Source: a virus
Strand: one strand, 5' to 3'
DNA: 64,000 bases
Virus record (IMG/VR): IMGVR_UViG_3300044846_001970
Span: 20,511-84,510 of that record
The stretch's first letter is position 1. Each line of letters opens with the position of its first letter. Position numbers and translations under genes: made by a program. Shown here in pieces: positions 1 to 64,000 of the stretch. The notes under the pieces are model-generated. The model saw only the letters and a list, made by a program, of their open reading frames with translations. It was not told the DNA's origin and searched no databases.

Positions 1-1
1 C

Positions 2-1204
2 TTGACCACCTTGCATTTGCGCAGCCATCATCTGGGCCATTCTTGGGTCCATTTGTTGTTGAGGAGGCTGTTGCATTCCACCAGGTTGCCCTTGCATCAT
101 ACCTTGTTGTTGAGCAGCCATTTGTTGTTGCTGCTGTTGAGCATTTTGTTGATATTCTGAAAGAGCTGTAAGAACAAATTCCTGAGCTTGTCTATCAGGT
201 ATATTTAAATTCATTAATACTTTTTTAATATCATCTACTGAAACTTGGTTTTGAATTAGACTAATAATAATCTCAGTCATTGGTGTACCATTTTCCATTG
301 CAGATCTTACCTTATCAGTAATTTCAGATAACACTTGTTCTAATCCTTTTTTAGCTTGTGGTAAAAATCCACCACGTCTCATTCCAGGTTGTTGCATACC
401 AGGTTGTGGCATTTCTTGTGCTGTTTCTTCTGGCATAGCTACTGGAGAACCATCAGGCATTGTTGGTTGAGCACCTTGTGGTTGAGGTGCTTGTCCTTGA
501 GGAGCACCTTCCATTCCTTGTTGTGGAGCAGATTCTTCTTTTTGAGCATCTGGAAGAATGTCTGCTTCTGTTATATTATTTTCTTCCATATAGGCTTTTG
601 CAACTACAGGTATACCTTGAGGAAATCCTTTTTTACTTTCTTGTGCTAAAGCTAAAGCTCCTAATTTAGATACTGCTTTTTTAATCATTAATTGTGCAGT
701 CTGAACAGCAATCTTATCTGATGTAGAATCTTGAAGAATACCTCTATACTTATTTAGAGTTAAAAATTGTTTTGATAAATCTGCAGGAGTATAACCACCT
801 TTTTTAATAGGCTTGTTAAACATTTTAAGAATACCAGGATCTTTAATCATCATAGACTTAGTATCACTAAAAATAAAACTATCATCTGGAAGATTTAATG
901 GTACTCCATTATTTGAATGTCTTGGTCCTTTTATTTCATAAAATAAAGGATAACCAGAAGGATCAAATGTTAATACAGTCTCACCACCTTCAGCTTCTAG
1001 ATTAGCTTCTTCTCTAGGAACTTTAGTAATAGTTTTTGTTTGAACTGCATCTTTACTTGAAAGCTTTAGGTCAGCTCCACCAAATGAAGAAATATCATTA
1101 GCTAATGAACCATCAACTTGATATCCTGTTTTAGCTTTAGGAGGACTAGTAACCCTTACCTTATAAATATCAGGTTCTTGAGAAATTTTAACTCTATATT
1201 GCAT
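2..1204 (-). CDS. Virion cargo/ejection-type protein (partial, runs off window edge)
   Basis: Not in ORF track. Manual translation from ATG at 1204 gives MQYRVKISQ...ANLEAEGGETV...GPRHSNNGVPL...FIFSD, a motif seen in crAss-like cargo proteins, followed by Q/G/M/P-rich low complexity; reads in frame at both ends, down to position 2. Confidence 0.75.
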   Translation of the reverse strand, partial: MQYRVKISQEPDIYKVRVTSPPKAKTGYQVDGSLANDISSFGGADLKLSSKDAVQTKTITKVPREEANLEAEGGETVLTFDPSGYPLFYEIKGPRHSNNGVPLNLPDDSFIFSDTKSMMIKDPGILKMFNKPIKKGGYTPADLSKQFLTLNKYRGILQDSTSDKIAVQTAQLMIKKAVSKLGALALAQESKKGFPQGIPVVAKAYMEENNITEADILPDAQKEESAPQQGMEGAPQGQAPQPQGAQPTMPDGSPVAMPEETAQEMPQPGMQQPGMRRGGFLPQAKKGLEQVLSEITDKVRSAMENGTPMTEIIISLIQNQVSVDDIKKVLMNLNIPDRQAQEFVLTALSEYQQNAQQQQQQMAAQQQGMMQGQPGGMQQPPQQQMDPRMAQMMAAQMQGGQ

Positions 1205-1209
1205 ATTAG

Positions 1210-4200
1210 TTATTTTAAGTATTCTATTTTACCTCCGGCAGCTTCAATTTCTTTAATCTGTTTAAGAGTAAGTGTATATACTCTTCCTTTTTGATATTGT
1301 TTATTAGGTGTACCACCCATTTTAGTCACAACATTATTACCATCAAAACCAATATTCTGAATATTTTTACCATATTGATTGTACCAACCTTTATCTCCCA
1401 TTTGAGAACCAGCAATTTCTGCAGAACCAAATCCTGATTGTCCAGTATTAGGACTAGCTGCATCAGAAGATCTATTTTGTTCTCTAAATGCTTCATCCTG
1501 TTTAGCTTGACTCCAAGAATTAGCTCCCTTAGTAACTATATCAGTAAGACTTCCTTTACCAAATAAATCTGCACCCATTTGTTTAGGATCAAAGGTATAT
1601 GCATTTTGTGTAATAGTTCTACCAACAAAATTTGGATCATTAAATTCTGGTTGATCAACAGTAATACCATTTTTTGCTTCTTGTAGGTAACCACCATATT
1701 CTAAGAACTGTGCATAAGATGGAACAAAACCACCTTGTTGTCTTCTTATTACACCAAATTGATTTACAGGAGGTCCTGAAGGATTCTGTAAGCCATTGTT
1801 TTGTAAAAAAGGATTACCTAATCCTGGATTAGATAAACTAGTTCCTTGTGCATTACCTGCAGGTTGTTGTGGTTGACTAGTTCCTTGAGTAGAAGATGAT
1901 GGTTGATAAGTTGTATTTGTTGCTCCTACAACAGGAACTCCTGGATTTCCAACAGCTAAATTAGGATCAGCTGGTTTACCAGGAGCATTCATATTTACTT
2001 GAGGATTTACTGCAGGAGAACTTGGATTTAAAACATCAGGTTCATTAGCATTATCATCTGGACTACTTGGACCATCAGCATAATCTTCTGGAAATGCAGC
2101 TCTTCCTCTAGCTTCATCTGCAGCTGCTTTTTTTTCACCTTTAGCAATTTTTCTTTGAGTACTCTTTTTAAAAGAAGAATAATCTCCAGAATTTGTTCCA
2201 CTGGAGTTAGTTGCATTAGCACCAGGTGCACCATCAGTTCCATTAGTACCAGGAGTTGTTCCAGGAGCACCATCTGCACTTGCAGGATCTTTAGCAGGAT
2301 CTTTAGAAGGATCAGCATACCAATCAGTAACTCTTTTATTATCAAATGGATTCCATTTATTACCTCTATCTTTATAAGTTTCTTGTCTCATATGTTCTGT
2401 TCCTTCAGGAACATTCCAGTTAGGAGAAAAACCTTGTGTATAACTAAAGTCTTTTGAAAAACCAAAACCAAGTTTTTTTGGAGGACCAAACTGCATATTA
2501 CCTTGTTGTCCTTGTTGTGATTTTTGATATTGTAAAAATTGTTCTATTTGTTGTGGAGTAAATTGTTGTTGTCCAGGAGCAGTAGTATTGGTATTGGTAG
2601 TTGTAGTTGTTGTAGTAGGGGCTGGTTGTTTTGTATTAGAACTAGGAATATTGCTAAAAGCATTTGAGCTATTAGCACCAATTAAATTTTCATTTGGTAC
2701 TCCTTGTGTATTTCCTTTAGCAAATGGATTAGTTAATTCAGCACTTAATTCTGGTTTAAATTTTGAAGAACCATCTATATTAAATTTATTTTTAGCCCAT
2801 CTATCAAAACCTCCACCAGGACCAAAACTTTGAATACCTCCACCATAAGCATATTCATCTCCACCATATATAAACTTTAATAATTCAGGATTATTAGGAT
2901 CTATCATAGATTGATCAACATATCCTCCATCATCCATATATCTTCCAACTTGCATACCGTATGCTGCCATAGGATCTACATCCATATCATCTGTATAGGG
3001 AACTTGTGAAGGATCTATAGGATCTATGGTGCCATCATTACTAGGATCTTGAGGAATAAATTTATTTAAATTTTGTTGTTTTTGATTTTGGTAAGACCCA
3101 GGGATCATTGAGGCATAAGGATTAGCAAAAGGATTTGTTAATAAACTTTCTGCACTAGGAAGACTTACCTCTGGTACAACAGGTAAACCATCTGGACCAA
3201 TACATTGATCAGAAGAAGCATCATATACAGCTCCTGGAGGACAATTTAATCCTTTTTTATTAGAAGATAAATGACCTTGTGTTGCACTTGAACTTTTTGT
3301 ATTTCCAGCAACTTCATCTAAGGCTTTATTATTAACACTTGTAATAACTTTTTGTCTAACTTGTGATGGATAAGAAACTGATTTCCAACTTCCTCTATTC
3401 ATTCCAGACATCATTCCTGGCATCATTCCATATGCTCCAGGTAAAAGATTCACAAGATTTCCTAAAGCTTTTACATCCCAATCAGCTGTAGCTTTTCTTA
3501 TACCACCTAATGGTCCAAATTCATAACTAGTATTAACACCTGGTATTGAATGAGGTGTTCCAAATAAAGCTCTGTTAGCTCTTCTTATCCGGCCTCCACG
3601 GCCATATTCATTTTTCATAATAGTTGTATTTAATGCATTTTCATCCATTTTTGACATAGTGTGCTGTAATGCTTCTCCATAACCATGAAGTTCATCAATC
3701 CAATCATGAGGCTCTTGAGCTCCACCATTTGCTTTTGTATTCATATTTTGATAGGACTCTTCAGCTTGTTTTTTCATCATTGCCTCATTACCCATTTGTT
3801 TTACAGTACTTGCAAACATTTTATTTTGTTTTGTATTATTACCCATTGGGTCACCAATACTTCCTGCTGGAGGTAAATAAAATTCACTGTTTTCTACTTC
3901 TTCTCCTTCTGCAGCTTTTCTAAGTTTTTTTATATAATCATTAATATATTTACTTTTACTTTGTTTACTTCCTCCAAAAGCAAAAGATGCTGGTACAGCA
4001 TTAGCATCCATTCCTACAAAGTAAGGTTGTTTAGCTTCAGGAATAACATTATCATTCATATACTGTCCACCTTCTGCATACTCTGCATCTTCATAACCAT
4101 CATCTTCATTAGCAAGTTCACTTCCCAAATTATTACTTTCATAGTAACCATACGTTTCACTATCAGGTATTTCTTCTACAGCTTCTACTTCTTCTACTTT

Positions 4201-4497
4201 TTTATTATAAGGAGCTTCTTTATCATATGGAGCAGTTTGTGAAGATGAGTTATAGTTATCTAATTCTTGAAGTGTATCATACATTTCATATACAGTATCT
4301 TCAATTTTTTCTCTAGGTATTTTAAAATCTACTAATGCAGAAATAACTTCTTCTGGAGAAGTTCCATTACTTAATTCAGAATCAATGTATGCATCAATAG
4401 TATCTGATTGTCCACCCGCTTTCTTAACAAACTTATTAAGCTTGCTAATAAATCTTGGAGTTTCTCCAGGTTGTGCTTTACGTATTTTTACTTTCAT
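1210..4497 (-). CDS. Large low-complexity virion cargo/ejection-type protein with many xxxGG motifs
   Basis: 1095 aa, P/G/N/Q-rich, ~12 xxxGG motifs; located downstream of the tail stabilization gene, where crAss-like cargo genes lie. Confidence 0.65.
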   Translation of the reverse strand: MKVKIRKAQPGETPRFISKLNKFVKKAGGQSDTIDAYIDSELSNGTSPEEVISALVDFKIPREKIEDTVYEMYDTLQELDNYNSSSQTAPYDKEAPYNKKVEEVEAVEEIPDSETYGYYESNNLGSELANEDDGYEDAEYAEGGQYMNDNVIPEAKQPYFVGMDANAVPASFAFGGSKQSKSKYINDYIKKLRKAAEGEEVENSEFYLPPAGSIGDPMGNNTKQNKMFASTVKQMGNEAMMKKQAEESYQNMNTKANGGAQEPHDWIDELHGYGEALQHTMSKMDENALNTTIMKNEYGRGGRIRRANRALFGTPHSIPGVNTSYEFGPLGGIRKATADWDVKALGNLVNLLPGAYGMMPGMMSGMNRGSWKSVSYPSQVRQKVITSVNNKALDEVAGNTKSSSATQGHLSSNKKGLNCPPGAVYDASSDQCIGPDGLPVVPEVSLPSAESLLTNPFANPYASMIPGSYQNQKQQNLNKFIPQDPSNDGTIDPIDPSQVPYTDDMDVDPMAAYGMQVGRYMDDGGYVDQSMIDPNNPELLKFIYGGDEYAYGGGIQSFGPGGGFDRWAKNKFNIDGSSKFKPELSAELTNPFAKGNTQGVPNENLIGANSSNAFSNIPSSNTKQPAPTTTTTTTNTNTTAPGQQQFTPQQIEQFLQYQKSQQGQQGNMQFGPPKKLGFGFSKDFSYTQGFSPNWNVPEGTEHMRQETYKDRGNKWNPFDNKRVTDWYADPSKDPAKDPASADGAPGTTPGTNGTDGAPGANATNSSGTNSGDYSSFKKSTQRKIAKGEKKAAADEARGRAAFPEDYADGPSSPDDNANEPDVLNPSSPAVNPQVNMNAPGKPADPNLAVGNPGVPVVGATNTTYQPSSSTQGTSQPQQPAGNAQGTSLSNPGLGNPFLQNNGLQNPSGPPVNQFGVIRRQQGGFVPSYAQFLEYGGYLQEAKNGITVDQPEFNDPNFVGRTITQNAYTFDPKQMGADLFGKGSLTDIVTKGANSWSQAKQDEAFREQNRSSDAASPNTGQSGFGSAEIAGSQMGDKGWYNQYGKNIQNIGFDGNNVVTKMGGTPNKQYQKGRVYTLTLKQIKEIEAAGGKIEYLK

Positions 4498-4557
4498 AAT
4501 AATATATATATTAAATATACTAAATTTTAATTTAGTATTTAAACTAAATAAGTTTAC

Positions 4558-7500
4558 TTATTTAAAACCTTTTTCTTTCATATACTTTAGAATACGTTGA
4601 TATTCTTTTGCAGTAACATCAGGTTTTCTATCTGGAGAAATCATTTGATGTGATATAACATCTTTTAAAGATAAATTATATTTTGTAGCAATAGGACTAT
4701 AATATTCTATAAAAGATTTTATTTGAGCTTCTGTTAAAGGAGTATTTACTGTATTACCTTGAAACTCAACACCAATACTAAAATCATTTACATCTTTTCT
4801 TCCATTCCATTCAGACTCTCCAGCATGGAAAGTTACTTGTTCAGGTGAAGCATATACTGTTCTTTTACCATCTTCTTCAATAACAACATGAGATGAACTT
4901 TTTCCTGGTGTCATATATTGAGTTCTAACTTGACCCTCATTATTTTTAACATCTTCATAAGCAGTATGATGTAATACAATATTTTTTACTTCATTTTTTA
5001 ATTTATGACCTTTTTTATAACTTGCATCATTTTTAGTTCTAAGGTTAGGCATGTCAAGTACATACTCTTCTTCATACTCATTAACAGGAGTTTTATAATT
5101 CATTATATATAAACCATTTCCTCCAGATGAATTTTCATTGTCATATGCTTTTAATCTGTCTGCAGTAAGTTTTTTATCATCATAAGATAATCCTCTTGAA
5201 TATGTTCCATTATCTAAAGTCCAAGCTTCAAGATATTGATTAGTTCCTTTTAATTTTTTAAATTCTTTTTTTATAGTTGATAAACTTCCAGATACTAAAT
5301 ATTGTTGTTTAGTTACAGGGTTAACAAAAAGAATTCTTCCTCCTTGAATTGAACCATAATAATCATCTTTATCTTTACCTTTTGTTAAAATATTTAAAGA
5401 ACCATCTTTTATTTTACCATTCTCAAGTACTTTTACTTTAGGTTGTTTGTATCCAGGATTACCTGATTTAGAACCATCTACATATAAATCTTCAATATCT
5501 ATAATCTTATTCATATAAGTTTGACTAAACTTCCAGTCTTTGTTATTTTTAAAATCTTTAAATTGTCCAGTATGTAAATTACCATCAGCATCTAAAGCAA
5601 ATACACTTGTATTATCTGTTATATTTTTTAATTTATCAGAATTTGTGAATGGATGGAAAGTTGTAAGTTCTAAACCTTCAGATTCAATATCATTATAATC
5701 TCCTCTATTTCTATAACCTAATTTTATATTTGATATAGGTAAGACTTGTTGTTTATAATTTCTATTACTATTAGGTATAGTAAATGATTGTTGAGTACTA
5801 TTTAAATTTTTATAATACTCACTTATGCCTAATGGATTATCATTTTCTTTTAATTCAGGTACTTTAATATCATCATCATCTATAAGCCCATAAGTTTTAC
5901 TTTTACGAATTATACCTTGACTAACATATTCTATGTACTCACCTATAGATTCTTTAGTATCTTTTATAAATTCACCTGTGTCTTCAATTGTTTCTTTAAA
6001 AGGATAATTTGTTTGAAAATCAGACATCTTAGGTGTAATAGGTTTTATTTCTTTTCCATTAGCATCATAAGATTTTTTATTAAAATCTTGTTTACTAAAT
6101 TGAGCTGCCATAGAATTAGGAATAGGCTCTACTTTATTTATTGGTTCTGGTTTTAATAAAGCTTTTTGTTGGGCAATAGTAGTTAACCTATTAAATAAAT
6201 CTTTTTCAAAATTTTCATTAATATTTTCTTTTGCTTTAGTTTTACCTTGTGTAAATGCTTGATCTATATATTTTTTTATATTACTAGGAGAAACAATTTT
6301 TGGTTCTTCAAAAGTAGTTATTCCAAATTTACTTAATATATCTTTTGGTGTTTCAACCTTTACTTCTTTTTGTGCTATACCAGGTCTTTGTAAATTTTTT
6401 ATAAAAGTAGCTACATCAATTTTTGGTGCAACAATAGGATCTTTTGCTTTAGGTTTAGGAGTTAGTATTGGTTTAGCATTTTCTATTTGTTTAGGAAATA
6501 CCTTAGAAAAAGGAATTCCTTTTGGAGCTATAGTTGCTGCATACTTTTTAAGATCTTCTTTAACAACAGTTTCTATTTTCTTTTCTATTTGCTTTGGGAA
6601 TACTTTAGGTAGAGGAATTCCTTTTGGCTTACTTTGTGCAGCATACTTACTAAGGTCTTCTTTAATAGGAGTACTTAACTCTGAAAACATATTTGTTAAA
6701 CCTTCTTTAGTACCTATACGTTTAGCAACTAAGTCTTCAAGAGTAGCACCTTTACTAATCATTCTGCTTACCATATTTTTGTATGCTTCATGATTAAAAG
6801 TTTCTTTTCTATTAGGTATTTTAGCTTCTCCAAATTCTCCTTCTAATATTTTTTTTCTTAAACTCATATTAGATTCAAAACTACCATCTGTTAAACCTTG
6901 TTTTTTAGCTTCAGACCATGGTGTACCAGTATATTGTTGCCAAAGTTGAGATACTGTTCCTCCATCAGCTTCTTTAGATAATTCATTATTATGTATTTCT
7001 TCTACTACATATCCTTCAGCAATAAGTTTTTGAATTTCTGATTTAGAAATATTTGTTTCTATTGCCCCACCTTCTTTTTTAAGTTTACCAACTCTTTGTG
7101 CTAATTTAGAAAATACTATTGGAGCTCCAGTATTTATAGTTTTACTTGTTCCATCTGCTTTTCTAATTATATTAAATCCATCTCCTGATTCTACAGAATT
7201 TTCAAATGAAAATAATGATCTTGCTCCAGCTAAGAATGGATATAATGTTGGATCACTATACTTTGTAAATGGTAATATATTAGATGCACCTTTTATTAAA
7301 TTAAATGTTCCACCTCCTATATCTCCTTGAGAATAATCAACTAAAGCATTTGGTATATGTTTAGTTCCTGTATTATACACACCATAACCTCCTAATAAAT
7401 TATTAGCATTAAGTCCTGGTAAAGCTTTAATAGGTTCATACTTTAAATAAGGAGATGCTTTTTTAGATACCTTCATTATAGTTCTAGGCACCAATCCAAA

Positions 7501-10500
7501 AAAGGCATCTGCTGGACCAGCTAAAGTTTTTGCTGCTAATGCTGATCCTCTAAGTCCTGATGCTACTTCTGCTGCTGGTAATATAATATTTAAAGGATTT
7601 GCTAATGTAGCTTGATCATAACTAACATTAGATTTTAATTCTCCACTTAATATACCAGGAGATTCTTGATAATTTCCTCCAGAAGCAGTAGATAAATCTA
7701 CTACAGAATTCATAATACCCGCTCCTAAAGCATCTACACCTGATAATGTTTCAAGAGCACCTGTAGAACTATTATGTATAGCATCATATTCTTTTTTAGT
7801 AAAGTGTTTACGAAGAGCTTTTGAATCTATATAATCTTTATTATAATCACCTAATAAAGCTGGAACACCTGTTGCTTTAATTAAAAAATTACCAAGTTCT
7901 TGTGCTCCAGCAGCAGTTTTAGCCCAAAGAGATGGTTTTAATTTAGATCCATATTTTGAGTTTGCTGCCATATCATAACTTACAGCTCCTTTATCTGCTA
8001 ATTTTTCAACTAACTCAGCATGATTATTTGGATTAATTCCATTATCTTTAGCAAATTTTTCAATTACTGCACTGTTCTTGTCATATTCCCAATTTTTGTT
8101 ATAATTACTTTCTACTTTTTCTGGAAAGTTATCTTGACTAAGTCCAGCCAATCTATTTAAACCTTTATGTTTATTAAGATATTCAGCCTTTTTTTGATAT
8201 ACATAAGCATCTCTAGGATGAGCTTCTTCATAAGCAGTTGTATATGGTGAGTATTGATTAGTATTTACTTGTCGTATATCTTGTACTCTTTCTGTAAGAG
8301 CCATTGGACTTACACACTCTCCTGTTACAGGATCTCTTTGAAATCCTTGTGGACAAGGTTCTCCACCATCATCCATATGATTTAATGAAGGTACAGAAAT
8401 GTCTTCTATAACATAACCTCCTTTTCTATATTCTTCTATTTCTTCTGGAGATAAGTCAGCTATTATTCCACCATCTTCATAATCTTTTCTTCTGTGTAAA
8501 TAAGGAGTTGAAAAAGTATGTTTCTTTTTACCATTAAATAAAGGACCTAAAGGAAAATGTTTATTTAATCTTGGTGTAGTAAAAGAATGCCATTTTTTAT
8601 CCCATTCCCAATCTGATCCTTTAAGTTCTTCTGGATAGTCTTGTGTACCCATAGATTCTATTAAAGGACTTTCTTGTTTATTTATTACTGGTTCTACAGT
8701 AGGTACTATTACTTCTTCTTTAACAGGATCTATTATTTTAACAGGATCTATTACTTCTTCTTTAATGGGTTCAATTGGTATAACAGGTTCTTCTTCTTTA
8801 TTATAACCTAATAAATAATTTGATGGTTTTGCATAGACTGGATAAAAATGTCCACCACCAGGATGTCCTTTAAAACCTATTGGTTTAACTGAAGATTTAG
8901 CCATCATTTTTTTCCATTCACCAAATGAAACCATTGGTTCATTTATAAATGGAATACCATCTTGAGGTGGCATTAATTTTCCAGTACCATATGACATCCA
9001 CGGATCCCATCCAGTTCTAGGTATAGACTCAAAAGTTTTATAAAATTTATCTTTAGCTGATATAGTTCCATATTTTTTAAGTCTAGCAGCCTCATAAGTA
9101 TTATGATTGTTAACTCTAGTAATATATTGATTATATAATTTTTGTTGTTCTTTTTTTGTTATATTTGATTTTGCTAATTCTGCCTCACTATATACTATTT
9201 TTGTATTTTTAGGAATAATTTTACATTCAGTTCCTGTCCAGTATTGTCCTTCGGGACAACCACCTTCCATAGGAGAAAAAATTATTTTTTGTTCAGAAGC
9301 TCCACCTTTCTTTGCATGTATTAATCCTTGACCACCACACTTATGACAAGTAGTAATATCATCACCACCATCTGCAGCATCCCATTCCCAACCACATTTT
9401 TTACATGTTACTTTCTTGGTAAGTAAAGCACCACCTTTAGCAGCTACTTTAATTTCTTCTTCTCCTTCATTATTTTTAGAAATATTTTGAAGCATCCAAA
9501 GAATTTCCTCATCTGTAAATTGTTTTCTAAGATCTTTAATTGGTTTCATTGGTTGCCAATTATCATCACTTCTTTTTTTATTTATATAATTTTGAAATAT
9601 TTCTGGAGTAATTTGTTCTGTAAATGGATCATAAATACCTTCTTTTTTAGCAAGTTGTCTAATTTCTCCTAGTCTTGCTCTAACTTCAGTTGGTTGAGAA
9701 ATATAGTCATGACCTATAGTCTTCCATTCTTTTTGGTTAGAGTCAGAAGATATTTTATGATTTGTTTGAATTATATTTTTTAAATTTTCAAATTGTTTTT
9801 GAAAATCTTTGTCATCTTCAGTAAAACCTTGAGAATATAATATTTGTTTTATTTCTTCATCAGTTTGCATACTATAAGCTTCAGGCCATTTTTCTACTCT
9901 AGATTTATAGTCTTGATTATCTTTCCAATTAGAACCTCTATTTCTAGTAATATACAATTGATCAGATTCAGGCATTACTCTTTCACTAGATTCTTCCTTA
10001 TCATTTGGAAATCTTGGATCTTTAGAATTTATAAAATCCCAATTATATATTCCTTTTGGTCTATCAGATGTATGAAAATATTCATGTGTGTACATAGAAG
10101 GTCCATACTCAAAACCTTCAGGATACACTTTTACCTCTCCTGTTAAACTATTTGAAGTTGCTGCGGGGTTAAAACCATGAGAACTAATAGTTGACGTAGC
10201 CATAATATTTATCGGAGGTATATCAGCAATATTTTCTTTTCTAAGTTTTGTAACATAATCTGCACCTAGTTGATTACCATCAAAACTATTAAGAACCATT
10301 TGATTATACATAGGTGAGTCATGCCAACCCTTAACAAAGTCTAATCCTTCATCAGCATATTTAGGTTCATTTACTAAAGCTTTTTTATAAGCTTCATTTT
10401 TTTCTATATCCTCAAAATATTTTTTTTCTGTAATTTTTTCTTTTTTTCTAATAGCTTTTGTTTCTTCATCAGGTTCAGAAATTAATTTTTTATCAATAGT

Positions 10501-10878
10501 ACTTAATGGAATTAAACTCATGTTTACTGGATCATAACCATACTTTCCACTATATAAATAATGTTTTATTTGATCATTATATTTAAGACTTATTTTATCA
10601 GGATCAGCAGAATGCATTGCCCAATTTGCAACTCCATCTATAAGTTTTTGATCAGTAGCATATGTTATAAGTCTTGTACATTTTTCACCATCCCAATATT
10701 CCCCATCTTTACATTTATTTTTTTCTCCACCTTTATCAAATCTATATTTAGCTTTAGGATTATATACTCCAGGTGCTTTCTTTTTTCTTTTTCTAAAAAG
10801 TGGACTTTTTTTAAATAGTCTATTTGTAGCAAACAAATTGCTATTACCTTTTTCACCACCTGCTTTATAATTTTCCAT
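4558..10878 (-). CDS. Multidomain virion protein: zincin-like HExxH peptidase, Zn-ribbon, Cys mini-modules, C-terminal N-acetylmuramoyl-L-alanine amidase
   Basis: THEYFH plus YISQPTEVRAR; CKKC..CHKC; C-terminal IVLHHT...SSHVVI...FHAGES...SIGVEF...SHQMISPDRKPD amidase_2 signature. Confidence 0.75.
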   Translation of the reverse strand: MENYKAGGEKGNSNLFATNRLFKKSPLFRKRKKKAPGVYNPKAKYRFDKGGEKNKCKDGEYWDGEKCTRLITYATDQKLIDGVANWAMHSADPDKISLKYNDQIKHYLYSGKYGYDPVNMSLIPLSTIDKKLISEPDEETKAIRKKEKITEKKYFEDIEKNEAYKKALVNEPKYADEGLDFVKGWHDSPMYNQMVLNSFDGNQLGADYVTKLRKENIADIPPINIMATSTISSHGFNPAATSNSLTGEVKVYPEGFEYGPSMYTHEYFHTSDRPKGIYNWDFINSKDPRFPNDKEESSERVMPESDQLYITRNRGSNWKDNQDYKSRVEKWPEAYSMQTDEEIKQILYSQGFTEDDKDFQKQFENLKNIIQTNHKISSDSNQKEWKTIGHDYISQPTEVRARLGEIRQLAKKEGIYDPFTEQITPEIFQNYINKKRSDDNWQPMKPIKDLRKQFTDEEILWMLQNISKNNEGEEEIKVAAKGGALLTKKVTCKKCGWEWDAADGGDDITTCHKCGGQGLIHAKKGGASEQKIIFSPMEGGCPEGQYWTGTECKIIPKNTKIVYSEAELAKSNITKKEQQKLYNQYITRVNNHNTYEAARLKKYGTISAKDKFYKTFESIPRTGWDPWMSYGTGKLMPPQDGIPFINEPMVSFGEWKKMMAKSSVKPIGFKGHPGGGHFYPVYAKPSNYLLGYNKEEEPVIPIEPIKEEVIDPVKIIDPVKEEVIVPTVEPVINKQESPLIESMGTQDYPEELKGSDWEWDKKWHSFTTPRLNKHFPLGPLFNGKKKHTFSTPYLHRRKDYEDGGIIADLSPEEIEEYRKGGYVIEDISVPSLNHMDDGGEPCPQGFQRDPVTGECVSPMALTERVQDIRQVNTNQYSPYTTAYEEAHPRDAYVYQKKAEYLNKHKGLNRLAGLSQDNFPEKVESNYNKNWEYDKNSAVIEKFAKDNGINPNNHAELVEKLADKGAVSYDMAANSKYGSKLKPSLWAKTAAGAQELGNFLIKATGVPALLGDYNKDYIDSKALRKHFTKKEYDAIHNSSTGALETLSGVDALGAGIMNSVVDLSTASGGNYQESPGILSGELKSNVSYDQATLANPLNIILPAAEVASGLRGSALAAKTLAGPADAFFGLVPRTIMKVSKKASPYLKYEPIKALPGLNANNLLGGYGVYNTGTKHIPNALVDYSQGDIGGGTFNLIKGASNILPFTKYSDPTLYPFLAGARSLFSFENSVESGDGFNIIRKADGTSKTINTGAPIVFSKLAQRVGKLKKEGGAIETNISKSEIQKLIAEGYVVEEIHNNELSKEADGGTVSQLWQQYTGTPWSEAKKQGLTDGSFESNMSLRKKILEGEFGEAKIPNRKETFNHEAYKNMVSRMISKGATLEDLVAKRIGTKEGLTNMFSELSTPIKEDLSKYAAQSKPKGIPLPKVFPKQIEKKIETVVKEDLKKYAATIAPKGIPFSKVFPKQIENAKPILTPKPKAKDPIVAPKIDVATFIKNLQRPGIAQKEVKVETPKDILSKFGITTFEEPKIVSPSNIKKYIDQAFTQGKTKAKENINENFEKDLFNRLTTIAQQKALLKPEPINKVEPIPNSMAAQFSKQDFNKKSYDANGKEIKPITPKMSDFQTNYPFKETIEDTGEFIKDTKESIGEYIEYVSQGIIRKSKTYGLIDDDDIKVPELKENDNPLGISEYYKNLNSTQQSFTIPNSNRNYKQQVLPISNIKLGYRNRGDYNDIESEGLELTTFHPFTNSDKLKNITDNTSVFALDADGNLHTGQFKDFKNNKDWKFSQTYMNKIIDIEDLYVDGSKSGNPGYKQPKVKVLENGKIKDGSLNILTKGKDKDDYYGSIQGGRILFVNPVTKQQYLVSGSLSTIKKEFKKLKGTNQYLEAWTLDNGTYSRGLSYDDKKLTADRLKAYDNENSSGGNGLYIMNYKTPVNEYEEEYVLDMPNLRTKNDASYKKGHKLKNEVKNIVLHHTAYEDVKNNEGQVRTQYMTPGKSSSHVVIEEDGKRTVYASPEQVTFHAGESEWNGRKDVNDFSIGVEFQGNTVNTPLTEAQIKSFIEYYSPIATKYNLSLKDVISHQMISPDRKPDVTAKEYQRILKYMKEKGFK

Positions 10879-13800
10879 TATCTAGGGGAGTATTGATTTT
10901 TAGTATTGTATAATTTTAAGATCATATTTGTATCATATGAATCTGTTTTAATTAAATACATTAGATTAACCATTTGTCTAAACTTCTTTCTTTGCATCTG
11001 AGGTTTACTATAATCTACTGCAAGAGGGTTAATAGATTTCTTATAACCATTTGATTCAGTAATCCATAATTTATCTTGAGGATAATTTCCTAATAACACT
11101 GTAGTACCTGGAATAAGTTGTCCTGTTGGAGGATAACCTGAACCTACTGGAAACTCTCCTCTATCTTTAGTTATATCCCAGAATTGGTTTATTCTATATT
11201 TACTTTCTTCTTTAGAGAATAATATATCAAAGGATTGCCCTGAAGTATTTAATTTAGGATAATCTAATGATAAAGTTATATTGTTCTTAGGAAAAATATT
11301 TAAGTTTAAATAACCAGAAATTTGCTCTGTATTATAAACAACTAGTTTATCAAAATTATAATCTAATACATTAAACTGATCTACACAATAGTTATTATCT
11401 CTTCTGTAACATTCAAGAACATATTCCATTGATCTAAGAGTTGTTACAGTTTGTCCTGTGCTTACAGGAAATTCTATTTCAAATGGATATTGTACACCAT
11501 AAAAATTACAATATGTAATACAATCAAAATTATGTTTATATAAACCATTATTATGTGTACTTACAAAACTTGCTTTTGATGGTATAGTTAAGTCAGGATG
11601 CCAGTCATGAAAGCTAATCCAAAATTTACTTTTAGGATCATAACTTACTGTAAATGAAGCATCTTCAAAAATCATTGGATCTCCTAATGGTAAGTAAAGT
11701 GGTGATGTAGGATTACCTGCTGAATCTGTTGGTGTATATTGGAAAGAACTATTTCTACCATCATTTATATAAATAACTTTGCCATCTAATAAATTACCTT
11801 GACTATCAAACTTTTTAAGTTTATAATCTTTTTTACAAAAATATAGTACTGAATTATAGTTATCATAAATTGCTTGAGTACCTACACCAGAAACAGGATT
11901 ATCTAAATAAGGATATTCAGGAAAGTCTTCTGTTAATTTACATGGTAAGAATTCATCAAACCACCATTTCATACCAGCTTGATTTATTTCTTGTAAACCT
12001 TCTCCATAAGTAAATACTTTACCTTGATCTTGTGATATATAATAAAGACCAGCAGGAGTTGATATTACAGATAATTTTCCTTGACAAGAACCATACATAT
12101 ATGGAGTATCTGCCACAACAATATTTTGTGCTTCTTTTGAAAACAAACCTCCATCACCAATAATAACTTTTGTTCCTGAGCCATCCATTTCTAATGTATC
12201 AACTCCTTGGAATACTTGAGGACTATCATTTTTAAATGTTAAAAAAGCTCCTGTTTTAGCAAATGTCTTAACTGAACTAACTTGACTAATAAACTTTTTT
12301 CTATTAAATGGTAAAAATATAAACCAGTTATCTGTAGGAGCATCATCTGAAATACCTAATGAATAAGTAATAACATTTGGTAAATAAGTATAACATAGTT
12401 GAGAAACTAATGGATCATAGTATGTACTTTGTAAAAAACCAAAAGATGTAAATCTATTTGTTAATCTAACAATGCTTAATGAAAAATCATAAATATAAAA
12501 GTTACCTTCTGTAGCTGTTAGTTTATCCATTCTAAATAATGTATTTAGATCTGTAAACATATAAGGTTGGTAACACTTTTCAAAATCAAATGTACCTACT
12601 TCTCTAAAGTCAAGTAATACATCTGATTCTACTACAAAGTCCCTTACTCCTGATGCAGAAAGATAAAAATAAGAATCTTTAGCAAATGTAAATCCTGGAT
12701 AAGGACTTGGATCATCATTAGTTCTATTATAATTTTTACTATCTAAATTAAAATAATCATTTGGAAAAAATCCATAACCTGTTGTGTTACCTTGAATTAG
12801 GTTAGACCATGCAGTAAAATTTGTAACTTGTAATTCTGCTACACTATACTTTTCACTGTTTGCCCAATATCTTGGCTCAGGAATCATTTGATTATTAAAA
12901 TAATTATAAGGATATCCATTAGGATCTCCATATAACCAATCATAAAAAAAGAACATTGGATTCTTTTCTGTAAATCTAGTTACATAAGTATCTCCATTAA
13001 ATAACTCTATAGTATTTTGAATTACTCTTTTATTATATGCTATTGTAACTACTGTACCATTTGGTTGTGTAACAGTAACATTAAAATCTTGAGATGGTAA
13101 AACAGGTATGTTTTGTTCACAAGGAGTAATAGGTAATTGTATAATTGAATTTAATTGTCCATACTGATCATCTAAGTCTACTTTGATTGCAGCATAGTGA
13201 CTTGCTATTGGAACACTAAATTCAATACTCTTTTCCCTTTCATTAATTTTTGGACCAAAATTATTACCTATATTAGGTAGCTCATCATCAAACATTCCAA
13301 GACTTCCTAATGATAAATCTTGTCCAGTTAAAAATTTAGGACCATCTGTTTGATTATTGTTTGCAGTTTCTGTTCTTAATACAAGTAACTTAGGTCTCTT
13401 ATAATTATTAATTGTATAACTATCAATATTACCTGTTACAGTATTTGTATAATTTTTAATTTCTTGAGATGTATTTGTAAACATATAAATACCATCAGCA
13501 ACTTTAAATCTTTTTGTGTCAGTATTAGAAGGTGTAGTATATACATCATATAGACCATGTCCTAAAAGTTGTAAAGCTTGTTGTCTATATGTACCTACAG
13601 CATACATTAAATCTACTGCAGCTTGAGCACCTTCTTGAAAATAATATGCTAATTGTGATAAGTCACCCCCAAAATTAATTAAAACATTAACCCATGATGG
13701 TAACATTTGCATACCTGTTAATTCTGCAGTATAACTTTGTGGAGTTAAATTACCACCAGCATTTAATATACTAGTATTATTAGTTTGATAAATATTACCT

Positions 13801-16289
13801 AATAACTCTGTTCCAGCAAATGCATCTAATAAAGATCCACCACCACTTCCATAACCTGCTATAGCTGACTCAAAAGCACTTTCAATACCACTAACTACAC
13901 CTGCAGCAATAGAATTTGTTTGTATACCTACTGTTGAATTACCTGCAGCTGCTGCAAATGTCCATTGTAAACCATATTGTGATGTAAAACCTCCAGAAGG
14001 ATAATTAATTTGTTTTTTACCACCAGACTTTAATAACACATCTATTAAACCAGCTACTAGTATTAAAAATAAAGCATCACTAGTCATTAACTTAAACTTA
14101 GGATGACCTTGTGGTTCAATAAATTGTTGTCTTGCTTGACCAGATAAATGGCCATACATCTTTAATTCATTTGTAGCAAGATAAGGATTTCTAAAACTTA
14201 CATCAGGTGAATGAAAACTAATAATGTTTTTTGGCATACTAACATTAACAACATCATTATTCTGCTTGGTTGATTTTATAAAAGGATCATTATATTGATA
14301 GTTATGGTGAGCAGGATTTGTACTATTTCCTAATGGGATAATAGTATTATAAGGATAGTTAGCATATAATCCTTTTCTAGTATTTGCAGGTACACCTTGT
14401 CTTCTGTAATCTCTAAAGTTATTTATCATACCTTTAGCAATAACAGTTTTATTTCCTTCTCTAGATCCTCTTAAAATTTCATAACCTACAAGTCCAGGAA
14501 TATCAATACCATTATTATCTTTTGGGATCATAATGTTATTAAACTTTACTCCCATTATTCTTATAAATAAAGCTCCTGTAGTAACATCTTTTCTAAAATG
14601 ATTAGAACCAGTAGCTGTACTTACTAAACCAGAAACATTATCATAAATTAAATTTTCAGGAAACTTATGATGTCTAATTGGTGTGCCACATAAATCATAA
14701 TTAAGACTTGGCACATTATATACACCACTCCATTGATGATAACTTGCATTATAAATATCTGGTCTATTATCTGGATATATTTCACTAGACTGCCAGTAAC
14801 CCATATCTCCAGTACCAATAACTACACCTCCATCAGATAATACTGTATTAGGTGAAGGAAAGTTTTGAGTAGCTGTATTTATAGTTTCAAATAAAAGAAT
14901 ATCTCCTGGAAAACTATTTGCATCAGAATAACTTCCATTTTCAAATTGATTTGGATTTGGTCCCCATTGTCTTGGTCCTCTTCCTGGTATATGATAAGAT
15001 GCTGTTTTATCTCCTGTATTATAGACCCATCTAATAAAGAAAGAATAAACTTCATCTCTCATGTAGTTTGTTTTACTACCTCCTTTAAAATAATAATCAG
15101 ATGGATATTCAACAGCAACCCATTCTGATGTAATTAAATTTGCTAATGGTTGATAATTAAAATCAAACTTAGATGTTGGTCCTATTCTTAATAAAAAATT
15201 ATTAAGTTGTGTCATTTGATCTGACTTTTCAAATATAGGTTGTATTATTCCTATAAGAGATACAGGAACACTTTCAAGACTAGGAGCATAAGCATCTATT
15301 GCAATTCTACTTGTTCTAGTTGAATAGTATCCAATTTCTCTTCCTATGGTATTCTCATTAATATTTGCTACTAAAACAAAAACAAATTCATCAAAGTTAT
15401 CTGAATCTGCAGTAACATTAAGAACTAAAGATCCCTGTGCTCCATTAACAGTATATACAGGTTGAACATTACTTGGTGCAAAATAATCAGTTACCTTTTC
15501 TCCTTTTATAGTATATGCTATTACTGCATAGTAACTACCATTTTCTAATGCTCCTGATCCATTTCCAATTTCTAAATTAAGACATGGTGTTTGCATTAAT
15601 CTTGCTAATCTTGTTGCATCACAATCTAAAGTATTAAGATCAACACAAATATTACAAGAACTAACTACACTACAGAATTGATCCCATTGAACTCCAGGCC
15701 ATAAAATTTTTGTAGCTGGGTCTAATATGTTAATATAATAATTTACATTAGCTCCTGGTCCAGCCCAAATATATTCAGAAAGTGAAGGCCATAGTTGTGA
15801 ATCTCCAATATTTAAATATCTATCTGGATTAAGTCCATCAGCCCAATATGCTTGCCATGAACAATCTTGTAATTGTCTTGTTGCTCCAGAGATAAGATTA
15901 GTTTTACTAAAACCTAAACACTTATCTTGAACAATTGGTCTATAGATACAACTCTCTTCATCAAATATACCAATCTCTGACATAGCAGACATAATAGATA
16001 TATCTGTAATATGTGCTGCTGTAAAGATGAGCCACTTATCACTAAACAAATGTATGGTGCCTATTATATATTTATAAGGAGCTACTATTGTTGCTCCTGC
16101 TGTTGCACATAATACATTTGCTGATTCATTAGATATAGTTCCAACATCTCCTTCAGAAGTATTGTTTACTGCATTTCTAGCATGAGTCCACATTCCTTCT
16201 CCAAGAAAACCTTGATCAGAATCTTTATTAAGACCTTTAATAAAAGTAGATAACTTATCTAATCCGCTACTTGCTTCTTCTTTTGCCAT
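10878..16289 (-). CDS. Tail stabilization / muzzle protein (P22 gp10-like, crAss-like)
   Basis: 1803 aa; F.KGLNKD...ARNAVN start, YMRDEVYSF, PIRHHKFP, WISFHDW motifs; position after tail tubular gene. Confidence 0.8.
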   Translation of the reverse strand: MAKEEASSGLDKLSTFIKGLNKDSDQGFLGEGMWTHARNAVNNTSEGDVGTISNESANVLCATAGATIVAPYKYIIGTIHLFSDKWLIFTAAHITDISIMSAMSEIGIFDEESCIYRPIVQDKCLGFSKTNLISGATRQLQDCSWQAYWADGLNPDRYLNIGDSQLWPSLSEYIWAGPGANVNYYINILDPATKILWPGVQWDQFCSVVSSCNICVDLNTLDCDATRLARLMQTPCLNLEIGNGSGALENGSYYAVIAYTIKGEKVTDYFAPSNVQPVYTVNGAQGSLVLNVTADSDNFDEFVFVLVANINENTIGREIGYYSTRTSRIAIDAYAPSLESVPVSLIGIIQPIFEKSDQMTQLNNFLLRIGPTSKFDFNYQPLANLITSEWVAVEYPSDYYFKGGSKTNYMRDEVYSFFIRWVYNTGDKTASYHIPGRGPRQWGPNPNQFENGSYSDANSFPGDILLFETINTATQNFPSPNTVLSDGGVVIGTGDMGYWQSSEIYPDNRPDIYNASYHQWSGVYNVPSLNYDLCGTPIRHHKFPENLIYDNVSGLVSTATGSNHFRKDVTTGALFIRIMGVKFNNIMIPKDNNGIDIPGLVGYEILRGSREGNKTVIAKGMINNFRDYRRQGVPANTRKGLYANYPYNTIIPLGNSTNPAHHNYQYNDPFIKSTKQNNDVVNVSMPKNIISFHSPDVSFRNPYLATNELKMYGHLSGQARQQFIEPQGHPKFKLMTSDALFLILVAGLIDVLLKSGGKKQINYPSGGFTSQYGLQWTFAAAAGNSTVGIQTNSIAAGVVSGIESAFESAIAGYGSGGGSLLDAFAGTELLGNIYQTNNTSILNAGGNLTPQSYTAELTGMQMLPSWVNVLINFGGDLSQLAYYFQEGAQAAVDLMYAVGTYRQQALQLLGHGLYDVYTTPSNTDTKRFKVADGIYMFTNTSQEIKNYTNTVTGNIDSYTINNYKRPKLLVLRTETANNNQTDGPKFLTGQDLSLGSLGMFDDELPNIGNNFGPKINEREKSIEFSVPIASHYAAIKVDLDDQYGQLNSIIQLPITPCEQNIPVLPSQDFNVTVTQPNGTVVTIAYNKRVIQNTIELFNGDTYVTRFTEKNPMFFFYDWLYGDPNGYPYNYFNNQMIPEPRYWANSEKYSVAELQVTNFTAWSNLIQGNTTGYGFFPNDYFNLDSKNYNRTNDDPSPYPGFTFAKDSYFYLSASGVRDFVVESDVLLDFREVGTFDFEKCYQPYMFTDLNTLFRMDKLTATEGNFYIYDFSLSIVRLTNRFTSFGFLQSTYYDPLVSQLCYTYLPNVITYSLGISDDAPTDNWFIFLPFNRKKFISQVSSVKTFAKTGAFLTFKNDSPQVFQGVDTLEMDGSGTKVIIGDGGLFSKEAQNIVVADTPYMYGSCQGKLSVISTPAGLYYISQDQGKVFTYGEGLQEINQAGMKWWFDEFLPCKLTEDFPEYPYLDNPVSGVGTQAIYDNYNSVLYFCKKDYKLKKFDSQGNLLDGKVIYINDGRNSSFQYTPTDSAGNPTSPLYLPLGDPMIFEDASFTVSYDPKSKFWISFHDWHPDLTIPSKASFVSTHNNGLYKHNFDCITYCNFYGVQYPFEIEFPVSTGQTVTTLRSMEYVLECYRRDNNYCVDQFNVLDYNFDKLVVYNTEQISGYLNLNIFPKNNITLSLDYPKLNTSGQSFDILFSKEESKYRINQFWDITKDRGEFPVGSGYPPTGQLIPGTTVLLGNYPQDKLWITESNGYKKSINPLAVDYSKPQMQRKKFRQMVNLMYLIKTDSYDTNMILKLYNTKNQYSPR

Positions 16290-17344
16290 TATATAACTCT
16301 TGTTGCATTAGGATTTGGTCTGTATGTATTTGCTGGTCTATTAGAATTAAACATATCATAATACTTAGAATACTGTGCTCTTCTATTAGTCCACCATAAT
16401 TTTTCCATTTCTTTAAAGTTAGGAGTATTTACTAAACTTAAAGCATTATTTCTAGCAGACTTAACTCTTTGTTCTACTAACTGCATTCTTTGTGATACAT
16501 CTTCTCCATTTAAATAAAGATTTTCAAGTATTCTTTGTTTAAATGAATACTCATAATATTCATTAAGAAGATCATGATCTGGAACTAATAACTGTCCATC
16601 ATCTGTCTCCATTTGACCTTGATAATTTAAATAAACTTTTCCTGTTTCAAAAGTAGTAAATAAAAAACCACCTTGTATCCAACCTTCATTATTAGTATTC
16701 TGATATAAGTTAGGGCAATTACAATCAATACCTTGACTTTGTCTCATCCTTAAAGGTAAAAGACTTTTGTATGTTCTTGTTTGAGATGAATTGACTACTT
16801 GAATAAGTTCCCATTTTTCTCCTTTACAGTTCATAAAAACTCTTGGTCTAATACAAGTATCCCCATAAGGACTTAAAGGGTCATAGGATGTAGGTATAGT
16901 AGGTGTAGGGCAAGTAGTATCACAACTGTTATTCATGCAAGCTGCTGTATGATTACATGGATTTGCATTACATACTGCACAGTTTACAGTTATAGGAGCA
17001 CACACATCTACATTAGCAGGTACTTCTACATAAGGAACTTCTTGCATATTAGTACCACCAGTCATTCCACCATAACCAACACTTACTGTATAGTCATTAC
17101 AAATGAAGGCATAATTAAAAGTATAAAAATCATCAGGTAATTTTACTCTACCATGAGTTACATCTAGTATAACTTCTTTAGTTTGATTAATTCTTAAACC
17201 TAAATCATAGTTTATTTTTTTAGCTAATTTGATAAGTTGTTGAGGCTCTATCATATTCTCTAAAGCAAATGTGTTTAGATCAATAGTAACATCTTCCAGC
17301 AACTGGTCAAATGTTCTATATTTAAGTGTATAATTAAAATCCAT
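16289..17344 (-). CDS. Tail tubular/ring protein (crAss-like)
   Basis: GRVKLPDDF...G.LFTTFETGKVYLNY.G...DG..LVPD motif; directly upstream of the stabilization protein. Confidence 0.7.
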   Translation of the reverse strand: MDFNYTLKYRTFDQLLEDVTIDLNTFALENMIEPQQLIKLAKKINYDLGLRINQTKEVILDVTHGRVKLPDDFYTFNYAFICNDYTVSVGYGGMTGGTNMQEVPYVEVPANVDVCAPITVNCAVCNANPCNHTAACMNNSCDTTCPTPTIPTSYDPLSPYGDTCIRPRVFMNCKGEKWELIQVVNSSQTRTYKSLLPLRMRQSQGIDCNCPNLYQNTNNEGWIQGGFLFTTFETGKVYLNYQGQMETDDGQLLVPDHDLLNEYYEYSFKQRILENLYLNGEDVSQRMQLVEQRVKSARNNALSLVNTPNFKEMEKLWWTNRRAQYSKYYDMFNSNRPANTYRPNPNATRVI

Positions 17345-18003
17345 TATCTAAGAGTATTTTGACTATCATCAGCACCATCTGTTGGTATTGACATAGACAT
17401 AGTTAATTCTTTAATTACCATTTGTTCTACTTCAGAAAATAAATACTCTGGAATATTATAACTTTCATTTTGTCTAGTCATACAATCTTCTTCACAAATT
17501 TCTACTTTGTTTTCAAAAATAGCTTCCATCCTTATTGCTTCCCAATCTATATTAGGACAATAGATATATCCATTTAAATACCAAAAGTATCTTCTTGTAT
17601 TGTATTTGAAAGTTGTTGATTTTGTAATAGACACCCAAGTCCCTGGTTCTGTTCTAAACATTTCTATAGAACCATCTATAGAAGATGTAGTACGTATAAT
17701 AGGACCAAACATACCATCTAGTATACTTGGTAATTTATCTTTTGATCTTTTAAAATAACATTCAGAATAAACTCCAACACATCCAGCTTCTACTTTATCT
17801 ACATCTATTAGTTCTATATAAGGTAGAACTTGAAAGATCTGACTCATCTTCATTAACCTGAATTGATTGTCTTCTCTTTTAATTAAAGTCTTTGCATATT
17901 TTTGTATTGCAAAATAAATAGTTCTATCTGTTAAGAAAGGATCTTCCTTAACTGCCTTTAGAACATTTCTAACTCTTGATATGGCTTCTCCAATTGTTGT
18001 CAT
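17344..18003 (-). CDS. Putative tail ring/structural protein
   Basis: 219 aa, YFWYLNGYIY, C-terminal P.DGADDS; crAss-like gene order. Confidence 0.6.
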   Translation of the reverse strand: MTTIGEAISRVRNVLKAVKEDPFLTDRTIYFAIQKYAKTLIKREDNQFRLMKMSQIFQVLPYIELIDVDKVEAGCVGVYSECYFKRSKDKLPSILDGMFGPIIRTTSSIDGSIEMFRTEPGTWVSITKSTTFKYNTRRYFWYLNGYIYCPNIDWEAIRMEAIFENKVEICEEDCMTRQNESYNIPEYLFSEVEQMVIKELTMSMSIPTDGADDSQNTLR

Positions 18004-18581
18004 AGGTCAAACTCATTATAATTTTCTAAAGCAATTTTTTGTTTCTTTAATATTATATCTTTTAAAATAGCTTTTTGATATGTAAGTCTAAGTTTTGTGG
18101 TCGCATCTACTACAACATACATATTCCAATTTTCTGGATAACTTTTAGCAACAGCTCTTTTAAATTCTCTACATGCTACAAAACTCCAAAATTCTCTATT
18201 TTTCATTTTATGTTTTGGGGCATGACTTGTAAAAAAAATCTTTGCTAGTTTACCATCTGATTCCCAATTCCTATTTGTTACAGTAACTCCATATTTGTTA
18301 GATTTAGCAAAGTCAATATTTTGTTTCTTACTTTCTTGACATGTACCAATAAATAACCAACCTATTGTTTCTGGAAGTTGAACTCCATCTCTTTTATCTA
18401 TAACAGTTTTATAAACAGCATTATTAAAATTCTTTACTATATTTTTTAATAACCCATCATCTATATTTTTATACTTAGTATGTTTTTCTTTAAACTTTTT
18501 AAAAAACTCTTTATTTAGAACATTATAACTGTCCGGTCTAAATCTTGGAGCTTTAACATCTGGCTTTTTAAATTCTTTCAT
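18000..18581 (-). CDS. IHF/HU-like basic DNA-binding protein
   Basis: Lys-rich, DGVQLPETIG.LFI and F.ACREFKR motifs; occupies the IHF-like slot before tail genes in crAss-like phages. Confidence 0.5.
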   Translation of the reverse strand: MKEFKKPDVKAPRFRPDSYNVLNKEFFKKFKEKHTKYKNIDDGLLKNIVKNFNNAVYKTVIDKRDGVQLPETIGWLFIGTCQESKKQNIDFAKSNKYGVTVTNRNWESDGKLAKIFFTSHAPKHKMKNREFWSFVACREFKRAVAKSYPENWNMYVVVDATTKLRLTYQKAILKDIILKKQKIALENYNEFDL

Positions 18582-18638
18582 ACTATACTATTTAATATAC
18601 TAAAAATAAATGACTTTAGCAAATATAGGTATAAAAAC

Positions 18639-18665
18639 AAAACCTCCCACAAGTGTGAGAGGTCT
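18639..18665 (-). terminator. Putative intrinsic terminator
   Basis: Imperfect hairpin acctcccac/gtgtgagaggt with A-run on plus side, downstream of the 78-aa ORF. Confidence 0.4.
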
Positions 18666-18705
18666 GTCTGTTGTTACAGAAACCAACAACTGCAACTTTA
18701 TTTTT

Positions 18706-18942
18706 TTATGCACAGAAATGTGCTACTATTAAAGCTAATGCATCTGCCATAGATGTATTAGTAGGAACTACTTCTACTAAACCACACATAATTGGATCAC
18801 CAGTATATATAGTACACTGAGCATCTGTTACTGTGTAACATGGTTCTGGATCAGGACATCCTCCTGGGGTTGGGCATGGAGCTGGACTAACTAAAAAGCT
18901 ATCTTTACATCCACATTCTTTACAAGTATATTTTGTTGCCAT
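18706..18942 (-). CDS. Small Cys-rich fibre-associated protein
   Basis: 78 aa; CTIYTGDPIMC motif resembles the CVIWQGPDLPC N-terminus of the neighbouring 561-aa protein. Confidence 0.55.
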   Translation of the reverse strand: MATKYTCKECGCKDSFLVSPAPCPTPGGCPDPEPCYTVTDAQCTIYTGDPIMCGLVEVVPTNTSMADALALIVAHFCA

Positions 18943-18953
18943 AATTTAAATTA

Positions 18954-20639
18954 TTAAGTACAAGGTACAGGAGTTGGTATTAAAGTTTCACAAGGTCCTA
19001 TGTAAGACATAAGTCCTGATAATTGAATTATAAATCCACCAAGTTGATCAGCATGACCAGCATTTTGAGTAAAGGCCCAAGTATCAGCATCACCTGTAAG
19101 ACTAGGTGAATATGCACCTGCTGCTGTAGCATTATAACTTGAGGGTGCAGTTGGTGTAAAAGTTGGTATATTTTCACCAGATATAATATTACTTATCACA
19201 CTTCTACTTATAGCACTATATTCAATACCAGATCCTGCACTTGCATATGATTCATCATATAAAGGCCCAGATATTTGTAATACACCAGAACTTGAAATAG
19301 AAACACCTACTAAAGAATTTAAACCAGCATTTATATTACCTGTAGTTCTTACTGTTCTTTGAATAATCTGTCTTGTACCTAAAACATAACTTCCATCTAA
19401 TGTATTACCTACTGGTATAACTGATGTAGGAATTACTGAATTACCTTTATTAAACCTAAGACCAATTGCAGTACCTGCCGCCCATACACCACCATTATAT
19501 CCTATTAATAAACATGAGTCAGCTGCATTAACAGAAGTAATAGTATTAAATGTATTTCCGTATGCTAATGGAACATAATCATCTGCATCATTTGATGTAT
19601 TAATAACACCTCCCGCACCAAAACTTGCATTTCCCATAGGAACAACAGCATATCCTCTAAAATGAATTACATTACCAATTCTTCTACATTGTGGTCTACC
19701 TGGATTAGCAGACATAAAAGCAAATCCTGATAAATTAACCCATCCTGTATCTTGAACATTTGCGGTTAATACCCCAGTTGTAAAATCTAAATTAACAGAG
19801 TTTGTATCTTGTACACTTAAAGGTGTACTAGTTATTTGACAAAGAGCAATCCATATATTAGTTATACTTTCTGCTAAAGTTGTTGGAGTTGCTGTCCAAT
19901 TTGGATTAGATGTAATGTCTGTACTAAAACTACAATCAGGAACTAATGAAGTTCCAATTTGAGATATAGTTCCTAATACACCCATTAAACTACAATAACC
20001 ATTAGTAGTGTTATTAATTAATTGATCAAGAACAATATCTAATGAGTATGAATTACCAGAAAGTAAAGTTCCAATATTACAATTAATAACAATACTTGGA
20101 ATTGGAATAGCTGGTGGAGGTGTATCTTCTAATGCAGTTACTCTTATTAATAAATTACTTATCTGTAAATTAATATTAGATATGTCTGTAATGATTGAAC
20201 AAATTCTTAATCCTATTGCATTAACATAATCTACTAATTGCATAGTAGTTTGTGTTCCTATTACAAAACATGGAGCTACACTTACTACACAATCAGGACA
20301 TCCTGTTAAATCTGCTGAACTACTTCTAGTTGAAAATGCATCACTTCTAGCTAAAGTTGTATCAATATTTTCTAAAGCACAAATTCTATCAATTAAAAAT
20401 TGTATTAATGTAACAAAATCTTTTGGTCCACAAGCAGTAATATCAAAGCATGTAAGATCATAATTTTTTATATCTAATATATCTAATATACCACATAGTT
20501 CTAAAGCAAGTGCTTCTACTACATCTGATATAGTGTCTCCTTTACATAACTTAATACATGGAAGATCTGGACCTTGCCAAATGACACAGTTTGATGAAAT
20601 TGGGCTACAAGGAGAGTTATCGTAATTTAAAGGTTTCAT
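18954..20639 (-). CDS. Putative tail fibre protein
   Basis: Cys-rich N-terminus, heptad coiled coil (ISNINLQISNLLIRVTALE), DTGWVNL...CRRIGNVIHFRG fibre-tip motif. Confidence 0.65.
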   Translation of the reverse strand: MKPLNYDNSPCSPISSNCVIWQGPDLPCIKLCKGDTISDVVEALALELCGILDILDIKNYDLTCFDITACGPKDFVTLIQFLIDRICALENIDTTLARSDAFSTRSSSADLTGCPDCVVSVAPCFVIGTQTTMQLVDYVNAIGLRICSIITDISNINLQISNLLIRVTALEDTPPPAIPIPSIVINCNIGTLLSGNSYSLDIVLDQLINNTTNGYCSLMGVLGTISQIGTSLVPDCSFSTDITSNPNWTATPTTLAESITNIWIALCQITSTPLSVQDTNSVNLDFTTGVLTANVQDTGWVNLSGFAFMSANPGRPQCRRIGNVIHFRGYAVVPMGNASFGAGGVINTSNDADDYVPLAYGNTFNTITSVNAADSCLLIGYNGGVWAAGTAIGLRFNKGNSVIPTSVIPVGNTLDGSYVLGTRQIIQRTVRTTGNINAGLNSLVGVSISSSGVLQISGPLYDESYASAGSGIEYSAISRSVISNIISGENIPTFTPTAPSSYNATAAGAYSPSLTGDADTWAFTQNAGHADQLGGFIIQLSGLMSYIGPCETLIPTPVPCT

Positions 20640-20666
20640 ATCTTTTCTATTAATATAATATACAAA

Positions 20667-23615
20667 TTAATTTCCACAATTGCAAGAACTTGCTGGTCTG
20701 TTACAACAACTAGATAATGGTTTACATATATAATTTGGATTTCTTAAAGAATCTAAATCAATAAGTTGTTTTTTAATTAACAAGTCATCTAGTTCTTCTG
20801 GACAACAGTTTGAAATACCATATCTTAATTCTAGTACTGATTTATAAAGTAATTCAGCTGACCTACATGTTATTTCTTCATACTTCCAAATAGAACAAAA
20901 TGGTGTGTTATATCCTGGTGTTAAAGATTTTAATGGGTATACTTTTGGTGGGCATACTCCATTGTCACAATTACCAAAGTATGTTGCATAATATACAAAA
21001 GCAATACTACTAATAGTTCTAGGATTTAATACTGGGATACTTGATATAATTTGCCAATCTCCTTGAGGACAATCTAAATTATTTACTAAACCTAAATTAT
21101 AAAGCGGATTCCCACTTGCATCATATATTTCCCAAGTAGTTCCATTATAGGCTACTGTTTTATTTGTTCCATAATTATATATTTTTTTACCATTTGCTAA
21201 TACACCTGTAGCTATTGCTAATACTATTGTATCAACAGAACTTACTGTTTCAGTAAATATTAAAATATCACAGTCTTCTTCTGGAAGTAACCACTTTATT
21301 AAACAAATTCTATCACTAGTTTCTCCTGGTTGTAAAGTAAGAGTTTGTGTATCACCATAGCAATCAACATAATCATAAGTATATTCTACTAAGTTTTGAT
21401 TTTTAATAGTTGTACATATACAAGGAGCACTTGTTATACATGTAATACAATCTATATAATCACTAATAACTATAACAGATCCTGGATTTATTGGTACTAT
21501 TGCTAAAGCTACAGTCCAACACTCATCACAATTATTAAGTTTAACAGTAAGACCTACATATAAGCTAAGATCTGTATATGTATAAATTATATTTTGAGGA
21601 TCATTACAATCAGTTAATCTATAGTATGGTCTTTCACATTCAAAGCAATTAATAAAAGAAGTAATAATTACAATGACTTGTGTTGAAGGAGGAACAAAAT
21701 TAATAAGTTCAACTATAAAGCATCCACAATCAGTTAAAAGAGTTTGTCCTACATATGCTGATAAATCTTGATAAGTATATTGAATATCATAAATTCCTGT
21801 ACAACTAGTAAGTTTATATGCAACAACAGTTTTACAACTATCACAACCGTCAGTAGTAATTAAAATTATAACTTCTATTGGACAATCACATTCATCTAAG
21901 GGTGATTCTTCTACTATCCAACATGTATCATATCCTGCAATTCTAATTATAGAACCATTTATTGCAGGTACTATGAGACCTGCAGTATTACTATAAATAA
22001 TATTTGTAGGATCTTCACAATCTGTAAGTTTAAAACATTTTTCTGGACAAACATTATCTATACAATCTCCTAATGCAGTTATAGTATAATCATCACTTGT
22101 GTTTCCTGTAATAGGTAAAATCTGAGAACATAGTGTTATCCAAGGTGGTGTTGATGCTGGATCAATATTTATTAGCACACCATCTTGTATATATGTAATA
22201 CCTTGAGCACCTTCTATATAATAACATATTGTATCACAATCACATACAGTTTCTGGATTAATTGTTACAACTATTGCACCTTCACAATTAGGATCTTCTA
22301 GTTCAACAACAAAAACACAACCAGTAAAAACATCTGAATTAGAAACAGATACAAAAGTATTTACATAATCTATTAATCCATTTGTATTACTTATAAAAGG
22401 TGGAGTTACTCCATCACAAGGTATTAGTAAAAAACATGGACAAATAAGTTCAAACTTAGTTTCAATAGTACATAATGGAACTCCTTGACATTCATCTAAA
22501 ACAGATCCTTCTGGACATTCCCAAATACCTGGATCATTTGGATCAGGTACTTGTAATCCAAGCATATTAGCTGTTGAAAATAAAGTAAATGGAACTAAAT
22601 CTGCTGGGACATTACCACAGTTACCTGGACCAAGAGCTGGATTTAATAAAGTAGATTGAAAAGTTGCAAGATCTATATCATATATTTCTGCACCAAAAGC
22701 TTCTTTGTTATTAATTCCTCCAGGTAAATTTATACCACATAAAGTTATTGTATGTGTTCCTGCTGTTAATGTAATTGGAAAAACATGCCATGAAGTAAAT
22801 GGAACACTAACATTATCATTAGGTACATTAAGATATACTGTAAGTACATTATCTATATAAAGTTTTACTTTATTATCTCCTGCAATACCAATTAGATATT
22901 GTTTTGTTTCTGTTGGTATTACACAAAAATCAAAACAAAGTTCTACATTTACAGGAAATCCTGGTGCCCAAATACCAACAGTATTTAATCTACCTCCTAT
23001 AGTTCCTGTTGGACAAGGACCCCATGAACCCCACAAAGTACTCATTACTTGATTAGTAACAGGAATAACCGCTCCTAAACCATTATTATCTTTTACAGAA
23101 TATAAAGCATTACTAGCTCCCATTCCAAGTACTGGAAGTATTGCTGTACTAATATCACTATAAAGTCTAATACCAGCAGCTGAATAACTAGTAACCTTGT
23201 CACCTGCTCCTACAGTTAATAATCCACCAGTATAAGTTGCTTCTACTTCAACAACCTGAATACATTCTCCATCTATTTCAGTAAATCCTGGAGGACATTC
23301 ACATACTACAGGAGTTGTACAAGGAGTACATATTGGATCATCACAATCAAGTGCTTTATTTGTTTCTACAAGAAATATAATATTTGGAACAATAGGATAT
23401 GATATTGGTAGTTGAGTTGTTAGTTGTACAACAGTATAACAGTACCCTGGTTCTAATGATCCTCCTGTTCCTGGAAAAGGTGTAGTACCAACATATTTAT
23501 ATGTTGTACCACTTACAATAGCTATTAGTCCAGAAAAAAATATATCTTCACCACCACAACATGGTGTAAATTTATAATATATACTTACAGTAATTGCATT
23601 TAATGGACCTGACAT
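20667..23615 (-). CDS. Cys-rich repeat fibre/spike protein with PA14-like jelly-roll insert
   Basis: Repeats of (Y/F)xLT(D/S)C...IxY...DLS.YVG...CW.V; IAGDNKVKLYID...LTAGTHTI motif. Confidence 0.55.
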   Translation of the reverse strand: MSGPLNAITVSIYYKFTPCCGGEDIFFSGLIAIVSGTTYKYVGTTPFPGTGGSLEPGYCYTVVQLTTQLPISYPIVPNIIFLVETNKALDCDDPICTPCTTPVVCECPPGFTEIDGECIQVVEVEATYTGGLLTVGAGDKVTSYSAAGIRLYSDISTAILPVLGMGASNALYSVKDNNGLGAVIPVTNQVMSTLWGSWGPCPTGTIGGRLNTVGIWAPGFPVNVELCFDFCVIPTETKQYLIGIAGDNKVKLYIDNVLTVYLNVPNDNVSVPFTSWHVFPITLTAGTHTITLCGINLPGGINNKEAFGAEIYDIDLATFQSTLLNPALGPGNCGNVPADLVPFTLFSTANMLGLQVPDPNDPGIWECPEGSVLDECQGVPLCTIETKFELICPCFLLIPCDGVTPPFISNTNGLIDYVNTFVSVSNSDVFTGCVFVVELEDPNCEGAIVVTINPETVCDCDTICYYIEGAQGITYIQDGVLINIDPASTPPWITLCSQILPITGNTSDDYTITALGDCIDNVCPEKCFKLTDCEDPTNIIYSNTAGLIVPAINGSIIRIAGYDTCWIVEESPLDECDCPIEVIILITTDGCDSCKTVVAYKLTSCTGIYDIQYTYQDLSAYVGQTLLTDCGCFIVELINFVPPSTQVIVIITSFINCFECERPYYRLTDCNDPQNIIYTYTDLSLYVGLTVKLNNCDECWTVALAIVPINPGSVIVISDYIDCITCITSAPCICTTIKNQNLVEYTYDYVDCYGDTQTLTLQPGETSDRICLIKWLLPEEDCDILIFTETVSSVDTIVLAIATGVLANGKKIYNYGTNKTVAYNGTTWEIYDASGNPLYNLGLVNNLDCPQGDWQIISSIPVLNPRTISSIAFVYYATYFGNCDNGVCPPKVYPLKSLTPGYNTPFCSIWKYEEITCRSAELLYKSVLELRYGISNCCPEELDDLLIKKQLIDLDSLRNPNYICKPLSSCCNRPASSCNCGN

Positions 23616-23626
23616 ATTTGGTATTA

Positions 23627-23812
23627 TTATCTAGTAAATTTTCTTAAATTCTGATTTTGTATTTGTAATTTGGTTAAACCATCCCTTACAATAGGTTGAG
23701 TTTTTTTATCTACAGTTGTAATACAACTAGTACATCCTACTAAGCCTGTTGATGAAGTTCTTTTCTGACATCCACAAGACATATTTTTTTTACAGTTTGG
23801 ACATTGAGCCAT
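23627..23812 (-). CDS. Small Cys-rich (Zn-binding) protein
   Basis: CPNC...CGC...CTSC. Confidence 0.6.
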   Translation of the reverse strand: MAQCPNCKKNMSCGCQKRTSSTGLVGCTSCITTVDKKTQPIVRDGLTKLQIQNQNLRKFTR

Positions 23813-23833
23813 AAATTATTGGTTTTTAAATAT

Positions 23834-24376
23834 TTAACAATTAACACAATCCATTTTATTTAGAAGTTTCCAAGCATAATTGTAAAGTGACATTCCTTTT
23901 TGAGGTTCATGACAAAATTCTACTTTACCTTTTGCTGCTTCTAAATACATTTTAATAAGTCCTAATTCTTGTAATTTTTGTTTAACTTTAAATGGAGGAT
24001 CACAATCTGCTACATCCACTCTACAAAGAATATTATAATATCTATTTAAAGCTTGAGTAATTCTTAAATGATTATACTCTACATATACTAGATCATTAGG
24101 AGAAACACTATACTTAATTATGTAAATACCATCTGGTATGTCTACAAGTTGAGTTCCACAATTTGATGTTTGTAAGTTTAAATCACAGGCTGTTATATGA
24201 TCAAGAAATCCTTGAGTAACATCTAGTTGTACTGAATAAGTAAATCCAGGAACAGTTATGTTTAAAGTTTCACAAACAACAGGTATAAGATCAGTATAGA
24301 TACTAGTATCCATTATAGTTAAGATACAAGTATTCATAACTGTAGGTACTTCTAAACTTAAGATATGATTAGACAT
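23834..24376 (-). CDS. Putative tail hub/structural protein
   Basis: 180 aa with IPDGIY.IKYSV motif typical of crAss-like structural genes. Confidence 0.55.
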   Translation of the reverse strand: MSNHILSLEVPTVMNTCILTIMDTSIYTDLIPVVCETLNITVPGFTYSVQLDVTQGFLDHITACDLNLQTSNCGTQLVDIPDGIYIIKYSVSPNDLVYVEYNHLRITQALNRYYNILCRVDVADCDPPFKVKQKLQELGLIKMYLEAAKGKVEFCHEPQKGMSLYNYAWKLLNKMDCVNC

Positions 24377-24390
24377 AGTGATATAAATAA

Positions 24391-24429
24391 AAAATGGGGA
24401 AAGGAGTATGAAACTCTTCTCCCCATTTT
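24391..24429 (-). terminator. Intrinsic terminator
   Basis: aaaatggggaaaggagt/actcttctccccatttt hairpin, U-run on minus strand, after the 549-aa gene. Confidence 0.65.
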
Positions 24430-24451
24430 AGTTAGTAATTAATCTATATTC

Positions 24452-26101
24452 TTAGTAACAAGCTACTACATTGTACGGGTTATAAACTGGTACAGCAGGG
24501 AAGTTAATTGGAACATTACAAACTGTAGAACAGCTATAAGTATCAATTTCACAAACTCCACAGTTAGATAACCAATCAGAAGTATCAGTTACAAAAGTAG
24601 TAAGTGGTACTAAAGAGAATACCTCTAACAAATACTGATCAGAATCAAATGTACCAGAAGGATTATAATTCCTTGGAACATTATGTTGTAACATATATCT
24701 GTAGTATAATGCAGAACGGTCAATTGAACTAATAATTTGGTTTCCTTGAGTAATCTCACGGATCCTTAAATCAGTTGCTAAGAAGTTTTGTCTGTAAGAT
24801 TCTGACATAGTCAAATCTCTTACTACAGTTTCTCCTAAACCTTGAACTTGAAGACCTTGACATTCTGTTACTACACAAAGAGTAGTAAATGCACATGGGT
24901 CACCATTATAATCTACTTCAGAAGCATATAATCTAACTGCCTCTTTTTCATAGAAATCAGAAAGTTGGAAAGTACAATCTCCAAATTTAGTATCTACATA
25001 AGCACCATTTATAATTAAACCTGCACAATCACCAGCAGTATGTCCTGGAGATACATAGTTATCCCAAGTATCAGCACCATTTGCAGCTAAGAAAGCAGCA
25101 GATGTTCCTGGAGCATACCAAAGTGATCCATCTTCAGCTTGTACAACAATCTGTACAAAAGGACCTACAATTGGATTAGTTGTTAAACCATTTGCCCATA
25201 AAATCATTACTTCAGTTGAGTCAACTGCAGTAGGAGCAATAGTACCAGCTGGACAACATCCAGTATAAGCATCTTGTGTTGTATATGCATTGTGATCTAA
25301 GAATCTTAATGCAGGAGAACCTTTTACATCTAAACGTAAAGAGTAAGTCTCACCACATAAATATTCTTTACAACAGTCTGGAGAAATTCCACATCCTGTT
25401 TGAGCATGAGGTTGAGTTGTTATAAATGCAGATATTACAGCATCATTACCACCACCTACTAAAGTTAATAAATCACCAAAAGTATATCCTTTTCCTGGAT
25501 TTTCAACAGTAACTGTTAAAACATTACCAGCACCATCAGCAGTAAAAGAAACAACTAATCCAGTACCTGTACCACCAGTTACAGTAGTAACACCTGAAAG
25601 AGCATAACCTGAACCATTAACTGAAATAATAACAGCTGTTACACCACCACCTGCAGTCCAATATGTAGAACCTACATGGATTACATTGTTTTGTGGAGCA
25701 CATGGAGCAACTGAATAAAAACGAGATACATACTTAGGGTTAACCATTTTAGACTTGTTAGTCTCTTGGTAACCACCAGCTAAAGGTCCAATCTTGTCAT
25801 TAGAATAAATTGCAGAACCTGCAAGATATGCATTACAACAAACTGGAGTTGAAGGAGCAATATCAATAGATAAATTGCTTTTTGGATCAAACCATCCAAT
25901 ATATCCATCAGTAGTAGCAGTTGTAGTACCTTGAGCAGATAATTGATTAAGTCCATAAGTTGGAATACCAACTGATGTTAAGTATCCTTCAGATGTTGTC
26001 GCAGCAACAGTAGTTCCATCAGGAAGTGTAATAAGAGTACCAGCTTGGGTTGCCCCAGTAGCTAGAAAGCTTTTCTTGAAAGCATGATTAAAATAAGCCA
26101 T
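24452..26101 (-). CDS. Putative auxiliary capsid/structural protein
   Basis: 549 aa with its own upstream motif and downstream terminator; MAYFNHAF start; crAss-like gene order. Confidence 0.55.
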   Translation of the reverse strand: MAYFNHAFKKSFLATGATQAGTLITLPDGTTVAATTSEGYLTSVGIPTYGLNQLSAQGTTTATTDGYIGWFDPKSNLSIDIAPSTPVCCNAYLAGSAIYSNDKIGPLAGGYQETNKSKMVNPKYVSRFYSVAPCAPQNNVIHVGSTYWTAGGGVTAVIISVNGSGYALSGVTTVTGGTGTGLVVSFTADGAGNVLTVTVENPGKGYTFGDLLTLVGGGNDAVISAFITTQPHAQTGCGISPDCCKEYLCGETYSLRLDVKGSPALRFLDHNAYTTQDAYTGCCPAGTIAPTAVDSTEVMILWANGLTTNPIVGPFVQIVVQAEDGSLWYAPGTSAAFLAANGADTWDNYVSPGHTAGDCAGLIINGAYVDTKFGDCTFQLSDFYEKEAVRLYASEVDYNGDPCAFTTLCVVTECQGLQVQGLGETVVRDLTMSESYRQNFLATDLRIREITQGNQIISSIDRSALYYRYMLQHNVPRNYNPSGTFDSDQYLLEVFSLVPLTTFVTDTSDWLSNCGVCEIDTYSCSTVCNVPINFPAVPVYNPYNVVACY

Positions 26102-26169
26102 TTTGTTTTTTGTTTTTAGTTAATAATATAATATACTATAATATAGTAAAAGTTTTTGATATAACAAAA

Positions 26170-26622
26170 TTATTTCAAGAACTTTAATTTATATTTAGCT
26201 GAGTTTAAAGTATCCTTAACTGTATCAAGACTATTTACAAGTTCTGTATAAGGCATTTTTGCTTGAAGTGCATTTACCATGTTAGTTAAATCTCTAAGGT
26301 ATACTAATGCATCTTCTACAGTATCTAAGGTTCTTGCACCTACTTCAGAATATGTAAGTAACTTTTCAGAGGCACCTTGATATCCTTCTGCAAGGTCATC
26401 AGCATGTCCTGGCATTGCATCATACAATTCATTCAATGCTTTGTGTGCAGCATAAGATCCCATACCTGTTATCTTAAGATGTAATTTATGAAAGCTTGTT
26501 CCAGCATTCATTAACTCTGATATACATGCTGCAGTCATTGTATCACAATTGCCACCTGCAGGTGCGCTTGAGTATGAAGCAGTAGCTGCAGCATCTCTTT
26601 TTAACATTCTAGGTTTGTCCAT
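26170..26622 (-). CDS. Ferritin/Dps-like four-helix protein
   Basis: FHKLHL...SYAAHKALNELYD...D.LAEGYQG...YKLKFL signature. Confidence 0.75.
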   Translation of the reverse strand: MDKPRMLKRDAAATASYSSAPAGGNCDTMTAACISELMNAGTSFHKLHLKITGMGSYAAHKALNELYDAMPGHADDLAEGYQGASEKLLTYSEVGARTLDTVEDALVYLRDLTNMVNALQAKMPYTELVNSLDTVKDTLNSAKYKLKFLK

Positions 26623-26636
26623 TATTTTTTTATTTT

Positions 26637-27335
26637 TTAGTTATTTCTTTCAGCTCCTTCTGTACCTCTACCAAACTGACTAGTGGATTCAATATCTCCT
26701 GCTAAAATACTAACAGTTTCATCTATTAATAATTCTATTATATCATCTTTAAATTCACATTCTATATTTACAGGAGATTGTAAAGTTGTATAAGGATCAA
26801 CACATCCTTGTATTTGTATTTTTCTTGGTTGTCTGTAATATATTAAATCTGAAGATTCTATATTAAATTCTCCATTAGTGTATATATTAACTTGATTATC
26901 TATTAAAGTAGCAAAGGTTTCAGCCCATTCAAAACTTGGTTTTTTTGAATCATCTCTTAAAAGTAAATTTAAGTTTGCTTCTTCAACAAAATATACAACC
27001 ATTCTTCTTTTATTACAACAATCTTTTTGAGCAAATACATCTACTCTTTTCCATTGTAAATATTCTTCTGGTAATGGGGAACCATAAAATATATCATCTT
27101 CATTTAATGTAAGTGGTATAGTTTTAAGAAGAACTTGTAAATCATCTTTTCTTCTAGTAGATTGTTCATCACCTTCTTTAACTACATTAATACCATGTAA
27201 CTGTCTTCTAGACCATTCTACTTGAGCTTTATTAAATGCTTCAACAATTTGCCAGCACTCTATATTATCAAAGTCTTGAGAATCAAGCTTATTGATCCTT
27301 TGTTTTATCTTTATAGTAATGGTGCTATTTAACAT
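26637..27335 (-). CDS. Putative head-tail ring protein
   Basis: NKLDSQ...FNKAQ...EQSTRRKDDLQ.L...YYRQP conserved crAss-like pattern. Confidence 0.65.
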   Translation of the reverse strand: MLNSTITIKIKQRINKLDSQDFDNIECWQIVEAFNKAQVEWSRRQLHGINVVKEGDEQSTRRKDDLQVLLKTIPLTLNEDDIFYGSPLPEEYLQWKRVDVFAQKDCCNKRRMVVYFVEEANLNLLLRDDSKKPSFEWAETFATLIDNQVNIYTNGEFNIESSDLIYYRQPRKIQIQGCVDPYTTLQSPVNIECEFKDDIIELLIDETVSILAGDIESTSQFGRGTEGAERNN

Positions 27336-27338
27336 TTG

Positions 27339-28118
27339 TTATTTTTTTTTACTTGCATTTTTTTTAACTCCACTAATTCTATTAACAACAGTAGTTTTAG
27401 TTATCCCACCCATTTTTTGATAAGTTCCAGGTTGGTTTTCAATTTTTTTTGCTAATCTATTTGCTTGTCTTGTAGCTGCATTACCTGAAATAGTTTTTGT
27501 TTTTTTAATTTCATCATCTCCCCAACGTTTTTCTGGACTTGCATTTTGTGCTCTATTAGCACTAACTTTTTTATATGTTGTTTTAGTATAAGTTTTACCT
27601 GCATTAGATGTATCAAATTTAATTGATTTATCTCCTATTTTTGAAACAGTACTAGTAGGATCTCCTTTAAATTTATTATATTTTTTATTTCTTGGATCTG
27701 TTTCACCACCCTCATCATATTTCTTTTTTACAGAACCACCCTTTTTCTGATAAGCAGCACTTCTAGCTTGCATAGTTCCAGAAGAATTATATTGACCTTT
27801 GTCCATATTATTCATTCTTTGTGTATCATCTCCCATAGCATCAATAGGATTAATCCCTGTAGGTCTAGAGCTATTCATTACAGGTGTTGGATTAGCATAT
27901 GGGATAGGAGGAATTGCAGGATCATTTTGAGGAGAAGCAAATGCAGCGTTTGCAGCTTGCTCTTGAGTCATAGGACCAACTTGACTACCTGTTACATCTC
28001 CTTGAAATCTTTTCAATGATTTCTTATACTTAGACATTTCTCCACCAGCTTTTTTATAAGCCATATCTTTATTATCATTAAAAAATTTAAGTGGATTTGA
28101 AGTATTAGTCTTTTTCAT
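27339..28118 (-). CDS. Lys-rich protein with xxxGG motifs
   Basis: KKAGG, QKKGG, YDEGG, QKMGG. Confidence 0.65.
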   Translation of the reverse strand: MKKTNTSNPLKFFNDNKDMAYKKAGGEMSKYKKSLKRFQGDVTGSQVGPMTQEQAANAAFASPQNDPAIPPIPYANPTPVMNSSRPTGINPIDAMGDDTQRMNNMDKGQYNSSGTMQARSAAYQKKGGSVKKKYDEGGETDPRNKKYNKFKGDPTSTVSKIGDKSIKFDTSNAGKTYTKTTYKKVSANRAQNASPEKRWGDDEIKKTKTISGNAATRQANRLAKKIENQPGTYQKMGGITKTTVVNRISGVKKNASKKK

Positions 28119-28120
28119 AG

Positions 28121-28459
28121 TTATTTCTTTTTTGCTATTTTTTTTATAGAACCACCTTTTTTCATTTTAGAATTAAATTGCATCCCTTTATAATTAGGAC
28201 TTTTAGGATCATGTGCATCAATCCATTCTTTTACACCTGAAGATCTTGGATTTATTTTTGTATCTTTTGATGACCTAGAAATTACATTACCATTTTTATT
28301 AGTTCTAGTTTTTTCAACATGTTTACCACCTCCAGGCATTTTAAAAACCTCTTTAGTTACTTGACTACCAAACAAACCAGATCTTTCAATAAGTTTTCCT
28401 TGAACTTCTTTTCCATCAAACTCTTTAGATATTGATGAAACTTTTCTACTTTTTGCCAT
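28121..28459 (-). CDS. Small basic protein with MKKGG motif
   Basis: 112 aa, tightly packed operon. Confidence 0.65.
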   Translation of the reverse strand: MAKSRKVSSISKEFDGKEVQGKLIERSGLFGSQVTKEVFKMPGGGKHVEKTRTNKNGNVISRSSKDTKINPRSSGVKEWIDAHDPKSPNYKGMQFNSKMKKGGSIKKIAKKK

Positions 28460-28461
28460 AG

Positions 28462-28818
28462 TTATTTATTTTTTGCCATTGCTTTAAATGTCCGAGCTAA
28501 AGCTTTTCTCTTTGGTGTGCATGTAGGTTTAGACATGGGAGTACAGAAACCTTTGTGTTTAGGGTTAACTGCTTTCTGTATCCATTTCTTATCAGTAGCT
28601 CCACCTTTTTTTACCTGATATAATTTAGGTTCTGCTTTAGGTTCTTCTTTTATAATAGATGGTTTGTTAACTCCCCGAAAAACTCCTTTTAAAGTTCTTG
28701 TTTCTTTAACTTTTTCATCTTCACCATACTTTTTAGTAATTTTAGTTTTATAATTACCATCTGGAGAATAATACTTTAACTTGGCTTCTTTTGGATTTTT
28801 AGGTTTCTTAGTAGCCAC
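28462..28818 (-). CDS. Small basic protein
   Basis: VKKGG then KKWIQKAV...RKALARTFK motif common in phage basic proteins. Confidence 0.65.
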   Translation of the reverse strand: MATKKPKNPKEAKLKYYSPDGNYKTKITKKYGEDEKVKETRTLKGVFRGVNKPSIIKEEPKAEPKLYQVKKGGATDKKWIQKAVNPKHKGFCTPMSKPTCTPKRKALARTFKAMAKNK

Positions 28819-28820
28819 TA

Positions 28821-29054
28821 TTATTTCTTTTTAGCTTTTTTCTTAATAGCAGTAATAATATCAGCTCTTGTAATTTTGTTCTTAGGTGCGGCCATTCCAG
28901 CTAATTTTGCTTTTGCAGCACCACCTAATTTCATCATACCAGTCTTACCATCTGTAGCACCAGCTCCAATAGCATAAGGAATACCAGCAGCAAAACTACC
29001 ACCATTAGCCATTTTAACTTTACCACCACATTTTGCACACATTAACTTTGCCAT
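28821..29054 (-). CDS. Small basic protein with three GG motifs
   Basis: AKCGG, MANGG, MKLGG. Confidence 0.65.
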   Translation of the reverse strand: MAKLMCAKCGGKVKMANGGSFAAGIPYAIGAGATDGKTGMMKLGGAAKAKLAGMAAPKNKITRADIITAIKKKAKKK

Positions 29055-29066
29055 AATTTCTATATT

Positions 29067-29300
29067 TTAATTACCTTTAGTAAAATTGTTTAATACATTA
29101 ACTTGTTCTTGAGCTAATTTTTTAACATCAGCCATCATCTTAGTGTTCTTTCTAATCTCATCAGCTCTTTTTAAAGTGCTTAATGCAGATTCAACTTCCC
29201 ACTTTTTCATGTCAGCTTTATTACCACCCATAATAGAAAGTCCTATTGAAGATTTCTTAGCAGGTGTTTTCTTAACAGTAGTTGTTTTTCTAATTGCCAT
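29067..29300 (-). CDS. Small basic hypothetical protein
   Basis: 77 aa in operon. Confidence 0.65.
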   Translation of the reverse strand: MAIRKTTTVKKTPAKKSSIGLSIMGGNKADMKKWEVESALSTLKRADEIRKNTKMMADVKKLAQEQVNVLNNFTKGN

Positions 29301-29302
29301 GA

Positions 29303-30007
29303 TTATTTCTTTTTAGTTGCTCCACCCATTTTTCTAACAGGTCGTGCTTTACCTGCACCTTTAAGACTTTTAAATCCAATAGGACTAGATGCTTGATCTT
29401 TACCAAATTTAACATAACTACCTTTATTATCACCAGTACCTGGTGCATCTGTACTTGGATATTTATAATCCATCATTCCTTTACCTTTAGCTACTTTTCT
29501 AGCAGCAGCTCTTGCTGTAATAGGAATACCTCCACCTGTATTAGCTTTTTTAAGTGTACTACCACCCATTTTCATTTTAGTTTTCATAGTTCCTCCAGTT
29601 TTCATTTTAGTTTTTATAGCTCCACCTTTCTTTTTTTCTTCTTTTTTAACAAGATTTTTTATTCCTTCTGCAACACCAACAGCACTACTAAGACCTGTAA
29701 GAATTGCAGTTGCAACTTTTGCACCTTTACCTTCTTTACCTGCTTTTAAATCTGCAACTTTTATATTTCTTTTAATACCTTTTTTTTCTTTTTTAAATTC
29801 TCTATTAGAAAGACCAGCTACTCTTTTTTGTTCAGCTGCAGCAGCTGCTTCTTTTTCTTTTGCAATTCTTTCAGCTTTTTCTTCAGCTGTTTCAGTAACT
29901 TTTGTTGTAGTAGTAGTATTTGGTTTAGCAGGAAGTAATTGTTTACAACCACCTTTACCATCAGAAACTTGTCCTTGAGGACATCCTTTTGTTGTTTTTG
30001 TTGCCAT
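29303..30007 (-). CDS. Lys-rich protein with tandem xxxGG motifs
   Basis: KKKGG, MKTGG, MKMGG, ANTGG, RKMGG; CPQG..C module. Confidence 0.65.
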   Translation of the reverse strand: MATKTTKGCPQGQVSDGKGGCKQLLPAKPNTTTTTKVTETAEEKAERIAKEKEAAAAAEQKRVAGLSNREFKKEKKGIKRNIKVADLKAGKEGKGAKVATAILTGLSSAVGVAEGIKNLVKKEEKKKGGAIKTKMKTGGTMKTKMKMGGSTLKKANTGGGIPITARAAARKVAKGKGMMDYKYPSTDAPGTGDNKGSYVKFGKDQASSPIGFKSLKGAGKARPVRKMGGATKKK

Positions 30008-30034
30008 CTTATTTAATTTTTTATAATTTATACT

Positions 30035-31051
30035 TTATGAATTCCAATATTTTTCAACAGCTGCATTAAGATCTTTTAAAATATCCTCATTTAAAGGATT
30101 TTTTAAATGCTCTACAACATCTGATACATTCCTACCAAGCAAAGAATTTGATTTTGCATGATAAATATAACCATCAGCCTTTGGTATAATATACTTAAAA
30201 AAACTGGAATCTCTAACAATTGATTTAAGTTTTAATGTTTCCATATCCATTGTTGCAGTTTCCATAAAGGATTTAGCTGCTCTTTCTTTATTATTTTCTC
30301 CACCATCACCATTAATATATCTATCCATATTTTCATAGATAACATCATTAGGTGTTGATTTTCTATATTGTGTACTATCTATATCTACAACTTTTGCAAT
30401 GTAGAATAACTTAGTACTGTTTTTATCAAATAATTTCTGAAGTTCAGATAATGCTTTATTTCTCATTTTCTTATATTCAGTTCTTGCCATTACAGTTTCT
30501 TCTGTTTTATCTAAATAAAACTTAGGAGCTGTAGGTCTTGATCTTGCATCTTCAAAGCTTTTTGCAACAATTGCAAAACCACCTGCTTCAATTGCATGCA
30601 ATTTAATCCTATCATAAGGATCTTGTGGATCTAAGTATACTGGTTGATTACCACAAGCAATACTAATTCTATTCCAGAATTCAGCATTATCAGGTCTAAG
30701 CAACTTTACTTTATTCCAAAAATCTTTATCTTCAACATCAATAACATTTGCTATAAGTTCTTTTTCTAACTCACATACTGCAGATCTTATTTCTTTAATT
30801 CTTGCATCTCTATCTTCAGTATTCATTAATCTAATGTCTGGAGCAAATTCATTAAGTCCTGTTAAGTACCTAGTTACACCATTATTTTCTAAGCATGCCA
30901 ATTGTTCATGATGAGTTACTCCATCAAATAAAGACATACCATATTCTTCTAATCCCATATTAGAAGCATTACTGTCAAAGAACGGGCGGACTGCAATTGC
31001 TGTTTTTTTAACAGAGTCTTTGCGGGTCTCAATCATTGTGAAATTTTCCAT
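30035..31051 (-). CDS. Conserved crAss-like protein downstream of major capsid gene
   Basis: 338 aa; position immediately after MCP, YLTGL and FYLD motifs. Confidence 0.6.
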   Translation of the reverse strand: MENFTMIETRKDSVKKTAIAVRPFFDSNASNMGLEEYGMSLFDGVTHHEQLACLENNGVTRYLTGLNEFAPDIRLMNTEDRDARIKEIRSAVCELEKELIANVIDVEDKDFWNKVKLLRPDNAEFWNRISIACGNQPVYLDPQDPYDRIKLHAIEAGGFAIVAKSFEDARSRPTAPKFYLDKTEETVMARTEYKKMRNKALSELQKLFDKNSTKLFYIAKVVDIDSTQYRKSTPNDVIYENMDRYINGDGGENNKERAAKSFMETATMDMETLKLKSIVRDSSFFKYIIPKADGYIYHAKSNSLLGRNVSDVVEHLKNPLNEDILKDLNAAVEKYWNS

Positions 31052-31090
31052 TTTGTTTGGTTTTTTTTGTTGGTTAAGTAAAAGTTAAAT

Positions 31091-31121
31091 AAAAAAAAGG
31101 AGGAGTGTATCTCCTCCTTTT
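31091..31121 (-). terminator. Intrinsic terminator after major capsid gene
   Basis: aaaaggaggag-tgtat-ctcctcctttt perfect hairpin, 8-U tail on minus strand. Confidence 0.8.
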
Positions 31122-31137
31122 AGTTTGTAATTATATG

Positions 31138-32754
31138 TTAGAAAGATCCACCAGTGATTGGATTTCTCATAACTATTTTCAACACTTTAGTTGGGTCTTT
31201 TACCCATATAGCTGGCATAGTTTGAGACATCATTACACGGTAACCATTGAATTGTCCAGAGGATTGGAAGCCTTGGCTACGTCCCATGTAATCCATTGTA
31301 CCATTTTGGTACCACCACTTTAATTGGTTATCCCAAGATAATTTCAATAAGAAAATATTATCATTTGTATTATCTGTGATATCAAAGATAATGAATGAAT
31401 AAGAACTTAAAGGGAAACCATCAATGATTGGGTTCTCAATATCATTTGTATGAACATTGTCAAAAGCAGGATTCAACACAAACTTTACATTAGCCAAGAA
31501 TGGGATAACATAAGAAGTGTAAGCAAATCCAAAGTTCAAGTCCATGCCTTTTCCAGTGATAGCACCAATGTCAGCAGCTTGAATTAAAAGACCAGAAGCA
31601 ACAGCTTCAGTTCTAATAGCTTCATTTACCATACGCATTCCACCCATACCTGTCTGAACTACTAGAGAACGCTTAGGATCTGGACCTTGGAATTCAACCT
31701 TACCATTAAAGAAGTTATAAATTTCTGAACGGAATAAGTCTAATGTAAAGTTATTTTTGTTATAAATCCTTTTGAAAGAGTTATCCAACTGTTTCCAAAG
31801 ACCTACTGATAACCTTAGATCATCTGGACCATCTTGACGTACTCTACCACCTTGACCCCACATTAAGTAAGTTTCAATGTCAGTAGCAATTTTAGACAAG
31901 TGAGCAGATTCCATAGCAGTAAGGAAAGTTCTAGATAAGTCACCATTATCAAATGCTTTCTTAACTTTATCTTTACCCATTACTTTAACCATATCTTCTA
32001 AAGAAGAAACAGAAGGATCCATTTGCTTATCAAATGTTCTCCAGATTTCAGTTACAGGAACTGTACCATCTGCATTCATTCCACCTTTGATCATTAAGTC
32101 TGCTCTTGAAGAGATAGAATAATGTACGTGAGCTTCTGCACCACCAACAAAGTTATAGAATTCACGGAATCCTGTTCTTGTTGTAATGTCAGAGAATCTT
32201 TCACCATACTCACCTCTTGCAGAACCTTTGCGGAATAACTTAGTTCCATTAGCCAAATACTTATTGTCAATGTACTTAAAGTTATCATTGTTAACAAGTT
32301 GTACTGTGTAAATAAAACCATCACCTAAAGGAAGAATATCCTCTGCAGTGATGTACATCTCTACACCATTGTATTTGTCATAAGTGATGATATCACCATG
32401 TCCAAACTCACGTCTGCTTAATTTGATACGGAAGGTTGTTCCATCTATACCTTTAAAGTCATTAGATGCTTCAATGTCTTCTATAATGTAAGGAAGATCT
32501 ATAGAGACAGGAGTCTGCCACTTGTACTCTCCACGAGCATTATCTACATTGATAACATTTTTCCCACCAAAACTTGACATTTGGTAAAGAGGCATTTGTA
32601 CCTTTTGAGCCATAGCCCACAAATCCACTGGACCTAAATCCATTGGCTCTGCATCTTTTAGCATATTCACCAGGTGGTAAGAATCCACATGGGAACTTGC
32701 ATTGTAAGCGGTATCCCGGAGGAAAATACCATTGTTCATTACTGGAGTTGCCAT
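31138..32754 (-). CDS. Major capsid protein (crAss-like)
   Basis: 538 aa, after portal and acidic protein, followed by a strong terminator; G.W.QL, V.TG.GG, NP.FD motifs. Confidence 0.85.
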   Translation of the reverse strand: MATPVMNNGIFLRDTAYNASSHVDSYHLVNMLKDAEPMDLGPVDLWAMAQKVQMPLYQMSSFGGKNVINVDNARGEYKWQTPVSIDLPYIIEDIEASNDFKGIDGTTFRIKLSRREFGHGDIITYDKYNGVEMYITAEDILPLGDGFIYTVQLVNNDNFKYIDNKYLANGTKLFRKGSARGEYGERFSDITTRTGFREFYNFVGGAEAHVHYSISSRADLMIKGGMNADGTVPVTEIWRTFDKQMDPSVSSLEDMVKVMGKDKVKKAFDNGDLSRTFLTAMESAHLSKIATDIETYLMWGQGGRVRQDGPDDLRLSVGLWKQLDNSFKRIYNKNNFTLDLFRSEIYNFFNGKVEFQGPDPKRSLVVQTGMGGMRMVNEAIRTEAVASGLLIQAADIGAITGKGMDLNFGFAYTSYVIPFLANVKFVLNPAFDNVHTNDIENPIIDGFPLSSYSFIIFDITDNTNDNIFLLKLSWDNQLKWWYQNGTMDYMGRSQGFQSSGQFNGYRVMMSQTMPAIWVKDPTKVLKIVMRNPITGGSF

Positions 32755-32780
32755 TTTTATATTTATTTAATTGTTACTAC

Positions 32781-34046
32781 TTAAAATCTCTTGAACAAAT
32801 TATTTTGTCTAGAGAGTGTCTTTTGAGGTTGTCTACTTGGAGAAGCTGTTCTTCTTTCTTCTTCTTGCTCATAATTACTTGAACCTAGTTTCCTAGACTC
32901 CTCAGTTTTTAATTTCCTTACTGTATCTTCTACAGTTTTTTTACTTCCTTGTTCTCTTACTTTACCTTTATATCCATCTGGATCTGCAAGTAACCAAAGT
33001 GCTTCTGCAATTAAGTCATGTCTTGGTTCTACAAACTGATACTTCTCTAAAAGGTGGCCTAACATATTTGTAGGTTTCCCAGATATTGAAGGATAGTTTG
33101 GTTGAACTAAACCAGAAAAAAGTAAACCTTGTGTTTTCTTATCTAGTCTAAGACCTCCTAACTCACCAGCTTGTAATGTATTAAAGACATTATCTTGATA
33201 AGCTTTTGCAGCATTTGATTGTTGTTGTCTTCTAGATTCTTGATCTGCTAGTTGTCTTTGAACAATCTCATTTTGCATTCTATCTAACTTTGGTTTAAAC
33301 TGAACAGCTTTTTGTTCTAATCTATCTAAGTCTAACCAATCTTGTATTTCTTCTTCAATTTCTTCTGGAGTTCCAAAACCAGTAGCATATAGATACTGTC
33401 TTGCAATCTCTGCTTGATCACCTTCTTCAGAAGGATCAAGTTGTCTCATTTCTTCTACTTGAGCTAATGTTCTAAATAGACCTTTAAGATCTTGTCCTCC
33501 ATCAGCTACATACTTAGCAGCATATTGAAGTTCTTCTGGTAAAGATTGATAAAATTCTTTAGGAACATCATTCCTTACTTTATCTTCTCTCTCTTGAAAG
33601 TTAGCTTCAAATAATTCTCTAAAGTCTTTAGTGGTATATTCATCTAATGATTTATCATCATCAAAAGCCATTAAAGATCCTTCTTCAATCATTTTAGTTG
33701 CTAACTCATAAAGACCAGACTTATCTACTTTTGGTCTTCCTTTATTACCAGTCTCTTCTTCTTGACTGATTAAACTATCTAATTCAGCAATAGTTTCATC
33801 AACTTCTTCTTTCTTTTCTCTTGCCTCCTCTCTTTCTTTAGGAGTGGTTTTACTCATGTCAAGGAACGCAGTGTCTACATTTTCTTTTGAAAACATAGTC
33901 TTTGGTTTATCATCTTCTTCCTTAGAGGGAAGCATTACACTTTCTGCTCCAGGGTTTCCAAATATCTCATCAATATTTACATCTACTTGACCTACCGTTG
34001 TAGTGTCTAAAAACTGAGTTTCCCCAGTATTTGTTACATTATCCAT
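32781..34046 (-). CDS. Acidic coiled-coil scaffold-like protein
   Basis: D/E-rich, between portal and MCP. Confidence 0.6.
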   Translation of the reverse strand: MDNVTNTGETQFLDTTTVGQVDVNIDEIFGNPGAESVMLPSKEEDDKPKTMFSKENVDTAFLDMSKTTPKEREEAREKKEEVDETIAELDSLISQEEETGNKGRPKVDKSGLYELATKMIEEGSLMAFDDDKSLDEYTTKDFRELFEANFQEREDKVRNDVPKEFYQSLPEELQYAAKYVADGGQDLKGLFRTLAQVEEMRQLDPSEEGDQAEIARQYLYATGFGTPEEIEEEIQDWLDLDRLEQKAVQFKPKLDRMQNEIVQRQLADQESRRQQQSNAAKAYQDNVFNTLQAGELGGLRLDKKTQGLLFSGLVQPNYPSISGKPTNMLGHLLEKYQFVEPRHDLIAEALWLLADPDGYKGKVREQGSKKTVEDTVRKLKTEESRKLGSSNYEQEEERRTASPSRQPQKTLSRQNNLFKRF

Positions 34047-34141
34047 AATTGTTGGTTTTTTATGTTATACTTTAATATACAAATTAAACTTGAAAAATTT
34101 AAAAGTAAAAAATAATTATTTAGCACTATATAGCTAACCCC

Positions 34142-36889
34142 TTATTTCTTTTTCACTTCTCCTCCTTTATCAAATTTATTTTTATTTACTCTTGCTATTT
34201 CAAGTTGCTTATTTGCTATATCTCTTTGAACATTAAGCTTCTCTCTTTCTAAATCTATTTTGTTTCTATCAATAATCATTCTATTAGTATCCTTATCTCT
34301 TTGTAAAGATGTTTGAGCTTCATACTGTTCAGTCTGTCTAATATCTTTCATAGCATCTTGATAGTCAGATATTTCATTTTTATTAACATCTTGCATTGCT
34401 CCAAAACCTGCTGATCTAATTTCAGCAACAAGCACTTCATTTTGTCTATCTTTTTCTTTCTGAGTTTCCTCATAAGTTCTTCTAAGTTGTGCTTCCTCTG
34501 CATCTGCTTTAATTTTTTGTTCTTGCATTTGTTGTTGAGACTGCATCTCTTGTTCTTTCTGCTGTTTTAGTTTATTCTCAGAATCTTTAAGTACTGTATT
34601 AAGTTCAGCAATGGAATCAGATTGTACAATTTTACCAAGATCATATACTGATGCTCCTGTAGTATTGTTATTCATAGCCATTTGTTTTAATTGTTCTAAG
34701 ATGGCTCTATGGTTTGCAGTTGTACTACAGAAGATATTAAGATCTCTCATTAATAAATCAGTACCATTTATTTCAAAATTAACCTTTTCATCAGCTGATG
34801 TAACATAAGTTAATCTTGCTGAAGGATTTGTTGAATTATAATACTGAGCTAAGTCAGTTCTCATTTGATGTACTCTTGGCATTAAGTAATCACAGTGTTG
34901 TATAAAGAATACTTCTGTTTGTGCATAAGAAGCACTTTGTGCTTGTTCTACTCCAGTAGCAGTCATCTGAGATAACTGTTGTCCCATTCTTTGTGCATTA
35001 ACACCAATCACTTCATATGCTTGTTGTTTAAAATGGTTTGCTAAGTTTACTCTTGACATTAATCTTTCTGTCTGAGATAGATCTAGTTTTTGGAAATGAT
35101 TAAAGTTAAGAGCATTCTCTGTATTAGTAATAGATGTATCTAAAGGAAGCATTCCAAAATTCTTCATTGCTACATATGCTTTAGATAAATTACCTTTTCC
35201 CCAGTCTTCTCCTAAAGAGTGTCTAGGAAGAGTGTTCTGGTCTAACATGATAATAGTACCTAACTCATCTACTAATATGTCAGCAATCTGGTTATTTACT
35301 ATGTTATATCCAATCTGGAATGGCTTCATTAAATCAATGAGTGCAGTTGACTTAGTATTTCTATCAGAGAATACTGCACCTTCTACAGGAAGTTTACAAC
35401 CATATAAAGTACTATCACCTTTAAATTGAAACTTAAGTGGTCCAATTTTTTTCTTTTCTACACCAATATACATAGGTGTAAATCCTCCTGGATTATTCAT
35501 ACCCCAGAAAGAAGGAATATTTGGTCCTATCTTTACACCACCCCATACTTCATTAATCCAGATCCAATCTATGTGTTCACCAAATATTAAATTATCTTTA
35601 GTTTTATTTTTATTTAATCTAGTATCATAAATAGGTTTAATAGTTGTCTTGTAATTTTCATCTACAATTTCCATTTGAACTTCACCTTCATCAGTAACAA
35701 GTATTAAATGGCCAACTTTTCTTTGAGACTTCCAATATACTGTTGTGCAACGTAATAAATAAGCAGTACCTTGATTATAGTAATCTTCACTTTCAGCTAA
35801 TATCTCAGTAATAATATCTCCTCCGCTAACTACAGCTCCTCCCATTGCAGTTGTATATTGTCTCATTGCAAGAGATGGCATGTTAGTATTCCAATCATGA
35901 GTCTTAGTACCATCATAGAAAGTACCATCATTTTGATAACCACCAATATTATAACCAGCAGATCTAATAGGATAAATAGCTTCTAATGCAACCATTTGTT
36001 CTTCATCCATTAAATATCCATATTTATCTAGAGCATCAGAAGGAGTTAACATATCTGTTTTACCTACCCAGTTAGCTTGAGATATGTATCTTGCATCTGG
36101 AGATTTATGATAAAAAGTTACAGCAGGATTCCATAGCTCTACTTCATAGTCATCTTCCATCATTCTCATATGCCAGAATTCTCTGTCAGTAATAAGCATA
36201 TCTCTGAATGCTCTTTCCTCAAGTTCATTCATACCAAATCTTTCAACATCTACTTTATGTTGGTGAGTAGCCCACTCTTCTACCATAGATCTATAATCTT
36301 TTCTAAAGAACATTTCTATTTCTGGAAGAGATTTTAATTTATCATCTGCTGTTTCTTGTTGAAATTCTTCTGATGCAGGATCCATTCCTTGATCCATAAG
36401 AGCAGATGCTATTTTTAATTTAGCATCAGATAAAAGAACTTCTTCTACCATGGCTCTTTTTTGCTCAAGCATTTCATTATAAGATGTATCATCTACTGCC
36501 CGGTATGTAAGTTTAGTAGATCTCTTTGCAAATTCAGCTACTAAAACATTAATAACATTTGGAATAATAGGATAAAACTTTAACTCTAATGCAGATTCAT
36601 CTTCTTTAGTAAGTACTTCTACAATATCTCTGTACTCATTATTATCTTCAACTATATAATCAGACTTATCTATAATACCTTTTGCAAGCTTATAATTCTT
36701 CATTAGCCTACGGGCATTTCTGCGGAGTTGTTTAAGACCTTGCCATTCAACCCAATCTAAATTCCATGCAGCCCATCTATCATCTTTTTCTTCTTTGGAT
36801 AAAAATTGAAGTGGTTGGGTAATACTACCCATTCTATTAGTTTCAACTTTGGCTCCTGCTTTAGCCTGAAGTGCATTAATTATTTTCAT
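34142..36889 (-). CDS. Portal protein
   Basis: 915 aa after terminase; FYPIIPNVINVL.AE, WINEVW.G.KIG, LIDLMKPFQ motifs; Q-rich coiled-coil tail. Confidence 0.85.
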   Translation of the reverse strand: MKIINALQAKAGAKVETNRMGSITQPLQFLSKEEKDDRWAAWNLDWVEWQGLKQLRRNARRLMKNYKLAKGIIDKSDYIVEDNNEYRDIVEVLTKEDESALELKFYPIIPNVINVLVAEFAKRSTKLTYRAVDDTSYNEMLEQKRAMVEEVLLSDAKLKIASALMDQGMDPASEEFQQETADDKLKSLPEIEMFFRKDYRSMVEEWATHQHKVDVERFGMNELEERAFRDMLITDREFWHMRMMEDDYEVELWNPAVTFYHKSPDARYISQANWVGKTDMLTPSDALDKYGYLMDEEQMVALEAIYPIRSAGYNIGGYQNDGTFYDGTKTHDWNTNMPSLAMRQYTTAMGGAVVSGGDIITEILAESEDYYNQGTAYLLRCTTVYWKSQRKVGHLILVTDEGEVQMEIVDENYKTTIKPIYDTRLNKNKTKDNLIFGEHIDWIWINEVWGGVKIGPNIPSFWGMNNPGGFTPMYIGVEKKKIGPLKFQFKGDSTLYGCKLPVEGAVFSDRNTKSTALIDLMKPFQIGYNIVNNQIADILVDELGTIIMLDQNTLPRHSLGEDWGKGNLSKAYVAMKNFGMLPLDTSITNTENALNFNHFQKLDLSQTERLMSRVNLANHFKQQAYEVIGVNAQRMGQQLSQMTATGVEQAQSASYAQTEVFFIQHCDYLMPRVHQMRTDLAQYYNSTNPSARLTYVTSADEKVNFEINGTDLLMRDLNIFCSTTANHRAILEQLKQMAMNNNTTGASVYDLGKIVQSDSIAELNTVLKDSENKLKQQKEQEMQSQQQMQEQKIKADAEEAQLRRTYEETQKEKDRQNEVLVAEIRSAGFGAMQDVNKNEISDYQDAMKDIRQTEQYEAQTSLQRDKDTNRMIIDRNKIDLEREKLNVQRDIANKQLEIARVNKNKFDKGGEVKKK

Positions 36890-36894
36890 AATAT

Positions 36895-39078
36895 TTATTT
36901 AAAGTTCTTAAATGCGGATCTTTTTAAATTGGATCCTACATTACGAAAAGGATTCCTATTTAATTTAAACAAATTTTCTGACTTTTGCAAGTTTTTAGCT
37001 GCATCATCCATAATAACTCTTTTAGAATATCCCTTATTTGCTTGTTGTATTCTCATAAATGCAACCATTGCAGAAAATGCAACTAGTCTATCCACATTGA
37101 GTCCATCTGTGTAGGCATGCATTTCTTTTAGTAACATTATATCTGGTATTCTTTCTACACCATATGTAGTTCTTACTATAGTCCCATCAGGTTTAGTTAC
37201 TGTATCTAATTCTTCTTTACAGTATTCTATGACATAACTTAATAAGTGATGTTTAAATAGTACTCCTGTATTTCTCCAACCATACTCCTGGAAGACGTTA
37301 GCATTTGCACCTAAGTCTTTTAAGAACATAATCTGATTTTTGGGAACAAGATACTTCTGTCTTTTCCTAGATATCATATATAAGATAAACAAAGAAATGT
37401 TATTCTCAATTACAGTCTGAGCATTATACCACTCTATGATCATCTCTAATCTTTCATGTGTTTGTTTGATATCATCAAATCTTCCACACCATGCAGCTAC
37501 TATTTTATCTTGTTCTATGTAAGTTTCTGAATCCCCTGCTGTATGTTTAGTTACTTCTATAGGAGCTTTCATAACATAGATAGAACATAATGAATCTGAA
37601 GTAGTTGTCTTTCCCTCAGCTACAGGGTCAATAGATGCATAGTACTGACCATATTCAGGATCTTTAATAGGTCTTTCCCATACAACTAAACATCCAGTTT
37701 TATCTTCAGTCTTTTTACTTATTGGAAATTCAGATATTGGTAACTTATTACTTGTCTTAACTTTAATCTTTCCTATTTCATCTCTAGATATATCTAGATA
37801 TTCATATGGATATTCTTTATCTTCTATTCTTCTTATTTGTGCAGTAACAAGATGTGATGGAAACTTAGATACTTTTCTATGTTTAAATGCTTCTGCTATA
37901 TTTCTAGGGTGCTGAGATATTTCTAACTGATAATCTTCAGGGTCCATAGATTTCTTTATCTTCTCAAAATAATCATCTAATGCTTGTAATGCTTCTTCTA
38001 CAAGTGAATTACCATAATCATCTATGTAAGGAGGCATTGACCATTGTTCTGGAATAAATAAACCTGACTTGCCTAAAGTACCTTGCTCATCTAGTAAGTC
38101 TGTATCTACAGAAAATATATCATTAGCTTCTGGATCTAGAATCATTTTCTTTAAAGGTTCACATTGATCTAAGTCACCCACTGATCCTGCTGCAATAAAT
38201 AAACCTGTAGTAATCATACCTGATTTAAGAGCAGGTTTAATGTATCCATATGTTGTATTCATCTTTGGAGCAATACCGGCCTCTTCATGGAAGAAGTATT
38301 TAACTGGTCCACCTACTCCATTTGTTGGATCTTTATCAAAAGACATTCCTTGTAAAGTTCCTTTTAATCCTACTTCAGCTTTTCTATCTCCTTTTCTTAC
38401 TTCAATCTTTTGTTGCCACATCATTACTTTATCTGGTGACATTGGTCTATACCAAGCAGTGTGCTCATTTAAGAATGCAGCATATTCATTTAGAAATTTC
38501 CAAGTACCTTTCTCATTAATGTAATCTTTAAGACTTGCCCCCATCTTTAAGGTAACCCCTGCTTCAAACCATAACTGATTAATTAGTTTTCCTGCATGAA
38601 AATAACTAGATGCAATCTGTCTTTTCTTTAGTATAGCAGCATGTAAATAGAATAGTTCTGCAAGCACTTCATATAATGCCATATGATATTGTGCATCCCT
38701 TATTTGAGCAAAGTCAAATTTCTGTTGTTCCTTATCAAAGATTGGTAAGAAGTTTAACCACATATAATAATCTCTGGTAAGATACCATGTTTTATTATCT
38801 GATTTAATTAATACTCCTAGTCTGCATTTATTTTTTTGATCATCCCAGTAATTAACAAAGTCTCTGGATTTAAATGGTGCAGTACAGTATACTTTAGTTT
38901 CTCTAAACTTTCTAGACTCAGCAATAAATATTTCATTGGTTACTTCATTAAATTCATATTTTCCAGGTTCTCTAAATATAGAAAATAAAAAGTCTCTCCA
39001 CTCATCTCTTGATTCAAAAGTTGTTGTTGTCCATGTACCATTATCCCATGTGGGAATATCTTTATAAATATCATCCAT
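36895..39078 (-). CDS. terL: Terminase large subunit
   Basis: LKKRQIASSY Walker A variant, FFHEEAG Walker B, ASIDP RNase H nuclease, NVDRLVA. Confidence 0.9.
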   Translation of the reverse strand: MDDIYKDIPTWDNGTWTTTTFESRDEWRDFLFSIFREPGKYEFNEVTNEIFIAESRKFRETKVYCTAPFKSRDFVNYWDDQKNKCRLGVLIKSDNKTWYLTRDYYMWLNFLPIFDKEQQKFDFAQIRDAQYHMALYEVLAELFYLHAAILKKRQIASSYFHAGKLINQLWFEAGVTLKMGASLKDYINEKGTWKFLNEYAAFLNEHTAWYRPMSPDKVMMWQQKIEVRKGDRKAEVGLKGTLQGMSFDKDPTNGVGGPVKYFFHEEAGIAPKMNTTYGYIKPALKSGMITTGLFIAAGSVGDLDQCEPLKKMILDPEANDIFSVDTDLLDEQGTLGKSGLFIPEQWSMPPYIDDYGNSLVEEALQALDDYFEKIKKSMDPEDYQLEISQHPRNIAEAFKHRKVSKFPSHLVTAQIRRIEDKEYPYEYLDISRDEIGKIKVKTSNKLPISEFPISKKTEDKTGCLVVWERPIKDPEYGQYYASIDPVAEGKTTTSDSLCSIYVMKAPIEVTKHTAGDSETYIEQDKIVAAWCGRFDDIKQTHERLEMIIEWYNAQTVIENNISLFILYMISRKRQKYLVPKNQIMFLKDLGANANVFQEYGWRNTGVLFKHHLLSYVIEYCKEELDTVTKPDGTIVRTTYGVERIPDIMLLKEMHAYTDGLNVDRLVAFSAMVAFMRIQQANKGYSKRVIMDDAAKNLQKSENLFKLNRNPFRNVGSNLKRSAFKNFK

Positions 39079-39080
39079 AA

Positions 39081-39596
39081 TTAACTGTCATATGCTAGAC
39101 CTTGACCACCTCTTACTTTACTAGATTGTTCTTCTTGTAAATCTTTATATACTCCTTTAAATGAAGCTCTAATCTGATCAAAGTTTTTAGCTGCAGCAAC
39201 TATAGAATTTATATTACCATCTCTTCCATCTGTAATAGGAGTATTCTCCATATATCTACCTAATCTATCTAACATAGATGCAATACCTTTATATGCTCTA
39301 GATGTTGGTGTCTCATACATTCTTTTACAAAATTCTAAAGCAACATGTATGTCATCATCTTCTAATGAAAAATCTCCATTTATTTCTTTCATAACTAAAT
39401 ACTCTTTGTCTATATCAGGTGCATAGAAAAAAGGATTCATATCTGGATTAGGACATGTCATATAAAACAAATACAAGTAAATCTTAAGATGTTCTTCTGG
39501 ATAGTTATCCATTATATCTTTTAAAGCTTTTAGTGTATAGCAATGTTCTGTTGGTACTACAATACCATTTTGTACATCAAATAGTCTTACTAACAT
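39081..39596 (-). CDS. Conserved protein upstream of terminase (possible small subunit)
   Basis: 171 aa, C-terminal coiled coil and KVRGG; position. Confidence 0.5.
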   Translation of the reverse strand: MLVRLFDVQNGIVVPTEHCYTLKALKDIMDNYPEEHLKIYLYLFYMTCPNPDMNPFFYAPDIDKEYLVMKEINGDFSLEDDDIHVALEFCKRMYETPTSRAYKGIASMLDRLGRYMENTPITDGRDGNINSIVAAAKNFDQIRASFKGVYKDLQEEQSSKVRGGQGLAYDS

Positions 39597-39597
39597 A

Positions 39598-40428
39598 TTA
39601 TTTCTTTTTAATTGGATTATCTTTCATATAATTTATAATAGCAAGAACTTCATCATAAAGATAAGGTACTGACATTAAAGTAAGATCTTTAACTATAGGA
39701 TCTCCATTATCTAAATACTTAGTTATTGGATATCCAAACTCATCTTTACCTTCTTCTTCAAAAGATATATGTTGTATAAATATTCTACCAGGAATTAACT
39801 TAGGATTATGTTTTATTATAATGTACATATAAATACTTAATTGTAAAGCATAATGATTAAAATTACAGTCATCAAGATGTGTTAATGGAAAAGATAATTT
39901 TTCAGATACACCTTCCCAATTTTTAAAAGATTCTGTTTTAATTTCTTTATTAGTTTTATAATCTATAATATTTACTTTATTATTAATTACTTCAACAAAA
40001 TCTGATTGCCCACATATACCTGCTGATTTAAGATATACCATATGTTCAGGATATACTCCTGGATCTAATTTTTGTGAAGGTGCAATTCTAATACCATTAG
40101 TTTCTCCAGAAGGAGGGAATACAGGAATTACTATACCTTCTCTTTCCATAGATGATAATCCACATATATCAGATTCTCTTTGATTATGATAGAAAGTACC
40201 TAGGGTCATAGCTCTATCTGATTCACTATTCCATATAGCTTCAATAGCAATAGGATCAATTCCAAACCATTTAGATTTTTTACTTTTAGTTACCTTAGCA
40301 GCTACTGCTTTAGCATCAAAAGGTTTTTTAAAATGAGATACTAGTGTAGTAACACTTATCCAATTAATTTTATCAGAATCATGTATACTCTTGTAACTAT
40401 GATCTGAGGCTTGAAATACTATACTCAT
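39598..40428 (-). CDS. PD-(D/E)XK nuclease (Cas4/RecB-like)
   Basis: SVTT...GT.YH...ICGQSD...IIDYKTN...YALQLSIY. Confidence 0.85.
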   Translation of the reverse strand: MSIVFQASDHSYKSIHDSDKINWISVTTLVSHFKKPFDAKAVAAKVTKSKKSKWFGIDPIAIEAIWNSESDRAMTLGTFYHNQRESDICGLSSMEREGIVIPVFPPSGETNGIRIAPSQKLDPGVYPEHMVYLKSAGICGQSDFVEVINNKVNIIDYKTNKEIKTESFKNWEGVSEKLSFPLTHLDDCNFNHYALQLSIYMYIIIKHNPKLIPGRIFIQHISFEEEGKDEFGYPITKYLDNGDPIVKDLTLMSVPYLYDEVLAIINYMKDNPIKKK

Positions 40429-40715
40429 AACTCATCTAGTTTATCTTCTTGTTTTTCTGTAATAACTTTTGTCCATTTATTTAGTGGACAATTAGAAGAC
40501 AATGATCTTGTTTTAAATGCTAATGAACAACCACATTCATTACAACAAGGTCCTGTTCCTTTTACAGCACACTTTTTACCTTTACTTGGACACTCTGCAC
40601 ATATATCATTTCTTAGTGAAGCTACATGTTCTACAAAATCATCTCTAACAATACTATTGGTTATGCCTTCAATTATCTTTTTGCGGTCCTTCCAAATTTC
40701 TTTTAATGTATTCAT
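40425..40715 (-). CDS. Cys-rich Zn-finger protein
   Basis: R..IC..CP...CC.ECGC.L..K.RSLS..CP..KW. Confidence 0.7.
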   Translation of the reverse strand: MNTLKEIWKDRKKIIEGITNSIVRDDFVEHVASLRNDICAECPSKGKKCAVKGTGPCCNECGCSLAFKTRSLSSNCPLNKWTKVITEKQEDKLDEL

Positions 40716-41070
40716 CTTTTAAGTTTTGAATTTTTTCTTTCTTTAATTCTAGTAAAACTATTTTTTTTTCAATTTCAGTTAAAGCAACAATTTTTTCCTC
40801 TAACATTTTTTTATTATAGTATGCACTAAATGTAGATGTATCATGAGTTTCTAAGATTTTTTTATATCTTGGAATTGCTTTTCTAACTGAATAAGTTCTT
40901 ATAGCAAATTGTCCTAAACCATCAATATTAATTCTAGGATGTTTAAGTTCTGTTAAATTTGATCTTACTTCTTTATAATAAAACTCTACAAAGTCTTGTA
41001 TTAAATCTTCAGAAAGATTTAGATCTTCAGAAATTTCTTTATATAAAGTTCTAGATTTTTTTGGAATCAT
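40669..41070 (-). CDS. HU/IHF-like DNA-binding protein
   Basis: Helix pair then RINIDGLGQF. Confidence 0.6.
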   Translation of the reverse strand: MIPKKSRTLYKEISEDLNLSEDLIQDFVEFYYKEVRSNLTELKHPRINIDGLGQFAIRTYSVRKAIPRYKKILETHDTSTFSAYYNKKMLEEKIVALTEIEKKIVLLELKKEKIQNLKDEYIKRNLEGPQKDN

Positions 41071-41426
41071 TTGCCTAAAAACTTATAATCTAATAATACA
41101 TCACCTTCAGCTTGAATTTGCATATTAGGATTAATTAAAATTATTTTTTTATTTTCTGTATCTTTTATTACAAGTTTATTTTTTTCACACTTATTAATAC
41201 AATTTCTTACAGTCTGTTCTGACTTAAAAATTTTATATTCTTCAGAGGCATCATAACAAAAAGCAGTAAGTTCTATAGGGCCAATACTACATAATAAAGT
41301 AAGGCACTCTAGATCAGATTCACTCACTGTTATTCTATTAATATAACAGTGAGTCAATATCTGAAATTTAACAACATCTGGTTTAGACATTATTACTTTT
41401 TTCTGTACCTGATTAACTAAAGCCAT
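41067..41426 (-). CDS. Putative winged-HTH protein
   Basis: SEQTVRNCINKCEKNKLVIK...INP. Confidence 0.55.
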   Translation of the reverse strand: MALVNQVQKKVIMSKPDVVKFQILTHCYINRITVSESDLECLTLLCSIGPIELTAFCYDASEEYKIFKSEQTVRNCINKCEKNKLVIKDTENKKIILINPNMQIQAEGDVLLDYKFLGK

Positions 41427-41428
41427 TA

Positions 41429-41704
41429 TTACTTAGTCTTAAGTTTTCTAACAGGTTCTGAATCAATCTCTGTATCATCTGCATCTGAAGTTTCAGGAGT
41501 TTCTGAATTTTGTGTCATCATTGCAAATTGGTAAGCAATACTAGATCTTTTAAATCTTGCTTCATCAATTTTTAAAAGCATGTCTTCATAGTTTAGTTGT
41601 GCTTCTAAATAAGGTACTGAATCCTTATAAAAATTTAGCATATCTGCTTTCCTTTGTGCTAACTGTTCTGCACTCATGTTCTCTTGATCTTGTTGATTTT
41701 CCAT
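41429..41704 (-). CDS. Hypothetical protein
   Basis: 91 aa coiled coil; TATTTTTG element upstream (41728-41735, minus). Confidence 0.65.
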   Translation of the reverse strand: MENQQDQENMSAEQLAQRKADMLNFYKDSVPYLEAQLNYEDMLLKIDEARFKRSSIAYQFAMMTQNSETPETSDADDTEIDSEPVRKLKTK

Positions 41705-41766
41705 TATATATATTTTTAAAGTTTAAACAAAAATACATATAAAGTTTAAATAAAAAACATTTAAAC

Positions 41767-41801
41767 AAAAAAAATCCAGATAATTTAACTTACCTGGATT
41801 T
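41767..41801 (-). terminator. Intrinsic terminator
   Basis: aaatccag...ctggattt hairpin, U-run on minus strand. Confidence 0.55.
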
Positions 41802-41828
41802 CTATACTTAGAGAAGCATAATTAAAAA

Positions 41829-42188
41829 TTACCCTTTAGTTCTTGGTTTTACCATTTTTTTTACATTGCTTATTACTGTTTTTGCATTAGTAACTTTAGC
41901 TGCAATTTTAGGATGGTTCTTTAAAAATTTACCACCACCTATTGGTCCACCATTTTTTTCTTGTTTTAACATTTTTTTAAGACCAAGTCCTGCAGCTGTA
42001 GCAGCACCAATACCTAATAAGGCACCTAATGCGCGACCACCACCTCCTCCACCTCCAGAAGATGTTCTGTATCTAGTTACTTTTCCACAACCACTTTTCT
42101 TTTTTCTTTTTCTTTTTTTACCAGAAGCATCCATATATTCTTCCATACAAGAATCATCCATTGATCCTCCTGTTTCATACTTTTTCAT
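41829..42188 (-). CDS. Small basic protein with GG motifs and hydrophobic segment
   Basis: YETGG, EKNGG, poly-G, ALGALLGIGAATAAGLGL. Confidence 0.6.
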   Translation of the reverse strand: MKKYETGGSMDDSCMEEYMDASGKKRKRKKKSGCGKVTRYRTSSGGGGGGGRALGALLGIGAATAAGLGLKKMLKQEKNGGPIGGGKFLKNHPKIAAKVTNAKTVISNVKKMVKPRTKG

Positions 42189-42190
42189 AA

Positions 42191-42349
42191 TTACCTGTTT
42201 TTAAATGTAAAGTTTAATATTGTTAGCATATAAAAGTCTCTAGAGATATCTATTTCTAATGTAAAGAAATCTATAATACCTACTCTAAATCTTATAGCAA
42301 ATTTATCCCATTGTTTTCTTGATGTGTTCCAGTTGTTTCTAAATTTCAT
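42191..42349 (-). CDS. Hypothetical protein
   Basis: MKFRNNW... start preferred to avoid overlap with amidase. Confidence 0.55.
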   Translation of the reverse strand: MKFRNNWNTSRKQWDKFAIRFRVGIIDFFTLEIDISRDFYMLTILNFTFKNR

Positions 42350-42351
42350 AA

Positions 42352-42999
42352 TTATAATTTTTTTAACATTTCTATTACTCTTGGACAAGGGTACATATCT
42401 GACTTATCCTTTCTTACTGAGTTGTGTGTAAAGATACCTTTATTTCCTTTTAATGCATCTATATCTATATCCCATATAGATTCATTATAATCTTTAGGTA
42501 TATCATAAGTTTCACAAAGATATACTACTAATTGTCTTAGTGATTCTATCTGAGCATCTGTATAAGTAAACCAATGTTTGTGATTTTTATAAGGCTTTTC
42601 TAAGGTAGTTACATTAGAAGCATTAACTTCTCCTCCTACATAATTATAGTACTTACCATTTTTAAAAGATATTGGTCCCCAGTTACATACTTCAATACCT
42701 ATACTTATAGGATCTAAAGATAAGTAAGGAACTTTACTAGCTTTAAAAATACTTTCTTTTAAACCTAAATGATATGCCCAGTCTCTAGAACTAAAACATT
42801 GTACAATTGTACCGTTTGCTCCAATTATGAAGGCAGTGGCAACTCTCTCAGGTTTAGTATCAAAATACTTAGCTACTGATAGTGCATCTGGTCCACCTGC
42901 AGTATGGTGTAGATATATCTGTTTCTTTTCATGTTTAACTTCCATGAACTGACCAGGTCTTAACCTATGTTGAACTATTTTACTTATATCTAATTTCAT
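42352..42999 (-). CDS. Endolysin, N-acetylmuramoyl-L-alanine amidase
   Basis: IYLHHTAG...WAYHLG...SIGIEVCN...FTHNSVR.DKSD. Confidence 0.9.
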   Translation of the reverse strand: MKLDISKIVQHRLRPGQFMEVKHEKKQIYLHHTAGGPDALSVAKYFDTKPERVATAFIIGANGTIVQCFSSRDWAYHLGLKESIFKASKVPYLSLDPISIGIEVCNWGPISFKNGKYYNYVGGEVNASNVTTLEKPYKNHKHWFTYTDAQIESLRQLVVYLCETYDIPKDYNESIWDIDIDALKGNKGIFTHNSVRKDKSDMYPCPRVIEMLKKL

Positions 43000-43502
43000 A
43001 ATACATCATCTTTTGTATCCTTGTAAGCACTTGTAACGGTTTTAACAGTTTTTCTAATTCTATTGAAAGAGTTTGAAACACTTTTTAAAATGTTATTCTT
43101 TGATATGTCAAACCAATTTTCATTTATTGAGGATACTTCCATAAGACAAAGTATTGCCAATAAAACATTAGTACATATTGCAGGTGTTACAATTAAAACT
43201 TGTAAATTAAAAACCTTTAACATTGCTGATATAAATGGTGTTAATGCATAATAATCAATTGGAAATATAACTGCTGCCATTACTAAATAACCGGCTGTCT
43301 TGTGTAAATAACCTAATCTTAATATTTTAGATTTAAATACATCTTTATATTTTCTATTTGTTTCTTCAGCTATTTTTTTAAGTGATATTAATTTAACAAC
43401 AGTATCTACAAAAATTGTAAACATTAAAATTAATACAAGCATTTGTATAGGAGCAAAGAAAGAGAACATAGCACTAAAAAAGAAAATTAAATTTGTTTTC
43501 AT
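42996..43502 (-). CDS. Holin (phage holin 4-like)
   Basis: Three hydrophobic segments, E..SI.EN motif, adjacent to endolysin. Confidence 0.75.
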   Translation of the reverse strand: MKTNLIFFFSAMFSFFAPIQMLVLILMFTIFVDTVVKLISLKKIAEETNRKYKDVFKSKILRLGYLHKTAGYLVMAAVIFPIDYYALTPFISAMLKVFNLQVLIVTPAICTNVLLAILCLMEVSSINENWFDISKNNILKSVSNSFNRIRKTVKTVTSAYKDTKDDVL

Positions 43503-43987
43503 ATCACTGGAATTTGTGCTTTTATTATTCTATACACTATATATAAGATTACTAAAATTAACCATATACCACCAAACCAAGCTAAGAAATTTATCCACCC
43601 GGGAATATACTTAATTTTTTCTGGTTTAAGTGTTTTGGTTATAGTATTGGTATGATATATATCATTACCCTTAATTGTTTTATAGATTGTTTCAACTTTG
43701 GCTTTTGTGTAATACACATTGTTTTGAAGTTTAGTTTGCAAACTTACTAACTTACCATCCTTGTCTCTAAGGTCACCATTTAGTTTAGATATAACATTAC
43801 CAAGAGAGTCACAATAAAGTGTATCTAATAGCGTTATTGTTTCTCCAGGAATAGTTATTGTAGTGTCCTTAACTTGTATTACTGTTATAGTGCTATCTTT
43901 CTGAACACATAATGGACAGTATTTAGCAAGTCTCTTTTCAAGAGAACAAGAAGATAATAATAAAAGTAATATAATTAAGTATTTCAT
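43499..43987 (-). CDS. Lipoprotein, putative unimolecular spanin
   Basis: LLLLSSC lipobox plus C-terminal TM helix, in lysis cassette. Confidence 0.65.
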   Translation of the reverse strand: MKYLIILLLLLSSCSLEKRLAKYCPLCVQKDSTITVIQVKDTTITIPGETITLLDTLYCDSLGNVISKLNGDLRDKDGKLVSLQTKLQNNVYYTKAKVETIYKTIKGNDIYHTNTITKTLKPEKIKYIPGWINFLAWFGGIWLILVILYIVYRIIKAQIPVI

Positions 43988-43999
43988 ATTTATTTTTTA

Positions 44000-45892
44000 T
44001 TAAGGTATGCAAGTTCCACAAGCTGAAGTATAAACACCACTAGCAAAAATTGTAGCAGGTCCTAATGTTGGAGTAGTTATAGTATAACAATTACCATTAT
44101 TACCTCCTGTAACTAATCCTACTTGAGTATCAGCTACAAATATAACTTCATTTGGTGATACACCATCACAAGCTACAGCAGTATAAAAACCTTTCAATAA
44201 ACAATCTCCACAATTTTTGGTTGGTGCTCCTATTGTAATAGTTGCAGGTCCTGAAGTTATTTCACCATTACTATACCAACAATTACCATCATTAGTTACA
44301 AATGAATAACCTCCAATAGGTAGTATTTCAGGAATAACATCATAGAAAACTGCAGGAAAATCAGTAAGGCAATCATATGCTATATAAAAATTAGGACAGC
44401 TTCCACAATCTTCACAATTTTCATATATACCATTAAAAGTATCAATAGTAATAGTTGGAGTACTTGTATCATCCCATTCAAGAACTGTATAACATGTTAA
44501 TTCAGTTGGTGTTACTATAGTTGAAATACTAATAACAGCATCTACATCAAGTCCAAAGGTATAACTAACATATTCTATTATTCCAGAACAACAATTTTGT
44601 ACTTTGTAAATTACGGGACCTTTACAGCTATCTAAATCAGCAAGGCATGTTTGACATGCAGCCACACCAGCACCATAATTAGTTACTGCTTGAATAAAGG
44701 CTGCATTAACAGTGAAACCTGGCTGAGGTGTAGGTGATATGGTCCAACAATATCCATATTGATCCATAAATGTATCTCCACCAATTACACCAGAACCAAG
44801 AAGATCAAGTGTTGTAAATAAATTTACTCTTACTCCACAACAACTCTTTAGGTTATAAACATCAGGACATGCTCCTGGTGTAGTAATACAAGTTGGACAA
44901 TCTGTAGTAATTGAATCAACTATTACTAGTCCAGTTATTGGACCAGATGTTTCTGCTGTTACATTCCAACAGAAACCATAAGTATCTATAAATGTATCAC
45001 CTAAACTAATTCCTGGTAATGATCCTGTAAATGATTCAGATTGACCACTGCAACAAGATTCTACAACTAAGTTCATCGGACATGGATTAACTATAAGACA
45101 TGCAGCACAATCATTATATGAAGTATCAACAAATCTTACAGTATCTATTGGATCTGATGTTGTTTCTATAATTGTCCAACAGTTACCTTCTGTATCTGAG
45201 AATGTTCCTGATGCTGGTAAGTTTTGAGTACCTAAACTTATAACCTCAAACACTGCTTGTTCACAACAGTTTTGAATTCTTACATTTGTAATTACTGGTA
45301 TTGGTGCACAAGATTTAGTAATATCAAGTGTATATGAAAAATTACAATCAGCAGGAGGATTATAAAAAGTAGGACAAGTTACTCCAACATATAATAATGT
45401 ACCTGCAGATAATGTTACATCAGTTGTTTCTAAAGAAAAACAAACATTAAATTCTGGTTTTGGTATTTCAGGAAATAGTTGTGCAGGTATTAATGTAAAT
45501 ACATTAACTTGCTCATCTACAGCATTAGTAAATTCTAGACAACTTACATATGATACACCTATTAAGAATTGACAATTAGCACCTCCTGCTGCAGTTCCAC
45601 GAGCTATTCCTTGTAAAGTTATAACATCATTTACATCTACATCTACAGGCAGTATAATTGCCATAGCTGGCAAAGCTTTTGGAACATTTAGTATATTACC
45701 ACCTAAAGCTGCAGTATAATAAGTTGTAGGATTAGACATCCAACTATAAGTTCCACCTATAAAAGCCCAGGTATCATCATTATCAGGAGCGACACTAGTA
45801 TTAAAACTACTAGCTAATGTTGCTACTTTAGTATGATCAACTTTGCAATTATCTTCTGGTATAATTGGTGTTATATATATTTGTGTACTCAT
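44000..45892 (-). CDS. Cys-rich repeat protein (putative fibre/decoration)
   Basis: About 6 repeats of (S/N)CC...F.D..G.CW.I...DC..C. Confidence 0.6.
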   Translation of the reverse strand: MSTQIYITPIIPEDNCKVDHTKVATLASSFNTSVAPDNDDTWAFIGGTYSWMSNPTTYYTAALGGNILNVPKALPAMAIILPVDVDVNDVITLQGIARGTAAGGANCQFLIGVSYVSCLEFTNAVDEQVNVFTLIPAQLFPEIPKPEFNVCFSLETTDVTLSAGTLLYVGVTCPTFYNPPADCNFSYTLDITKSCAPIPVITNVRIQNCCEQAVFEVISLGTQNLPASGTFSDTEGNCWTIIETTSDPIDTVRFVDTSYNDCAACLIVNPCPMNLVVESCCSGQSESFTGSLPGISLGDTFIDTYGFCWNVTAETSGPITGLVIVDSITTDCPTCITTPGACPDVYNLKSCCGVRVNLFTTLDLLGSGVIGGDTFMDQYGYCWTISPTPQPGFTVNAAFIQAVTNYGAGVAACQTCLADLDSCKGPVIYKVQNCCSGIIEYVSYTFGLDVDAVISISTIVTPTELTCYTVLEWDDTSTPTITIDTFNGIYENCEDCGSCPNFYIAYDCLTDFPAVFYDVIPEILPIGGYSFVTNDGNCWYSNGEITSGPATITIGAPTKNCGDCLLKGFYTAVACDGVSPNEVIFVADTQVGLVTGGNNGNCYTITTPTLGPATIFASGVYTSACGTCIP

Positions 45893-45893
45893 C

Positions 45894-46241
45894 TTACAAT
45901 ATAAAAGTAATTAAAAATGTAGTTCCTGTTGCATCAAAAAATATACCTTGTATAGTATTATTTAATCCTGGATCATAATTAATTGTTACTCCTGCTGGTA
46001 CTGATACTCCATCAACTGTTCCTGCTGCAGCTCCTACATTTGCTATAGAAAAACTATATGTATTAGCAGGTACAGTACCTACTCCTGTAACAGAAACAAT
46101 TTTAGGAATTCTTATTTCAGGTGGACAACAAGTTCCGGCTGTTAAGGCATTAATAATACCTTGAAGACCTTGCAACATTTTTAATTGCCACGGGAAATTA
46201 TTTCCTTTTAAACCATCTGTTTTTAAATCTCCTACTGACAT
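45894..46241 (-). CDS. Putative virion structural protein
   Basis: MSVGDLKTDG.KGNNFPWQLKML N-terminus, beta-rich C-terminus. Confidence 0.55.
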   Translation of the reverse strand: MSVGDLKTDGLKGNNFPWQLKMLQGLQGIINALTAGTCCPPEIRIPKIVSVTGVGTVPANTYSFSIANVGAAAGTVDGVSVPAGVTINYDPGLNNTIQGIFFDATGTTFLITFIL

Positions 46242-46280
46242 AGTTGTTAAAGTTTAATTATTAAAATAAATAGTTATACT

Positions 46281-46751
46281 TTAATCAAGTATAAGATAAG
46301 AAATTTTTAATGCAGCATTTAAGGTTGTTGTACCTGATGCATTTTTAAATTTAATTGCAAAACTTCCATTTGCTATACCATTTGTAGTTACTAATGGCAT
46401 TCCAGTAGTACCAGTATAATCAACAGTTAATAATATTTTAGATGCTGTAGTTACTTTACTATTATTTACTGTAAATGTAGTTGAAGCAGTACCTGTTAAA
46501 GTACTTGGAAGAGTTGTTATTGTTCCATTATGTGCATTAACTGTAACAGCAGTAGTTATTGAAGTTATCTGAGTTACATTAGCAGTATCATATAATGCTT
46601 GCAAAGGAGCTGCATTTACTGCAAGTGGTAACCAACGATCATCTCTACTTGGATCTTTAGCTCCAATTGCTAATAGATTTTGTGTATCAGTTGGTAAAGT
46701 TGTTCTGTAGTTTCCGGCTTTAATCCAAGAAATAAAATTTAAAATATCCAT
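46281..46751 (-). CDS. Putative head fibre/decoration protein
   Basis: Thr-rich, VTQITSITTAVTVNA..G.ITT motif; late motif upstream. Confidence 0.55.
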   Translation of the reverse strand: MDILNFISWIKAGNYRTTLPTDTQNLLAIGAKDPSRDDRWLPLAVNAAPLQALYDTANVTQITSITTAVTVNAHNGTITTLPSTLTGTASTTFTVNNSKVTTASKILLTVDYTGTTGMPLVTTNGIANGSFAIKFKNASGTTTLNAALKISYLILD

Positions 46752-46818
46752 GATTTATTTTTTATAAGTTTATATGTATAATATACTAAATATTATTCAA
46801 ATAACAAAATAATTAAAT

Positions 46819-46847
46819 AAAAAAAGCCCTGCTGTTACCTAGGGCTT
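46819..46847 (-). terminator. Intrinsic terminator
   Basis: aagccct/agggctt hairpin, U-run on minus strand. Confidence 0.55.
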
Positions 46848-46888
46848 CTCATTAACTTAAAAGGAAACTAACCAAAGAAACTTTTAAG

Positions 46889-47080
46889 TCAAATCCATAG
46901 TCCTATAAGGAAGGACATTATAATTATTATAAATATGCAATAGTTTGCAATTGTATTTCCTATACTATCAAATTCAAAGTTTTTACTCATCTTATTAAAA
47001 ACTGGTTTTGACATAGCATTAGCTATTAACCATAGTAATAATATAACTGCACAAAATGATATAATAACAATTGTTTTCAT
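46889..47080 (-). CDS. Small two-TM membrane protein
   Basis: Two hydrophobic segments. Confidence 0.6.
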   Translation of the reverse strand: MKTIVIISFCAVILLLWLIANAMSKPVFNKMSKNFEFDSIGNTIANYCIFIIIIMSFLIGLWI

Positions 47081-47454
47081 AGTGTATCTATTCTTCTCTG
47101 TAAATATACTAAAGCTTTTTCTAAATCTTCTTTTTTGTTAAAACTTTTTTTACCAGCTCTTGCTAAATACTTTAGAACATTACCTAAATAAAAATCTTTA
47201 TCTAGCTTCCATGCTTCTAATACACTGAATACTTCATAGGTTGTATCTTTTCCTCCATAGTATTCCGGACGGGAATTAAATGGAGGTTTATCTTTTCTAA
47301 AGTCATGTACATCTTCTGCAAGAGTATTATACTTTAGATCCTTTACATTATAAGGAGTATAAGTTTTTATTCTCTCTTCAATATCTTTTGGAGACAGTTC
47401 TTTAGAATTAATTGTACTAGATGAAAAGTAATCATCATGTGAGATATTTACCAT
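47077..47454 (-). CDS. DUF3310 domain protein
   Basis: RPEYY...FYLGNVLKYLARAGKK...EDLEKA..YL. Confidence 0.85.
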   Translation of the reverse strand: MVNISHDDYFSSSTINSKELSPKDIEERIKTYTPYNVKDLKYNTLAEDVHDFRKDKPPFNSRPEYYGGKDTTYEVFSVLEAWKLDKDFYLGNVLKYLARAGKKSFNKKEDLEKALVYLQRRIDTL

Positions 47455-47735
47455 ATGATTGCTATATCCATTTCATTCAACATTAACTTGACACTTCCTT
47501 CAATGTCAACTTTTTCTGCATGTTCTAATTGACTAACTGCAATATACACTACATCTCCTGCAACAACATCTTCTACTTTATCTCCTACAGCATAAATAGT
47601 AAGTCTATTCCATTGCTTCATTGCTTCATACATTAATGCATCATCATCTTTAGCAGATAACTTAATTGCTGACTCTTTCTTTACAGGTACTTCTATTAAG
47701 ATTCTTCTTCCTCTTAATGTTTTAAATTTGTTCAT
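47448..47735 (-). CDS. groES: GroES-like co-chaperonin
   Basis: RILIE...IYAVGDKVEDVVAGDVVY...LNEMDI. Confidence 0.75.
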   Translation of the reverse strand: MNKFKTLRGRRILIEVPVKKESAIKLSAKDDDALMYEAMKQWNRLTIYAVGDKVEDVVAGDVVYIAVSQLEHAEKVDIEGSVKLMLNEMDIAIIW

Positions 47736-47739
47736 ACTT

Positions 47740-48069
47740 TTATTTTAGGGTTATTACTTTGTTTATAGACATTTGAGCATTAACTATTTGTCCTAGAGCA
47801 TGCTCAAATAAAATGCTTCTAACTGGATTACCTCCGGCTAATACATATTCTTCTCTTAATACATTGGTTGCTTCTGCCATAAGTTTTTTAACTTTATAGT
47901 CTGAAGAATCTTCTGATAAATCAAAATCTATTTCCATTAAAGTTTCTCCAAAAGATACTATTTTAGTTTCTTTAAAGGCTAATTGTTCTTCATTATTTTT
48001 ATGAGATCCATCACAAAAGCCATTAGCATCTTGAGATTTTCCACATCCACATTTAGGTTTATCTGACAT
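47740..48069 (-). CDS. CDGSH iron-sulfur domain fused to Acb2-like helical hairpin
   Basis: CGCGKSQDANGFCDGSH; start MSDK preferred because TATATTTG lies upstream at 48091-48098. Confidence 0.7.
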   Translation of the reverse strand: MSDKPKCGCGKSQDANGFCDGSHKNNEEQLAFKETKIVSFGETLMEIDFDLSEDSSDYKVKKLMAEATNVLREEYVLAGGNPVRSILFEHALGQIVNAQMSINKVITLK

Positions 48070-48101
48070 AATATATTTGTTTGGTTTATGCAAATATATA
48101 A

Positions 48102-48242
48102 TTATTTTCCTTGACCTCTATATAATTTTTTATATTTTTTTGAAGACTTCAATTGAGAGCTTCCGCTCTTAGCATGTATGCCTGGTCTAGAGATATTCTT
48201 TTTTACTTTTGTGGTCAAGCCACTGTCTTTAATTTTTGCCAT
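48102..48242 (-). CDS. Small basic protein (YRGQG type)
   Basis: Manual translation, 46 aa: MAKIKDSG...SKKYKKLYRGQGK. Confidence 0.65.
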   Translation of the reverse strand: MAKIKDSGLTTKVKKNISRPGIHAKSGSSQLKSSKKYKKLYRGQGK

Positions 48243-48254
48243 GATTATAATATA

Positions 48255-48527
48255 TTAACAGTTCCATTTTCTTAATGCAAGAGTCTTTCTTGTAGGTTCT
48301 CCGTTTGGTTTTTTAGCAGGGCCTGGCATACCAGACATTCTAGCGCAAAAACTCTTTCTTCTTTTAGCATCTTTACTTCCAGCTTTTAATTTAGATGGTT
48401 TAGTTGTTACTGCTGTCTGAAGTTTACTACCAGGATTAGCTGCTCTATAAGAAGCTACTCCTTTAGCATTCAATCCTCCTTTAGGATCTTTACCTTCTTT
48501 TCTGGTCCAAGCTGCTGTCTTTGCCAT
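48255..48527 (-). CDS. Small basic phage protein (DUF6321-like)
   Basis: AWTRKEGK..KGGLNAKG...RRKSFCARM...LRKWNC. Confidence 0.7.
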   Translation of the reverse strand: MAKTAAWTRKEGKDPKGGLNAKGVASYRAANPGSKLQTAVTTKPSKLKAGSKDAKRRKSFCARMSGMPGPAKKPNGEPTRKTLALRKWNC

Positions 48528-48529
48528 GA

Positions 48530-48868
48530 TTATACTTTTTTAACTTTATTACCCATACCTACTCTAGATTTTTCTGCTTTTTTAGCAGTTAACTTAGAGG
48601 GTGTTATTTCACTTTTAGTTTTAGGTGTAGCTTTAGATACTCTTTTGGTAGGTCTACAGTATTCATTCTTTCCTCCTGCACCACAAGCTTTTCCTGATTT
48701 AGTATCTTGCCATTTTTCTGCTTGCCATCTTTTAAGATCTGATCCAGCTTTAGTTTTTCTAACAGTGCCAGAACCTTTCCTACATTTAGCAATAGCTTGA
48801 GAAGCCCTTGCTGAAGGGAACACAGCGTACTGTGCTTTTACTTTTTTATAACAAGCATCTTTTGGCAT
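48530..48868 (-). CDS. Small basic phage protein (DUF5872-like)
   Basis: DACYKKVK..Y.VFPSA.AS...LKRW..EKW.D...YCRP.KRVS..TPKT. Confidence 0.65.
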   Translation of the reverse strand: MPKDACYKKVKAQYAVFPSARASQAIAKCRKGSGTVRKTKAGSDLKRWQAEKWQDTKSGKACGAGGKNEYCRPTKRVSKATPKTKSEITPSKLTAKKAEKSRVGMGNKVKKV

Positions 48869-49176
48869 TACTTTTTCTTTTTAATTACTCCACCTTTTTT
48901 ATAAGTTTCATATTGTACATCTGATCTAACTTTTTTACCACCTTTAAATAACTTTTTAGTTTCTTTTTGTGATGTCCAATCTCCCTCTTTATTTCTTTTT
49001 ACAACTTGTTTTTCTATATATTTACTTCTAGGTTCATCTTTAGTTTTATATGTAATATCTTTTTCTTTACTAATACCTTTTTTTGTAAGTCTATTAAAAG
49101 AAGAAATTTGTATGTTTTTTCCACCATCTGTTTTTATAACTTCTCTAGTTCTTTTAAGAATTTTAGGTATGTTCAT
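48868..49176 (-). CDS. Small basic protein with YKKGG motif
   Basis: 102 aa, Lys-rich. Confidence 0.6.
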   Translation of the reverse strand: MNIPKILKRTREVIKTDGGKNIQISSFNRLTKKGISKEKDITYKTKDEPRSKYIEKQVVKRNKEGDWTSQKETKKLFKGGKKVRSDVQYETYKKGGVIKKKK

Positions 49177-49180
49177 AGTT

Positions 49181-49627
49181 TTATTTTCTAGAGAAGAACC
49201 CTTTCTTAGGTGCTTCTATTTTAGTACTCTTTAGTTTTTCAATTATCTTGTTTGCCTCATCTTCAGCAAATGTTATAACCTCTTCTTCTTTATCTTTTAT
49301 ATTCCAGTTGTTTAGTAAGATACTCATGTGCATAGTTTCATGCATGACAGCTGTGGCTTTCTCTGTAACATTATACTTTTTAAAAGTACCTAAGTTTAAA
49401 AACAAGAATGGTTTGTGTGGGGATTTAGCAGTTAACTTTTTATCTGCCGGATCATAGTTAGTTAATCCATATATGTAAACTCCATTGCCAACAGTCATAT
49501 CTACTTCTTCAGCTTGAGCATCTGCTCTATTCAACCCGTGCATCTCATCTACTTTATAGTAGTCAAAGATTTCAGTAGCATCATTACCTATAAGTAAGAT
49601 GTACTTACCCATATCAACTTTCTTCAT
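49181..49627 (-). CDS. Putative zinc metallopeptidase (HExxH)
   Basis: VMHETMHM followed by EEE; late motif upstream. Confidence 0.6.
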   Translation of the reverse strand: MKKVDMGKYILLIGNDATEIFDYYKVDEMHGLNRADAQAEEVDMTVGNGVYIYGLTNYDPADKKLTAKSPHKPFLFLNLGTFKKYNVTEKATAVMHETMHMSILLNNWNIKDKEEEVITFAEDEANKIIEKLKSTKIEAPKKGFFSRK

Positions 49628-49714
49628 ATTATAATATACTAAATATTATTTACTTATACAAATCTAAGGATATAACCTGATGACGGGGGGCCTTGAGTAA
49701 GGCTATAACCTTAA

Positions 49715-50347
49715 TTATTCGTTATCATAAAACATTCTTTCTGAATCTTCTGTTTGCCACTTTTCATATCCTTCACAGTTATACCATTCATTACATACTA
49801 AGTAATCTGGTTTTTCTGGGAAAGCTTTAGTTACAAAGCTAGGCTCAGACCATTTAATCCTGTTGTTAGGTTGTAAAGCTATTTGACCATTCTCAAGTAA
49901 AATGATATGATGAGACTTATGTTCCTTTGGATCTTCAGCTAATGTAAGATCTGTGTTCATGTCATTTGACCCCCAGTTGATAGTACCATGGTAATTACCT
50001 TTATAAAATTTATGGTCTTTCATATATACTTCTACAGGAGTATCATATAGGTAAGACAAACTTATAACAGTAAAGTTGTAAGAGAAACAATTCCATAACT
50101 GTAAAAAATGAAACGGTAGATCTGGATCTGGTGTTTCTGGTTCAGTCAATAAAGCATGACTTGGTAATTTATCTCTAAGGGCACCATTCTCTAATAGTAC
50201 CTGGAACAATGCTGCCTGACCCGGCATACATCTTACTGATATTATTATACCAGGAGTAAACTCTCCTTGACCTTTAGTATGTTGGTACATGTATTCATTT
50301 CTTACAAATACTTTAAGAGGAAAGAAGTTATGTTCTATATGTGCCAT
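49715..50347 (-). CDS. Conserved phage hypothetical protein
   Basis: VRNEY...LQLWNCFSY...EHKSHH...QPNNRI; first gene of the minus arm. Confidence 0.7.
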   Translation of the reverse strand: MAHIEHNFFPLKVFVRNEYMYQHTKGQGEFTPGIIISVRCMPGQAALFQVLLENGALRDKLPSHALLTEPETPDPDLPFHFLQLWNCFSYNFTVISLSYLYDTPVEVYMKDHKFYKGNYHGTINWGSNDMNTDLTLAEDPKEHKSHHIILLENGQIALQPNNRIKWSEPSFVTKAFPEKPDYLVCNEWYNCEGYEKWQTEDSERMFYDNE

Positions 50348-50981
50348 AATAAATAGTTTATGTCACAAAAATACAAATAATTGTGACACCATAATGTGTA
50401 ATATAGTTTACAAAACTATATGTTTTTGTAACTTATATGTTACATTATAGTGGAAAATTTCCATCACTAAACTGGTTATATTCCGGTTATGGTGGAAAAT
50501 TCTTACAAGAACACCTATATATAAAACTAAAGGTAGGTGCTTTTCCCCGGGGGTATATTTAACCAAAGCTGTACCCCCCCCTTATGTCAAGTTTATTGCA
50601 CCAAAAACTGGACAAAGTTATATGGTTTTTTAGTATGTGATAGAAGGATGGTAAAATGGTTTTTTAGTATATGAGATCATGTAGTTGGTCTTACTACAGC
50701 AGCCCCCACCCCACGCCAGCCAGGGGTGTACCCCCCATAGATATAATACAACTCTTTACTAATGATAAAGTATTTTATAAAATATATTCTACTAGAAAGA
50801 ATAATGTATGTTATGTATAGATATGATATGATATGTATGATGTATGTATATATATAGTATATATAATAGAAGATGAATGCTAGGTGTTGTGCTGGGTGTG
50901 ATGTATGATGACACACACACAACAACAACAACAAGATATATTAATACAACTTTATACTATTAATAATAAATATAAAACTAA

Positions 50982-51140
50982 ATGATTATGAAAGAATTAA
51001 TTAAGATTGCTATGACTATGTCTAGTATACTATGTGTGTATGTATTAGCTAGTGATGCTAATGATACCATAATGATTGCTACAGGATTTGCACTCATCAT
51101 GAGTCTTGGTATATATGTATTAGCACTTACTGATAAGTAG
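50982..51140 (+). CDS. Small two-TM membrane protein
   Basis: Manual translation, 52 aa MIMKELIKIA...NDTIMIATGFALIMSLGIYVLALTDK; similar to 54310..54507. Confidence 0.65.
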   Translation: MIMKELIKIAMTMSSILCVYVLASDANDTIMIATGFALIMSLGIYVLALTDK

Positions 51141-51203
51141 GTGTTAATGCTATATATAATACAGCTTTATACTATTATTAATATATATATAAAACAATTT
51201 ACT

Positions 51204-51398
51204 ATGAAACAAATTAGAATACTACACTACATTACATCAGGAATTATATTGCTTATGATTTTTGAAGGATTATTTACTATGGGCCAAGCATTTAAGTTTG
51301 ATACTTATAATTGGTTTGGATGGTTTACTCAAATAATATTCATACTGTTTACTGTATTAACAGCTATGAGAATTGCTAATGACGCAGAAGGGAAGTGA
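51204..51398 (+). CDS. Small membrane protein
   Basis: MKQIRIL start downstream of motif copy 3; two TM segments. Confidence 0.65.
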   Translation: MKQIRILHYITSGIILLMIFEGLFTMGQAFKFDTYNWFGWFTQIIFILFTVLTAMRIANDAEGK

Positions 51399-51406
51399 TT
51401 CCCTTT
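51387..51406 (+). terminator. Hairpin terminator
   Basis: gaagggaa-gtga-ttcccttt. Confidence 0.55.
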
Positions 51407-51452
51407 ATATTAATACAGCTTTTAACTAATAATAATATATAAACTAAAACAA

Positions 51453-51698
51453 ATGAAAAGAAATGTAAAATTAATTATTGCCGCATACTTTGTAGCAATA
51501 ACATGTGTTGCTATGCTTGCAACATCTTGTAGTACATCAAGTCATGCATGTGATGCTTATGGCAAAGTTAAGTGGGAGAACAGCATTGATAACCCTGAGA
51601 ATGAGGAGTTTGTTGTAGAAGTTGCCTTCAATGAAGGATGTACTATAGAACAAGTGACTCAAGAACAGTTTGATGCAAGATACTCTGAAGGGTATTAA
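51453..51698 (+). CDS. Small lipoprotein
   Basis: LATSC lipobox, HACDAYG; paralog of 54509..54754. Confidence 0.75.
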   Translation: MKRNVKLIIAAYFVAITCVAMLATSCSTSSHACDAYGKVKWENSIDNPENEEFVVEVAFNEGCTIEQVTQEQFDARYSEGY

Positions 51699-51701
51699 TA
51701 T

Positions 51702-51730
51702 AAGTAGAGCTTAGGCTCTACTTTATTTTA
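51702..51730 (+). terminator. Hairpin terminator
   Basis: aagtagagc-ttag-gctctactt then T-rich. Confidence 0.7.
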
Positions 51731-51751
51731 TTAATACAGCTTTTGACTAAT

Positions 51752-51856
51752 TTTGATGAATACTATATGAGTTAACTCCAATAATAGAGATCATCTGAGC
51801 CAAGTAAGTTGATTGGCAATATAAAAATAAAAGGGTATTCAACAAACCTTTTTTTT
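51752..51856 (+). ncRNA. Candidate structured small RNA
   Basis: ORF-less unit between motif copies; 11/12-bp closing stem 51752-63/51835-46 with internal hairpins; U-run end. Confidence 0.4.
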
Positions 51857-51878
51857 ATTAATACAGCTTTTAACTATT

Positions 51879-52009
51879 ATTGACTAGTAAGTAGACCAAT
51901 TGAAACTTACATATGTACACCAAAAGGTTGGTTCCTTATTTGCTTTGGACCGTAATACCACAAGAGAGTTAGCACTCACCATTAGAGAGGATTCATGTCC
52001 TCTCTTTTT
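51879..52009 (+). ncRNA. Candidate small RNA (or 19-aa peptide gene)
   Basis: Unit with gtaagt/acttac and ccaaa/tttgg stems ending in agagagga/tcctctct terminator. Confidence 0.3.
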
Positions 52010-52052
52010 ATTATATCTAATACAACTTTATACTAATCTTAAAACTTAAACT

Positions 52053-52244
52053 ATGATTGCAAAAATTATCTTTGTATGGTACTTGTTTACAGGTACTATA
52101 ATTCCCACAGAAAAAGTGGATGACAGACAATGCTATTCCGTTTTCTTTGAAGATGGAAAATGTGTAGACTTAGCCTATAAGGGTGAAGTATTAGAATGGA
52201 TTGAGACAGATTCATTTGAGTATGATGAAGACAGAGAGGATTAA
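52053..52244 (+). CDS. Hypothetical protein
   Basis: 63 aa after motif copy 7, followed by a hairpin terminator. Confidence 0.7.
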   Translation: MIAKIIFVWYLFTGTIIPTEKVDDRQCYSVFFEDGKCVDLAYKGEVLEWIETDSFEYDEDRED

Positions 52245-52387
52245 TTTCCTCTTTGTTTTTTTTGTCTCCAGCCTGTGTAACAAGTAGACTTTGGTACTGA
52301 TAATCAGATAGTTAAAAAATTGCTTACGCGTCTTTTTTATACAGCTTTTAACTAATTTTGATTATTAACCTTTAAAATTTATTTATT

Positions 52388-52675
52388 ATGTTTACAAAAA
52401 CACAAACTTTACAAGCATTTGCTAATGCTAACGGAATTACTAAGTTGGACCTTGTTAAGAACCCCAACACAGGTAAAAGATTTGCTACAACCAATACAGG
52501 GCTTACTATGCGCATCTCTGAGAAAGTCTCTTCAGACTTAGACGGAGAATATAGCATCTCTTGGTTTGCACCTGAAGATGGAGAAGCATCTTGGATGTTA
52601 CACCCAACAGGAGTTAGTAATGTACTTGGTACACTTAGCTTTGCACCTGTTGCTAACTTTGAGACAGCAATCTAA
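52388..52675 (+). CDS. Hypothetical protein
   Basis: 95 aa, LVKNPNTGKRF motif; after motif copy 8. Confidence 0.75.
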   Translation: MFTKTQTLQAFANANGITKLDLVKNPNTGKRFATTNTGLTMRISEKVSSDLDGEYSISWFAPEDGEASWMLHPTGVSNVLGTLSFAPVANFETAI

Positions 52676-52680
52676 GCACT

Positions 52681-52713
52681 ATAGCCCACACTTAACTGTG
52701 TGGGTTATTTTTT
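52681..52713 (+). terminator. Intrinsic terminator
   Basis: atagcccacac-ttaact-gtgtgggttat then T-run. Confidence 0.7.
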
Positions 52714-53009
52714 ATTAAAGCTTCGCGTCTTTTTTATACAGCTTTCTACTAATATTGTGCTGTTAATGTAGTGTTATATAGTACCAATAATTGGTATTAC
52801 CAGCACATATTAGTATGCTCAAAAGTATCTTTACAGATATCCTGAAAGCTATAGTGGTAAAGGGTTTGAGAATTAAATAATGTGAGAGAAAGAGTGAGAA
52901 ATTGACTAATAATCTCTCTATGTTTTTATTATAACAAACTTTATAGTTAATTGGGTTAACAGCCTTTACATTAATTTATATAGCTAAATAGCTTAAATAA
53001 CTTTACTAT

Positions 53010-53017
53010 TATCTTTG
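53010..53017 (+). promoter_or_regulatory. Bacteroidota -7 promoter element TAnnTTTG
   Basis: TATCTTTG upstream of the second early operon. Confidence 0.35.
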
Positions 53018-53137
53018 TTATCTCTCTCTATAGTTAGAATAGCATAATTAGTATTTCCCGAATATTTCAGTTTTTTATATATAGCCAATTACAGGGCTTG
53101 GTACTGTTATTATGATTACAATCTTAAATTACAAGTT

Positions 53138-53296
53138 ATGATTTTTAAACTAATTGCAGAAATTATTAAAGATGCTTCTAATGCATCTAACAAAAGATTA
53201 GACAAGAATGCTTATGCTGATTTCTTAAACACTTTATCCCTTGATGACTTAATAGTCCTTAGAGATAGTTATAAGGCAGAAAAGATATTGTCATAG
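53138..53296 (+). CDS. Hypothetical protein
   Basis: Manual translation, 52 aa MIFKLIAEIIKD...; followed by cccgcagga/tcttgcggg hairpin. Confidence 0.55.
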   Translation: MIFKLIAEIIKDASNASNKRLDKNAYADFLNTLSLDDLIVLRDSYKAEKILS

Positions 53297-53359
53297 TACT
53301 TATTCCCGCAGGATTGATTTCTTGCGGGAGTATTTTTAACTTAAACTAAACTTAAACTT

Positions 53360-53590
53360 ATGAAATTAATACAGACATTCTTTATGGGATTAGCTGCTGG
53401 TACACTATTATGTGTTCTTGTAGCTTATATACTAGAATCTAGAAAAGAGCCAGTTCCCAGACTTGCCATTAAATGTGAATATTACTTAGAAGTTTCTGAA
53501 GACTCAATTTGGGTTGAATCTCAGGAAGGTCTAGTATATTCAGGAAAATACACAGATTTAGATAGTCTAATTTGTGAAGATAACAGATAA
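53360..53590 (+). CDS. Hypothetical membrane-anchored protein
   Basis: N-terminal TM. Confidence 0.65.
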   Translation: MKLIQTFFMGLAAGTLLCVLVAYILESRKEPVPRLAIKCEYYLEVSEDSIWVESQEGLVYSGKYTDLDSLICEDNR

Positions 53591-53600
53591 ACTTACACTT

Positions 53601-53894
53601 ATGATTTTAGCCACACTTACACTCAATGATTACACTAACAACATCTCTCAACTAAAAGAATCCCATAAACCTGAAAGAAAGGACTTTTATGGTAAACCAC
53701 ATGAAAAATTTAATTATACAAGAAGAGCTACTAGACCATGGGATAACTGTTGGTTTAGTAATAAACTTGATGTTATTTCTCTTACAGTAGAACAAGCTTG
53801 TATTGCTCACCCTAGTTATATGAAATGGATCTATAAGAACCTTACATATATTAATTGGTCAGTATACAGTATCCGGATTCTTGAAAAACTTTAA
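53601..53894 (+). CDS. Hypothetical protein
   Basis: HPSYMKWIY motif; ATG at 53601 preferred. Confidence 0.6.
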   Translation: MILATLTLNDYTNNISQLKESHKPERKDFYGKPHEKFNYTRRATRPWDNCWFSNKLDVISLTVEQACIAHPSYMKWIYKNLTYINWSVYSIRILEKL

Positions 53895-53974
53895 CAAACT
53901 CAGCCATAGTATGGGTATTCCCTACTAACACATCTAGCGGACTATAGCTGTTTATTAACACTTAAAAATAACTT

Positions 53975-54259
53975 ATGAAAGAATTTAAAGACTTAGAGTT
54001 TGCAAAAACCAATATTGGTAACATAGCAGCTTCATTAATGTTTGAGAATAATTATGGCATCTCTGTTGTTATGGGACCGTATACTAAAGGAGGTTTGTTA
54101 GGCAAATATGAAATTGCTATACTTAAAATGCCTCCAGGAAAAGAATTTAGTGTCATAACATATGATACACCATTAGCTAATGATGTAATTGGTCACCTTT
54201 CTAAAGATGAAGTTGACGAGTATATAGCTAAAATACAAGAATTACCAACAATAGAATAA
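53975..54259 (+). CDS. Conserved phage hypothetical protein
   Basis: FENNYGISVV...YEIAIL...YDTPLANDVIGHL motif. Confidence 0.7.
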   Translation: MKEFKDLEFAKTNIGNIAASLMFENNYGISVVMGPYTKGGLLGKYEIAILKMPPGKEFSVITYDTPLANDVIGHLSKDEVDEYIAKIQELPTIE

Positions 54260-54309
54260 ACCTTAACAGTTGGACGGTGAAACTGTTTATTTATTTATGA
54301 TTTAAAAAT

Positions 54310-54507
54310 ATGATTATGAGAAACAAAAACATTAGCTTATTTATTGGTTGTATAGCACTGATAATGATGATTACCTGTATTTGTGGATTATTCACAGCAG
54401 AAATACAAAATGATAGTATGCTAGCCTTAACAGGTTTTGGCTTATCTACATTACTTGCCGGATTGGCAATATGGGATTATGATAACTTAACTAAAAAACA
54501 AAAGTAA
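54310..54507 (+). CDS. Small two-TM membrane protein
   Basis: Similar to 50982..51140. Confidence 0.65.
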   Translation: MIMRNKNISLFIGCIALIMMITCICGLFTAEIQNDSMLALTGFGLSTLLAGLAIWDYDNLTKKQK

Positions 54508-54508
54508 A

Positions 54509-54754
54509 ATGAAAACAAGAAATGTAAAAGTAACAGTAGGAGTATATTTTCTACTAATAGTAACAGTAGCCCTTATATTAGGAAGTTGTAAGTCTTCAAG
54601 ACATGCAGGTTGTGATGCATATGGTAAAGTTAAATGGGAAGATAATATAAAGAATCCTGAAAATGGAGAGTTTGTTTGTGAAGTAGCTTTTAATGAAGGC
54701 ATTACTGCTGAAGAAGTTACACAAGCACAATTTAATGCAAGATATTTACAATAA
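54509..54754 (+). CDS. Small lipoprotein
   Basis: LGSC lipobox; paralog of 51453..51698. Confidence 0.75.
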   Translation: MKTRNVKVTVGVYFLLIVTVALILGSCKSSRHAGCDAYGKVKWEDNIKNPENGEFVCEVAFNEGITAEEVTQAQFNARYLQ

Positions 54755-55002
54755 TGTTGTTTAGAAAATTAGACAAGTTATACCTACATAAATTAGGTAT
54801 TCTTGAAAAACTAACTCAAACATATCAAGCTGATGCAGATCCAGAAGTAATAGCAATTAGAGCTTCTGATCTGCAAATGGAATTAGCTGAAATAGAAGAA
54901 CAAATTAAGTTTGAAGAAACTATGAAGCCTTTTACCTATATGCTAATATTTTTTGTAATAACTAGCTTATTTATTTTAACAATATCAATCTTAACAAACT
55001 AA
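54754..55002 (+). CDS. Coiled-coil membrane protein
   Basis: C-terminal TM. Confidence 0.6.
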   Translation: MLFRKLDKLYLHKLGILEKLTQTYQADADPEVIAIRASDLQMELAEIEEQIKFEETMKPFTYMLIFFVITSLFILTISILTN

Positions 55003-55005
55003 CCT

Positions 55006-55290
55006 ATGAAAACTTTACTATTAACCCTAATACTATTTGTAAGTGTAAATGTAATTGCATCTGATGATGACATATACAAAGGACTTACAAAACAAGAAAC
55101 AAAATATATTAAACATATTGTAATGATACAAAATGAAAATATTTTGTCTATTACAAGAAATGAAACTAATACATTTTTAGTTGTTTTCCCAACAGCTAAA
55201 TATTTAATGGACTCCGAAGGATATATTACTAATGTATGGATACTAGGTGATGATGATCTTACCTGGGAAGATATGGGACAAGAATTTTAA
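55006..55290 (+). CDS. Secreted hypothetical protein
   Basis: Signal peptide MKTLLLTLILFVSVNVIA. Confidence 0.65.
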   Translation: MKTLLLTLILFVSVNVIASDDDIYKGLTKQETKYIKHIVMIQNENILSITRNETNTFLVVFPTAKYLMDSEGYITNVWILGDDDLTWEDMGQEF

Positions 55291-55305
55291 CTTAAACAAA
55301 TATTT

Positions 55306-55590
55306 ATGGAAGACACTAAATTTGAACTTAAGCTTATCAAAAATGCAAACTTTATGCATGAAATTCTTGATATAACAGATGACAGATGTGGAGAATTAAT
55401 GGAAATTGCTGAAAATGCACATAATTCCAATGAATTATTCACAAATGCATACAAAGAAATAATTGAAAGCTGTAGAAACATTAATGAAGTTGTATTAATA
55501 ATTAACATATTTAACCAAATCCATAAAATCAAAGAAAATGATGATTTAATGGGTTTTTTATCTAATATTATTGGAAATGACAGATACTGA
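55306..55590 (+). CDS. Hypothetical protein
   Basis: ORF in operon. Confidence 0.6.
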   Translation: MEDTKFELKLIKNANFMHEILDITDDRCGELMEIAENAHNSNELFTNAYKEIIESCRNINEVVLIINIFNQIHKIKENDDLMGFLSNIIGNDRY

Positions 55591-55795
55591 TGTAATAAAG
55601 TCTGTCTTAGGGTTTGACCTTAAGGCAGAAATACTAGATAAGGATAATAATCCTATTCTAACAGGTGCTAAAAGTATAATACCTGAAGATTTTGTAGAAC
55701 AAATACAAAATAAAACTGTAGACAGAAAATGGTTTACTAATTATAATCAAGGCTTACTAGATAAAATAGCTGATTATAGAAAATATAACCTATAA
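55571..55795 (+). CDS. Hypothetical protein
   Basis: ORF in operon; hairpin terminator at ~55840-55863. Confidence 0.6.
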   Translation: MEMTDTDVIKSVLGFDLKAEILDKDNNPILTGAKSIIPEDFVEQIQNKTVDRKWFTNYNQGLLDKIADYRKYNL

Positions 55796-55951
55796 ATTTA
55801 AGACAGTGTATTCTTAGAGTATGCTTTTCCAAAAATAACAGGGGAATATAATGTTCCCCTTTTATTGTTTTAGCTATATACTGCAATAATTTATTTTATA
55901 CAAGCAATCATACATGAAATTATCACGTATTTTTACTATAGATATAAAAAC

Positions 55952-56218
55952 ATGCAGTATCAGTTACCAAATGGAAAAGTTATTTATCTCTCTATAGAGC
56001 AATTTCTAGAGATGACTGATCAAGATATCCAGTTTTTAATGTCTATTGACCATGGTGTACATATTGTTGATCCATTTACAGGTTCAGCAGTAGAAAATAC
56101 TTACCAAAAAGAGTTTGATTTCTCATATTTACCTAATGATGAGAATGAAGAGAATGATGCATTTGATGATATTTCATTAGATGACATTATTAATTTAGAG
56201 GATCCCACAGATATATAA
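55952..56218 (+). CDS. Acidic hypothetical protein
   Basis: YQLPNGKVIYLSIE; acidic tail. Confidence 0.65.
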   Translation: MQYQLPNGKVIYLSIEQFLEMTDQDIQFLMSIDHGVHIVDPFTGSAVENTYQKEFDFSYLPNDENEENDAFDDISLDDIINLEDPTDI

Positions 56219-56336
56219 TATATTCTTATTGCAATAAGAATATTTACAACTTATTACTAGTTTGAGTGACTAATAATATAGTATTCTACTCACAAATCAA
56301 TTTATTTATTTATTTATTTATTAAAAAACCAAAATT

Positions 56337-56813
56337 ATGAACGCAAAAGTAAAAGTTGTAGCTAATGCTACAGGAGCAATTGTTACCATTTCAGCAAATA
56401 ATCCAGAATTTGGATTTGTAAGGTTTGAACAAGTACGGTCAGTTATTGATGATAATGGCTTCTTACGTAGAAAGCCTGTTAGTACTTTAGTACATGGAAC
56501 AGTTGAAGAGTTATCTGCAATGGATTTCTTTAATGGACAAGAGTTACCAGGATCTATTATAATCCAAGAATCTCTTGCACCATTTAATGCAAAGACACCA
56601 CAGAGAGATCTTAAAATTGCAGGTGATACAGGAATTGTATGTACTATTGATGGTTCTGCAATTTACCGTAGAACAATATACTCTGCTTCTTCTAGTGCAG
56701 AAGATACATTAGTTAAGCATAATAATATTGAGCAATTGCGTAATGCATATGCTGCTCAAGGTGCAAAAACTAATGCAATTCAACCAAATGCAGATTTCTC
56801 TATTGAGAGCTAA
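56337..56813 (+). CDS. Hypothetical protein (beta-rich, possibly ssDNA-binding)
   Basis: 158 aa followed by a terminator; function guessed from composition only. Confidence 0.5.
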   Translation: MNAKVKVVANATGAIVTISANNPEFGFVRFEQVRSVIDDNGFLRRKPVSTLVHGTVEELSAMDFFNGQELPGSIIIQESLAPFNAKTPQRDLKIAGDTGIVCTIDGSAIYRRTIYSASSSAEDTLVKHNNIEQLRNAYAAQGAKTNAIQPNADFSIES

Positions 56814-56832
56814 GAAAGAATAGGTTTATTAC

Positions 56833-56869
56833 AAAGGGGGTACAAGAAATTGTTACCCCCTTTTTTTTT
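56833..56869 (+). terminator. Intrinsic terminator
   Basis: aaagggggt...accccctttttttt. Confidence 0.7.
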
Positions 56870-56878
56870 AATTTTAAA

Positions 56879-57367
56879 ATGTATATAATGGAAAAGCTAA
56901 GACAAGAATTTAAAAATTATCAGTTTAATAATGAAAAGACCCATATACAATATGAGCAAGATAATTATTCAAACTATCAGAATTATCTTTATAAAAGAGC
57001 TCTTTATGGGCTATCTTCTATTAACCAAGAAGAACTTGATACTATGTGTGGAAAGAAAAAACAAAGAATAATAAATGTATACAAGAGAGCTCAAGTTGTA
57101 TTAAATACTTTTAAGCAAACAGCTACTATAAGCTATACTAATTTTCTATTTAAAACTTTGTTTCCAAATAGTCCAATAACACAATTCTTATTATCTGAGA
57201 CTGAGACTGATGAAAAGTTTAAAAATACTTTAACTTTTAAAGATTTAAACATCTCTAAAGAACAGATTATTAGTATCTTTATGTTAGAAGGTATACTTCC
57301 TAAAAACTTTTTAAGTTTAGAAGTACAACAGAATCAGTTACCAAGACTAAGAAATGATAAAGCTTAA
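56879..57367 (+). CDS. Hypothetical protein
   Basis: YKRALYGL, LTFKDLNI motifs. Confidence 0.65.
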   Translation: MYIMEKLRQEFKNYQFNNEKTHIQYEQDNYSNYQNYLYKRALYGLSSINQEELDTMCGKKKQRIINVYKRAQVVLNTFKQTATISYTNFLFKTLFPNSPITQFLLSETETDEKFKNTLTFKDLNISKEQIISIFMLEGILPKNFLSLEVQQNQLPRLRNDKA

Positions 57368-57761
57368 AGAATGTGATGGTTGTCAAAAGATGACTGTTAT
57401 ATGGAAGAACCATGAGGGATTTAAGTATTGTAAATATTGTTGGAGTTGCCAAAATCCCAAGAATAAAGATAATATACAGAAACCAACTGATTATAAAATC
57501 CCTCAGGTTTCTTCTAAAAGAAAAAAGAAAGATGCAGAGTATCTTAAATTAAGAACAAAGTTTCTTTCTGATCACTCTATGTGTGAGCTTAATTATCCTT
57601 GCTGTAGTAATGGTGCATCAGATGTGCACCACACTTTTGCAGGAGCTAACAGAGATGCATTCTATTTAGTACAAAGTACATGGAAAGCAGCTTGTAGAGC
57701 TTGTCACAAACATTTACATGAACATCCTGCAGAGGCTAGAATACTAGGACACTTAAAATAA
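57354..57761 (+). CDS. HNH-family endonuclease with N-terminal Zn finger
   Basis: CDGC..CKYC; DVHH...CRACHKHLH. Confidence 0.75.
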   Translation: MIKLKECDGCQKMTVIWKNHEGFKYCKYCWSCQNPKNKDNIQKPTDYKIPQVSSKRKKKDAEYLKLRTKFLSDHSMCELNYPCCSNGASDVHHTFAGANRDAFYLVQSTWKAACRACHKHLHEHPAEARILGHLK

Positions 57762-57775
57762 TATGATTTAAACTT

Positions 57776-58528
57776 ATGATTATGAAAGAAAACAAAAATG
57801 ATTTTATTAAAATTGCTGTTACAACAAATTATACCCTGTTTAACAGATTACCAATGCAAAGACCAACAGGATCTAAACATACACAAGATTTAGTAGAAAG
57901 TGTCCGTAAAAAAGGTAACACTAGACAAGTTATTTGTTGTAAAGTAGATTTCTTTACTGGATCAAAATTAACATATGTAATAGATGGTGACCATTTATTA
58001 GATGCTTGTAGAAGAGAAAATATTCCAGTAAGATATGAATATATTGAAATAATTAGCAAAGAAGATCTTGTTGAAACAATGGCTTGTTATAATAATTCAT
58101 CTAAAGCATGGTTGTTAAAAGATTATATTCATGCATTTTCATATTGTAATCCTGATTATGCTATTTTGCAAGAATACATGGGTAGATATAATTTAGAAGC
58201 TCTTATGATTGCATCAATTTGTAATAATACAAACACATATAATGCTATTGCAACTTCAAGTGCTAAAATTAAAAATGGAGAGTTTAAAATTAACAATCCA
58301 AAAGCTGCAGAAATGTGTAAAGCATTTAGTGATTTATTTATTAAAATTGGTGTTGCTGATAGATGGGTCAAGAAACAATTCTTAAATGTATTTATTCAAG
58401 CATATGCTACATATGATCATAAAAAGACTTTAGGCAATATTGAAAAGCATATTAAAACAATTAAAGTTATGTCAGATCCTTCTTATGCTAATGAATTTAT
58501 TCAGAAAAATGTATTTAATTTAATTTAA
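57776..58528 (+). CDS. ParB/Srx-like N-terminal domain protein
   Basis: YVIDGDHLL (DGQHR variant), N..SKAW...DY. Confidence 0.6.
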   Translation: MIMKENKNDFIKIAVTTNYTLFNRLPMQRPTGSKHTQDLVESVRKKGNTRQVICCKVDFFTGSKLTYVIDGDHLLDACRRENIPVRYEYIEIISKEDLVETMACYNNSSKAWLLKDYIHAFSYCNPDYAILQEYMGRYNLEALMIASICNNTNTYNAIATSSAKIKNGEFKINNPKAAEMCKAFSDLFIKIGVADRWVKKQFLNVFIQAYATYDHKKTLGNIEKHIKTIKVMSDPSYANEFIQKNVFNLI

Positions 58529-58532
58529 CAAA

Positions 58533-59624
58533 ATGAACAGAGAAGAAATACAAGCAGAAGCATTAAAAGCTACTGTAGGTAAACAAAAAGCAAGTGTGGT
58601 TTTAGGAACTGGGGTCGGCAAGACCCTGGTTGGCCTAAAACATATGGAACTTAATACTACATCTCTTATGAGAACATTAGTAGTTGCACCTAAAAAATCT
58701 ATCTTTCAATCTTGGAAAGATGATGCAGAAACTTTTAACATGCAAAAACAGTTAAACAGGATTACATTTACAACTTATCTAAGTTTAAATAAACATAACC
58801 CTGGTGACTTTGATGCTGTGTATTTAGATGAAGCTCATTCATTACTTGATAGTCATAGAGGATTTTTACAGTTCTTTAAAGGAAAGATACTAGGTCTTAC
58901 CGGTACTCCACCAAAATATAAAGATTCTGAGAAAGGTAAATTAGTACAGGAGTTTTGTCCTGTAGTATATACTTTTAAAGCAGATGAAGCTATAGAGAAT
59001 GGAATACTAAATGATTACCAGATCATAGTACATGAATTAGAACTTGGTACTGCAAAGAATTATGCTGTAGATATGAAAACTAAATCTTTTATTACCTCTG
59101 AACAATTGAATTATAATTATTGGAGTAATAGAATTGATACAGGTTCCGGTCCTGCACATATTATTAGAGTAATGAGAATGAAAGCTATGATGGAATATCC
59201 AAGCAAAGAAAAGTACACTAAAATACTAATGAACAGTATTAATACTAAATGTATTGTATTTGCTAATACTCAAGATCAAGCTGACAGATTATGTGCTCAT
59301 AGTTATCATAGTAATAATCCTAAATCTGAAAAAAACTTGGAAGATTTTAAAACTGGTAATATTACAAAACTTTCTACTGTTATGCAGTTAAATGAGGGTG
59401 TTAATATTGCTAATCTTAAACAAGGTATCATTATGCATGCATATGGTAATGAAAGAAAAGCTAGTCAGAGAATAGGTAGATTACTTAGGTTAAATCCTGA
59501 TGACAAAGCTATTGTACATATACTATGTTACATAGGGACAGTTGATGAGAAGTGGTGTAAAGAAGCATTAGAAGGTTTTGACCAAAGTAAAATACTTTGG
59601 AAAAACTATAATATTAGCTTATAA
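58533..59624 (+). CDS. Superfamily 2 (DEAH) helicase
   Basis: GTGVGKT, DEAH, LTGT, EGVN, QRIGR. Confidence 0.9.
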   Translation: MNREEIQAEALKATVGKQKASVVLGTGVGKTLVGLKHMELNTTSLMRTLVVAPKKSIFQSWKDDAETFNMQKQLNRITFTTYLSLNKHNPGDFDAVYLDEAHSLLDSHRGFLQFFKGKILGLTGTPPKYKDSEKGKLVQEFCPVVYTFKADEAIENGILNDYQIIVHELELGTAKNYAVDMKTKSFITSEQLNYNYWSNRIDTGSGPAHIIRVMRMKAMMEYPSKEKYTKILMNSINTKCIVFANTQDQADRLCAHSYHSNNPKSEKNLEDFKTGNITKLSTVMQLNEGVNIANLKQGIIMHAYGNERKASQRIGRLLRLNPDDKAIVHILCYIGTVDEKWCKEALEGFDQSKILWKNYNISL

Positions 59625-59640
59625 TTGATTATATTATATT

Positions 59641-59895
59641 ATGGAAATACCAGGACAATATAAAGTAGTTATGTATAATGATGATGTGCATGATTTTCCG
59701 TACATTATGGCTTGCTTAATGAGGTTTTGTACTTATGAACCTATACAAGCAGAACAGTGTGCATTAATTGCACATACCAATGGTCAATGCAGTATTAAGA
59801 ATGGAAATTGGGATGAAATGTTTGAATTAACACAAACTTTAATATCTTTGGACATTAAAGTAATGATAGAATCCTATGAGAGCCATTTGTATTGA
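59641..59895 (+). CDS. clpS: ATP-dependent Clp protease adaptor ClpS
   Basis: VVMYNDDVHDF...QAEQCALIAH..G.C.IK.G. Confidence 0.85.
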   Translation: MEIPGQYKVVMYNDDVHDFPYIMACLMRFCTYEPIQAEQCALIAHTNGQCSIKNGNWDEMFELTQTLISLDIKVMIESYESHLY

Positions 59896-60151
59896 TAGTT
59901 CAGATAAACCAAAAAAAATACCAGATTCAGAATGGATAACTGAAGGTACTACTTATACTATTACCAGAATAGTTAGAATGGGACTTGAAAAAAACAAGTA
60001 TGGAGTTCTTCTTAAAGAAGTACAACTCTCATCTCAATCCTTTCCTTATGAATTATATGATGCTGCAAGATTCTTACCTTTAGATATCTTAGCTAATATG
60101 AAAGAAGAGGAAGAAGTCACCATTAAAGAAGCTGACTTAGAATTAGTTTAA
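59876..60151 (+). CDS. Hypothetical protein
   Basis: MRAICID...Y...RF pattern. Confidence 0.65.
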   Translation: MRAICIDSSDKPKKIPDSEWITEGTTYTITRIVRMGLEKNKYGVLLKEVQLSSQSFPYELYDAARFLPLDILANMKEEEEVTIKEADLELV

Positions 60152-60188
60152 AAATTACTTCTTTTTACCATTTATTTAAAAATATACA

Positions 60189-60626
60189 ATGTATACATCA
60201 AAAGATATTGAGGATGAGTTAAAAAGCATGCTCAAACCTCACAGAAAAAGAGATTATTTAGATAAAAGAAATTATCTAATTGGTATATTATCACACAAGT
60301 ATAATATGACTGAAGACCATATTGCATCTATTACTAATATAAATAGATGTACAATACATGCTGCTAAAGATCAAGCATCCCATTTAATTAAAATAAATAA
60401 TAATGGCTTTTTAACTGCAGCAGCAGATTATATAGAAAAGTTTCCCTATACATTTATTGAGAAAACTAAAAGTGATAGACACAAAAGATTACACACAGTT
60501 GTAGTAACATTAAGTGATCAAACATATAAAAAGCTCAGAAACTATACAAATGTAAAGGAAACAAGTACTATTAATATAGCTGGGAGAAATATAATTGAAA
60601 AATATTTAAAACTATGGGAAGAGTAA
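60189..60626 (+). CDS. Putative HTH DNA-binding protein
   Basis: HIASITNINRCTIHAA (DnaA C-terminal-like HTH). Confidence 0.5.
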   Translation: MYTSKDIEDELKSMLKPHRKRDYLDKRNYLIGILSHKYNMTEDHIASITNINRCTIHAAKDQASHLIKINNNGFLTAAADYIEKFPYTFIEKTKSDRHKRLHTVVVTLSDQTYKKLRNYTNVKETSTINIAGRNIIEKYLKLWEE

Positions 60627-60769
60627 AAGAAATGTATATGGAAATGTTAGAAAGAGATTTAGAATTTCTAACATTAGAACAATACATGCAACTTAAAGAT
60701 CTAGCAGATCAACATGCAGAAGAACAATATTTAAAAGAATTAAAAGAAAAAGGTGATTCAGAAGAATAG
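60614..60769 (+). CDS. Small acidic hypothetical protein
   Basis: Manual translation, 51 aa MGRVKEMYMEM... Confidence 0.55.
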   Translation: MGRVKEMYMEMLERDLEFLTLEQYMQLKDLADQHAEEQYLKELKEKGDSEE

Positions 60770-60800
60770 GCCTAATTATAAACCAATTAAAACCAAATAA

Positions 60801-61799
60801 ATGTTTAGTTTACCAAATCCAAAGAAAACAATAACAATTGATTTTTCAGTTGACCAAATAATGAAAGGCATACCAAAGATTACTGCAGTATCAGATAGTA
60901 AATATAATGTGACTGAAGTAAATGCTATTTTTAACCAAATAACTCTAGAGTGTTCAGAGTTTTTATCTCTTGGTGTATATATTGATTTTAATCTGGCAAA
61001 GAAATCAGATACTTCAACAGAAGTAACAATAGAAATAAGAAGAAAGATAGGTTCTTTTGATAATGCTGTAGAATTACAGAATGCTAACCATCATTTTATG
61101 GATCTAGTAAATTATTTATCTTCAGTTATTGTAATGTCTGATGAAGAATTTAACAAAAAGTACAGTGCTGTATTAGAAGCTATTGCTAATAAAAGTAATG
61201 AAGAAGCTAAACCATGGTTTGCTAAGAAAAACCTTGCTACACTTTATATAATTTTAGGCATTGCTACATTACCATTTTTGATTGGATTTATTATCCTACC
61301 TATTGGACTATATGCTAGAAAGAAAAATAAAGAATATTTAAATTCAAATTGGGGAGTTTTATTATTAATAATAAGTCTAGGACTAGGTTATACAGCAAGT
61401 GCACAATGGACATATGAAACTGTTAATAATGGATTTGATACTCCATATAAAATTGCTTATACAGCAGACAATAATGGATCTTGGCTTAAACTTGAAAATG
61501 TAGATGGTGCTATTTCTTTTTATATAGCAGGAGGATATACTTGTGAAGATTATGTAACAGTAGATGTGTCTTTTTTAGTTGGTGGAGTATATAAGAAATA
61601 TACATTTAGTGCAGTAACTTCTGGAGATGGAGATGTTGTATTTTTTATGGATAACTTATTAACTGCAGATTGTCTTGCTGATTTTAAAGCATGTAATATT
61701 CTTAAATTAAGAATAAATGATGTAACATGTGGTATAGATACATTTGAATTTAAAATGTTTGGAAGCACAGCTGCATTAAACTATGTTATTAATAAGTGA
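60801..61799 (+). CDS. Membrane protein with apparent fused secreted domain
   Basis: TM segments then LGLGYTASA-QWTY signal-like junction. Confidence 0.6.
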   Translation: MFSLPNPKKTITIDFSVDQIMKGIPKITAVSDSKYNVTEVNAIFNQITLECSEFLSLGVYIDFNLAKKSDTSTEVTIEIRRKIGSFDNAVELQNANHHFMDLVNYLSSVIVMSDEEFNKKYSAVLEAIANKSNEEAKPWFAKKNLATLYIILGIATLPFLIGFIILPIGLYARKKNKEYLNSNWGVLLLIISLGLGYTASAQWTYETVNNGFDTPYKIAYTADNNGSWLKLENVDGAISFYIAGGYTCEDYVTVDVSFLVGGVYKKYTFSAVTSGDGDVVFFMDNLLTADCLADFKACNILKLRINDVTCGIDTFEFKMFGSTAALNYVINK

Positions 61800-61987
61800 A
61801 ACACTTTGTAAAATATCTATTGGTATGGGTAAGCCAAAACTTATCCATACCTTTTTGGATGGTTGGTCATATACATCTATCAATGAATGTATATGCTGAT
61901 ATCCATGAGATATTAATGTCCTTTGGTATGAATATCATTGTGGCAATAGGATTTATTATTGACTATAAAGAAACAAGAAAGAAATGA
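61796..61987 (+). CDS. Small membrane protein
   Basis: SQNLSIPFWMVGH, hydrophobic. Confidence 0.6.
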   Translation: MKHFVKYLLVWVSQNLSIPFWMVGHIHLSMNVYADIHEILMSFGMNIIVAIGFIIDYKETRKK

Positions 61988-62235
61988 AACAAACATCAAT
62001 AGAATGGTTGCAAGAACAATTAGAATGTTTTGGAAATAAACATGAATTACAAATGTCTTGGGCTACAGTAGATGAGTTACTTAAACAAGCCAAAGAAATT
62101 GAAAAGCAACAAATAGTAGATTTTGCTTATGTAATAGCAGATGACTTAGCTTGTGGTGTCTTTAGAGAAAAGGAACATATGGAAAAAAGATATGAAGAAT
62201 TTTTAACCTTTAGATCAGAAGAAGATAATGACTAA
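61984..62235 (+). CDS. Hypothetical protein (TAVEWL-type family)
   Basis: MKQTSIEWL...AKEIEKQQ. Confidence 0.65.
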   Translation: MKQTSIEWLQEQLECFGNKHELQMSWATVDELLKQAKEIEKQQIVDFAYVIADDLACGVFREKEHMEKRYEEFLTFRSEEDND

Positions 62236-62419
62236 TATATTAGTCATTTATACCTTTTTGTCACAATTCTAGCTAATATATGTGACATTTTGATAAAGAA
62301 TAAGTGGTAAAAATTACCCCATATCTTAAATAGAAATGATAAAACTGAGTGCAAATTAAGTAAAATGAGCGCAAAGTATGAAAATTAAGTATTAATCACC
62401 ACAATTAACTAAAAATGAT

Positions 62420-62644
62420 ATGAAAGAAACAGCAGTAGAATGGCTTGAAAAAATACGTCAAGGTCAGAAAGGACAACCATTTGATGATTATGAGTGGGAA
62501 ATAGCATTTAATCATGCCAAAGAAATAGAGAAGGAGCAAATGGAAGAGATTAGAGAAATGCTTGTACAAGGTGCGTTAACTAATATGAGTTGTGCTTCTG
62601 CTGTTGTGGAATTTGATAGATTAACTAAACAACAAGAACAATGA
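62420..62644 (+). CDS. Hypothetical protein (TAVEWL-type family)
   Basis: MKETAVEWL...AKEIEKEQ; paralog of 61984..62235. Confidence 0.65.
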   Translation: MKETAVEWLEKIRQGQKGQPFDDYEWEIAFNHAKEIEKEQMEEIREMLVQGALTNMSCASAVVEFDRLTKQQEQ

Positions 62645-62865
62645 GTGATATAACAGTATGTCCAGGAACAGATTGTCCTGTAAAAGAAAAGTGCTATAGA
62701 TTTACAGCACCTAAGAATGAATTATGGCAAAGTTACTTTATGGAAATACCTGGTAAAATAGAAGATGACAAGTTTACTTGTGATATGTATTGGGGTGAAA
62801 AAGCAGAAGGTATATGGAATCAACTAAAAGATATAACAAATGGGGAAGATAATACTGGAGTTTAA
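62641..62865 (+). CDS. Small Cys-containing hypothetical protein
   Basis: DITVC.G..CP.KE.CYRF...QSYF. Confidence 0.65.
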   Translation: MSDITVCPGTDCPVKEKCYRFTAPKNELWQSYFMEIPGKIEDDKFTCDMYWGEKAEGIWNQLKDITNGEDNTGV

Positions 62866-63079
62866 CTCTGAAGAAGAAGGTAATGATGCTAGATTAGCAT
62901 TAGATGGATACAAATGGAAAATAGCTATGTGGGATCTTGACCAAAAGTTAAGAGGTGTTGCAAAATATGGTGCTATTGATAATAGAGAAGCTACACCTGA
63001 AGAACGGGATATGGCTGATAAGGTTCGGGAATTTATAAGAGATATTTTAAATGATTACAATTTAAACTTAGAAGAATGA
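62840..63079 (+). CDS. Hypothetical protein
   Basis: ILEF...WDLDQ.LR...KY. Confidence 0.65.
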   Translation: MGKIILEFNSEEEGNDARLALDGYKWKIAMWDLDQKLRGVAKYGAIDNREATPEERDMADKVREFIRDILNDYNLNLEE

Positions 63080-63486
63080 CAAAAGAAATGAAAACTCTTA
63101 CAAAAGAAATTGTAGAAGAACATTATACTATTACTGAAGGAATAGATGGTAACTTAAGTAACTTAAACTATCTCTGGTATATGTATCATAAAGGTACAAA
63201 AGAGGGATACTGGAAACCATTTATATATATGGCTGAATTACAGTTGCTTAAAAGATTTGATTATATTAATGATTCTGAAATTCAAAACTTAATTAGTATG
63301 ATGGAATCTGAAGATGAAAGTAACATGAGTATAGTAACTTTAGCTATCATGAGTCTTAGACAATTAAGAGTAAAAGAGCATGGTATATATAATAAAGCTA
63401 AGAAAGAGTATTCAAAAATAGCTGAAGTATATCCTAATGAAATACTAAATCATGAAGTATTTACACAAACTATGAAAGCTAGATGA
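63076..63486 (+). CDS. Hypothetical protein
   Basis: ORF in operon. Confidence 0.6.
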   Translation: MTKEMKTLTKEIVEEHYTITEGIDGNLSNLNYLWYMYHKGTKEGYWKPFIYMAELQLLKRFDYINDSEIQNLISMMESEDESNMSIVTLAIMSLRQLRVKEHGIYNKAKKEYSKIAEVYPNEILNHEVFTQTMKAR

Positions 63487-63487
63487 T

Positions 63488-63679
63488 ATGAGTAAACTTC
63501 AAAAAATCTTTATTATTGAAATGATGGGACCTGAAATGGAAAAGTATATTAAACTATTTCCAGAAGATAATTTTTCTAAATTATTAACTCAGTATATACA
63601 AACAAGATTTAAATGTACAAAGCATATTGCAAAAGAAATAACTAAAACTTTAATTGATGACAGAGCAAGAATTAATTGA
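63488..63679 (+). CDS. Hypothetical protein
   Basis: ORF in operon. Confidence 0.55.
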   Translation: MSKLQKIFIIEMMGPEMEKYIKLFPEDNFSKLLTQYIQTRFKCTKHIAKEITKTLIDDRARIN

Positions 63680-63917
63680 CCTTGGTTTTAATAAAATTAC
63701 AGTCACAGATGAAGAAAGTAATAATGGATATGATTATTATTATTATTCTTTACATTTAATGGAAGGATTAGAACTAAATTCTACTGACAGTGATCATAGT
63801 ACTACTCATGGTTGGGAAGTTAATAACTATGACTGGCCAACAGTAAAAAGTATAAGTAAAGAAAGTATTATTTTGTTGAAGCAGATGACTCAAGATCTTC
63901 AAGATCTAAATCCTTAG
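63654..63917 (+). CDS. Hypothetical protein
   Basis: MTEQELIDLGF...YDYYYY. Confidence 0.6.
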   Translation: MMTEQELIDLGFNKITVTDEESNNGYDYYYYSLHLMEGLELNSTDSDHSTTHGWEVNNYDWPTVKSISKESIILLKQMTQDLQDLNP

Positions 63918-64000
63918 TAGATAAGATTTTAGCTTTTTCTGCTAAAATAGTAAACATAATCATAGAAGCAGCTGATTTCCAGCATTCATCAATAGCAGTA

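Follow-up and report, generated by a model that had tools for sequence, protein, structure and literature searches.

A Gly-Gly motif enriched in two protein classes

The motif [MYF]xxGG, a methionine, tyrosine, or phenylalanine followed by two variable residues and a glycine pair, is a genuine feature of the phage proteome analyzed here, and its enrichment is restricted to small basic proteins and to three large proteins encoded after the muzzle gene. In this crAss-like phage and its relatives, the motif is probably an address or processing signal. Our analysis was based on a window of 64,000 nucleotides (positions 20,511 to 84,510 of IMG/VR record IMGVR_UViG_3300044846_001970), the genome it comes from, and the related genomes G001, G002, and G005. 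A literature search found no published description of the motif.

We counted the loose pattern [MYFAK]xxGG and the stricter [MYF]xxGG in minus-strand proteins of the window up to position 49176, using as chance model 600 composition-preserving shuffles per protein, either over the whole protein or within 30-residue windows. The loose pattern occurred 47 times (expected: 23.8 ± 4.6 for whole-protein and 26.4 ± 4.9 for local shuffles), including 34 copies with a lysine or arginine close upstream, in agreement with the ~35–40 copies reported in an earlier note on this DNA, whose 22 named pentapeptides were all found in the proteins to which it assigned them. Alanine or lysine at position −3 added little, and the enrichment over a composition-matched null was clearest for [MYF]xxGG, with 29 copies observed for 9.4 ± 3.0 (whole-protein) or 10.7 ± 3.1 (local) expected, i.e. 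an excess of 6 to 8 standard deviations that none of the 600 shuffles reached. Control patterns in which the glycine pair was replaced by AA (7 vs 7.6), NN (10 vs 7.9), or KK (13 vs 14.1) were not enriched, and SS gave a weak enrichment (13 vs 7.1). Glycine codons in the motif were used as in other Gly-Gly pairs, so the signal belongs to the protein sequence rather than to the DNA.

The excess was confined to the three large proteins (positions 2 to 10878; 13 copies vs 2.8 expected) and to a set of ten short proteins rich in lysine (9 vs 1.2), while the other 35 proteins of the minus arm, including the portal, were at expectation (7 vs 5.5). The tag first proposed for cargo proteins, small basic proteins, and the portal tail thus holds for the first two only. 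The copies in the muzzle protein resemble ordinary conserved turns of a folded protein. The motif had also been described as essentially absent from the plus-strand early genes, yet this arm is not depleted (3 vs 0.9 expected); the Gly-Gly pairs themselves numbered 3 there, for 7.4 expected.

Three large proteins encoded after the muzzle gene

In all four genomes, the muzzle gene (matching phrog_37948 in the genome of the window and crAss_MUZ in G001) is followed by three large proteins and then by RNAP-associated giants related to gp47 and gp50, i.e. the position of cargo protein C1 in crassviruses. In the window, these are:

4558 to 10878, minus strand: first cargo-position protein (2106 residues), immediately following the muzzle gene; Amidase_2 domain at its C-terminus
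10855–10869, 10726–10740, 8467–8481, 8416–8430, and 8362–8376, minus strand: its motif copies YKAGG, FDKGG, YEDGG, YRKGG, and MDDGG, respectively
1210 to 4497, minus strand: second cargo-position protein (1095 residues), mostly low-complexity, with seven [MYF]xxGG copies and the C-terminal tail ..AAGGKIEYLK
2 to 1204, minus strand: third cargo-position protein (ORF at the window edge, first 401 of 926 residues), with MRRGG at positions 368–382

Across the four genomes, the cargo-position proteins carried 11–17 motif copies for 2.1–3.2 expected (0 of 500 shuffles reached the observed counts), and the remainder of each proteome was at or near expectation. Individually, the 1095- and 2106-residue proteins had 7 copies vs 1.29 expected and 5 vs 0.99, respectively. 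Besides Amidase_2 (residues 1962–2086, E-value 5.5e-18), none of the three proteins matched Pfam, and no PHROG family was found for the 1095-residue one. The Pfam family of cargo protein C1, PF25725 (crAss_CARG1), had no match at E ≤ 1 in the four genomes, hence the label “cargo” is based on where the genes lie and on protein composition.

The motif is conserved in each of these proteins. In the first, an N-terminal motif pair and a YxDGG-helix-GYVxEE module are found in all three relatives. For the second, the G001 ortholog, 47% identical, retains 10 of 14 Gly-Gly sites, and a C-terminal [AN]GGx[IVL]EY[LIV] tail occurs in all four genomes; the third has a conserved C-terminal Gly-Gly tail in three of the four. 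The full ORF of this third protein, which continues beyond the window, belongs to a family with 1747 homologs, and 37 aligned sequences show no or almost no variation at the pairs 278/279, 442/443, 454/455, 905/906, and 912/913. Within residues 260–926, 43 columns are at least 90% conserved, and motif glycines account for 10 of them. All five pairs are in segments with a pLDDT below 50, and predicted structures more generally place the motifs in such segments (pLDDT <50), flanking confident helices. The motif-bearing proteins had been considered otherwise unrelated; instead, the 926- and 1095-residue proteins have a paralogous island in common, and the small basic proteins share shuffled modules.

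Hypervariable cassettes of basic mini-proteins

The second class consists of lysine-rich mini-proteins with net charges of +10 to +37, predicted to be disordered, and carrying up to 10 irregularly spaced motif copies per protein:

27339 to 30007, minus strand: six small lysine-rich proteins (259, 112, 118, 77, 77, and 234 residues) between gp33-like and ring-protein-like genes
28821 to 29054, minus strand: 77-residue CxxCGG protein, the best-conserved family of this cassette, with MANGG (28998–29012) and MKLGG (28920–28934)
48255 to 49176, minus strand: second cluster, with Pfam families DUF6321 (48255–48527) and DUF5872 (48530–48868) and a 102-residue protein (48868–49176) ending in ..YKKGGVIKKKK
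41829 to 42188, minus strand: 119-residue basic protein beside the lysis genes, with N-terminal MKKYETGG, a seven-glycine run, and a hydrophobic stretch

The first cassette holds 7 copies of [MYF]xxGG vs 0.8 expected. The syntenic interval is hypervariable in gene number and sequence across 28 loci, yet motif-rich: 97 non-redundant basic mini-proteins from relatives contained 120 copies vs 13.4 ± 3.6 expected, an excess of 29 standard deviations, and 70 copies of K[MYF]xxGG vs 3.0. The motif is thus kept in relatives, although most of their mini-proteins cannot be aligned to those of the window. In G001, the syntenic interval was not significantly enriched (1 vs 0.4). The CxxCGG family includes 56 homologs, none of them named or with a Pfam domain; residues M15, G18, G19, K42, G44, and G45 are invariant in 29 aligned sequences, residues 1–44 are predicted to be disordered, and insertions bring whole motif units. 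Modules of the second cluster are found in relatives within the cassette next to the major capsid protein gene, either as separate proteins or appended to ..KMKTGG, the junction falling precisely behind Gly-Gly. The KYETGG of the 119-residue protein recurs in a 104-residue protein of G001, and the membership of this protein in the motif-bearing class is uncertain. The cassette is lacking in the cultured relatives PhicrAss001, Lbo-JY46, and phi17:2; we found no cultured member of this clade, and the relatives with the motif are uncultured. From their gene position, the mini-proteins may reside in virions.

Form and placement of the motif

The motif comes in two flavors, K-[MYF]-[KQA]-[KT]-G-G-[STA]-[TV]-K in mini-proteins and aromatic/Met-x-x-G-G-aromatic in large proteins. 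Over 250 sites, Met and Tyr are enriched at −3 from the first glycine and Lys, Gln, and Ala at −2. Within families, the Gly-Gly pairs stay constant in predicted-disordered sequence that varies elsewhere. In mini-proteins, the last Gly-Gly is within 10 residues of the C-terminus in 33 of 88 proteins (18.6 ± 3.7 expected), and N-terminal placement is not enriched (24 vs 22.9). Between genomes, fusion or fission breaks fall directly after Gly-Gly in two module families (stand-alone ^MAKTAAWTR.. vs fused ..KMKTGG|STAAWTR.., and ^MANAKV.. vs ..YKTGG|MVNPNAKV..). Likewise, 54.8% of 378 internal homology ends are at most 5 residues from a Gly-Gly, compared to 25.4 ± 2.1% at random, a figure that may be inflated since the conserved motif itself can anchor alignment ends.

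Possible docking tag or cleavage site

We tentatively favor an address or docking tag for head-internal proteins. The motif would mark C-terminal tails and module joints of two protein sets, namely the three large, ejected “cargo” proteins, most likely carried inside the head, and the disordered lysine-rich mini-proteins of a rapidly shuffling cassette beside the capsid gene, most likely head-internal as well. As an exposed flexible peptide, it could be recognized by a single shared partner while the procapsid assembles. Every motif-bearing module, whatever its fusion state, would thereby be taken into the procapsid, where the lysine-rich flanks would then lie on DNA. Docking might in addition be followed by trimming, as it is in T4. 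Both the common reader and the preference for docking over cutting are our interpretation. Of the portable label on head cargo first proposed, what stands is a portable and strongly selected element carried by proteins probably located inside the head.

The portal had been listed among the tagged proteins. Its copy is indeed present, but only 17 of 72 related portals have a Gly-Gly in their last 15 residues, and the conserved feature is instead NKN[KR][YF]D followed by a basic tail. This copy and two further features of the window are:

34160 to 34174, minus strand: C-terminal FDKGG of the portal, not conserved
32781 to 34046, minus strand: 421-residue protein encoded between portal and capsid, acidic (net charge −27)
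49181 to 49627, minus strand: 148-residue protein with HETMH at residue 96, without Pfam match

By position and composition only, the acidic protein is a candidate scaffolding protein; it has more than 6400 homologs, all unnamed, and matched no family or PDB entry. Two HExxH proteins had been suggested as proteases, and neither is a conserved partner of the motif: HEYFH at residue 265 of the 2106-residue protein is missing in the positional orthologs of G002 and G005, and the 148-residue protein has a homolog only in G001, one of three complete or near-complete relatives, and none in G002 or G005.

The module joints, the invariant Gly-Gly, and the small residues after it in the basic flavor fit a cleavage site equally well. 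Maturation cleavage, in which a phage or host protease would cut these proteins after Gly-Gly in a polyprotein-like manner during head maturation, seems to us possible but rather doubtful. Such cutting would free modules and short lysine peptides and render gene fusion and fission neutral. Stand-alone modules start exactly one residue after the Gly-Gly of fused forms, information is mostly N-terminal of Gly-Gly with small S/T/A following it in the basic flavor, and short leading pieces are found at N-termini (MENYKAGG| and MKKYETGG|). In addition, a zincin signature, YHE[AS]WH, is found outside the window on a giant packaged protein in all four genomes and on PhicrAss001 gp47, and a preprint anticipates that polyproteins are cleaved and points to a zincin-like protease domain within this protein set (10.1101/2020.03.07.982082). 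Yet the zincin region had no Pfam or PDB match, and the giants expected to be cut are not motif-enriched. The C39 and ubiquitin-like proteases, cited earlier as cutting at di-glycine motifs, are absent, with no match to C39 (PF03412), Ulp1-like C48 (PF02902), or adenain C5 (PF00770) at E ≤ 1 in the four genomes, and a prohead protease family was found neither in the genome of the window nor among the 124 ORFs covered of the 129 in the complete G001. An analogy is adenain, which according to the account in PMC4246237 cuts basic, histone-like core proteins (pVII, pre-mu, and others), packed with the viral genome, inside the particle at (M/I/L)XGG|X. Here, however, the hydrophobic residue would sit at P5 instead of P4, no clan CE protease is encoded, and bulky Tyr or Phe follows Gly-Gly in the cargo flavor. 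Finally, the AFGG of PhicrAss001 gp45 lies inside modeled residues 425–552 and is hence uncut.

Alternatively, the motif may have no specific reader. Gly-Gly would then serve disordered head proteins as a flexible hinge, and the flanking Lys, Met, and Tyr as stickers that contact DNA or self-associate, similar to histone tails or AT-hooks, with modules shuffling at the motif only because repeated coding sequence favors in-frame recombination. We consider this unlikely. It would be consistent with the charge and predicted disorder of the mini-proteins, the many irregularly spaced copies and insertions of whole motif units, and a 1221-residue protein with a Gly/Lys linker instead of the motif at its fusion point. 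However, a plain hinge would work without an invariant Met/Tyr/Phe at −3, acidic residues flank the same core in cargo proteins (YMDDGG, YEDGG, and EYEEGG), where DNA binding is unlikely, ordinary Gly-pair codon use makes for a weak DNA repeat, and the core is unlike the R-G-R-P of AT-hooks. In T4, lysines alone of the internal proteins are described as contacting DNA phosphate (PMC3012670), in line with such stickers. A chance or compositional effect of sequence rich in Gly and Lys would fit the background part of the earlier list, to which [AK] at −3 belongs, as well as the non-class proteins and the muzzle turns, but is refuted by both types of shuffles, the excess in relatives, the invariant columns of deep alignments, and replication in four genomes, leaving it a negligible probability.

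Comparison with known packaging systems

The motif has partial counterparts elsewhere. Encapsulin cargo-loading peptides are disordered, often C-terminal tails that dock cargo inside an HK97-fold shell, and similarly the motif is a short peptide in disordered terminal tails (C-terminal enrichment; pLDDT below 50); the consensus differs, and the motif is multi-copy and also found at internal joints. C39 double-glycine leaders, in which a Gly-Gly pair also closes the recognized peptide, are single and N-terminal with hydrophobic residues at −4, −7, and −12, unlike here, where no C39 domain is encoded in the four genomes. The capsid targeting sequence of T4 is N-terminal and cut at L/I-x-E. It takes the internal proteins, a diverse set described as having only this sequence in common, into the head together with DNA (PMC3012670). 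As with IPI, IPII, and IPIII, which are fast-evolving and encoded with head genes, we observed one short peptide across diverse small basic proteins of a variable head-gene locus (28 loci). Unlike in T4, the tag is multi-copy, internal or C-terminal (33 vs 18.6 expected, and 24 vs 22.9 for the N-terminus), different in sequence, and also present on very large, putatively ejected proteins, and no T4-type prohead protease is encoded.

In PhicrAss001, cargo protein C1 (gp45) is a virion protein by mass spectrometry, with FSAYGG four residues ahead of the barrel-bound helix 214–245 and AFGG opening the modeled portal-bound domain 425–552, i.e. a site intact in virions (PMC10172136); the main text of this study does not mention cleavage or a protease by term search. 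Gp45 resembles the proteins studied here in its post-muzzle gene position, its aromatic-x-x-GG at the edges of ordered segments, and its lysine tail (..YTGGTKKAKGGKVRTKKKK), but differs in having no detectable homology to them (no PF25725 match in the four genomes, no BLAST match), and its own motif count is not significant (3 vs 1.2 expected).

A broader and more speculative reading, which we hold to be possible but rather doubtful, is that the whole order of crassviruses uses Phi-x-x-Gly-Gly as a cargo code, in which one exposed peptide decides head loading and on which a lake and marine lineage built its mini-protein arsenal; the portal, the scaffold, or the packaged zincin would be candidate readers. 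As PhicrAss001 gp45 carries the same sites, this code would be testable in a cultured gut crassvirus. If true, the hypervariable arsenal of injected, DNA-bound mini-proteins would be the counterpart of the T4 internal-protein locus.

Distribution of a Gly-Gly motif in a crAss-like phage

The pentapeptide motif [MYF]xxGG (Met, Tyr or Phe, two residues, Gly-Gly) is over-represented in two protein classes of the window, whose source is a crAss-like phage. The window takes up the final 64 kb of a phage contig that is 84.5 kb in length, with a completeness rating of about 71%. Its minus arm encodes TerL, the portal, a Crass_capsid major capsid protein, tail ring proteins 1 and 2, and a 1803-aa protein that matches a PHROG virion structural family and whose ortholog in the relative G001 matches the Pfam crassvirus muzzle family. 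Downstream of this muzzle gene lie three large proteins in the cargo position, and the genome continues beyond the window with giants related to gp47 and gp50 of PhicrAss001. On the plus arm are small early genes along with a helicase and a ClpS homolog. The main features are as follows:

4558..10878 (-), first cargo-position protein, 2106 aa
1210..4497 (-), second cargo-position protein, 1095 aa
2..1204 (-), first 401 residues of the third cargo-position protein, 926 aa in full, the "edge ORF" of the earlier note
27339..30007 (-), capsid-proximal cassette of small lysine-rich proteins (mini-proteins)
28821..29054 (-), 77-aa CxxCGG protein
32781..34046 (-), 421-aa acidic protein, scaffold candidate
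48255..49176 (-), second mini-protein cluster

Portal identity to the nearest cultured phage is only 32%, and IMG/VR contains many relatives at 73-100%. Judged by more than 6400 homologs of the scaffold candidate and 1747 of the 926-aa protein, the motif belongs to a very abundant environmental lineage.

Several other genes of this phage and its relatives were annotated in passing. The ClpS homolog (59641-59895, +; PF02617, E 5.4e-15), an adaptor of the ClpAP N-end-rule pathway, is also found in G002 and G005 and is absent from G001. Two Amidase_2 peptidoglycan hydrolases are present: one (4558-10878, -) is the C-terminal domain of the ejected-type 2106-aa protein and probably acts in entry, and the other (42352-42999, -) is a 215-aa endolysin for exit, adjoining a holin. 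A 150-aa DUF5856 protein within the structural operon (26170-26622, -), kept in G001 and G002, has a further match to a PHROG whose annotation is starvation-inducible regulator. The 210-aa protein at 49715-50347 (-), a strong match to PHROG 3704 ('ferredoxin', category moron/auxiliary metabolic gene; E 4e-66), lacks homologs in G001, G002 and G005. In G001, a putative metallopeptidase of DUF2201 type, with a VWA-like domain, lies in the replication arm (L087 5589-6767, +); the window's incomplete contig lacks the corresponding region.

All 22 pentapeptides named in the earlier note were present, and its looser pattern, [MYFAK]xxGG, occurs 47 times, 34 of them with Lys or Arg nearby. Expected counts were drawn from 600 composition-preserving shuffles per protein, applied to whole proteins and within 30-aa windows.

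Motif counts in the window (observed; whole-protein shuffle; 30-aa window shuffle)
GG: 133; 91.5; 100.0
[MYFAK]xxGG: 47; 23.8; 26.4
[MYF]xxGG: 29; 9.4; 10.7
[MYF]x[KRDE]GG: 14; 2.0; 2.2

Controls in which GG was swapped for AA, NN or KK were flat under the same shuffles. A DNA-level origin, with Lys-Gly-Gly arising through Shine-Dalgarno-like AAGGAGG, was rejected because the Gly codon pairs of the motif follow ordinary usage.

Counts of [MYF]xxGG by protein class (observed; expected)
Small basic proteins (10 proteins): 9; 1.2
Large proteins after the muzzle gene (3 proteins): 13; 2.8
Other minus-arm proteins (35 proteins): 7; 5.5
Early arm (34 proteins): 3; 0.9

This split indicates that the motif does not characterise the late arm as a whole. 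Nor are the early genes depleted of it (3 observed against 0.9 expected), contrary to the earlier description of it as essentially absent there. The copy reported at the portal C-terminus does exist in the window and is poorly conserved, occurring in 17 of 72 related portals; the elements kept across these 72 are NKN[KR][YF]D and a basic tail.

Recurrence of the motif in related genomes

Since the sharper patterns were picked post hoc, with the data already seen, tests in other genomes carry more weight. At 28 loci, the cassette lies between orthologs of the 338-aa (gp33-like) and 232-aa proteins and varies in gene number, length and sequence, its motif-bearing proteins containing 11-39% Lys and most being unalignable to those of the window. 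Across 97 non-redundant mini-proteins of relatives, a set that leaves out the window's own copy, [MYF]xxGG occurs 120 times against 13.4±3.6 expected, and K[MYF]xxGG 70 times against 3.0. A logo of 250 sites reads K(-4), M/Y(-3; enriched 8.8-fold and 3.9-fold), K/Q(-2), K(-1), GG, followed by S/T/A(+1), T/V(+2) and K(+3).

Three further whole genomes, G001 and G002 (both complete) and G005 (93%), gave 12, 13 and 11 copies in their cargo-position proteins against 2.9, 2.1 and 2.6 expected, alongside 17 against 3.2 in the window's own genome. The remaining proteome of each of these four genomes carries the motif at or near expectation, and no enrichment is seen in the giant RNAP-associated proteins. 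Cassette enrichment holds in three of the four, the exception being G001 (1 against 0.4). A search for related loci with the 1095-aa protein matched only the phage itself, and tblastn of two mini-proteins against cultured phages gave no match, although the low-complexity filter of BLAST may hide them. No annotated structural mini-proteins were found in Cellulophaga phage phi17:2, and the 234-aa protein matched only unnamed viral clusters in the ESM Atlas, all below 0.9.

Position, conservation and structural setting of the sites

In 33 of 88 mini-proteins the last GG falls within 10 aa of the C-terminus (18.6±3.7 expected), in a stereotyped tail, [KM]K[KM]GGx[VIT]K(x)KKK; mini-protein N-termini are not enriched. 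The C-terminus of the second cargo protein reads [AN]GGx[IVL]EY[LIV] in all four genomes, and that of the third is a GG tail in three. Modules known both stand-alone and fused break exactly after GG: DUF6321 starts as MAKTAAWTR.. when alone and reads ..KMKTGG|STAAWTR.. when fused, and another module starts as MANAKV.. and reads ..YKTGG|MVNPNAKV.. In the window, the split state is seen, with a 102-aa protein ending ..YKKGGVIKKKK and DUF6321 as a separate gene. A GG is found no more than 5 aa away from 54.8% of the 378 internal homology ends, against 25.4±2.1% at random, a figure that may be inflated because a conserved motif can anchor alignment ends. In the first cargo protein, the motif starts a conserved module that runs YxDGG, helix, GYVxEE over about 30 aa.

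DUF5872 and DUF6321 are adjacent separate genes in the window (48255-48868, -), distant from the capsid gene, and are located in the capsid-proximal cassette in relatives. In PHROGs 727 and 3477, whose proteins are much longer, the two domains match adjacent stretches, which suggests that they are portable C-terminal modules. Outside the window, residues 454-470 of a 1221-aa protein (L104 15204-18869, -) form a Gly/Lys linker, ..TGGGKGGGGKGGGGKKG.., at the junction between parts that are one protein in this phage and two genes in G001 (496 aa and 759 aa).

Individual sites are strongly conserved. Both motif copies of the 77-aa family (56 homologs, 28 aligned with the query) are invariant (M15, G18, G19; K42, G44, G45), with further units gained through insertions. 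For the 926-aa family, 36 of the 120 homologs listed, out of 1747, were aligned; within these 36, GG pairs 278/279, 454/455, 905/906 and 912/913 are invariant and 442/443 nearly so, with conserved Met/Phe/Tyr at -3 and/or -1 and Tyr/Phe at +1. Within residues 260-926, otherwise poorly conserved, 43 columns reach ≥90% conservation, and 10 of them are glycines of these pairs. Between the window's genome and G001, the 1095-aa protein (47% identity overall) keeps 10 of 14 GG sites with changed flanks.

AlphaFold2 placed both copies of the 77-aa protein within residues 1-44 at pLDDT below 50, and all five conserved GG pairs of the 926-aa protein in low-confidence segments beside confident helices. 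Together with the irregular spacing of copies (7 to >100 aa), this indicates a short linear motif in disordered sequence rather than a fold turn; a structured repeat was rejected on the same spacing and predicted disorder. Foldseek of the low-confidence 926-aa model against the PDB returned none of 280 rows at E ≤ 0.001, and PDB sequence searches with the 421-, 338- and 232-aa neighbours gave nothing usable. Co-folding the capsid protein with residues 100-421 of the scaffold candidate and the 77-aa mini-protein (score 0.00, mark 0.32) says nothing for or against binding.

A paralogous island (PMAAYGMQxG...YAYGG) is common to the 926-aa and 1095-aa proteins (2-4497, -), within Gln-, Asn- and Thr-rich low-complexity sequence. 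A second small recurring element, C-P-x-G-(7 to 12 residues)-C, is shared by mini-proteins with the 2106-aa protein (CPQGQVSDGKGGC, CPEGQYWTGTEC, CPQGFQRDPVTGEC; window 29303-30007, -, and 4558-10878, -; relatives L030, L032, L040 and L052) and may be a metal- or disulfide-stabilised knuckle.

Docking, cleavage or neither

We tentatively favour a docking or address tag, ahead of a cleavage site, which we regard as somewhat less likely, and of a hinge without a reader or a DNA-binding sticker, which is less likely still. A characterized protein for comparison is PhicrAss001 gp45 (cargo protein C1), which according to the structure paper (PMC10172136) was detected by mass spectrometry of virions and modelled in part; the paper puts the packed cargo at about 5.5 MDa. 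The gp45 sequence has GG at 209/210, 263-265, 332/333, 427/428, 562/563, 821/822 and 828/829. Within it, FSAYGG (205-210) lies four residues ahead of the barrel-bound helix 214-245, AFGG (425-428) opens the modelled portal-bound domain 425-552, and FAYGG (559-563) lies past it; the C-terminal tail reads ..YTGGTKKAKGGKVRTKKKK. Taken alone, gp45 is not significantly enriched (3 against 1.2), the window-phage proteins do not match the Pfam C1 family PF25725, and PhicrAss001, unlike the window phage, has no basic cassette. The words scaffold, protease and cleavage do not occur in the main text of that paper, which thus does not address there how proteins are chosen for loading.

Cleavage draws on the motif's position at joints, on stand-alone modules starting at the residue right after GG, and on the small C-side residues next to GG in the basic flavour of the mini-proteins; the cargo flavour of the large proteins, however, has bulky residues there. 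A candidate enzyme exists, the giant packaged protein on which YHE[AS]WH is conserved in all four genomes and in PhicrAss001 gp47 (residue 2157):

L104 about 4925-5617 (-), outside the window, residue 914 of a 2701-aa RNAP-associated protein, in a region of about residues 830-1060: zincin-like signature VDxYHE[AS]WH[AG]F[ST]Q

This region gave no Pfam or PDB sequence match. A preprint on the phi14:2 RNAP places this protein set in virions, describes a polyprotein fusion in some phages as 'likely cleaved', and reports a zincin-like protease domain of unknown role in the set (10.1101/2020.03.07.982082). Against cleavage, C39, C48 and C5 families are absent from all four genomes, and no prohead protease family was found in the window's genome or in 124 of the 129 ORFs of G001. 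The register is unlike that of adenain, the giants themselves lack motif enrichment, and the gp45 site at 425-428, lying inside a modelled domain, appears intact in virions on the published model. The two HExxH proteins proposed earlier as proteases (148 aa, 49181..49627, and 2106 aa) are not conserved partners of the motif and were discarded; for the first cargo protein of G001, the DUF6782 match stays below threshold (24.7 bits, cut-off 27). It is pure speculation that a GG|Tyr/Phe site, if cut anywhere, would expose a ClpS-type degron as a new N-terminus.

Implications for crassvirus cargo

Our literature searches found no description of the motif, the cassette or crassvirus maturation cleavage, nothing on Crassvirales with lysine-rich virion proteins or on crAss-like phages with Gly-Gly, no mention of Crassvirales among the papers listed for proteolytic maturation of virion proteins, and only unrelated matter on DUF6321/DUF5872. 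As a conserved portable peptide confined to cargo-position proteins, the motif offers a concrete, mutable handle on how cargo is chosen. A working tag could also serve to carry foreign proteins into crassvirus heads, much as the T4 CTS has been put to such use (PMC3012670). As for the hypervariable basic cassette, it would be a candidate reservoir of injected proteins with counter-defence or DNA-condensing roles.

Follow-up and report, generated by a model that had tools for sequence, protein, structure and literature searches.

In phage T7 and similar phages, proteins such as gp16 reside inside the virion, are ejected and carry a peptidoglycan-degrading domain for entry, which in gp16 is a single transglycosylase domain at the N-terminus. 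T7 ejection proteins are mentioned in the paper on the crAss001 structure (Bayfield et al. 2023, Nature; PMC10172136), the main text of which presents gp45 as one chain running from tail to capsid, in which residues 214-245 are resolved bound to the tail barrel and 425-552 to the portal. Polyvalent proteins, according to the main text of Iyer et al. (2017, J Bacteriol; PMC5512222), combine unrelated enzymatic domains in one polypeptide with a zincin-like metallopeptidase as a common hub; wall-attacking and ART domains are typical of them, and delivery together with the DNA was proposed. The crAss001 structure raises the question of how several megadaltons of protein are chosen, packed and ejected, and the locus described below offers a concrete handle on it.

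The window analyzed here is a viral stretch of 64,000 nucleotides (IMGVR_UViG_3300044846_001970:20511-84510) with Pfam matches to CrAss_Ring_1, CrAss_Ring_2 and Crass_capsid, in which the genes for tail ring protein 2, tail ring protein 1, a muzzle homologue and the protein termed P0001 follow one another in this order (Table 1). The reading frame of 2106 aa proposed for P0001 was open over its whole length. The position of the gene is conserved, as 71 of 78 related loci have a family gene immediately after the muzzle homologue and the other seven begin at or inside the gene. We regard P0001, with a probability of roughly 70%, as the protein at the first cargo position in an environmental crAss-like phage, namely a polyvalent protein built like beads on a string, the modules of which sit on GG-edged connectors. 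The virion would contain P0001 and eject it ahead of the DNA, a reading based on the location of the P0001 gene behind those for ring 2, ring 1 and the muzzle homologue and on virion proteins of phage phi4:1, annotated by MS/MS, at the same place.

Table 1. Features of P0001 and its neighbouring genes in the window; residues are those of P0001.
Feature	Residues (aa)	Window position	Strand	Basis or remark
Putative modular cargo protein P0001 at the C1 position, 2106 aa	1-2106	4558..10878	(-)	open reading frame; relatives full-length at 2117-2121 aa
Basic N-terminal leader, FDKGG at its end	1-51	10726..10878	(-)	comparison with relatives
First Cys pair (CKDGEYWDGEKC), directly after GG	52-70	10669..10725	(-)	sequence
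Small module M1	71-149	10432..10668	(-)	elsewhere in relatives, e.g. P0004 aa 1590-1686
Predicted zincin-fold metallopeptidase module	150-481	9436..10431	(-)	predicted structure and conserved residues
Zn-ribbon connector, KGG..CxxC..CxxCGG..KKGG	481-526	9301..9438	(-)	in 26/76 family proteins
MEGG and second Cys pair (CPEGQYWTGTEC)	527-556	9211..9300	(-)	sequence
Module M4, without known family	557-797	8488..9210	(-)	present in P0021, P0009, L025
Motif A copy 1 (YEDGG..LSPEEIEEYRKGGYVIEDI..MDDGG)	798-841	8356..8487	(-)	motif-A profile, aa 799-842, E 8.5e-19
Core module M6: third Cys pair, helical part, Gly/Ala-rich stretch	842-1265	7084..8355	(-)	comparison
Motif A copy 2 (KKEGG..ISKSEIQKLIAEGYVVEEI..EADGG)	1266-1309	6952..7083	(-)	same profile, aa 1268-1309, E 3.2e-11
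Module M8 (WxxYTGTPWSEAKKQGLTDG helical part) and Pro/Lys-rich linker	1310-1555	6214..6951	(-)	comparison
NAGPA/DUF2233-like fold (contains LDNGTYS)	1690-1930	5089..5811	(-)	structure search
AmpD/AmiD-like N-acetylmuramoyl-L-alanine amidase	1951-2106	4561..5028	(-)	Pfam, alignment, fold
Muzzle-protein homologue, 1803 aa, upstream gene		10878..16289	(-)	homology
Tail ring protein 1		16289-17344	(-)	Pfam
Tail ring protein 2		17344-18003	(-)	Pfam
Second cargo-position protein, 1095 aa, downstream gene		1210..4497	(-)	Cys pair, [FYM]xxGG motifs, related C-terminal tag (..LTLKQIKEIEAAGGKIEYLK)

The first glycines of the [KDE]GG sites lie at residues 50, 482, 504, 525, 539, 803, 820, 838, 1270 and 1306, and AAKGG and AKKGG were located at 9430-9444 and 9301-9315, respectively, as anticipated. 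P0001 contains 20 GG against 11.3 in shuffled sequences (reached by 7 of 1000 shuffles) and 11 [KDENQ]GG against 4.0 (reached by 1 of 1000). This enrichment is modest, and the strong evidence is comparative. When the internal ends of BLASTP alignments against 74 relatives were collected, 49.4% of the 320 ends lay no more than 6 aa from a [KDE]GG site versus 6.0% for random sites, which reached the observed figure in none of 5000 trials. The modules of P0001 recur in 75 relatives with differing order and copy number. P0002 lacks exactly aa 481-523, that is, the Zn ribbon from KGG to KGG, and the genome L001 matches the window with 97.3-98.8% DNA identity over 19 kb, the exception being window positions 7103-8361 (aa 840-1258), where no similarity was found and the replaced cassette begins at MDDGG. 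Close relatives were also compared: their 13 replacement or indel events have 26 breakpoints, 19 of which were within 5 aa of a GG (2.4 expected; 19 reached in 0 of 5000 trials). Evolution swaps, adds and deletes modules at GG-edged connectors, and both the plug-and-play architecture of the original prediction and its expectation that orthologs gain or lose modules at GG junctions are borne out by the alignment ends, P0002, L001 and the breakpoints. That breakpoints coincide with domain borders could instead be due to selection of viable chimeras, without any particular property of the connectors. Two further GG, at aa 1846 and 1919, are conserved residues within the NAGPA-like fold and so are not borders; neither was listed as a junction in the original prediction.

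The connectors comprise several kinds of elements. P0001 possesses ten cysteines, four of which (492/495/511/514) form the expected CxxC..CxxC Zn ribbon, while the rest constitute the pairs 56/67, 541/552 and 842/855. The three sites previously read as Cys knots do exist, but each is a single pair of the form CxxGx(5-8)C and not a knot. The proposed 25-aa helix motif occurs in two copies recognized by one profile, here called motif A, but is better read as a C-terminal tag of the family that has turned internal. Motif A was found 117 times in 68 of 76 family proteins, 27 of these occurrences being at the very C-terminus, and relatives such as P0003 terminate at the position of copy 2. C-terminal tags of the motif-A type were detected in 45 of 55 distinct proteins at the first position after the muzzle and 43 of 50 at the second, versus 0 of 198 proteins at four upstream positions; the tag of the next gene in the window, ..GGEVEYL, is related to motif A. 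Judged by sequence comparison, this element of ~40 aa is most probably the ancestral C-terminal tag of the cargo family, so that internal copies would mark appended or fused modules, and everything after aa 1309 in P0001 appears to be such an addition. The C-terminus of P0001 itself bears no motif-A tag. At synonymous codons, motif A (0.606 identity) does not exceed ring 2 (0.590), giving no sign of special conservation at the DNA level.

Other parts of P0001 differ in their history. The N-terminal leader shares 96-98% identity with those of P0005 and P0006, the other modules of which are only 50-70% identical, and leaders of this type also occur internally in other family members. The Gly/Ala-rich stretch of M6 (aa ~1040-1130) is moderately hydrophobic, with a maximum Kyte-Doolittle value of 1.23 and no classical transmembrane helix. 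Within the Pro/Lys-rich linker, 33 aa are duplicated in tandem (aa 1408-1474; window 6457-6657), and L001 has only one of the two copies.

A predicted fold and putative catalytic residues are available for three modules. HEYFH, predicted to belong to a peptidase, lies at 10072-10086 (aa 265-269), and the structure model and the alignment are in agreement with a zincin-fold module with conserved catalytic residues: H265, E266, H269, D272 and E398 are invariant (HExxH, D272 and E398 in 9 of 9 aligned modules), the model places an HExxH helix and a Glu helix, albeit with a mean pLDDT of only 67.6, and rows 1-11 of the structure search were all zinc metallopeptidases with middling Z-scores of 5.2-7.4. 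No Pfam model including MPTase-PolyVal matched the module at E <= 1. The C-terminal region is regarded as a wall cassette of two domains. The first is a mobile NAGPA/DUF2233-like domain found in 225 cluster representatives and usually followed by Amidase_2. The structure-search rows that cover model residues 1-240 are 3ohg (DUF2233, Z 6.1, 175 residues aligned), 6ozd (5.5), 6pkg (NAGPA, 5.4), 5h3k (5.3) and 6u11 (NAGPA, 5.2), and none besides, all middling values for a domain folded with its neighbours. The phosphodiester-glycosidase-like guess made earlier is backed at the level of the fold, with Z-scores of 5.2-6.1 over the whole domain, but not at the level of PF09992, which was unmatched at E <= 1 for aa 1556-1950 and at E <= 0.001 in each of 35 homologues of the domain. 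A score of 0.89 was obtained for an Atlas cluster, 17% of whose members have PF09992.

The second domain is a complete Amidase_2 (PF01510; aa 1962-2086, E 5.5e-18, 66 bits versus a cut-off of 26), as predicted. It resembles AmpD in sequence (E 3e-11) and structure (Foldseek E 2.2e-9; fold Z up to 15.5). E2038, H2077, K2085 and D2087 align with AmpD E116, H154, K162 and D164, while H1970 corresponds to the conserved LH[HY]T-motif His of AmpDh2, equivalent to AmpD H34; we take H34, E116, H154, K162 and D164 to be the Zn ligands and catalytic residues of AmpD. The C-terminal amidase looks catalytically intact. It is also distinct from the lysis amidase at 42352..42999, which adjoins a holin and matches Amidase_2 at 3.2e-17, the two being only 26% identical over 88 aa.

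The family to which P0001 belongs is hypervariable, with single ORFs of 183-2789 aa in the loci and a summed gene set of up to 3247 aa in one locus. Pfam effector modules among the 75 family proteins from the loci are SET (11), SLT (6), VanY (4), Amidase_2 (3), ART-PolyVal (3, one with 50.1 bits against a cut-off of 31.2) and DUF6782 (3), and relatives of P0001 carry lysozyme modules as well. Virion-associated wall hydrolases are often parts of tails. A structural tail component (a needle, plug or tape-measure-like protein) that bears such enzymes, of the kind seen in other podoviruses and siphoviruses, would agree with a gene lying within the tail gene block and with the "tail protein" annotation of the analogous gp041 in the phi4:1 record. 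We consider this very improbable, as the range of lengths and the free turnover of cassettes are unfit for a fixed structure, the adjoining ring proteins are 79-86% identical, unlike the variable cargo gene, and SET and ADP-ribosyltransferase modules make sense only inside the host cell.

Two other readings concern the junctions themselves. In a self-processing polyprotein, the zincin or another phage protease would cut at or next to GG, before packaging or after ejection, and free the modules. The catalytic residues of the zincin are invariant, a cut just after an internal motif A would generate ends like those of natural family members (..GYIVEEI), and the GG that follows motif A hardly varies (G41 in at least 90% of rows), beyond what a plain flexible linker needs; autoproteolysis by such metallopeptidases is proposed in the main text of Iyer et al., where the processing of P1 DdrB is cited (PMC5512222). 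We nevertheless find it unlikely, because phmmer detected no zincin module in 57 of the 65 distinct gene sets of the family that have motif-A junctions internally, and a zincin family HMM recovered only 14 ORFs with the module, spread over 14 of 78 family loci. No prohead-type protease was detected with PHROGs among 27 scanned ORFs of the window, the record being only 71% complete. The N4 virion RNA polymerase, which has such a domain, is packaged unprocessed according to the same text (PMC5512222), and gp45 is modelled as one chain in a main text from which "cleav" and "proteoly" are absent (PMC10172136). Alternatively, motif A and related tags may be docking or loading peptides that attach to the virion interior (portal, capsid or tail barrel) and set the loading and exit order of the cargo, the internal copies anchoring the long chain in several places. 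At the protein level the tag is conserved across hypervariable proteins, and it is confined to the two genes after the muzzle, in the proportions given above, and the constraint would be on the tag peptide, since at the DNA level its conservation does not exceed that of ring 2. Moreover, the bound segments of crAss001 gp45 (main text of PMC10172136) are bracketed by GG motifs at 209-210/263-264 and 427-428/562-563. On the other hand, the partner is only putative, the motif-A profile had no match in crAss001 gp44-gp50, and P0001 ends without a tag. Docking, which we entertain tentatively, is compatible with the modular ejected protein and would add a specific function of the tag.

In the preferred reading of P0001 as modular ejected cargo, the chain would comprise the basic leader, the zincin module, the Gly/Ala-rich core module and then the C-terminal wall cassette, joined by the four-Cys zinc ribbon, the Cys pairs and motif A with [KDE]GG at their edges. 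With flexible GG joints, small modules may successively unfold, travel through the tail channel and fold again; the amidase cassette would open the peptidoglycan locally, and the zincin may act on cargo or host targets. An early role in wall opening fits poorly, because the C-terminal amidase cassette would exit last under N-to-C ejection. P0001 would act mainly as one chain, with cleavage at the joints being possible but not needed to account for the data. It is conceivable, though doubtful, that the leader and the C-terminal tags (motif A and ..GGEVEYL) are signals for loading and ejection order that the virion interior reads, comparable to the cargo-loading peptides of encapsulins, and that the GG connectors are standard joints through which any effector cassette could be inserted into the chain without loss of packing, passage through the tail or refolding. 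If so, the locus would be a natural exchangeable payload slot for arbitrary enzymes entering Bacteroidota cells, and a slot tolerating foreign modules could serve protein delivery by engineered phages that infect laboratory strains. The cargo family varies more than tenfold in length, with constant terminal tags and a small shared set of connector peptides, and natural cassette swaps are visible between nearly identical genomes. It also amounts to a catalogue of putative early injected effectors, with SET methyltransferases, ADP-ribosyltransferases, metallopeptidases and five kinds of wall hydrolases, most of the catalogued modules being without a known family.

The gene for crAss001 gp45 (C1) directly follows the muzzle gene in the order gp43, gp44, gp45, as does that for P0001. 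Both proteins have a basic N-terminus, a Gly/Ala-rich hydrophobic stretch and an excess of GG (21 versus 13.3 in shuffles for gp45, reached by 28 of 1000), but gp45 is of 842 aa and has no enzyme function in the annotation of its record, whereas P0001 is of 2106 aa and has enzyme modules. BLASTP gave a best E-value of 8.1 for gp45, and hhalign of the M6 profile against gp45 gave a probability of 0.1%; C1 is used here as a positional analogy only, because no sequence similarity to gp45 was detectable. In Cellulophaga phage phi4:1 (NC_021788), gp041 follows the muzzle-like gp042, the same place as that of P0001, and is a virion protein by MS/MS according to the note in the record. It combines a wall hydrolase (Phage_lysozyme2, 5.1e-32) with two HExxH modules, the modules being divided by KEGGE and QAGGE, and its aa 666-730 bear a weak similarity (pairwise E 0.01) to the C-terminal half of the P0001 zincin (aa 395-469), although the zincin family HMM found nothing in gp041 at E <= 1. 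Unlike P0001, gp041 is of 739 aa and lacks motif A (best domain E 3.5). The hydrolase of T7 gp16 is N-terminal, while that of P0001 is the C-terminal amidase cassette, one of many interchangeable modules.

Polyvalent proteins have at least two disparate activities per polypeptide, and P0001 unites a predicted zincin fold, a NAGPA/DUF2233-like fold and Amidase_2. Its relatives carry Pfam ART-PolyVal above the cut-off, and the polyvalent zincin of one phage type has an Asp three residues past HExxH (main text of PMC5512222), as D272 in P0001; in contrast to the polyvalent MPTase-PolyVal, the P0001 zincin is matched by no Pfam model at the threshold given above. The strings "crass" and "linker" each have 0 occurrences in that main text, and GG-edged connectors, terminal tags and a fixed post-muzzle locus lie outside the description of polyvalent proteins given there (PMC5512222). 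Among described systems, the polyvalent proteins, as presented in the main text of Iyer et al. (2017; PMC5512222), are the closest concept for P0001.

All of the elements from which the original prediction assembled P0001, the 2106-aa protein of the window, as a chain of modules bracketed by GG motifs were recovered by sequence inspection where it had placed them. [KDE]GG occurs with its first G at aa 50, 482, 504, 525, 539, 803, 820, 838, 1270, and 1306 (residue numbers are those of P0001 unless stated). HEYFH occupies aa 265-269, the CxxC..CxxC ribbon has its Cys residues at 492/495/511/514, each of three Cys pairs immediately follows a GG, one profile matches both copies of a ~25-aa motif, and Amidase_2, scoring 66 bits (cut-off 26), spans aa 1962-2086. 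There are 20 GG dipeptides versus 11.3 in shuffled sequences, a roughly twofold excess reached by 7 of 1000 shuffles and, by itself, a modest signal. The codons of the [KDE]GG motifs read GGTGG(T/A/G) at 8 of the 10 sites, and the GG dipeptides of the C-terminal half are mostly encoded by GGAGG.

A search of 5.8 billion proteins retrieved 75 relatives of P0001 (1165-3098 aa), in which pieces of P0001 recur with altered order and copy number (BLASTP). With the near-identical P0002 left out, 320 alignment ends were not due to a protein terminus, and for 49.4% of them a [KDE]GG site (any of the ten) lay ≤6 aa away. Random sets of ten sites captured 6.0% on average and 33% at maximum; the observed value was reached in 0 of 5000 sets, a figure that is not a probability because the relatives are not mutually independent. 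Three comparisons of close relatives are independent of this count. In P0002, which is 73% identical over its full length, the missing segment is precisely the Zn ribbon, extending from the first KGG to the second (aa 481-523), and a 12-nt direct repeat with a single mismatch, AAAGGTGG(T/A)GCT, marks both of its ends. The window and the IMG/VR contig of L001, a near-identical locus, share 97.3-98.8% DNA identity over 19 kb save for window positions 7103-8361 (aa 840-1258), which had no BLASTN match in that contig. On the left, this block is bounded by the GG of MDDGG, and on the right it stops 7 aa short of the second copy of motif A, a connector described below; the protein identity profile, running from about 100% to about 20% and back to about 100%, agrees with the DNA. 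Finally, pairwise comparison of 152 distinct family proteins, in which events were large replacements or indels with flanks ≥88% identical, yielded 13 non-redundant events and their 26 breakpoints, 19 of which were ≤5 aa from a GG, against a mean of 2.4 and a maximum of 8 for random positions (19 reached in 0 of 5000). The remaining seven were 6-262 aa from the nearest GG, and two GGs, at aa 1846 and 1919, belong to the conserved residues of a fold and mark no border. Gain, loss, and replacement of modules at GG junctions are borne out by the ribbon loss in P0002, the L001 cassette, and the majority of the breakpoints.

The match between module borders and GG is explained by the elements that separate the modules, which are short, conserved, GG-edged, and of three kinds. 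The Zn ribbon (consensus KGGALLTKKVTCKKCGWKWDAADGGDDITTCHKCGGQGLVHAQKGG) is present in 26 of the 76 proteins, its copies being 79-87% identical to that of P0001 in the proteins where BLASTP aligned the ribbon, and a Cys pair, GGxxCPxGxx..GxC, stands directly after many junctions. Motif A, of ~40 aa, has the consensus ..GGxIELELTxEEIxxYxKGGYIVEE[IL], then 4-14 residues and DGG; we counted 117 copies in 68 of the 76 proteins, 27 of which form the extreme C-terminus and end in ..GYIVEEI(D) without the trailing DGG. Between genomes, motif A and ring protein 2 have similar synonymous-codon identities (0.606 and 0.590), so that the DNA of motif A bears no special conservation and the idea of the connectors as DNA-level recombination signals gains no support. 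Recombination may need no more than the ordinary similarity of the connector peptides; alternatively, chimeras may be viable only when joined at domain borders. That the connector peptides are conserved points to a function, which we read as a possible signal for loading, tethering, or ejection order. A complex prediction with ring protein 1, ring protein 2, and motif A, run without controls, scored 0.00 and speaks neither for nor against this reading.

The window comes from a virus record of 84.5 kb (estimated completeness, 71%), and the window genes referred to here are listed in the table. The P0001 ORF is open throughout, and its start overlaps an upstream 1803-aa gene, lying one base before the end of that gene's stop. 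The latter shows a weak but collinear similarity to the muzzle protein gp44 of crAss001 (best E 2e-4) and has homologues at 71 of 78 related loci (L001 plus the loci from the best 80 of 133 stretches). In crAss001, the genes follow one another as gp43 (ring), gp44 (muzzle), gp45 (cargo C1), and gp46 (cargo C2). As the P0001 gene follows the muzzle homologue in the way that gp45 follows gp44, we place P0001 at the C1 position. In the phage collection, megablast with window 4000-20000 found no match, and tblastn with P0001 found only amidase matches and one 26% match in a pig-gut crAss-like phage. Near window position ~50000, the sign of the GC skew flips and coding moves from the minus to the plus strand; the structural module probably gives way to the replication module here.

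Genes of the window, with strand and basis of assignment
Gene	Position	Strand	Basis or remark
+3 gene	2-1204	-	partial
1095-aa protein (+2)	1210-4497	-	
P0001 (+1)	4558-10878	-	2106 aa
Ring protein 1	16289-17344		Pfam, crAss-type
Ring protein 2	17344-18003		Pfam, crAss-type
DUF5856 / 'starvation-inducible transcriptional regulator'	26170-26622	-	within structural block
Crassvirus major capsid protein	31138-32754		Pfam
Portal	34142-36889		PHROGs
Large terminase	36895-39078		PHROGs
Lysis amidase	42352-42999		
'Ferredoxin'	49715-50347	-	PHROG 3704, 4.1e-66
ParB-like	57776-58528	+	

In a scan of IMG/VR with the motif A alignment, 133 stretches were confirmed; we kept the best 80, which represent 77 distinct loci. 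In these and L001, the gene after the muzzle gene (position +1) encodes 183-2789 aa and typically carries one internal and one C-terminal motif A. At least ten of the loci listed have two such genes in tandem, the first ending with the variant tag ..ELGDE[IV]DEATxxxLxKLGYTFExI and the second starting with MAKY[RK]I..; with a tag and a conserved start of their own, these pairs are not frameshifted single genes. A tag of the motif A type was sought in the last 13 residues of distinct proteins from the loci among the best 80 of 133, and was found in 45 of 55 proteins at +1 and 43 of 50 at +2 (usually ..MTEEELxxFLANGGEVEYL) but in none of 198 at four upstream positions. The 1095-aa protein at +2 in the window ends in ..LTLKQIKEIEAAGGKIEYLK. 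P0001 is an exception in having no terminal tag, and relatives such as P0003 end at its second motif A (aa 1266-1309); aa 1310-2106 are an appended extension. Since relatives end where P0001 carries an internal motif A, the internal copies are likely former gene ends. Altogether, the family has its fixed place behind the muzzle gene, varies extremely in length and content, and turns over its modules at the connectors.

The 1095-aa protein is rich in GG motifs as well, with seven [FYWM]xxGG where shuffled sequences average 1.4 (1 of 1000 reached seven). Its other features are Pro/Gly/Asn-rich tracts, a low-complexity stretch of poly-Thr/Asn, a Cys pair (NCPPGAVYDASSDQC), and a terminal tag related to motif A; neither Pfam nor PHROG gave a match to it. 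The +3 gene of loci L003-L079 has conserved ends as well, MKVRIKKVPQARTGYQVQGS.. at the N-terminus and ..GGF[VI]YGD[IV]TYPF[IL]L at the C-terminus, a pattern that points to terminal signals on every gene at a cargo position.

The enzymatic modules of P0001 carry intact catalytic residues. Alignment of nine zincin modules, taken from the window and from seven loci, shows no variation at H265, E266, H269, D272, or E398, and HExxH is found in all rows covering the site in a wider alignment. The AlphaFold model of aa 150-481 (mean pLDDT 67.6, pTM 0.70) has two short strands followed by the helix that bears HEYFH (model residues 112-122); E398 belongs to a helix further on (model residues 247-263). 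Foldseek found no match to this model at E ≤ 0.001, the top rows being M35 zinc peptidases (E 0.22-0.85), and rows 1-11 and most later rows of an exhaustive structure aligner were zinc metallopeptidases (Zmp1, Z 7.4; neprilysin, 7.3; PepO, 7.2; anthrax lethal factor, 6.9). Each Z is middling, and what makes the case for a zincin is that the hits are consistent among themselves and with the motif. Against PDB sequences, the profiles of the zincin module and of module M6 produced no meaningful match (best E, 0.084 and 0.74, respectively), and Pfam at E ≤ 1 gave nothing credible for six scanned non-amidase segments of P0001, with no model at all for the zincin module. M6 (aa 842-1265) is the P0001 module found in the most related loci (22 among those from the best 80 of 133). 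It contains a Gly/Ala-rich, moderately hydrophobic stretch, but no classical transmembrane helix, as the Kyte-Doolittle mean over 19 aa does not exceed 1.23, and it has no similarity to crAss001 gp45.

The LDNGTYS region, guessed to be phosphodiester-glycosidase-like, lends that guess some support, limited to the fold: in the model of aa 1690-2106 (mean pLDDT 84.7), only DUF2233 and NAGPA structures align to the first 240 residues, at middling Z (5.2-6.1). Searched with HMMER in full against 1.84 billion representatives, this module (aa ~1690-1930) was found in 225 proteins at E ≤ 0.001, of 188-6692 aa, with the domain at varied positions. Amidase_2 occurs in 19 of 35 scanned homologues, C-terminal to the domain in the cases compared, LysM in 4, and PF09992 in none of the 35. 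Two-domain proteins of 369-546 aa (P0094, P0148, and P0101) demonstrate that the cassette of the NAGPA-like domain and amidase exists outside giant proteins as well. The P0001 amidase (aa 1951-2106) matches AmpD with E 3e-11 and a fold Z of up to 15.5, its E2038, H2077, K2085, and D2087 aligning to AmpD residues 116, 154, 162, and 164; as proposed, it is distinct from the lysis amidase, with no more than 26% identity over 88 aa. In the Pro/Lys-rich linker, aa 1408-1474 (window 6457-6657) comprise a 33-aa tandem duplication (DLSKYAAQSKPKGIPLPKVFPKQIEKK.. / DLKKYAATIAPKGIPFSKVFPKQIENA..), of which L001 has a single copy.

Among 75 distinct locus family proteins (Pfam at E ≤ 1e-4; the L079 protein left out), we detected SET in 11, SLT in 6, VanY in 4, Amidase_2, ART-PolyVal, DUF6782 (putative metallopeptidase), and Phage_lysozyme2 in 3 each, and Phage_lysozyme in 2, while 49 had no Pfam family at all. 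SET, a lysine methyltransferase domain (L029, L034, L035, L042, L047, L050, L057, L060, L063, L073, and L074), lies in the N-terminal ~160 residues in 10 of the 11 locus proteins and is internal in that of L035 (aa 493-571 of that protein); it also occurs in 15 of the 75 relatives of the precomputed list, including P0016-P0019. The ADP-ribosyltransferase of the polyvalent-protein type (PF18760) was found in L050:8552-12889 (50.1 bits, above the cut-off of 31.2), L021, L022, P0016, and P0081.

By analogy with the crAss001 cargo proteins, P0001 is probably packed in the virion and ejected before the DNA. Small modules on GG hinges could unfold, traverse the tail, and refold one by one, upon which the amidase cassette would cut the cell wall locally and other modules would act on host targets. 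Presence in the virion is supported by analogy with gp041 of Cellulophaga phage phi4:1 (L080, NC_021788; gene 20521-22740), encoded next after the muzzle-like gp042. It consists of a tail lysozyme and then two HExxH modules (HEFTH at 384 and HELNH at 627 of gp041), with KEGGE and QAGGE separating the modules, and its record annotation, based on MS/MS of virions, is only 'tail protein'.

Whether the chain processes itself by cuts at the GG joints has to be weighed here. A cut after an internal motif A would restore the natural C-terminus of the family, the conserved zincin module looks active as far as its residues tell, and cleavage by such metallopeptidase domains has been proposed in print (Iyer et al. 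2017, PMC5512222). Nevertheless, phmmer detected no zincin in 57 of the 65 distinct gene sets with internal junctions (loci from the best 80 of 133), the zincin family HMM found only 14 ORFs in 14 of 78 family loci (L001 plus the best 80 of 133), and no other protease was recognised among 27 ORFs of the window scanned against PHROGs. In addition, gp45 is taken as a single chain in the crAss001 paper (PMC10172136), and PMC5512222 reports the N4 virion RNA polymerase as unprocessed. We regard self-processing of P0001 as unlikely. Separately, P0017 (2904 aa) has a weak match to Intein_splicing at its aa 1374-1447 (E 3.6e-4, below the cut-off); a self-cleaving module of the HINT type in P0017 would bear on the question of processing.

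The closest concept to P0001 is that of polyvalent proteins, described by Iyer et al. 2017 (PMC5512222) as injected proteins with many unrelated domains each, a zincin hub, and wall-attacking domains. P0001 agrees with this definition in architecture, and its relatives carry Pfam ART-PolyVal. The motif strings led to no paper in open-access text, and no title or abstract in the open-access literature was found to link crAss-like cargo with polyvalent proteins. Absent from the description in PMC5512222 are the shared connector peptides, the tags at the protein termini, the constant position in a crAss-type locus, and the exchange of a cassette observed directly between genomes that are nearly identical. 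The GG-bordered modular architecture is a genuine feature of P0001.
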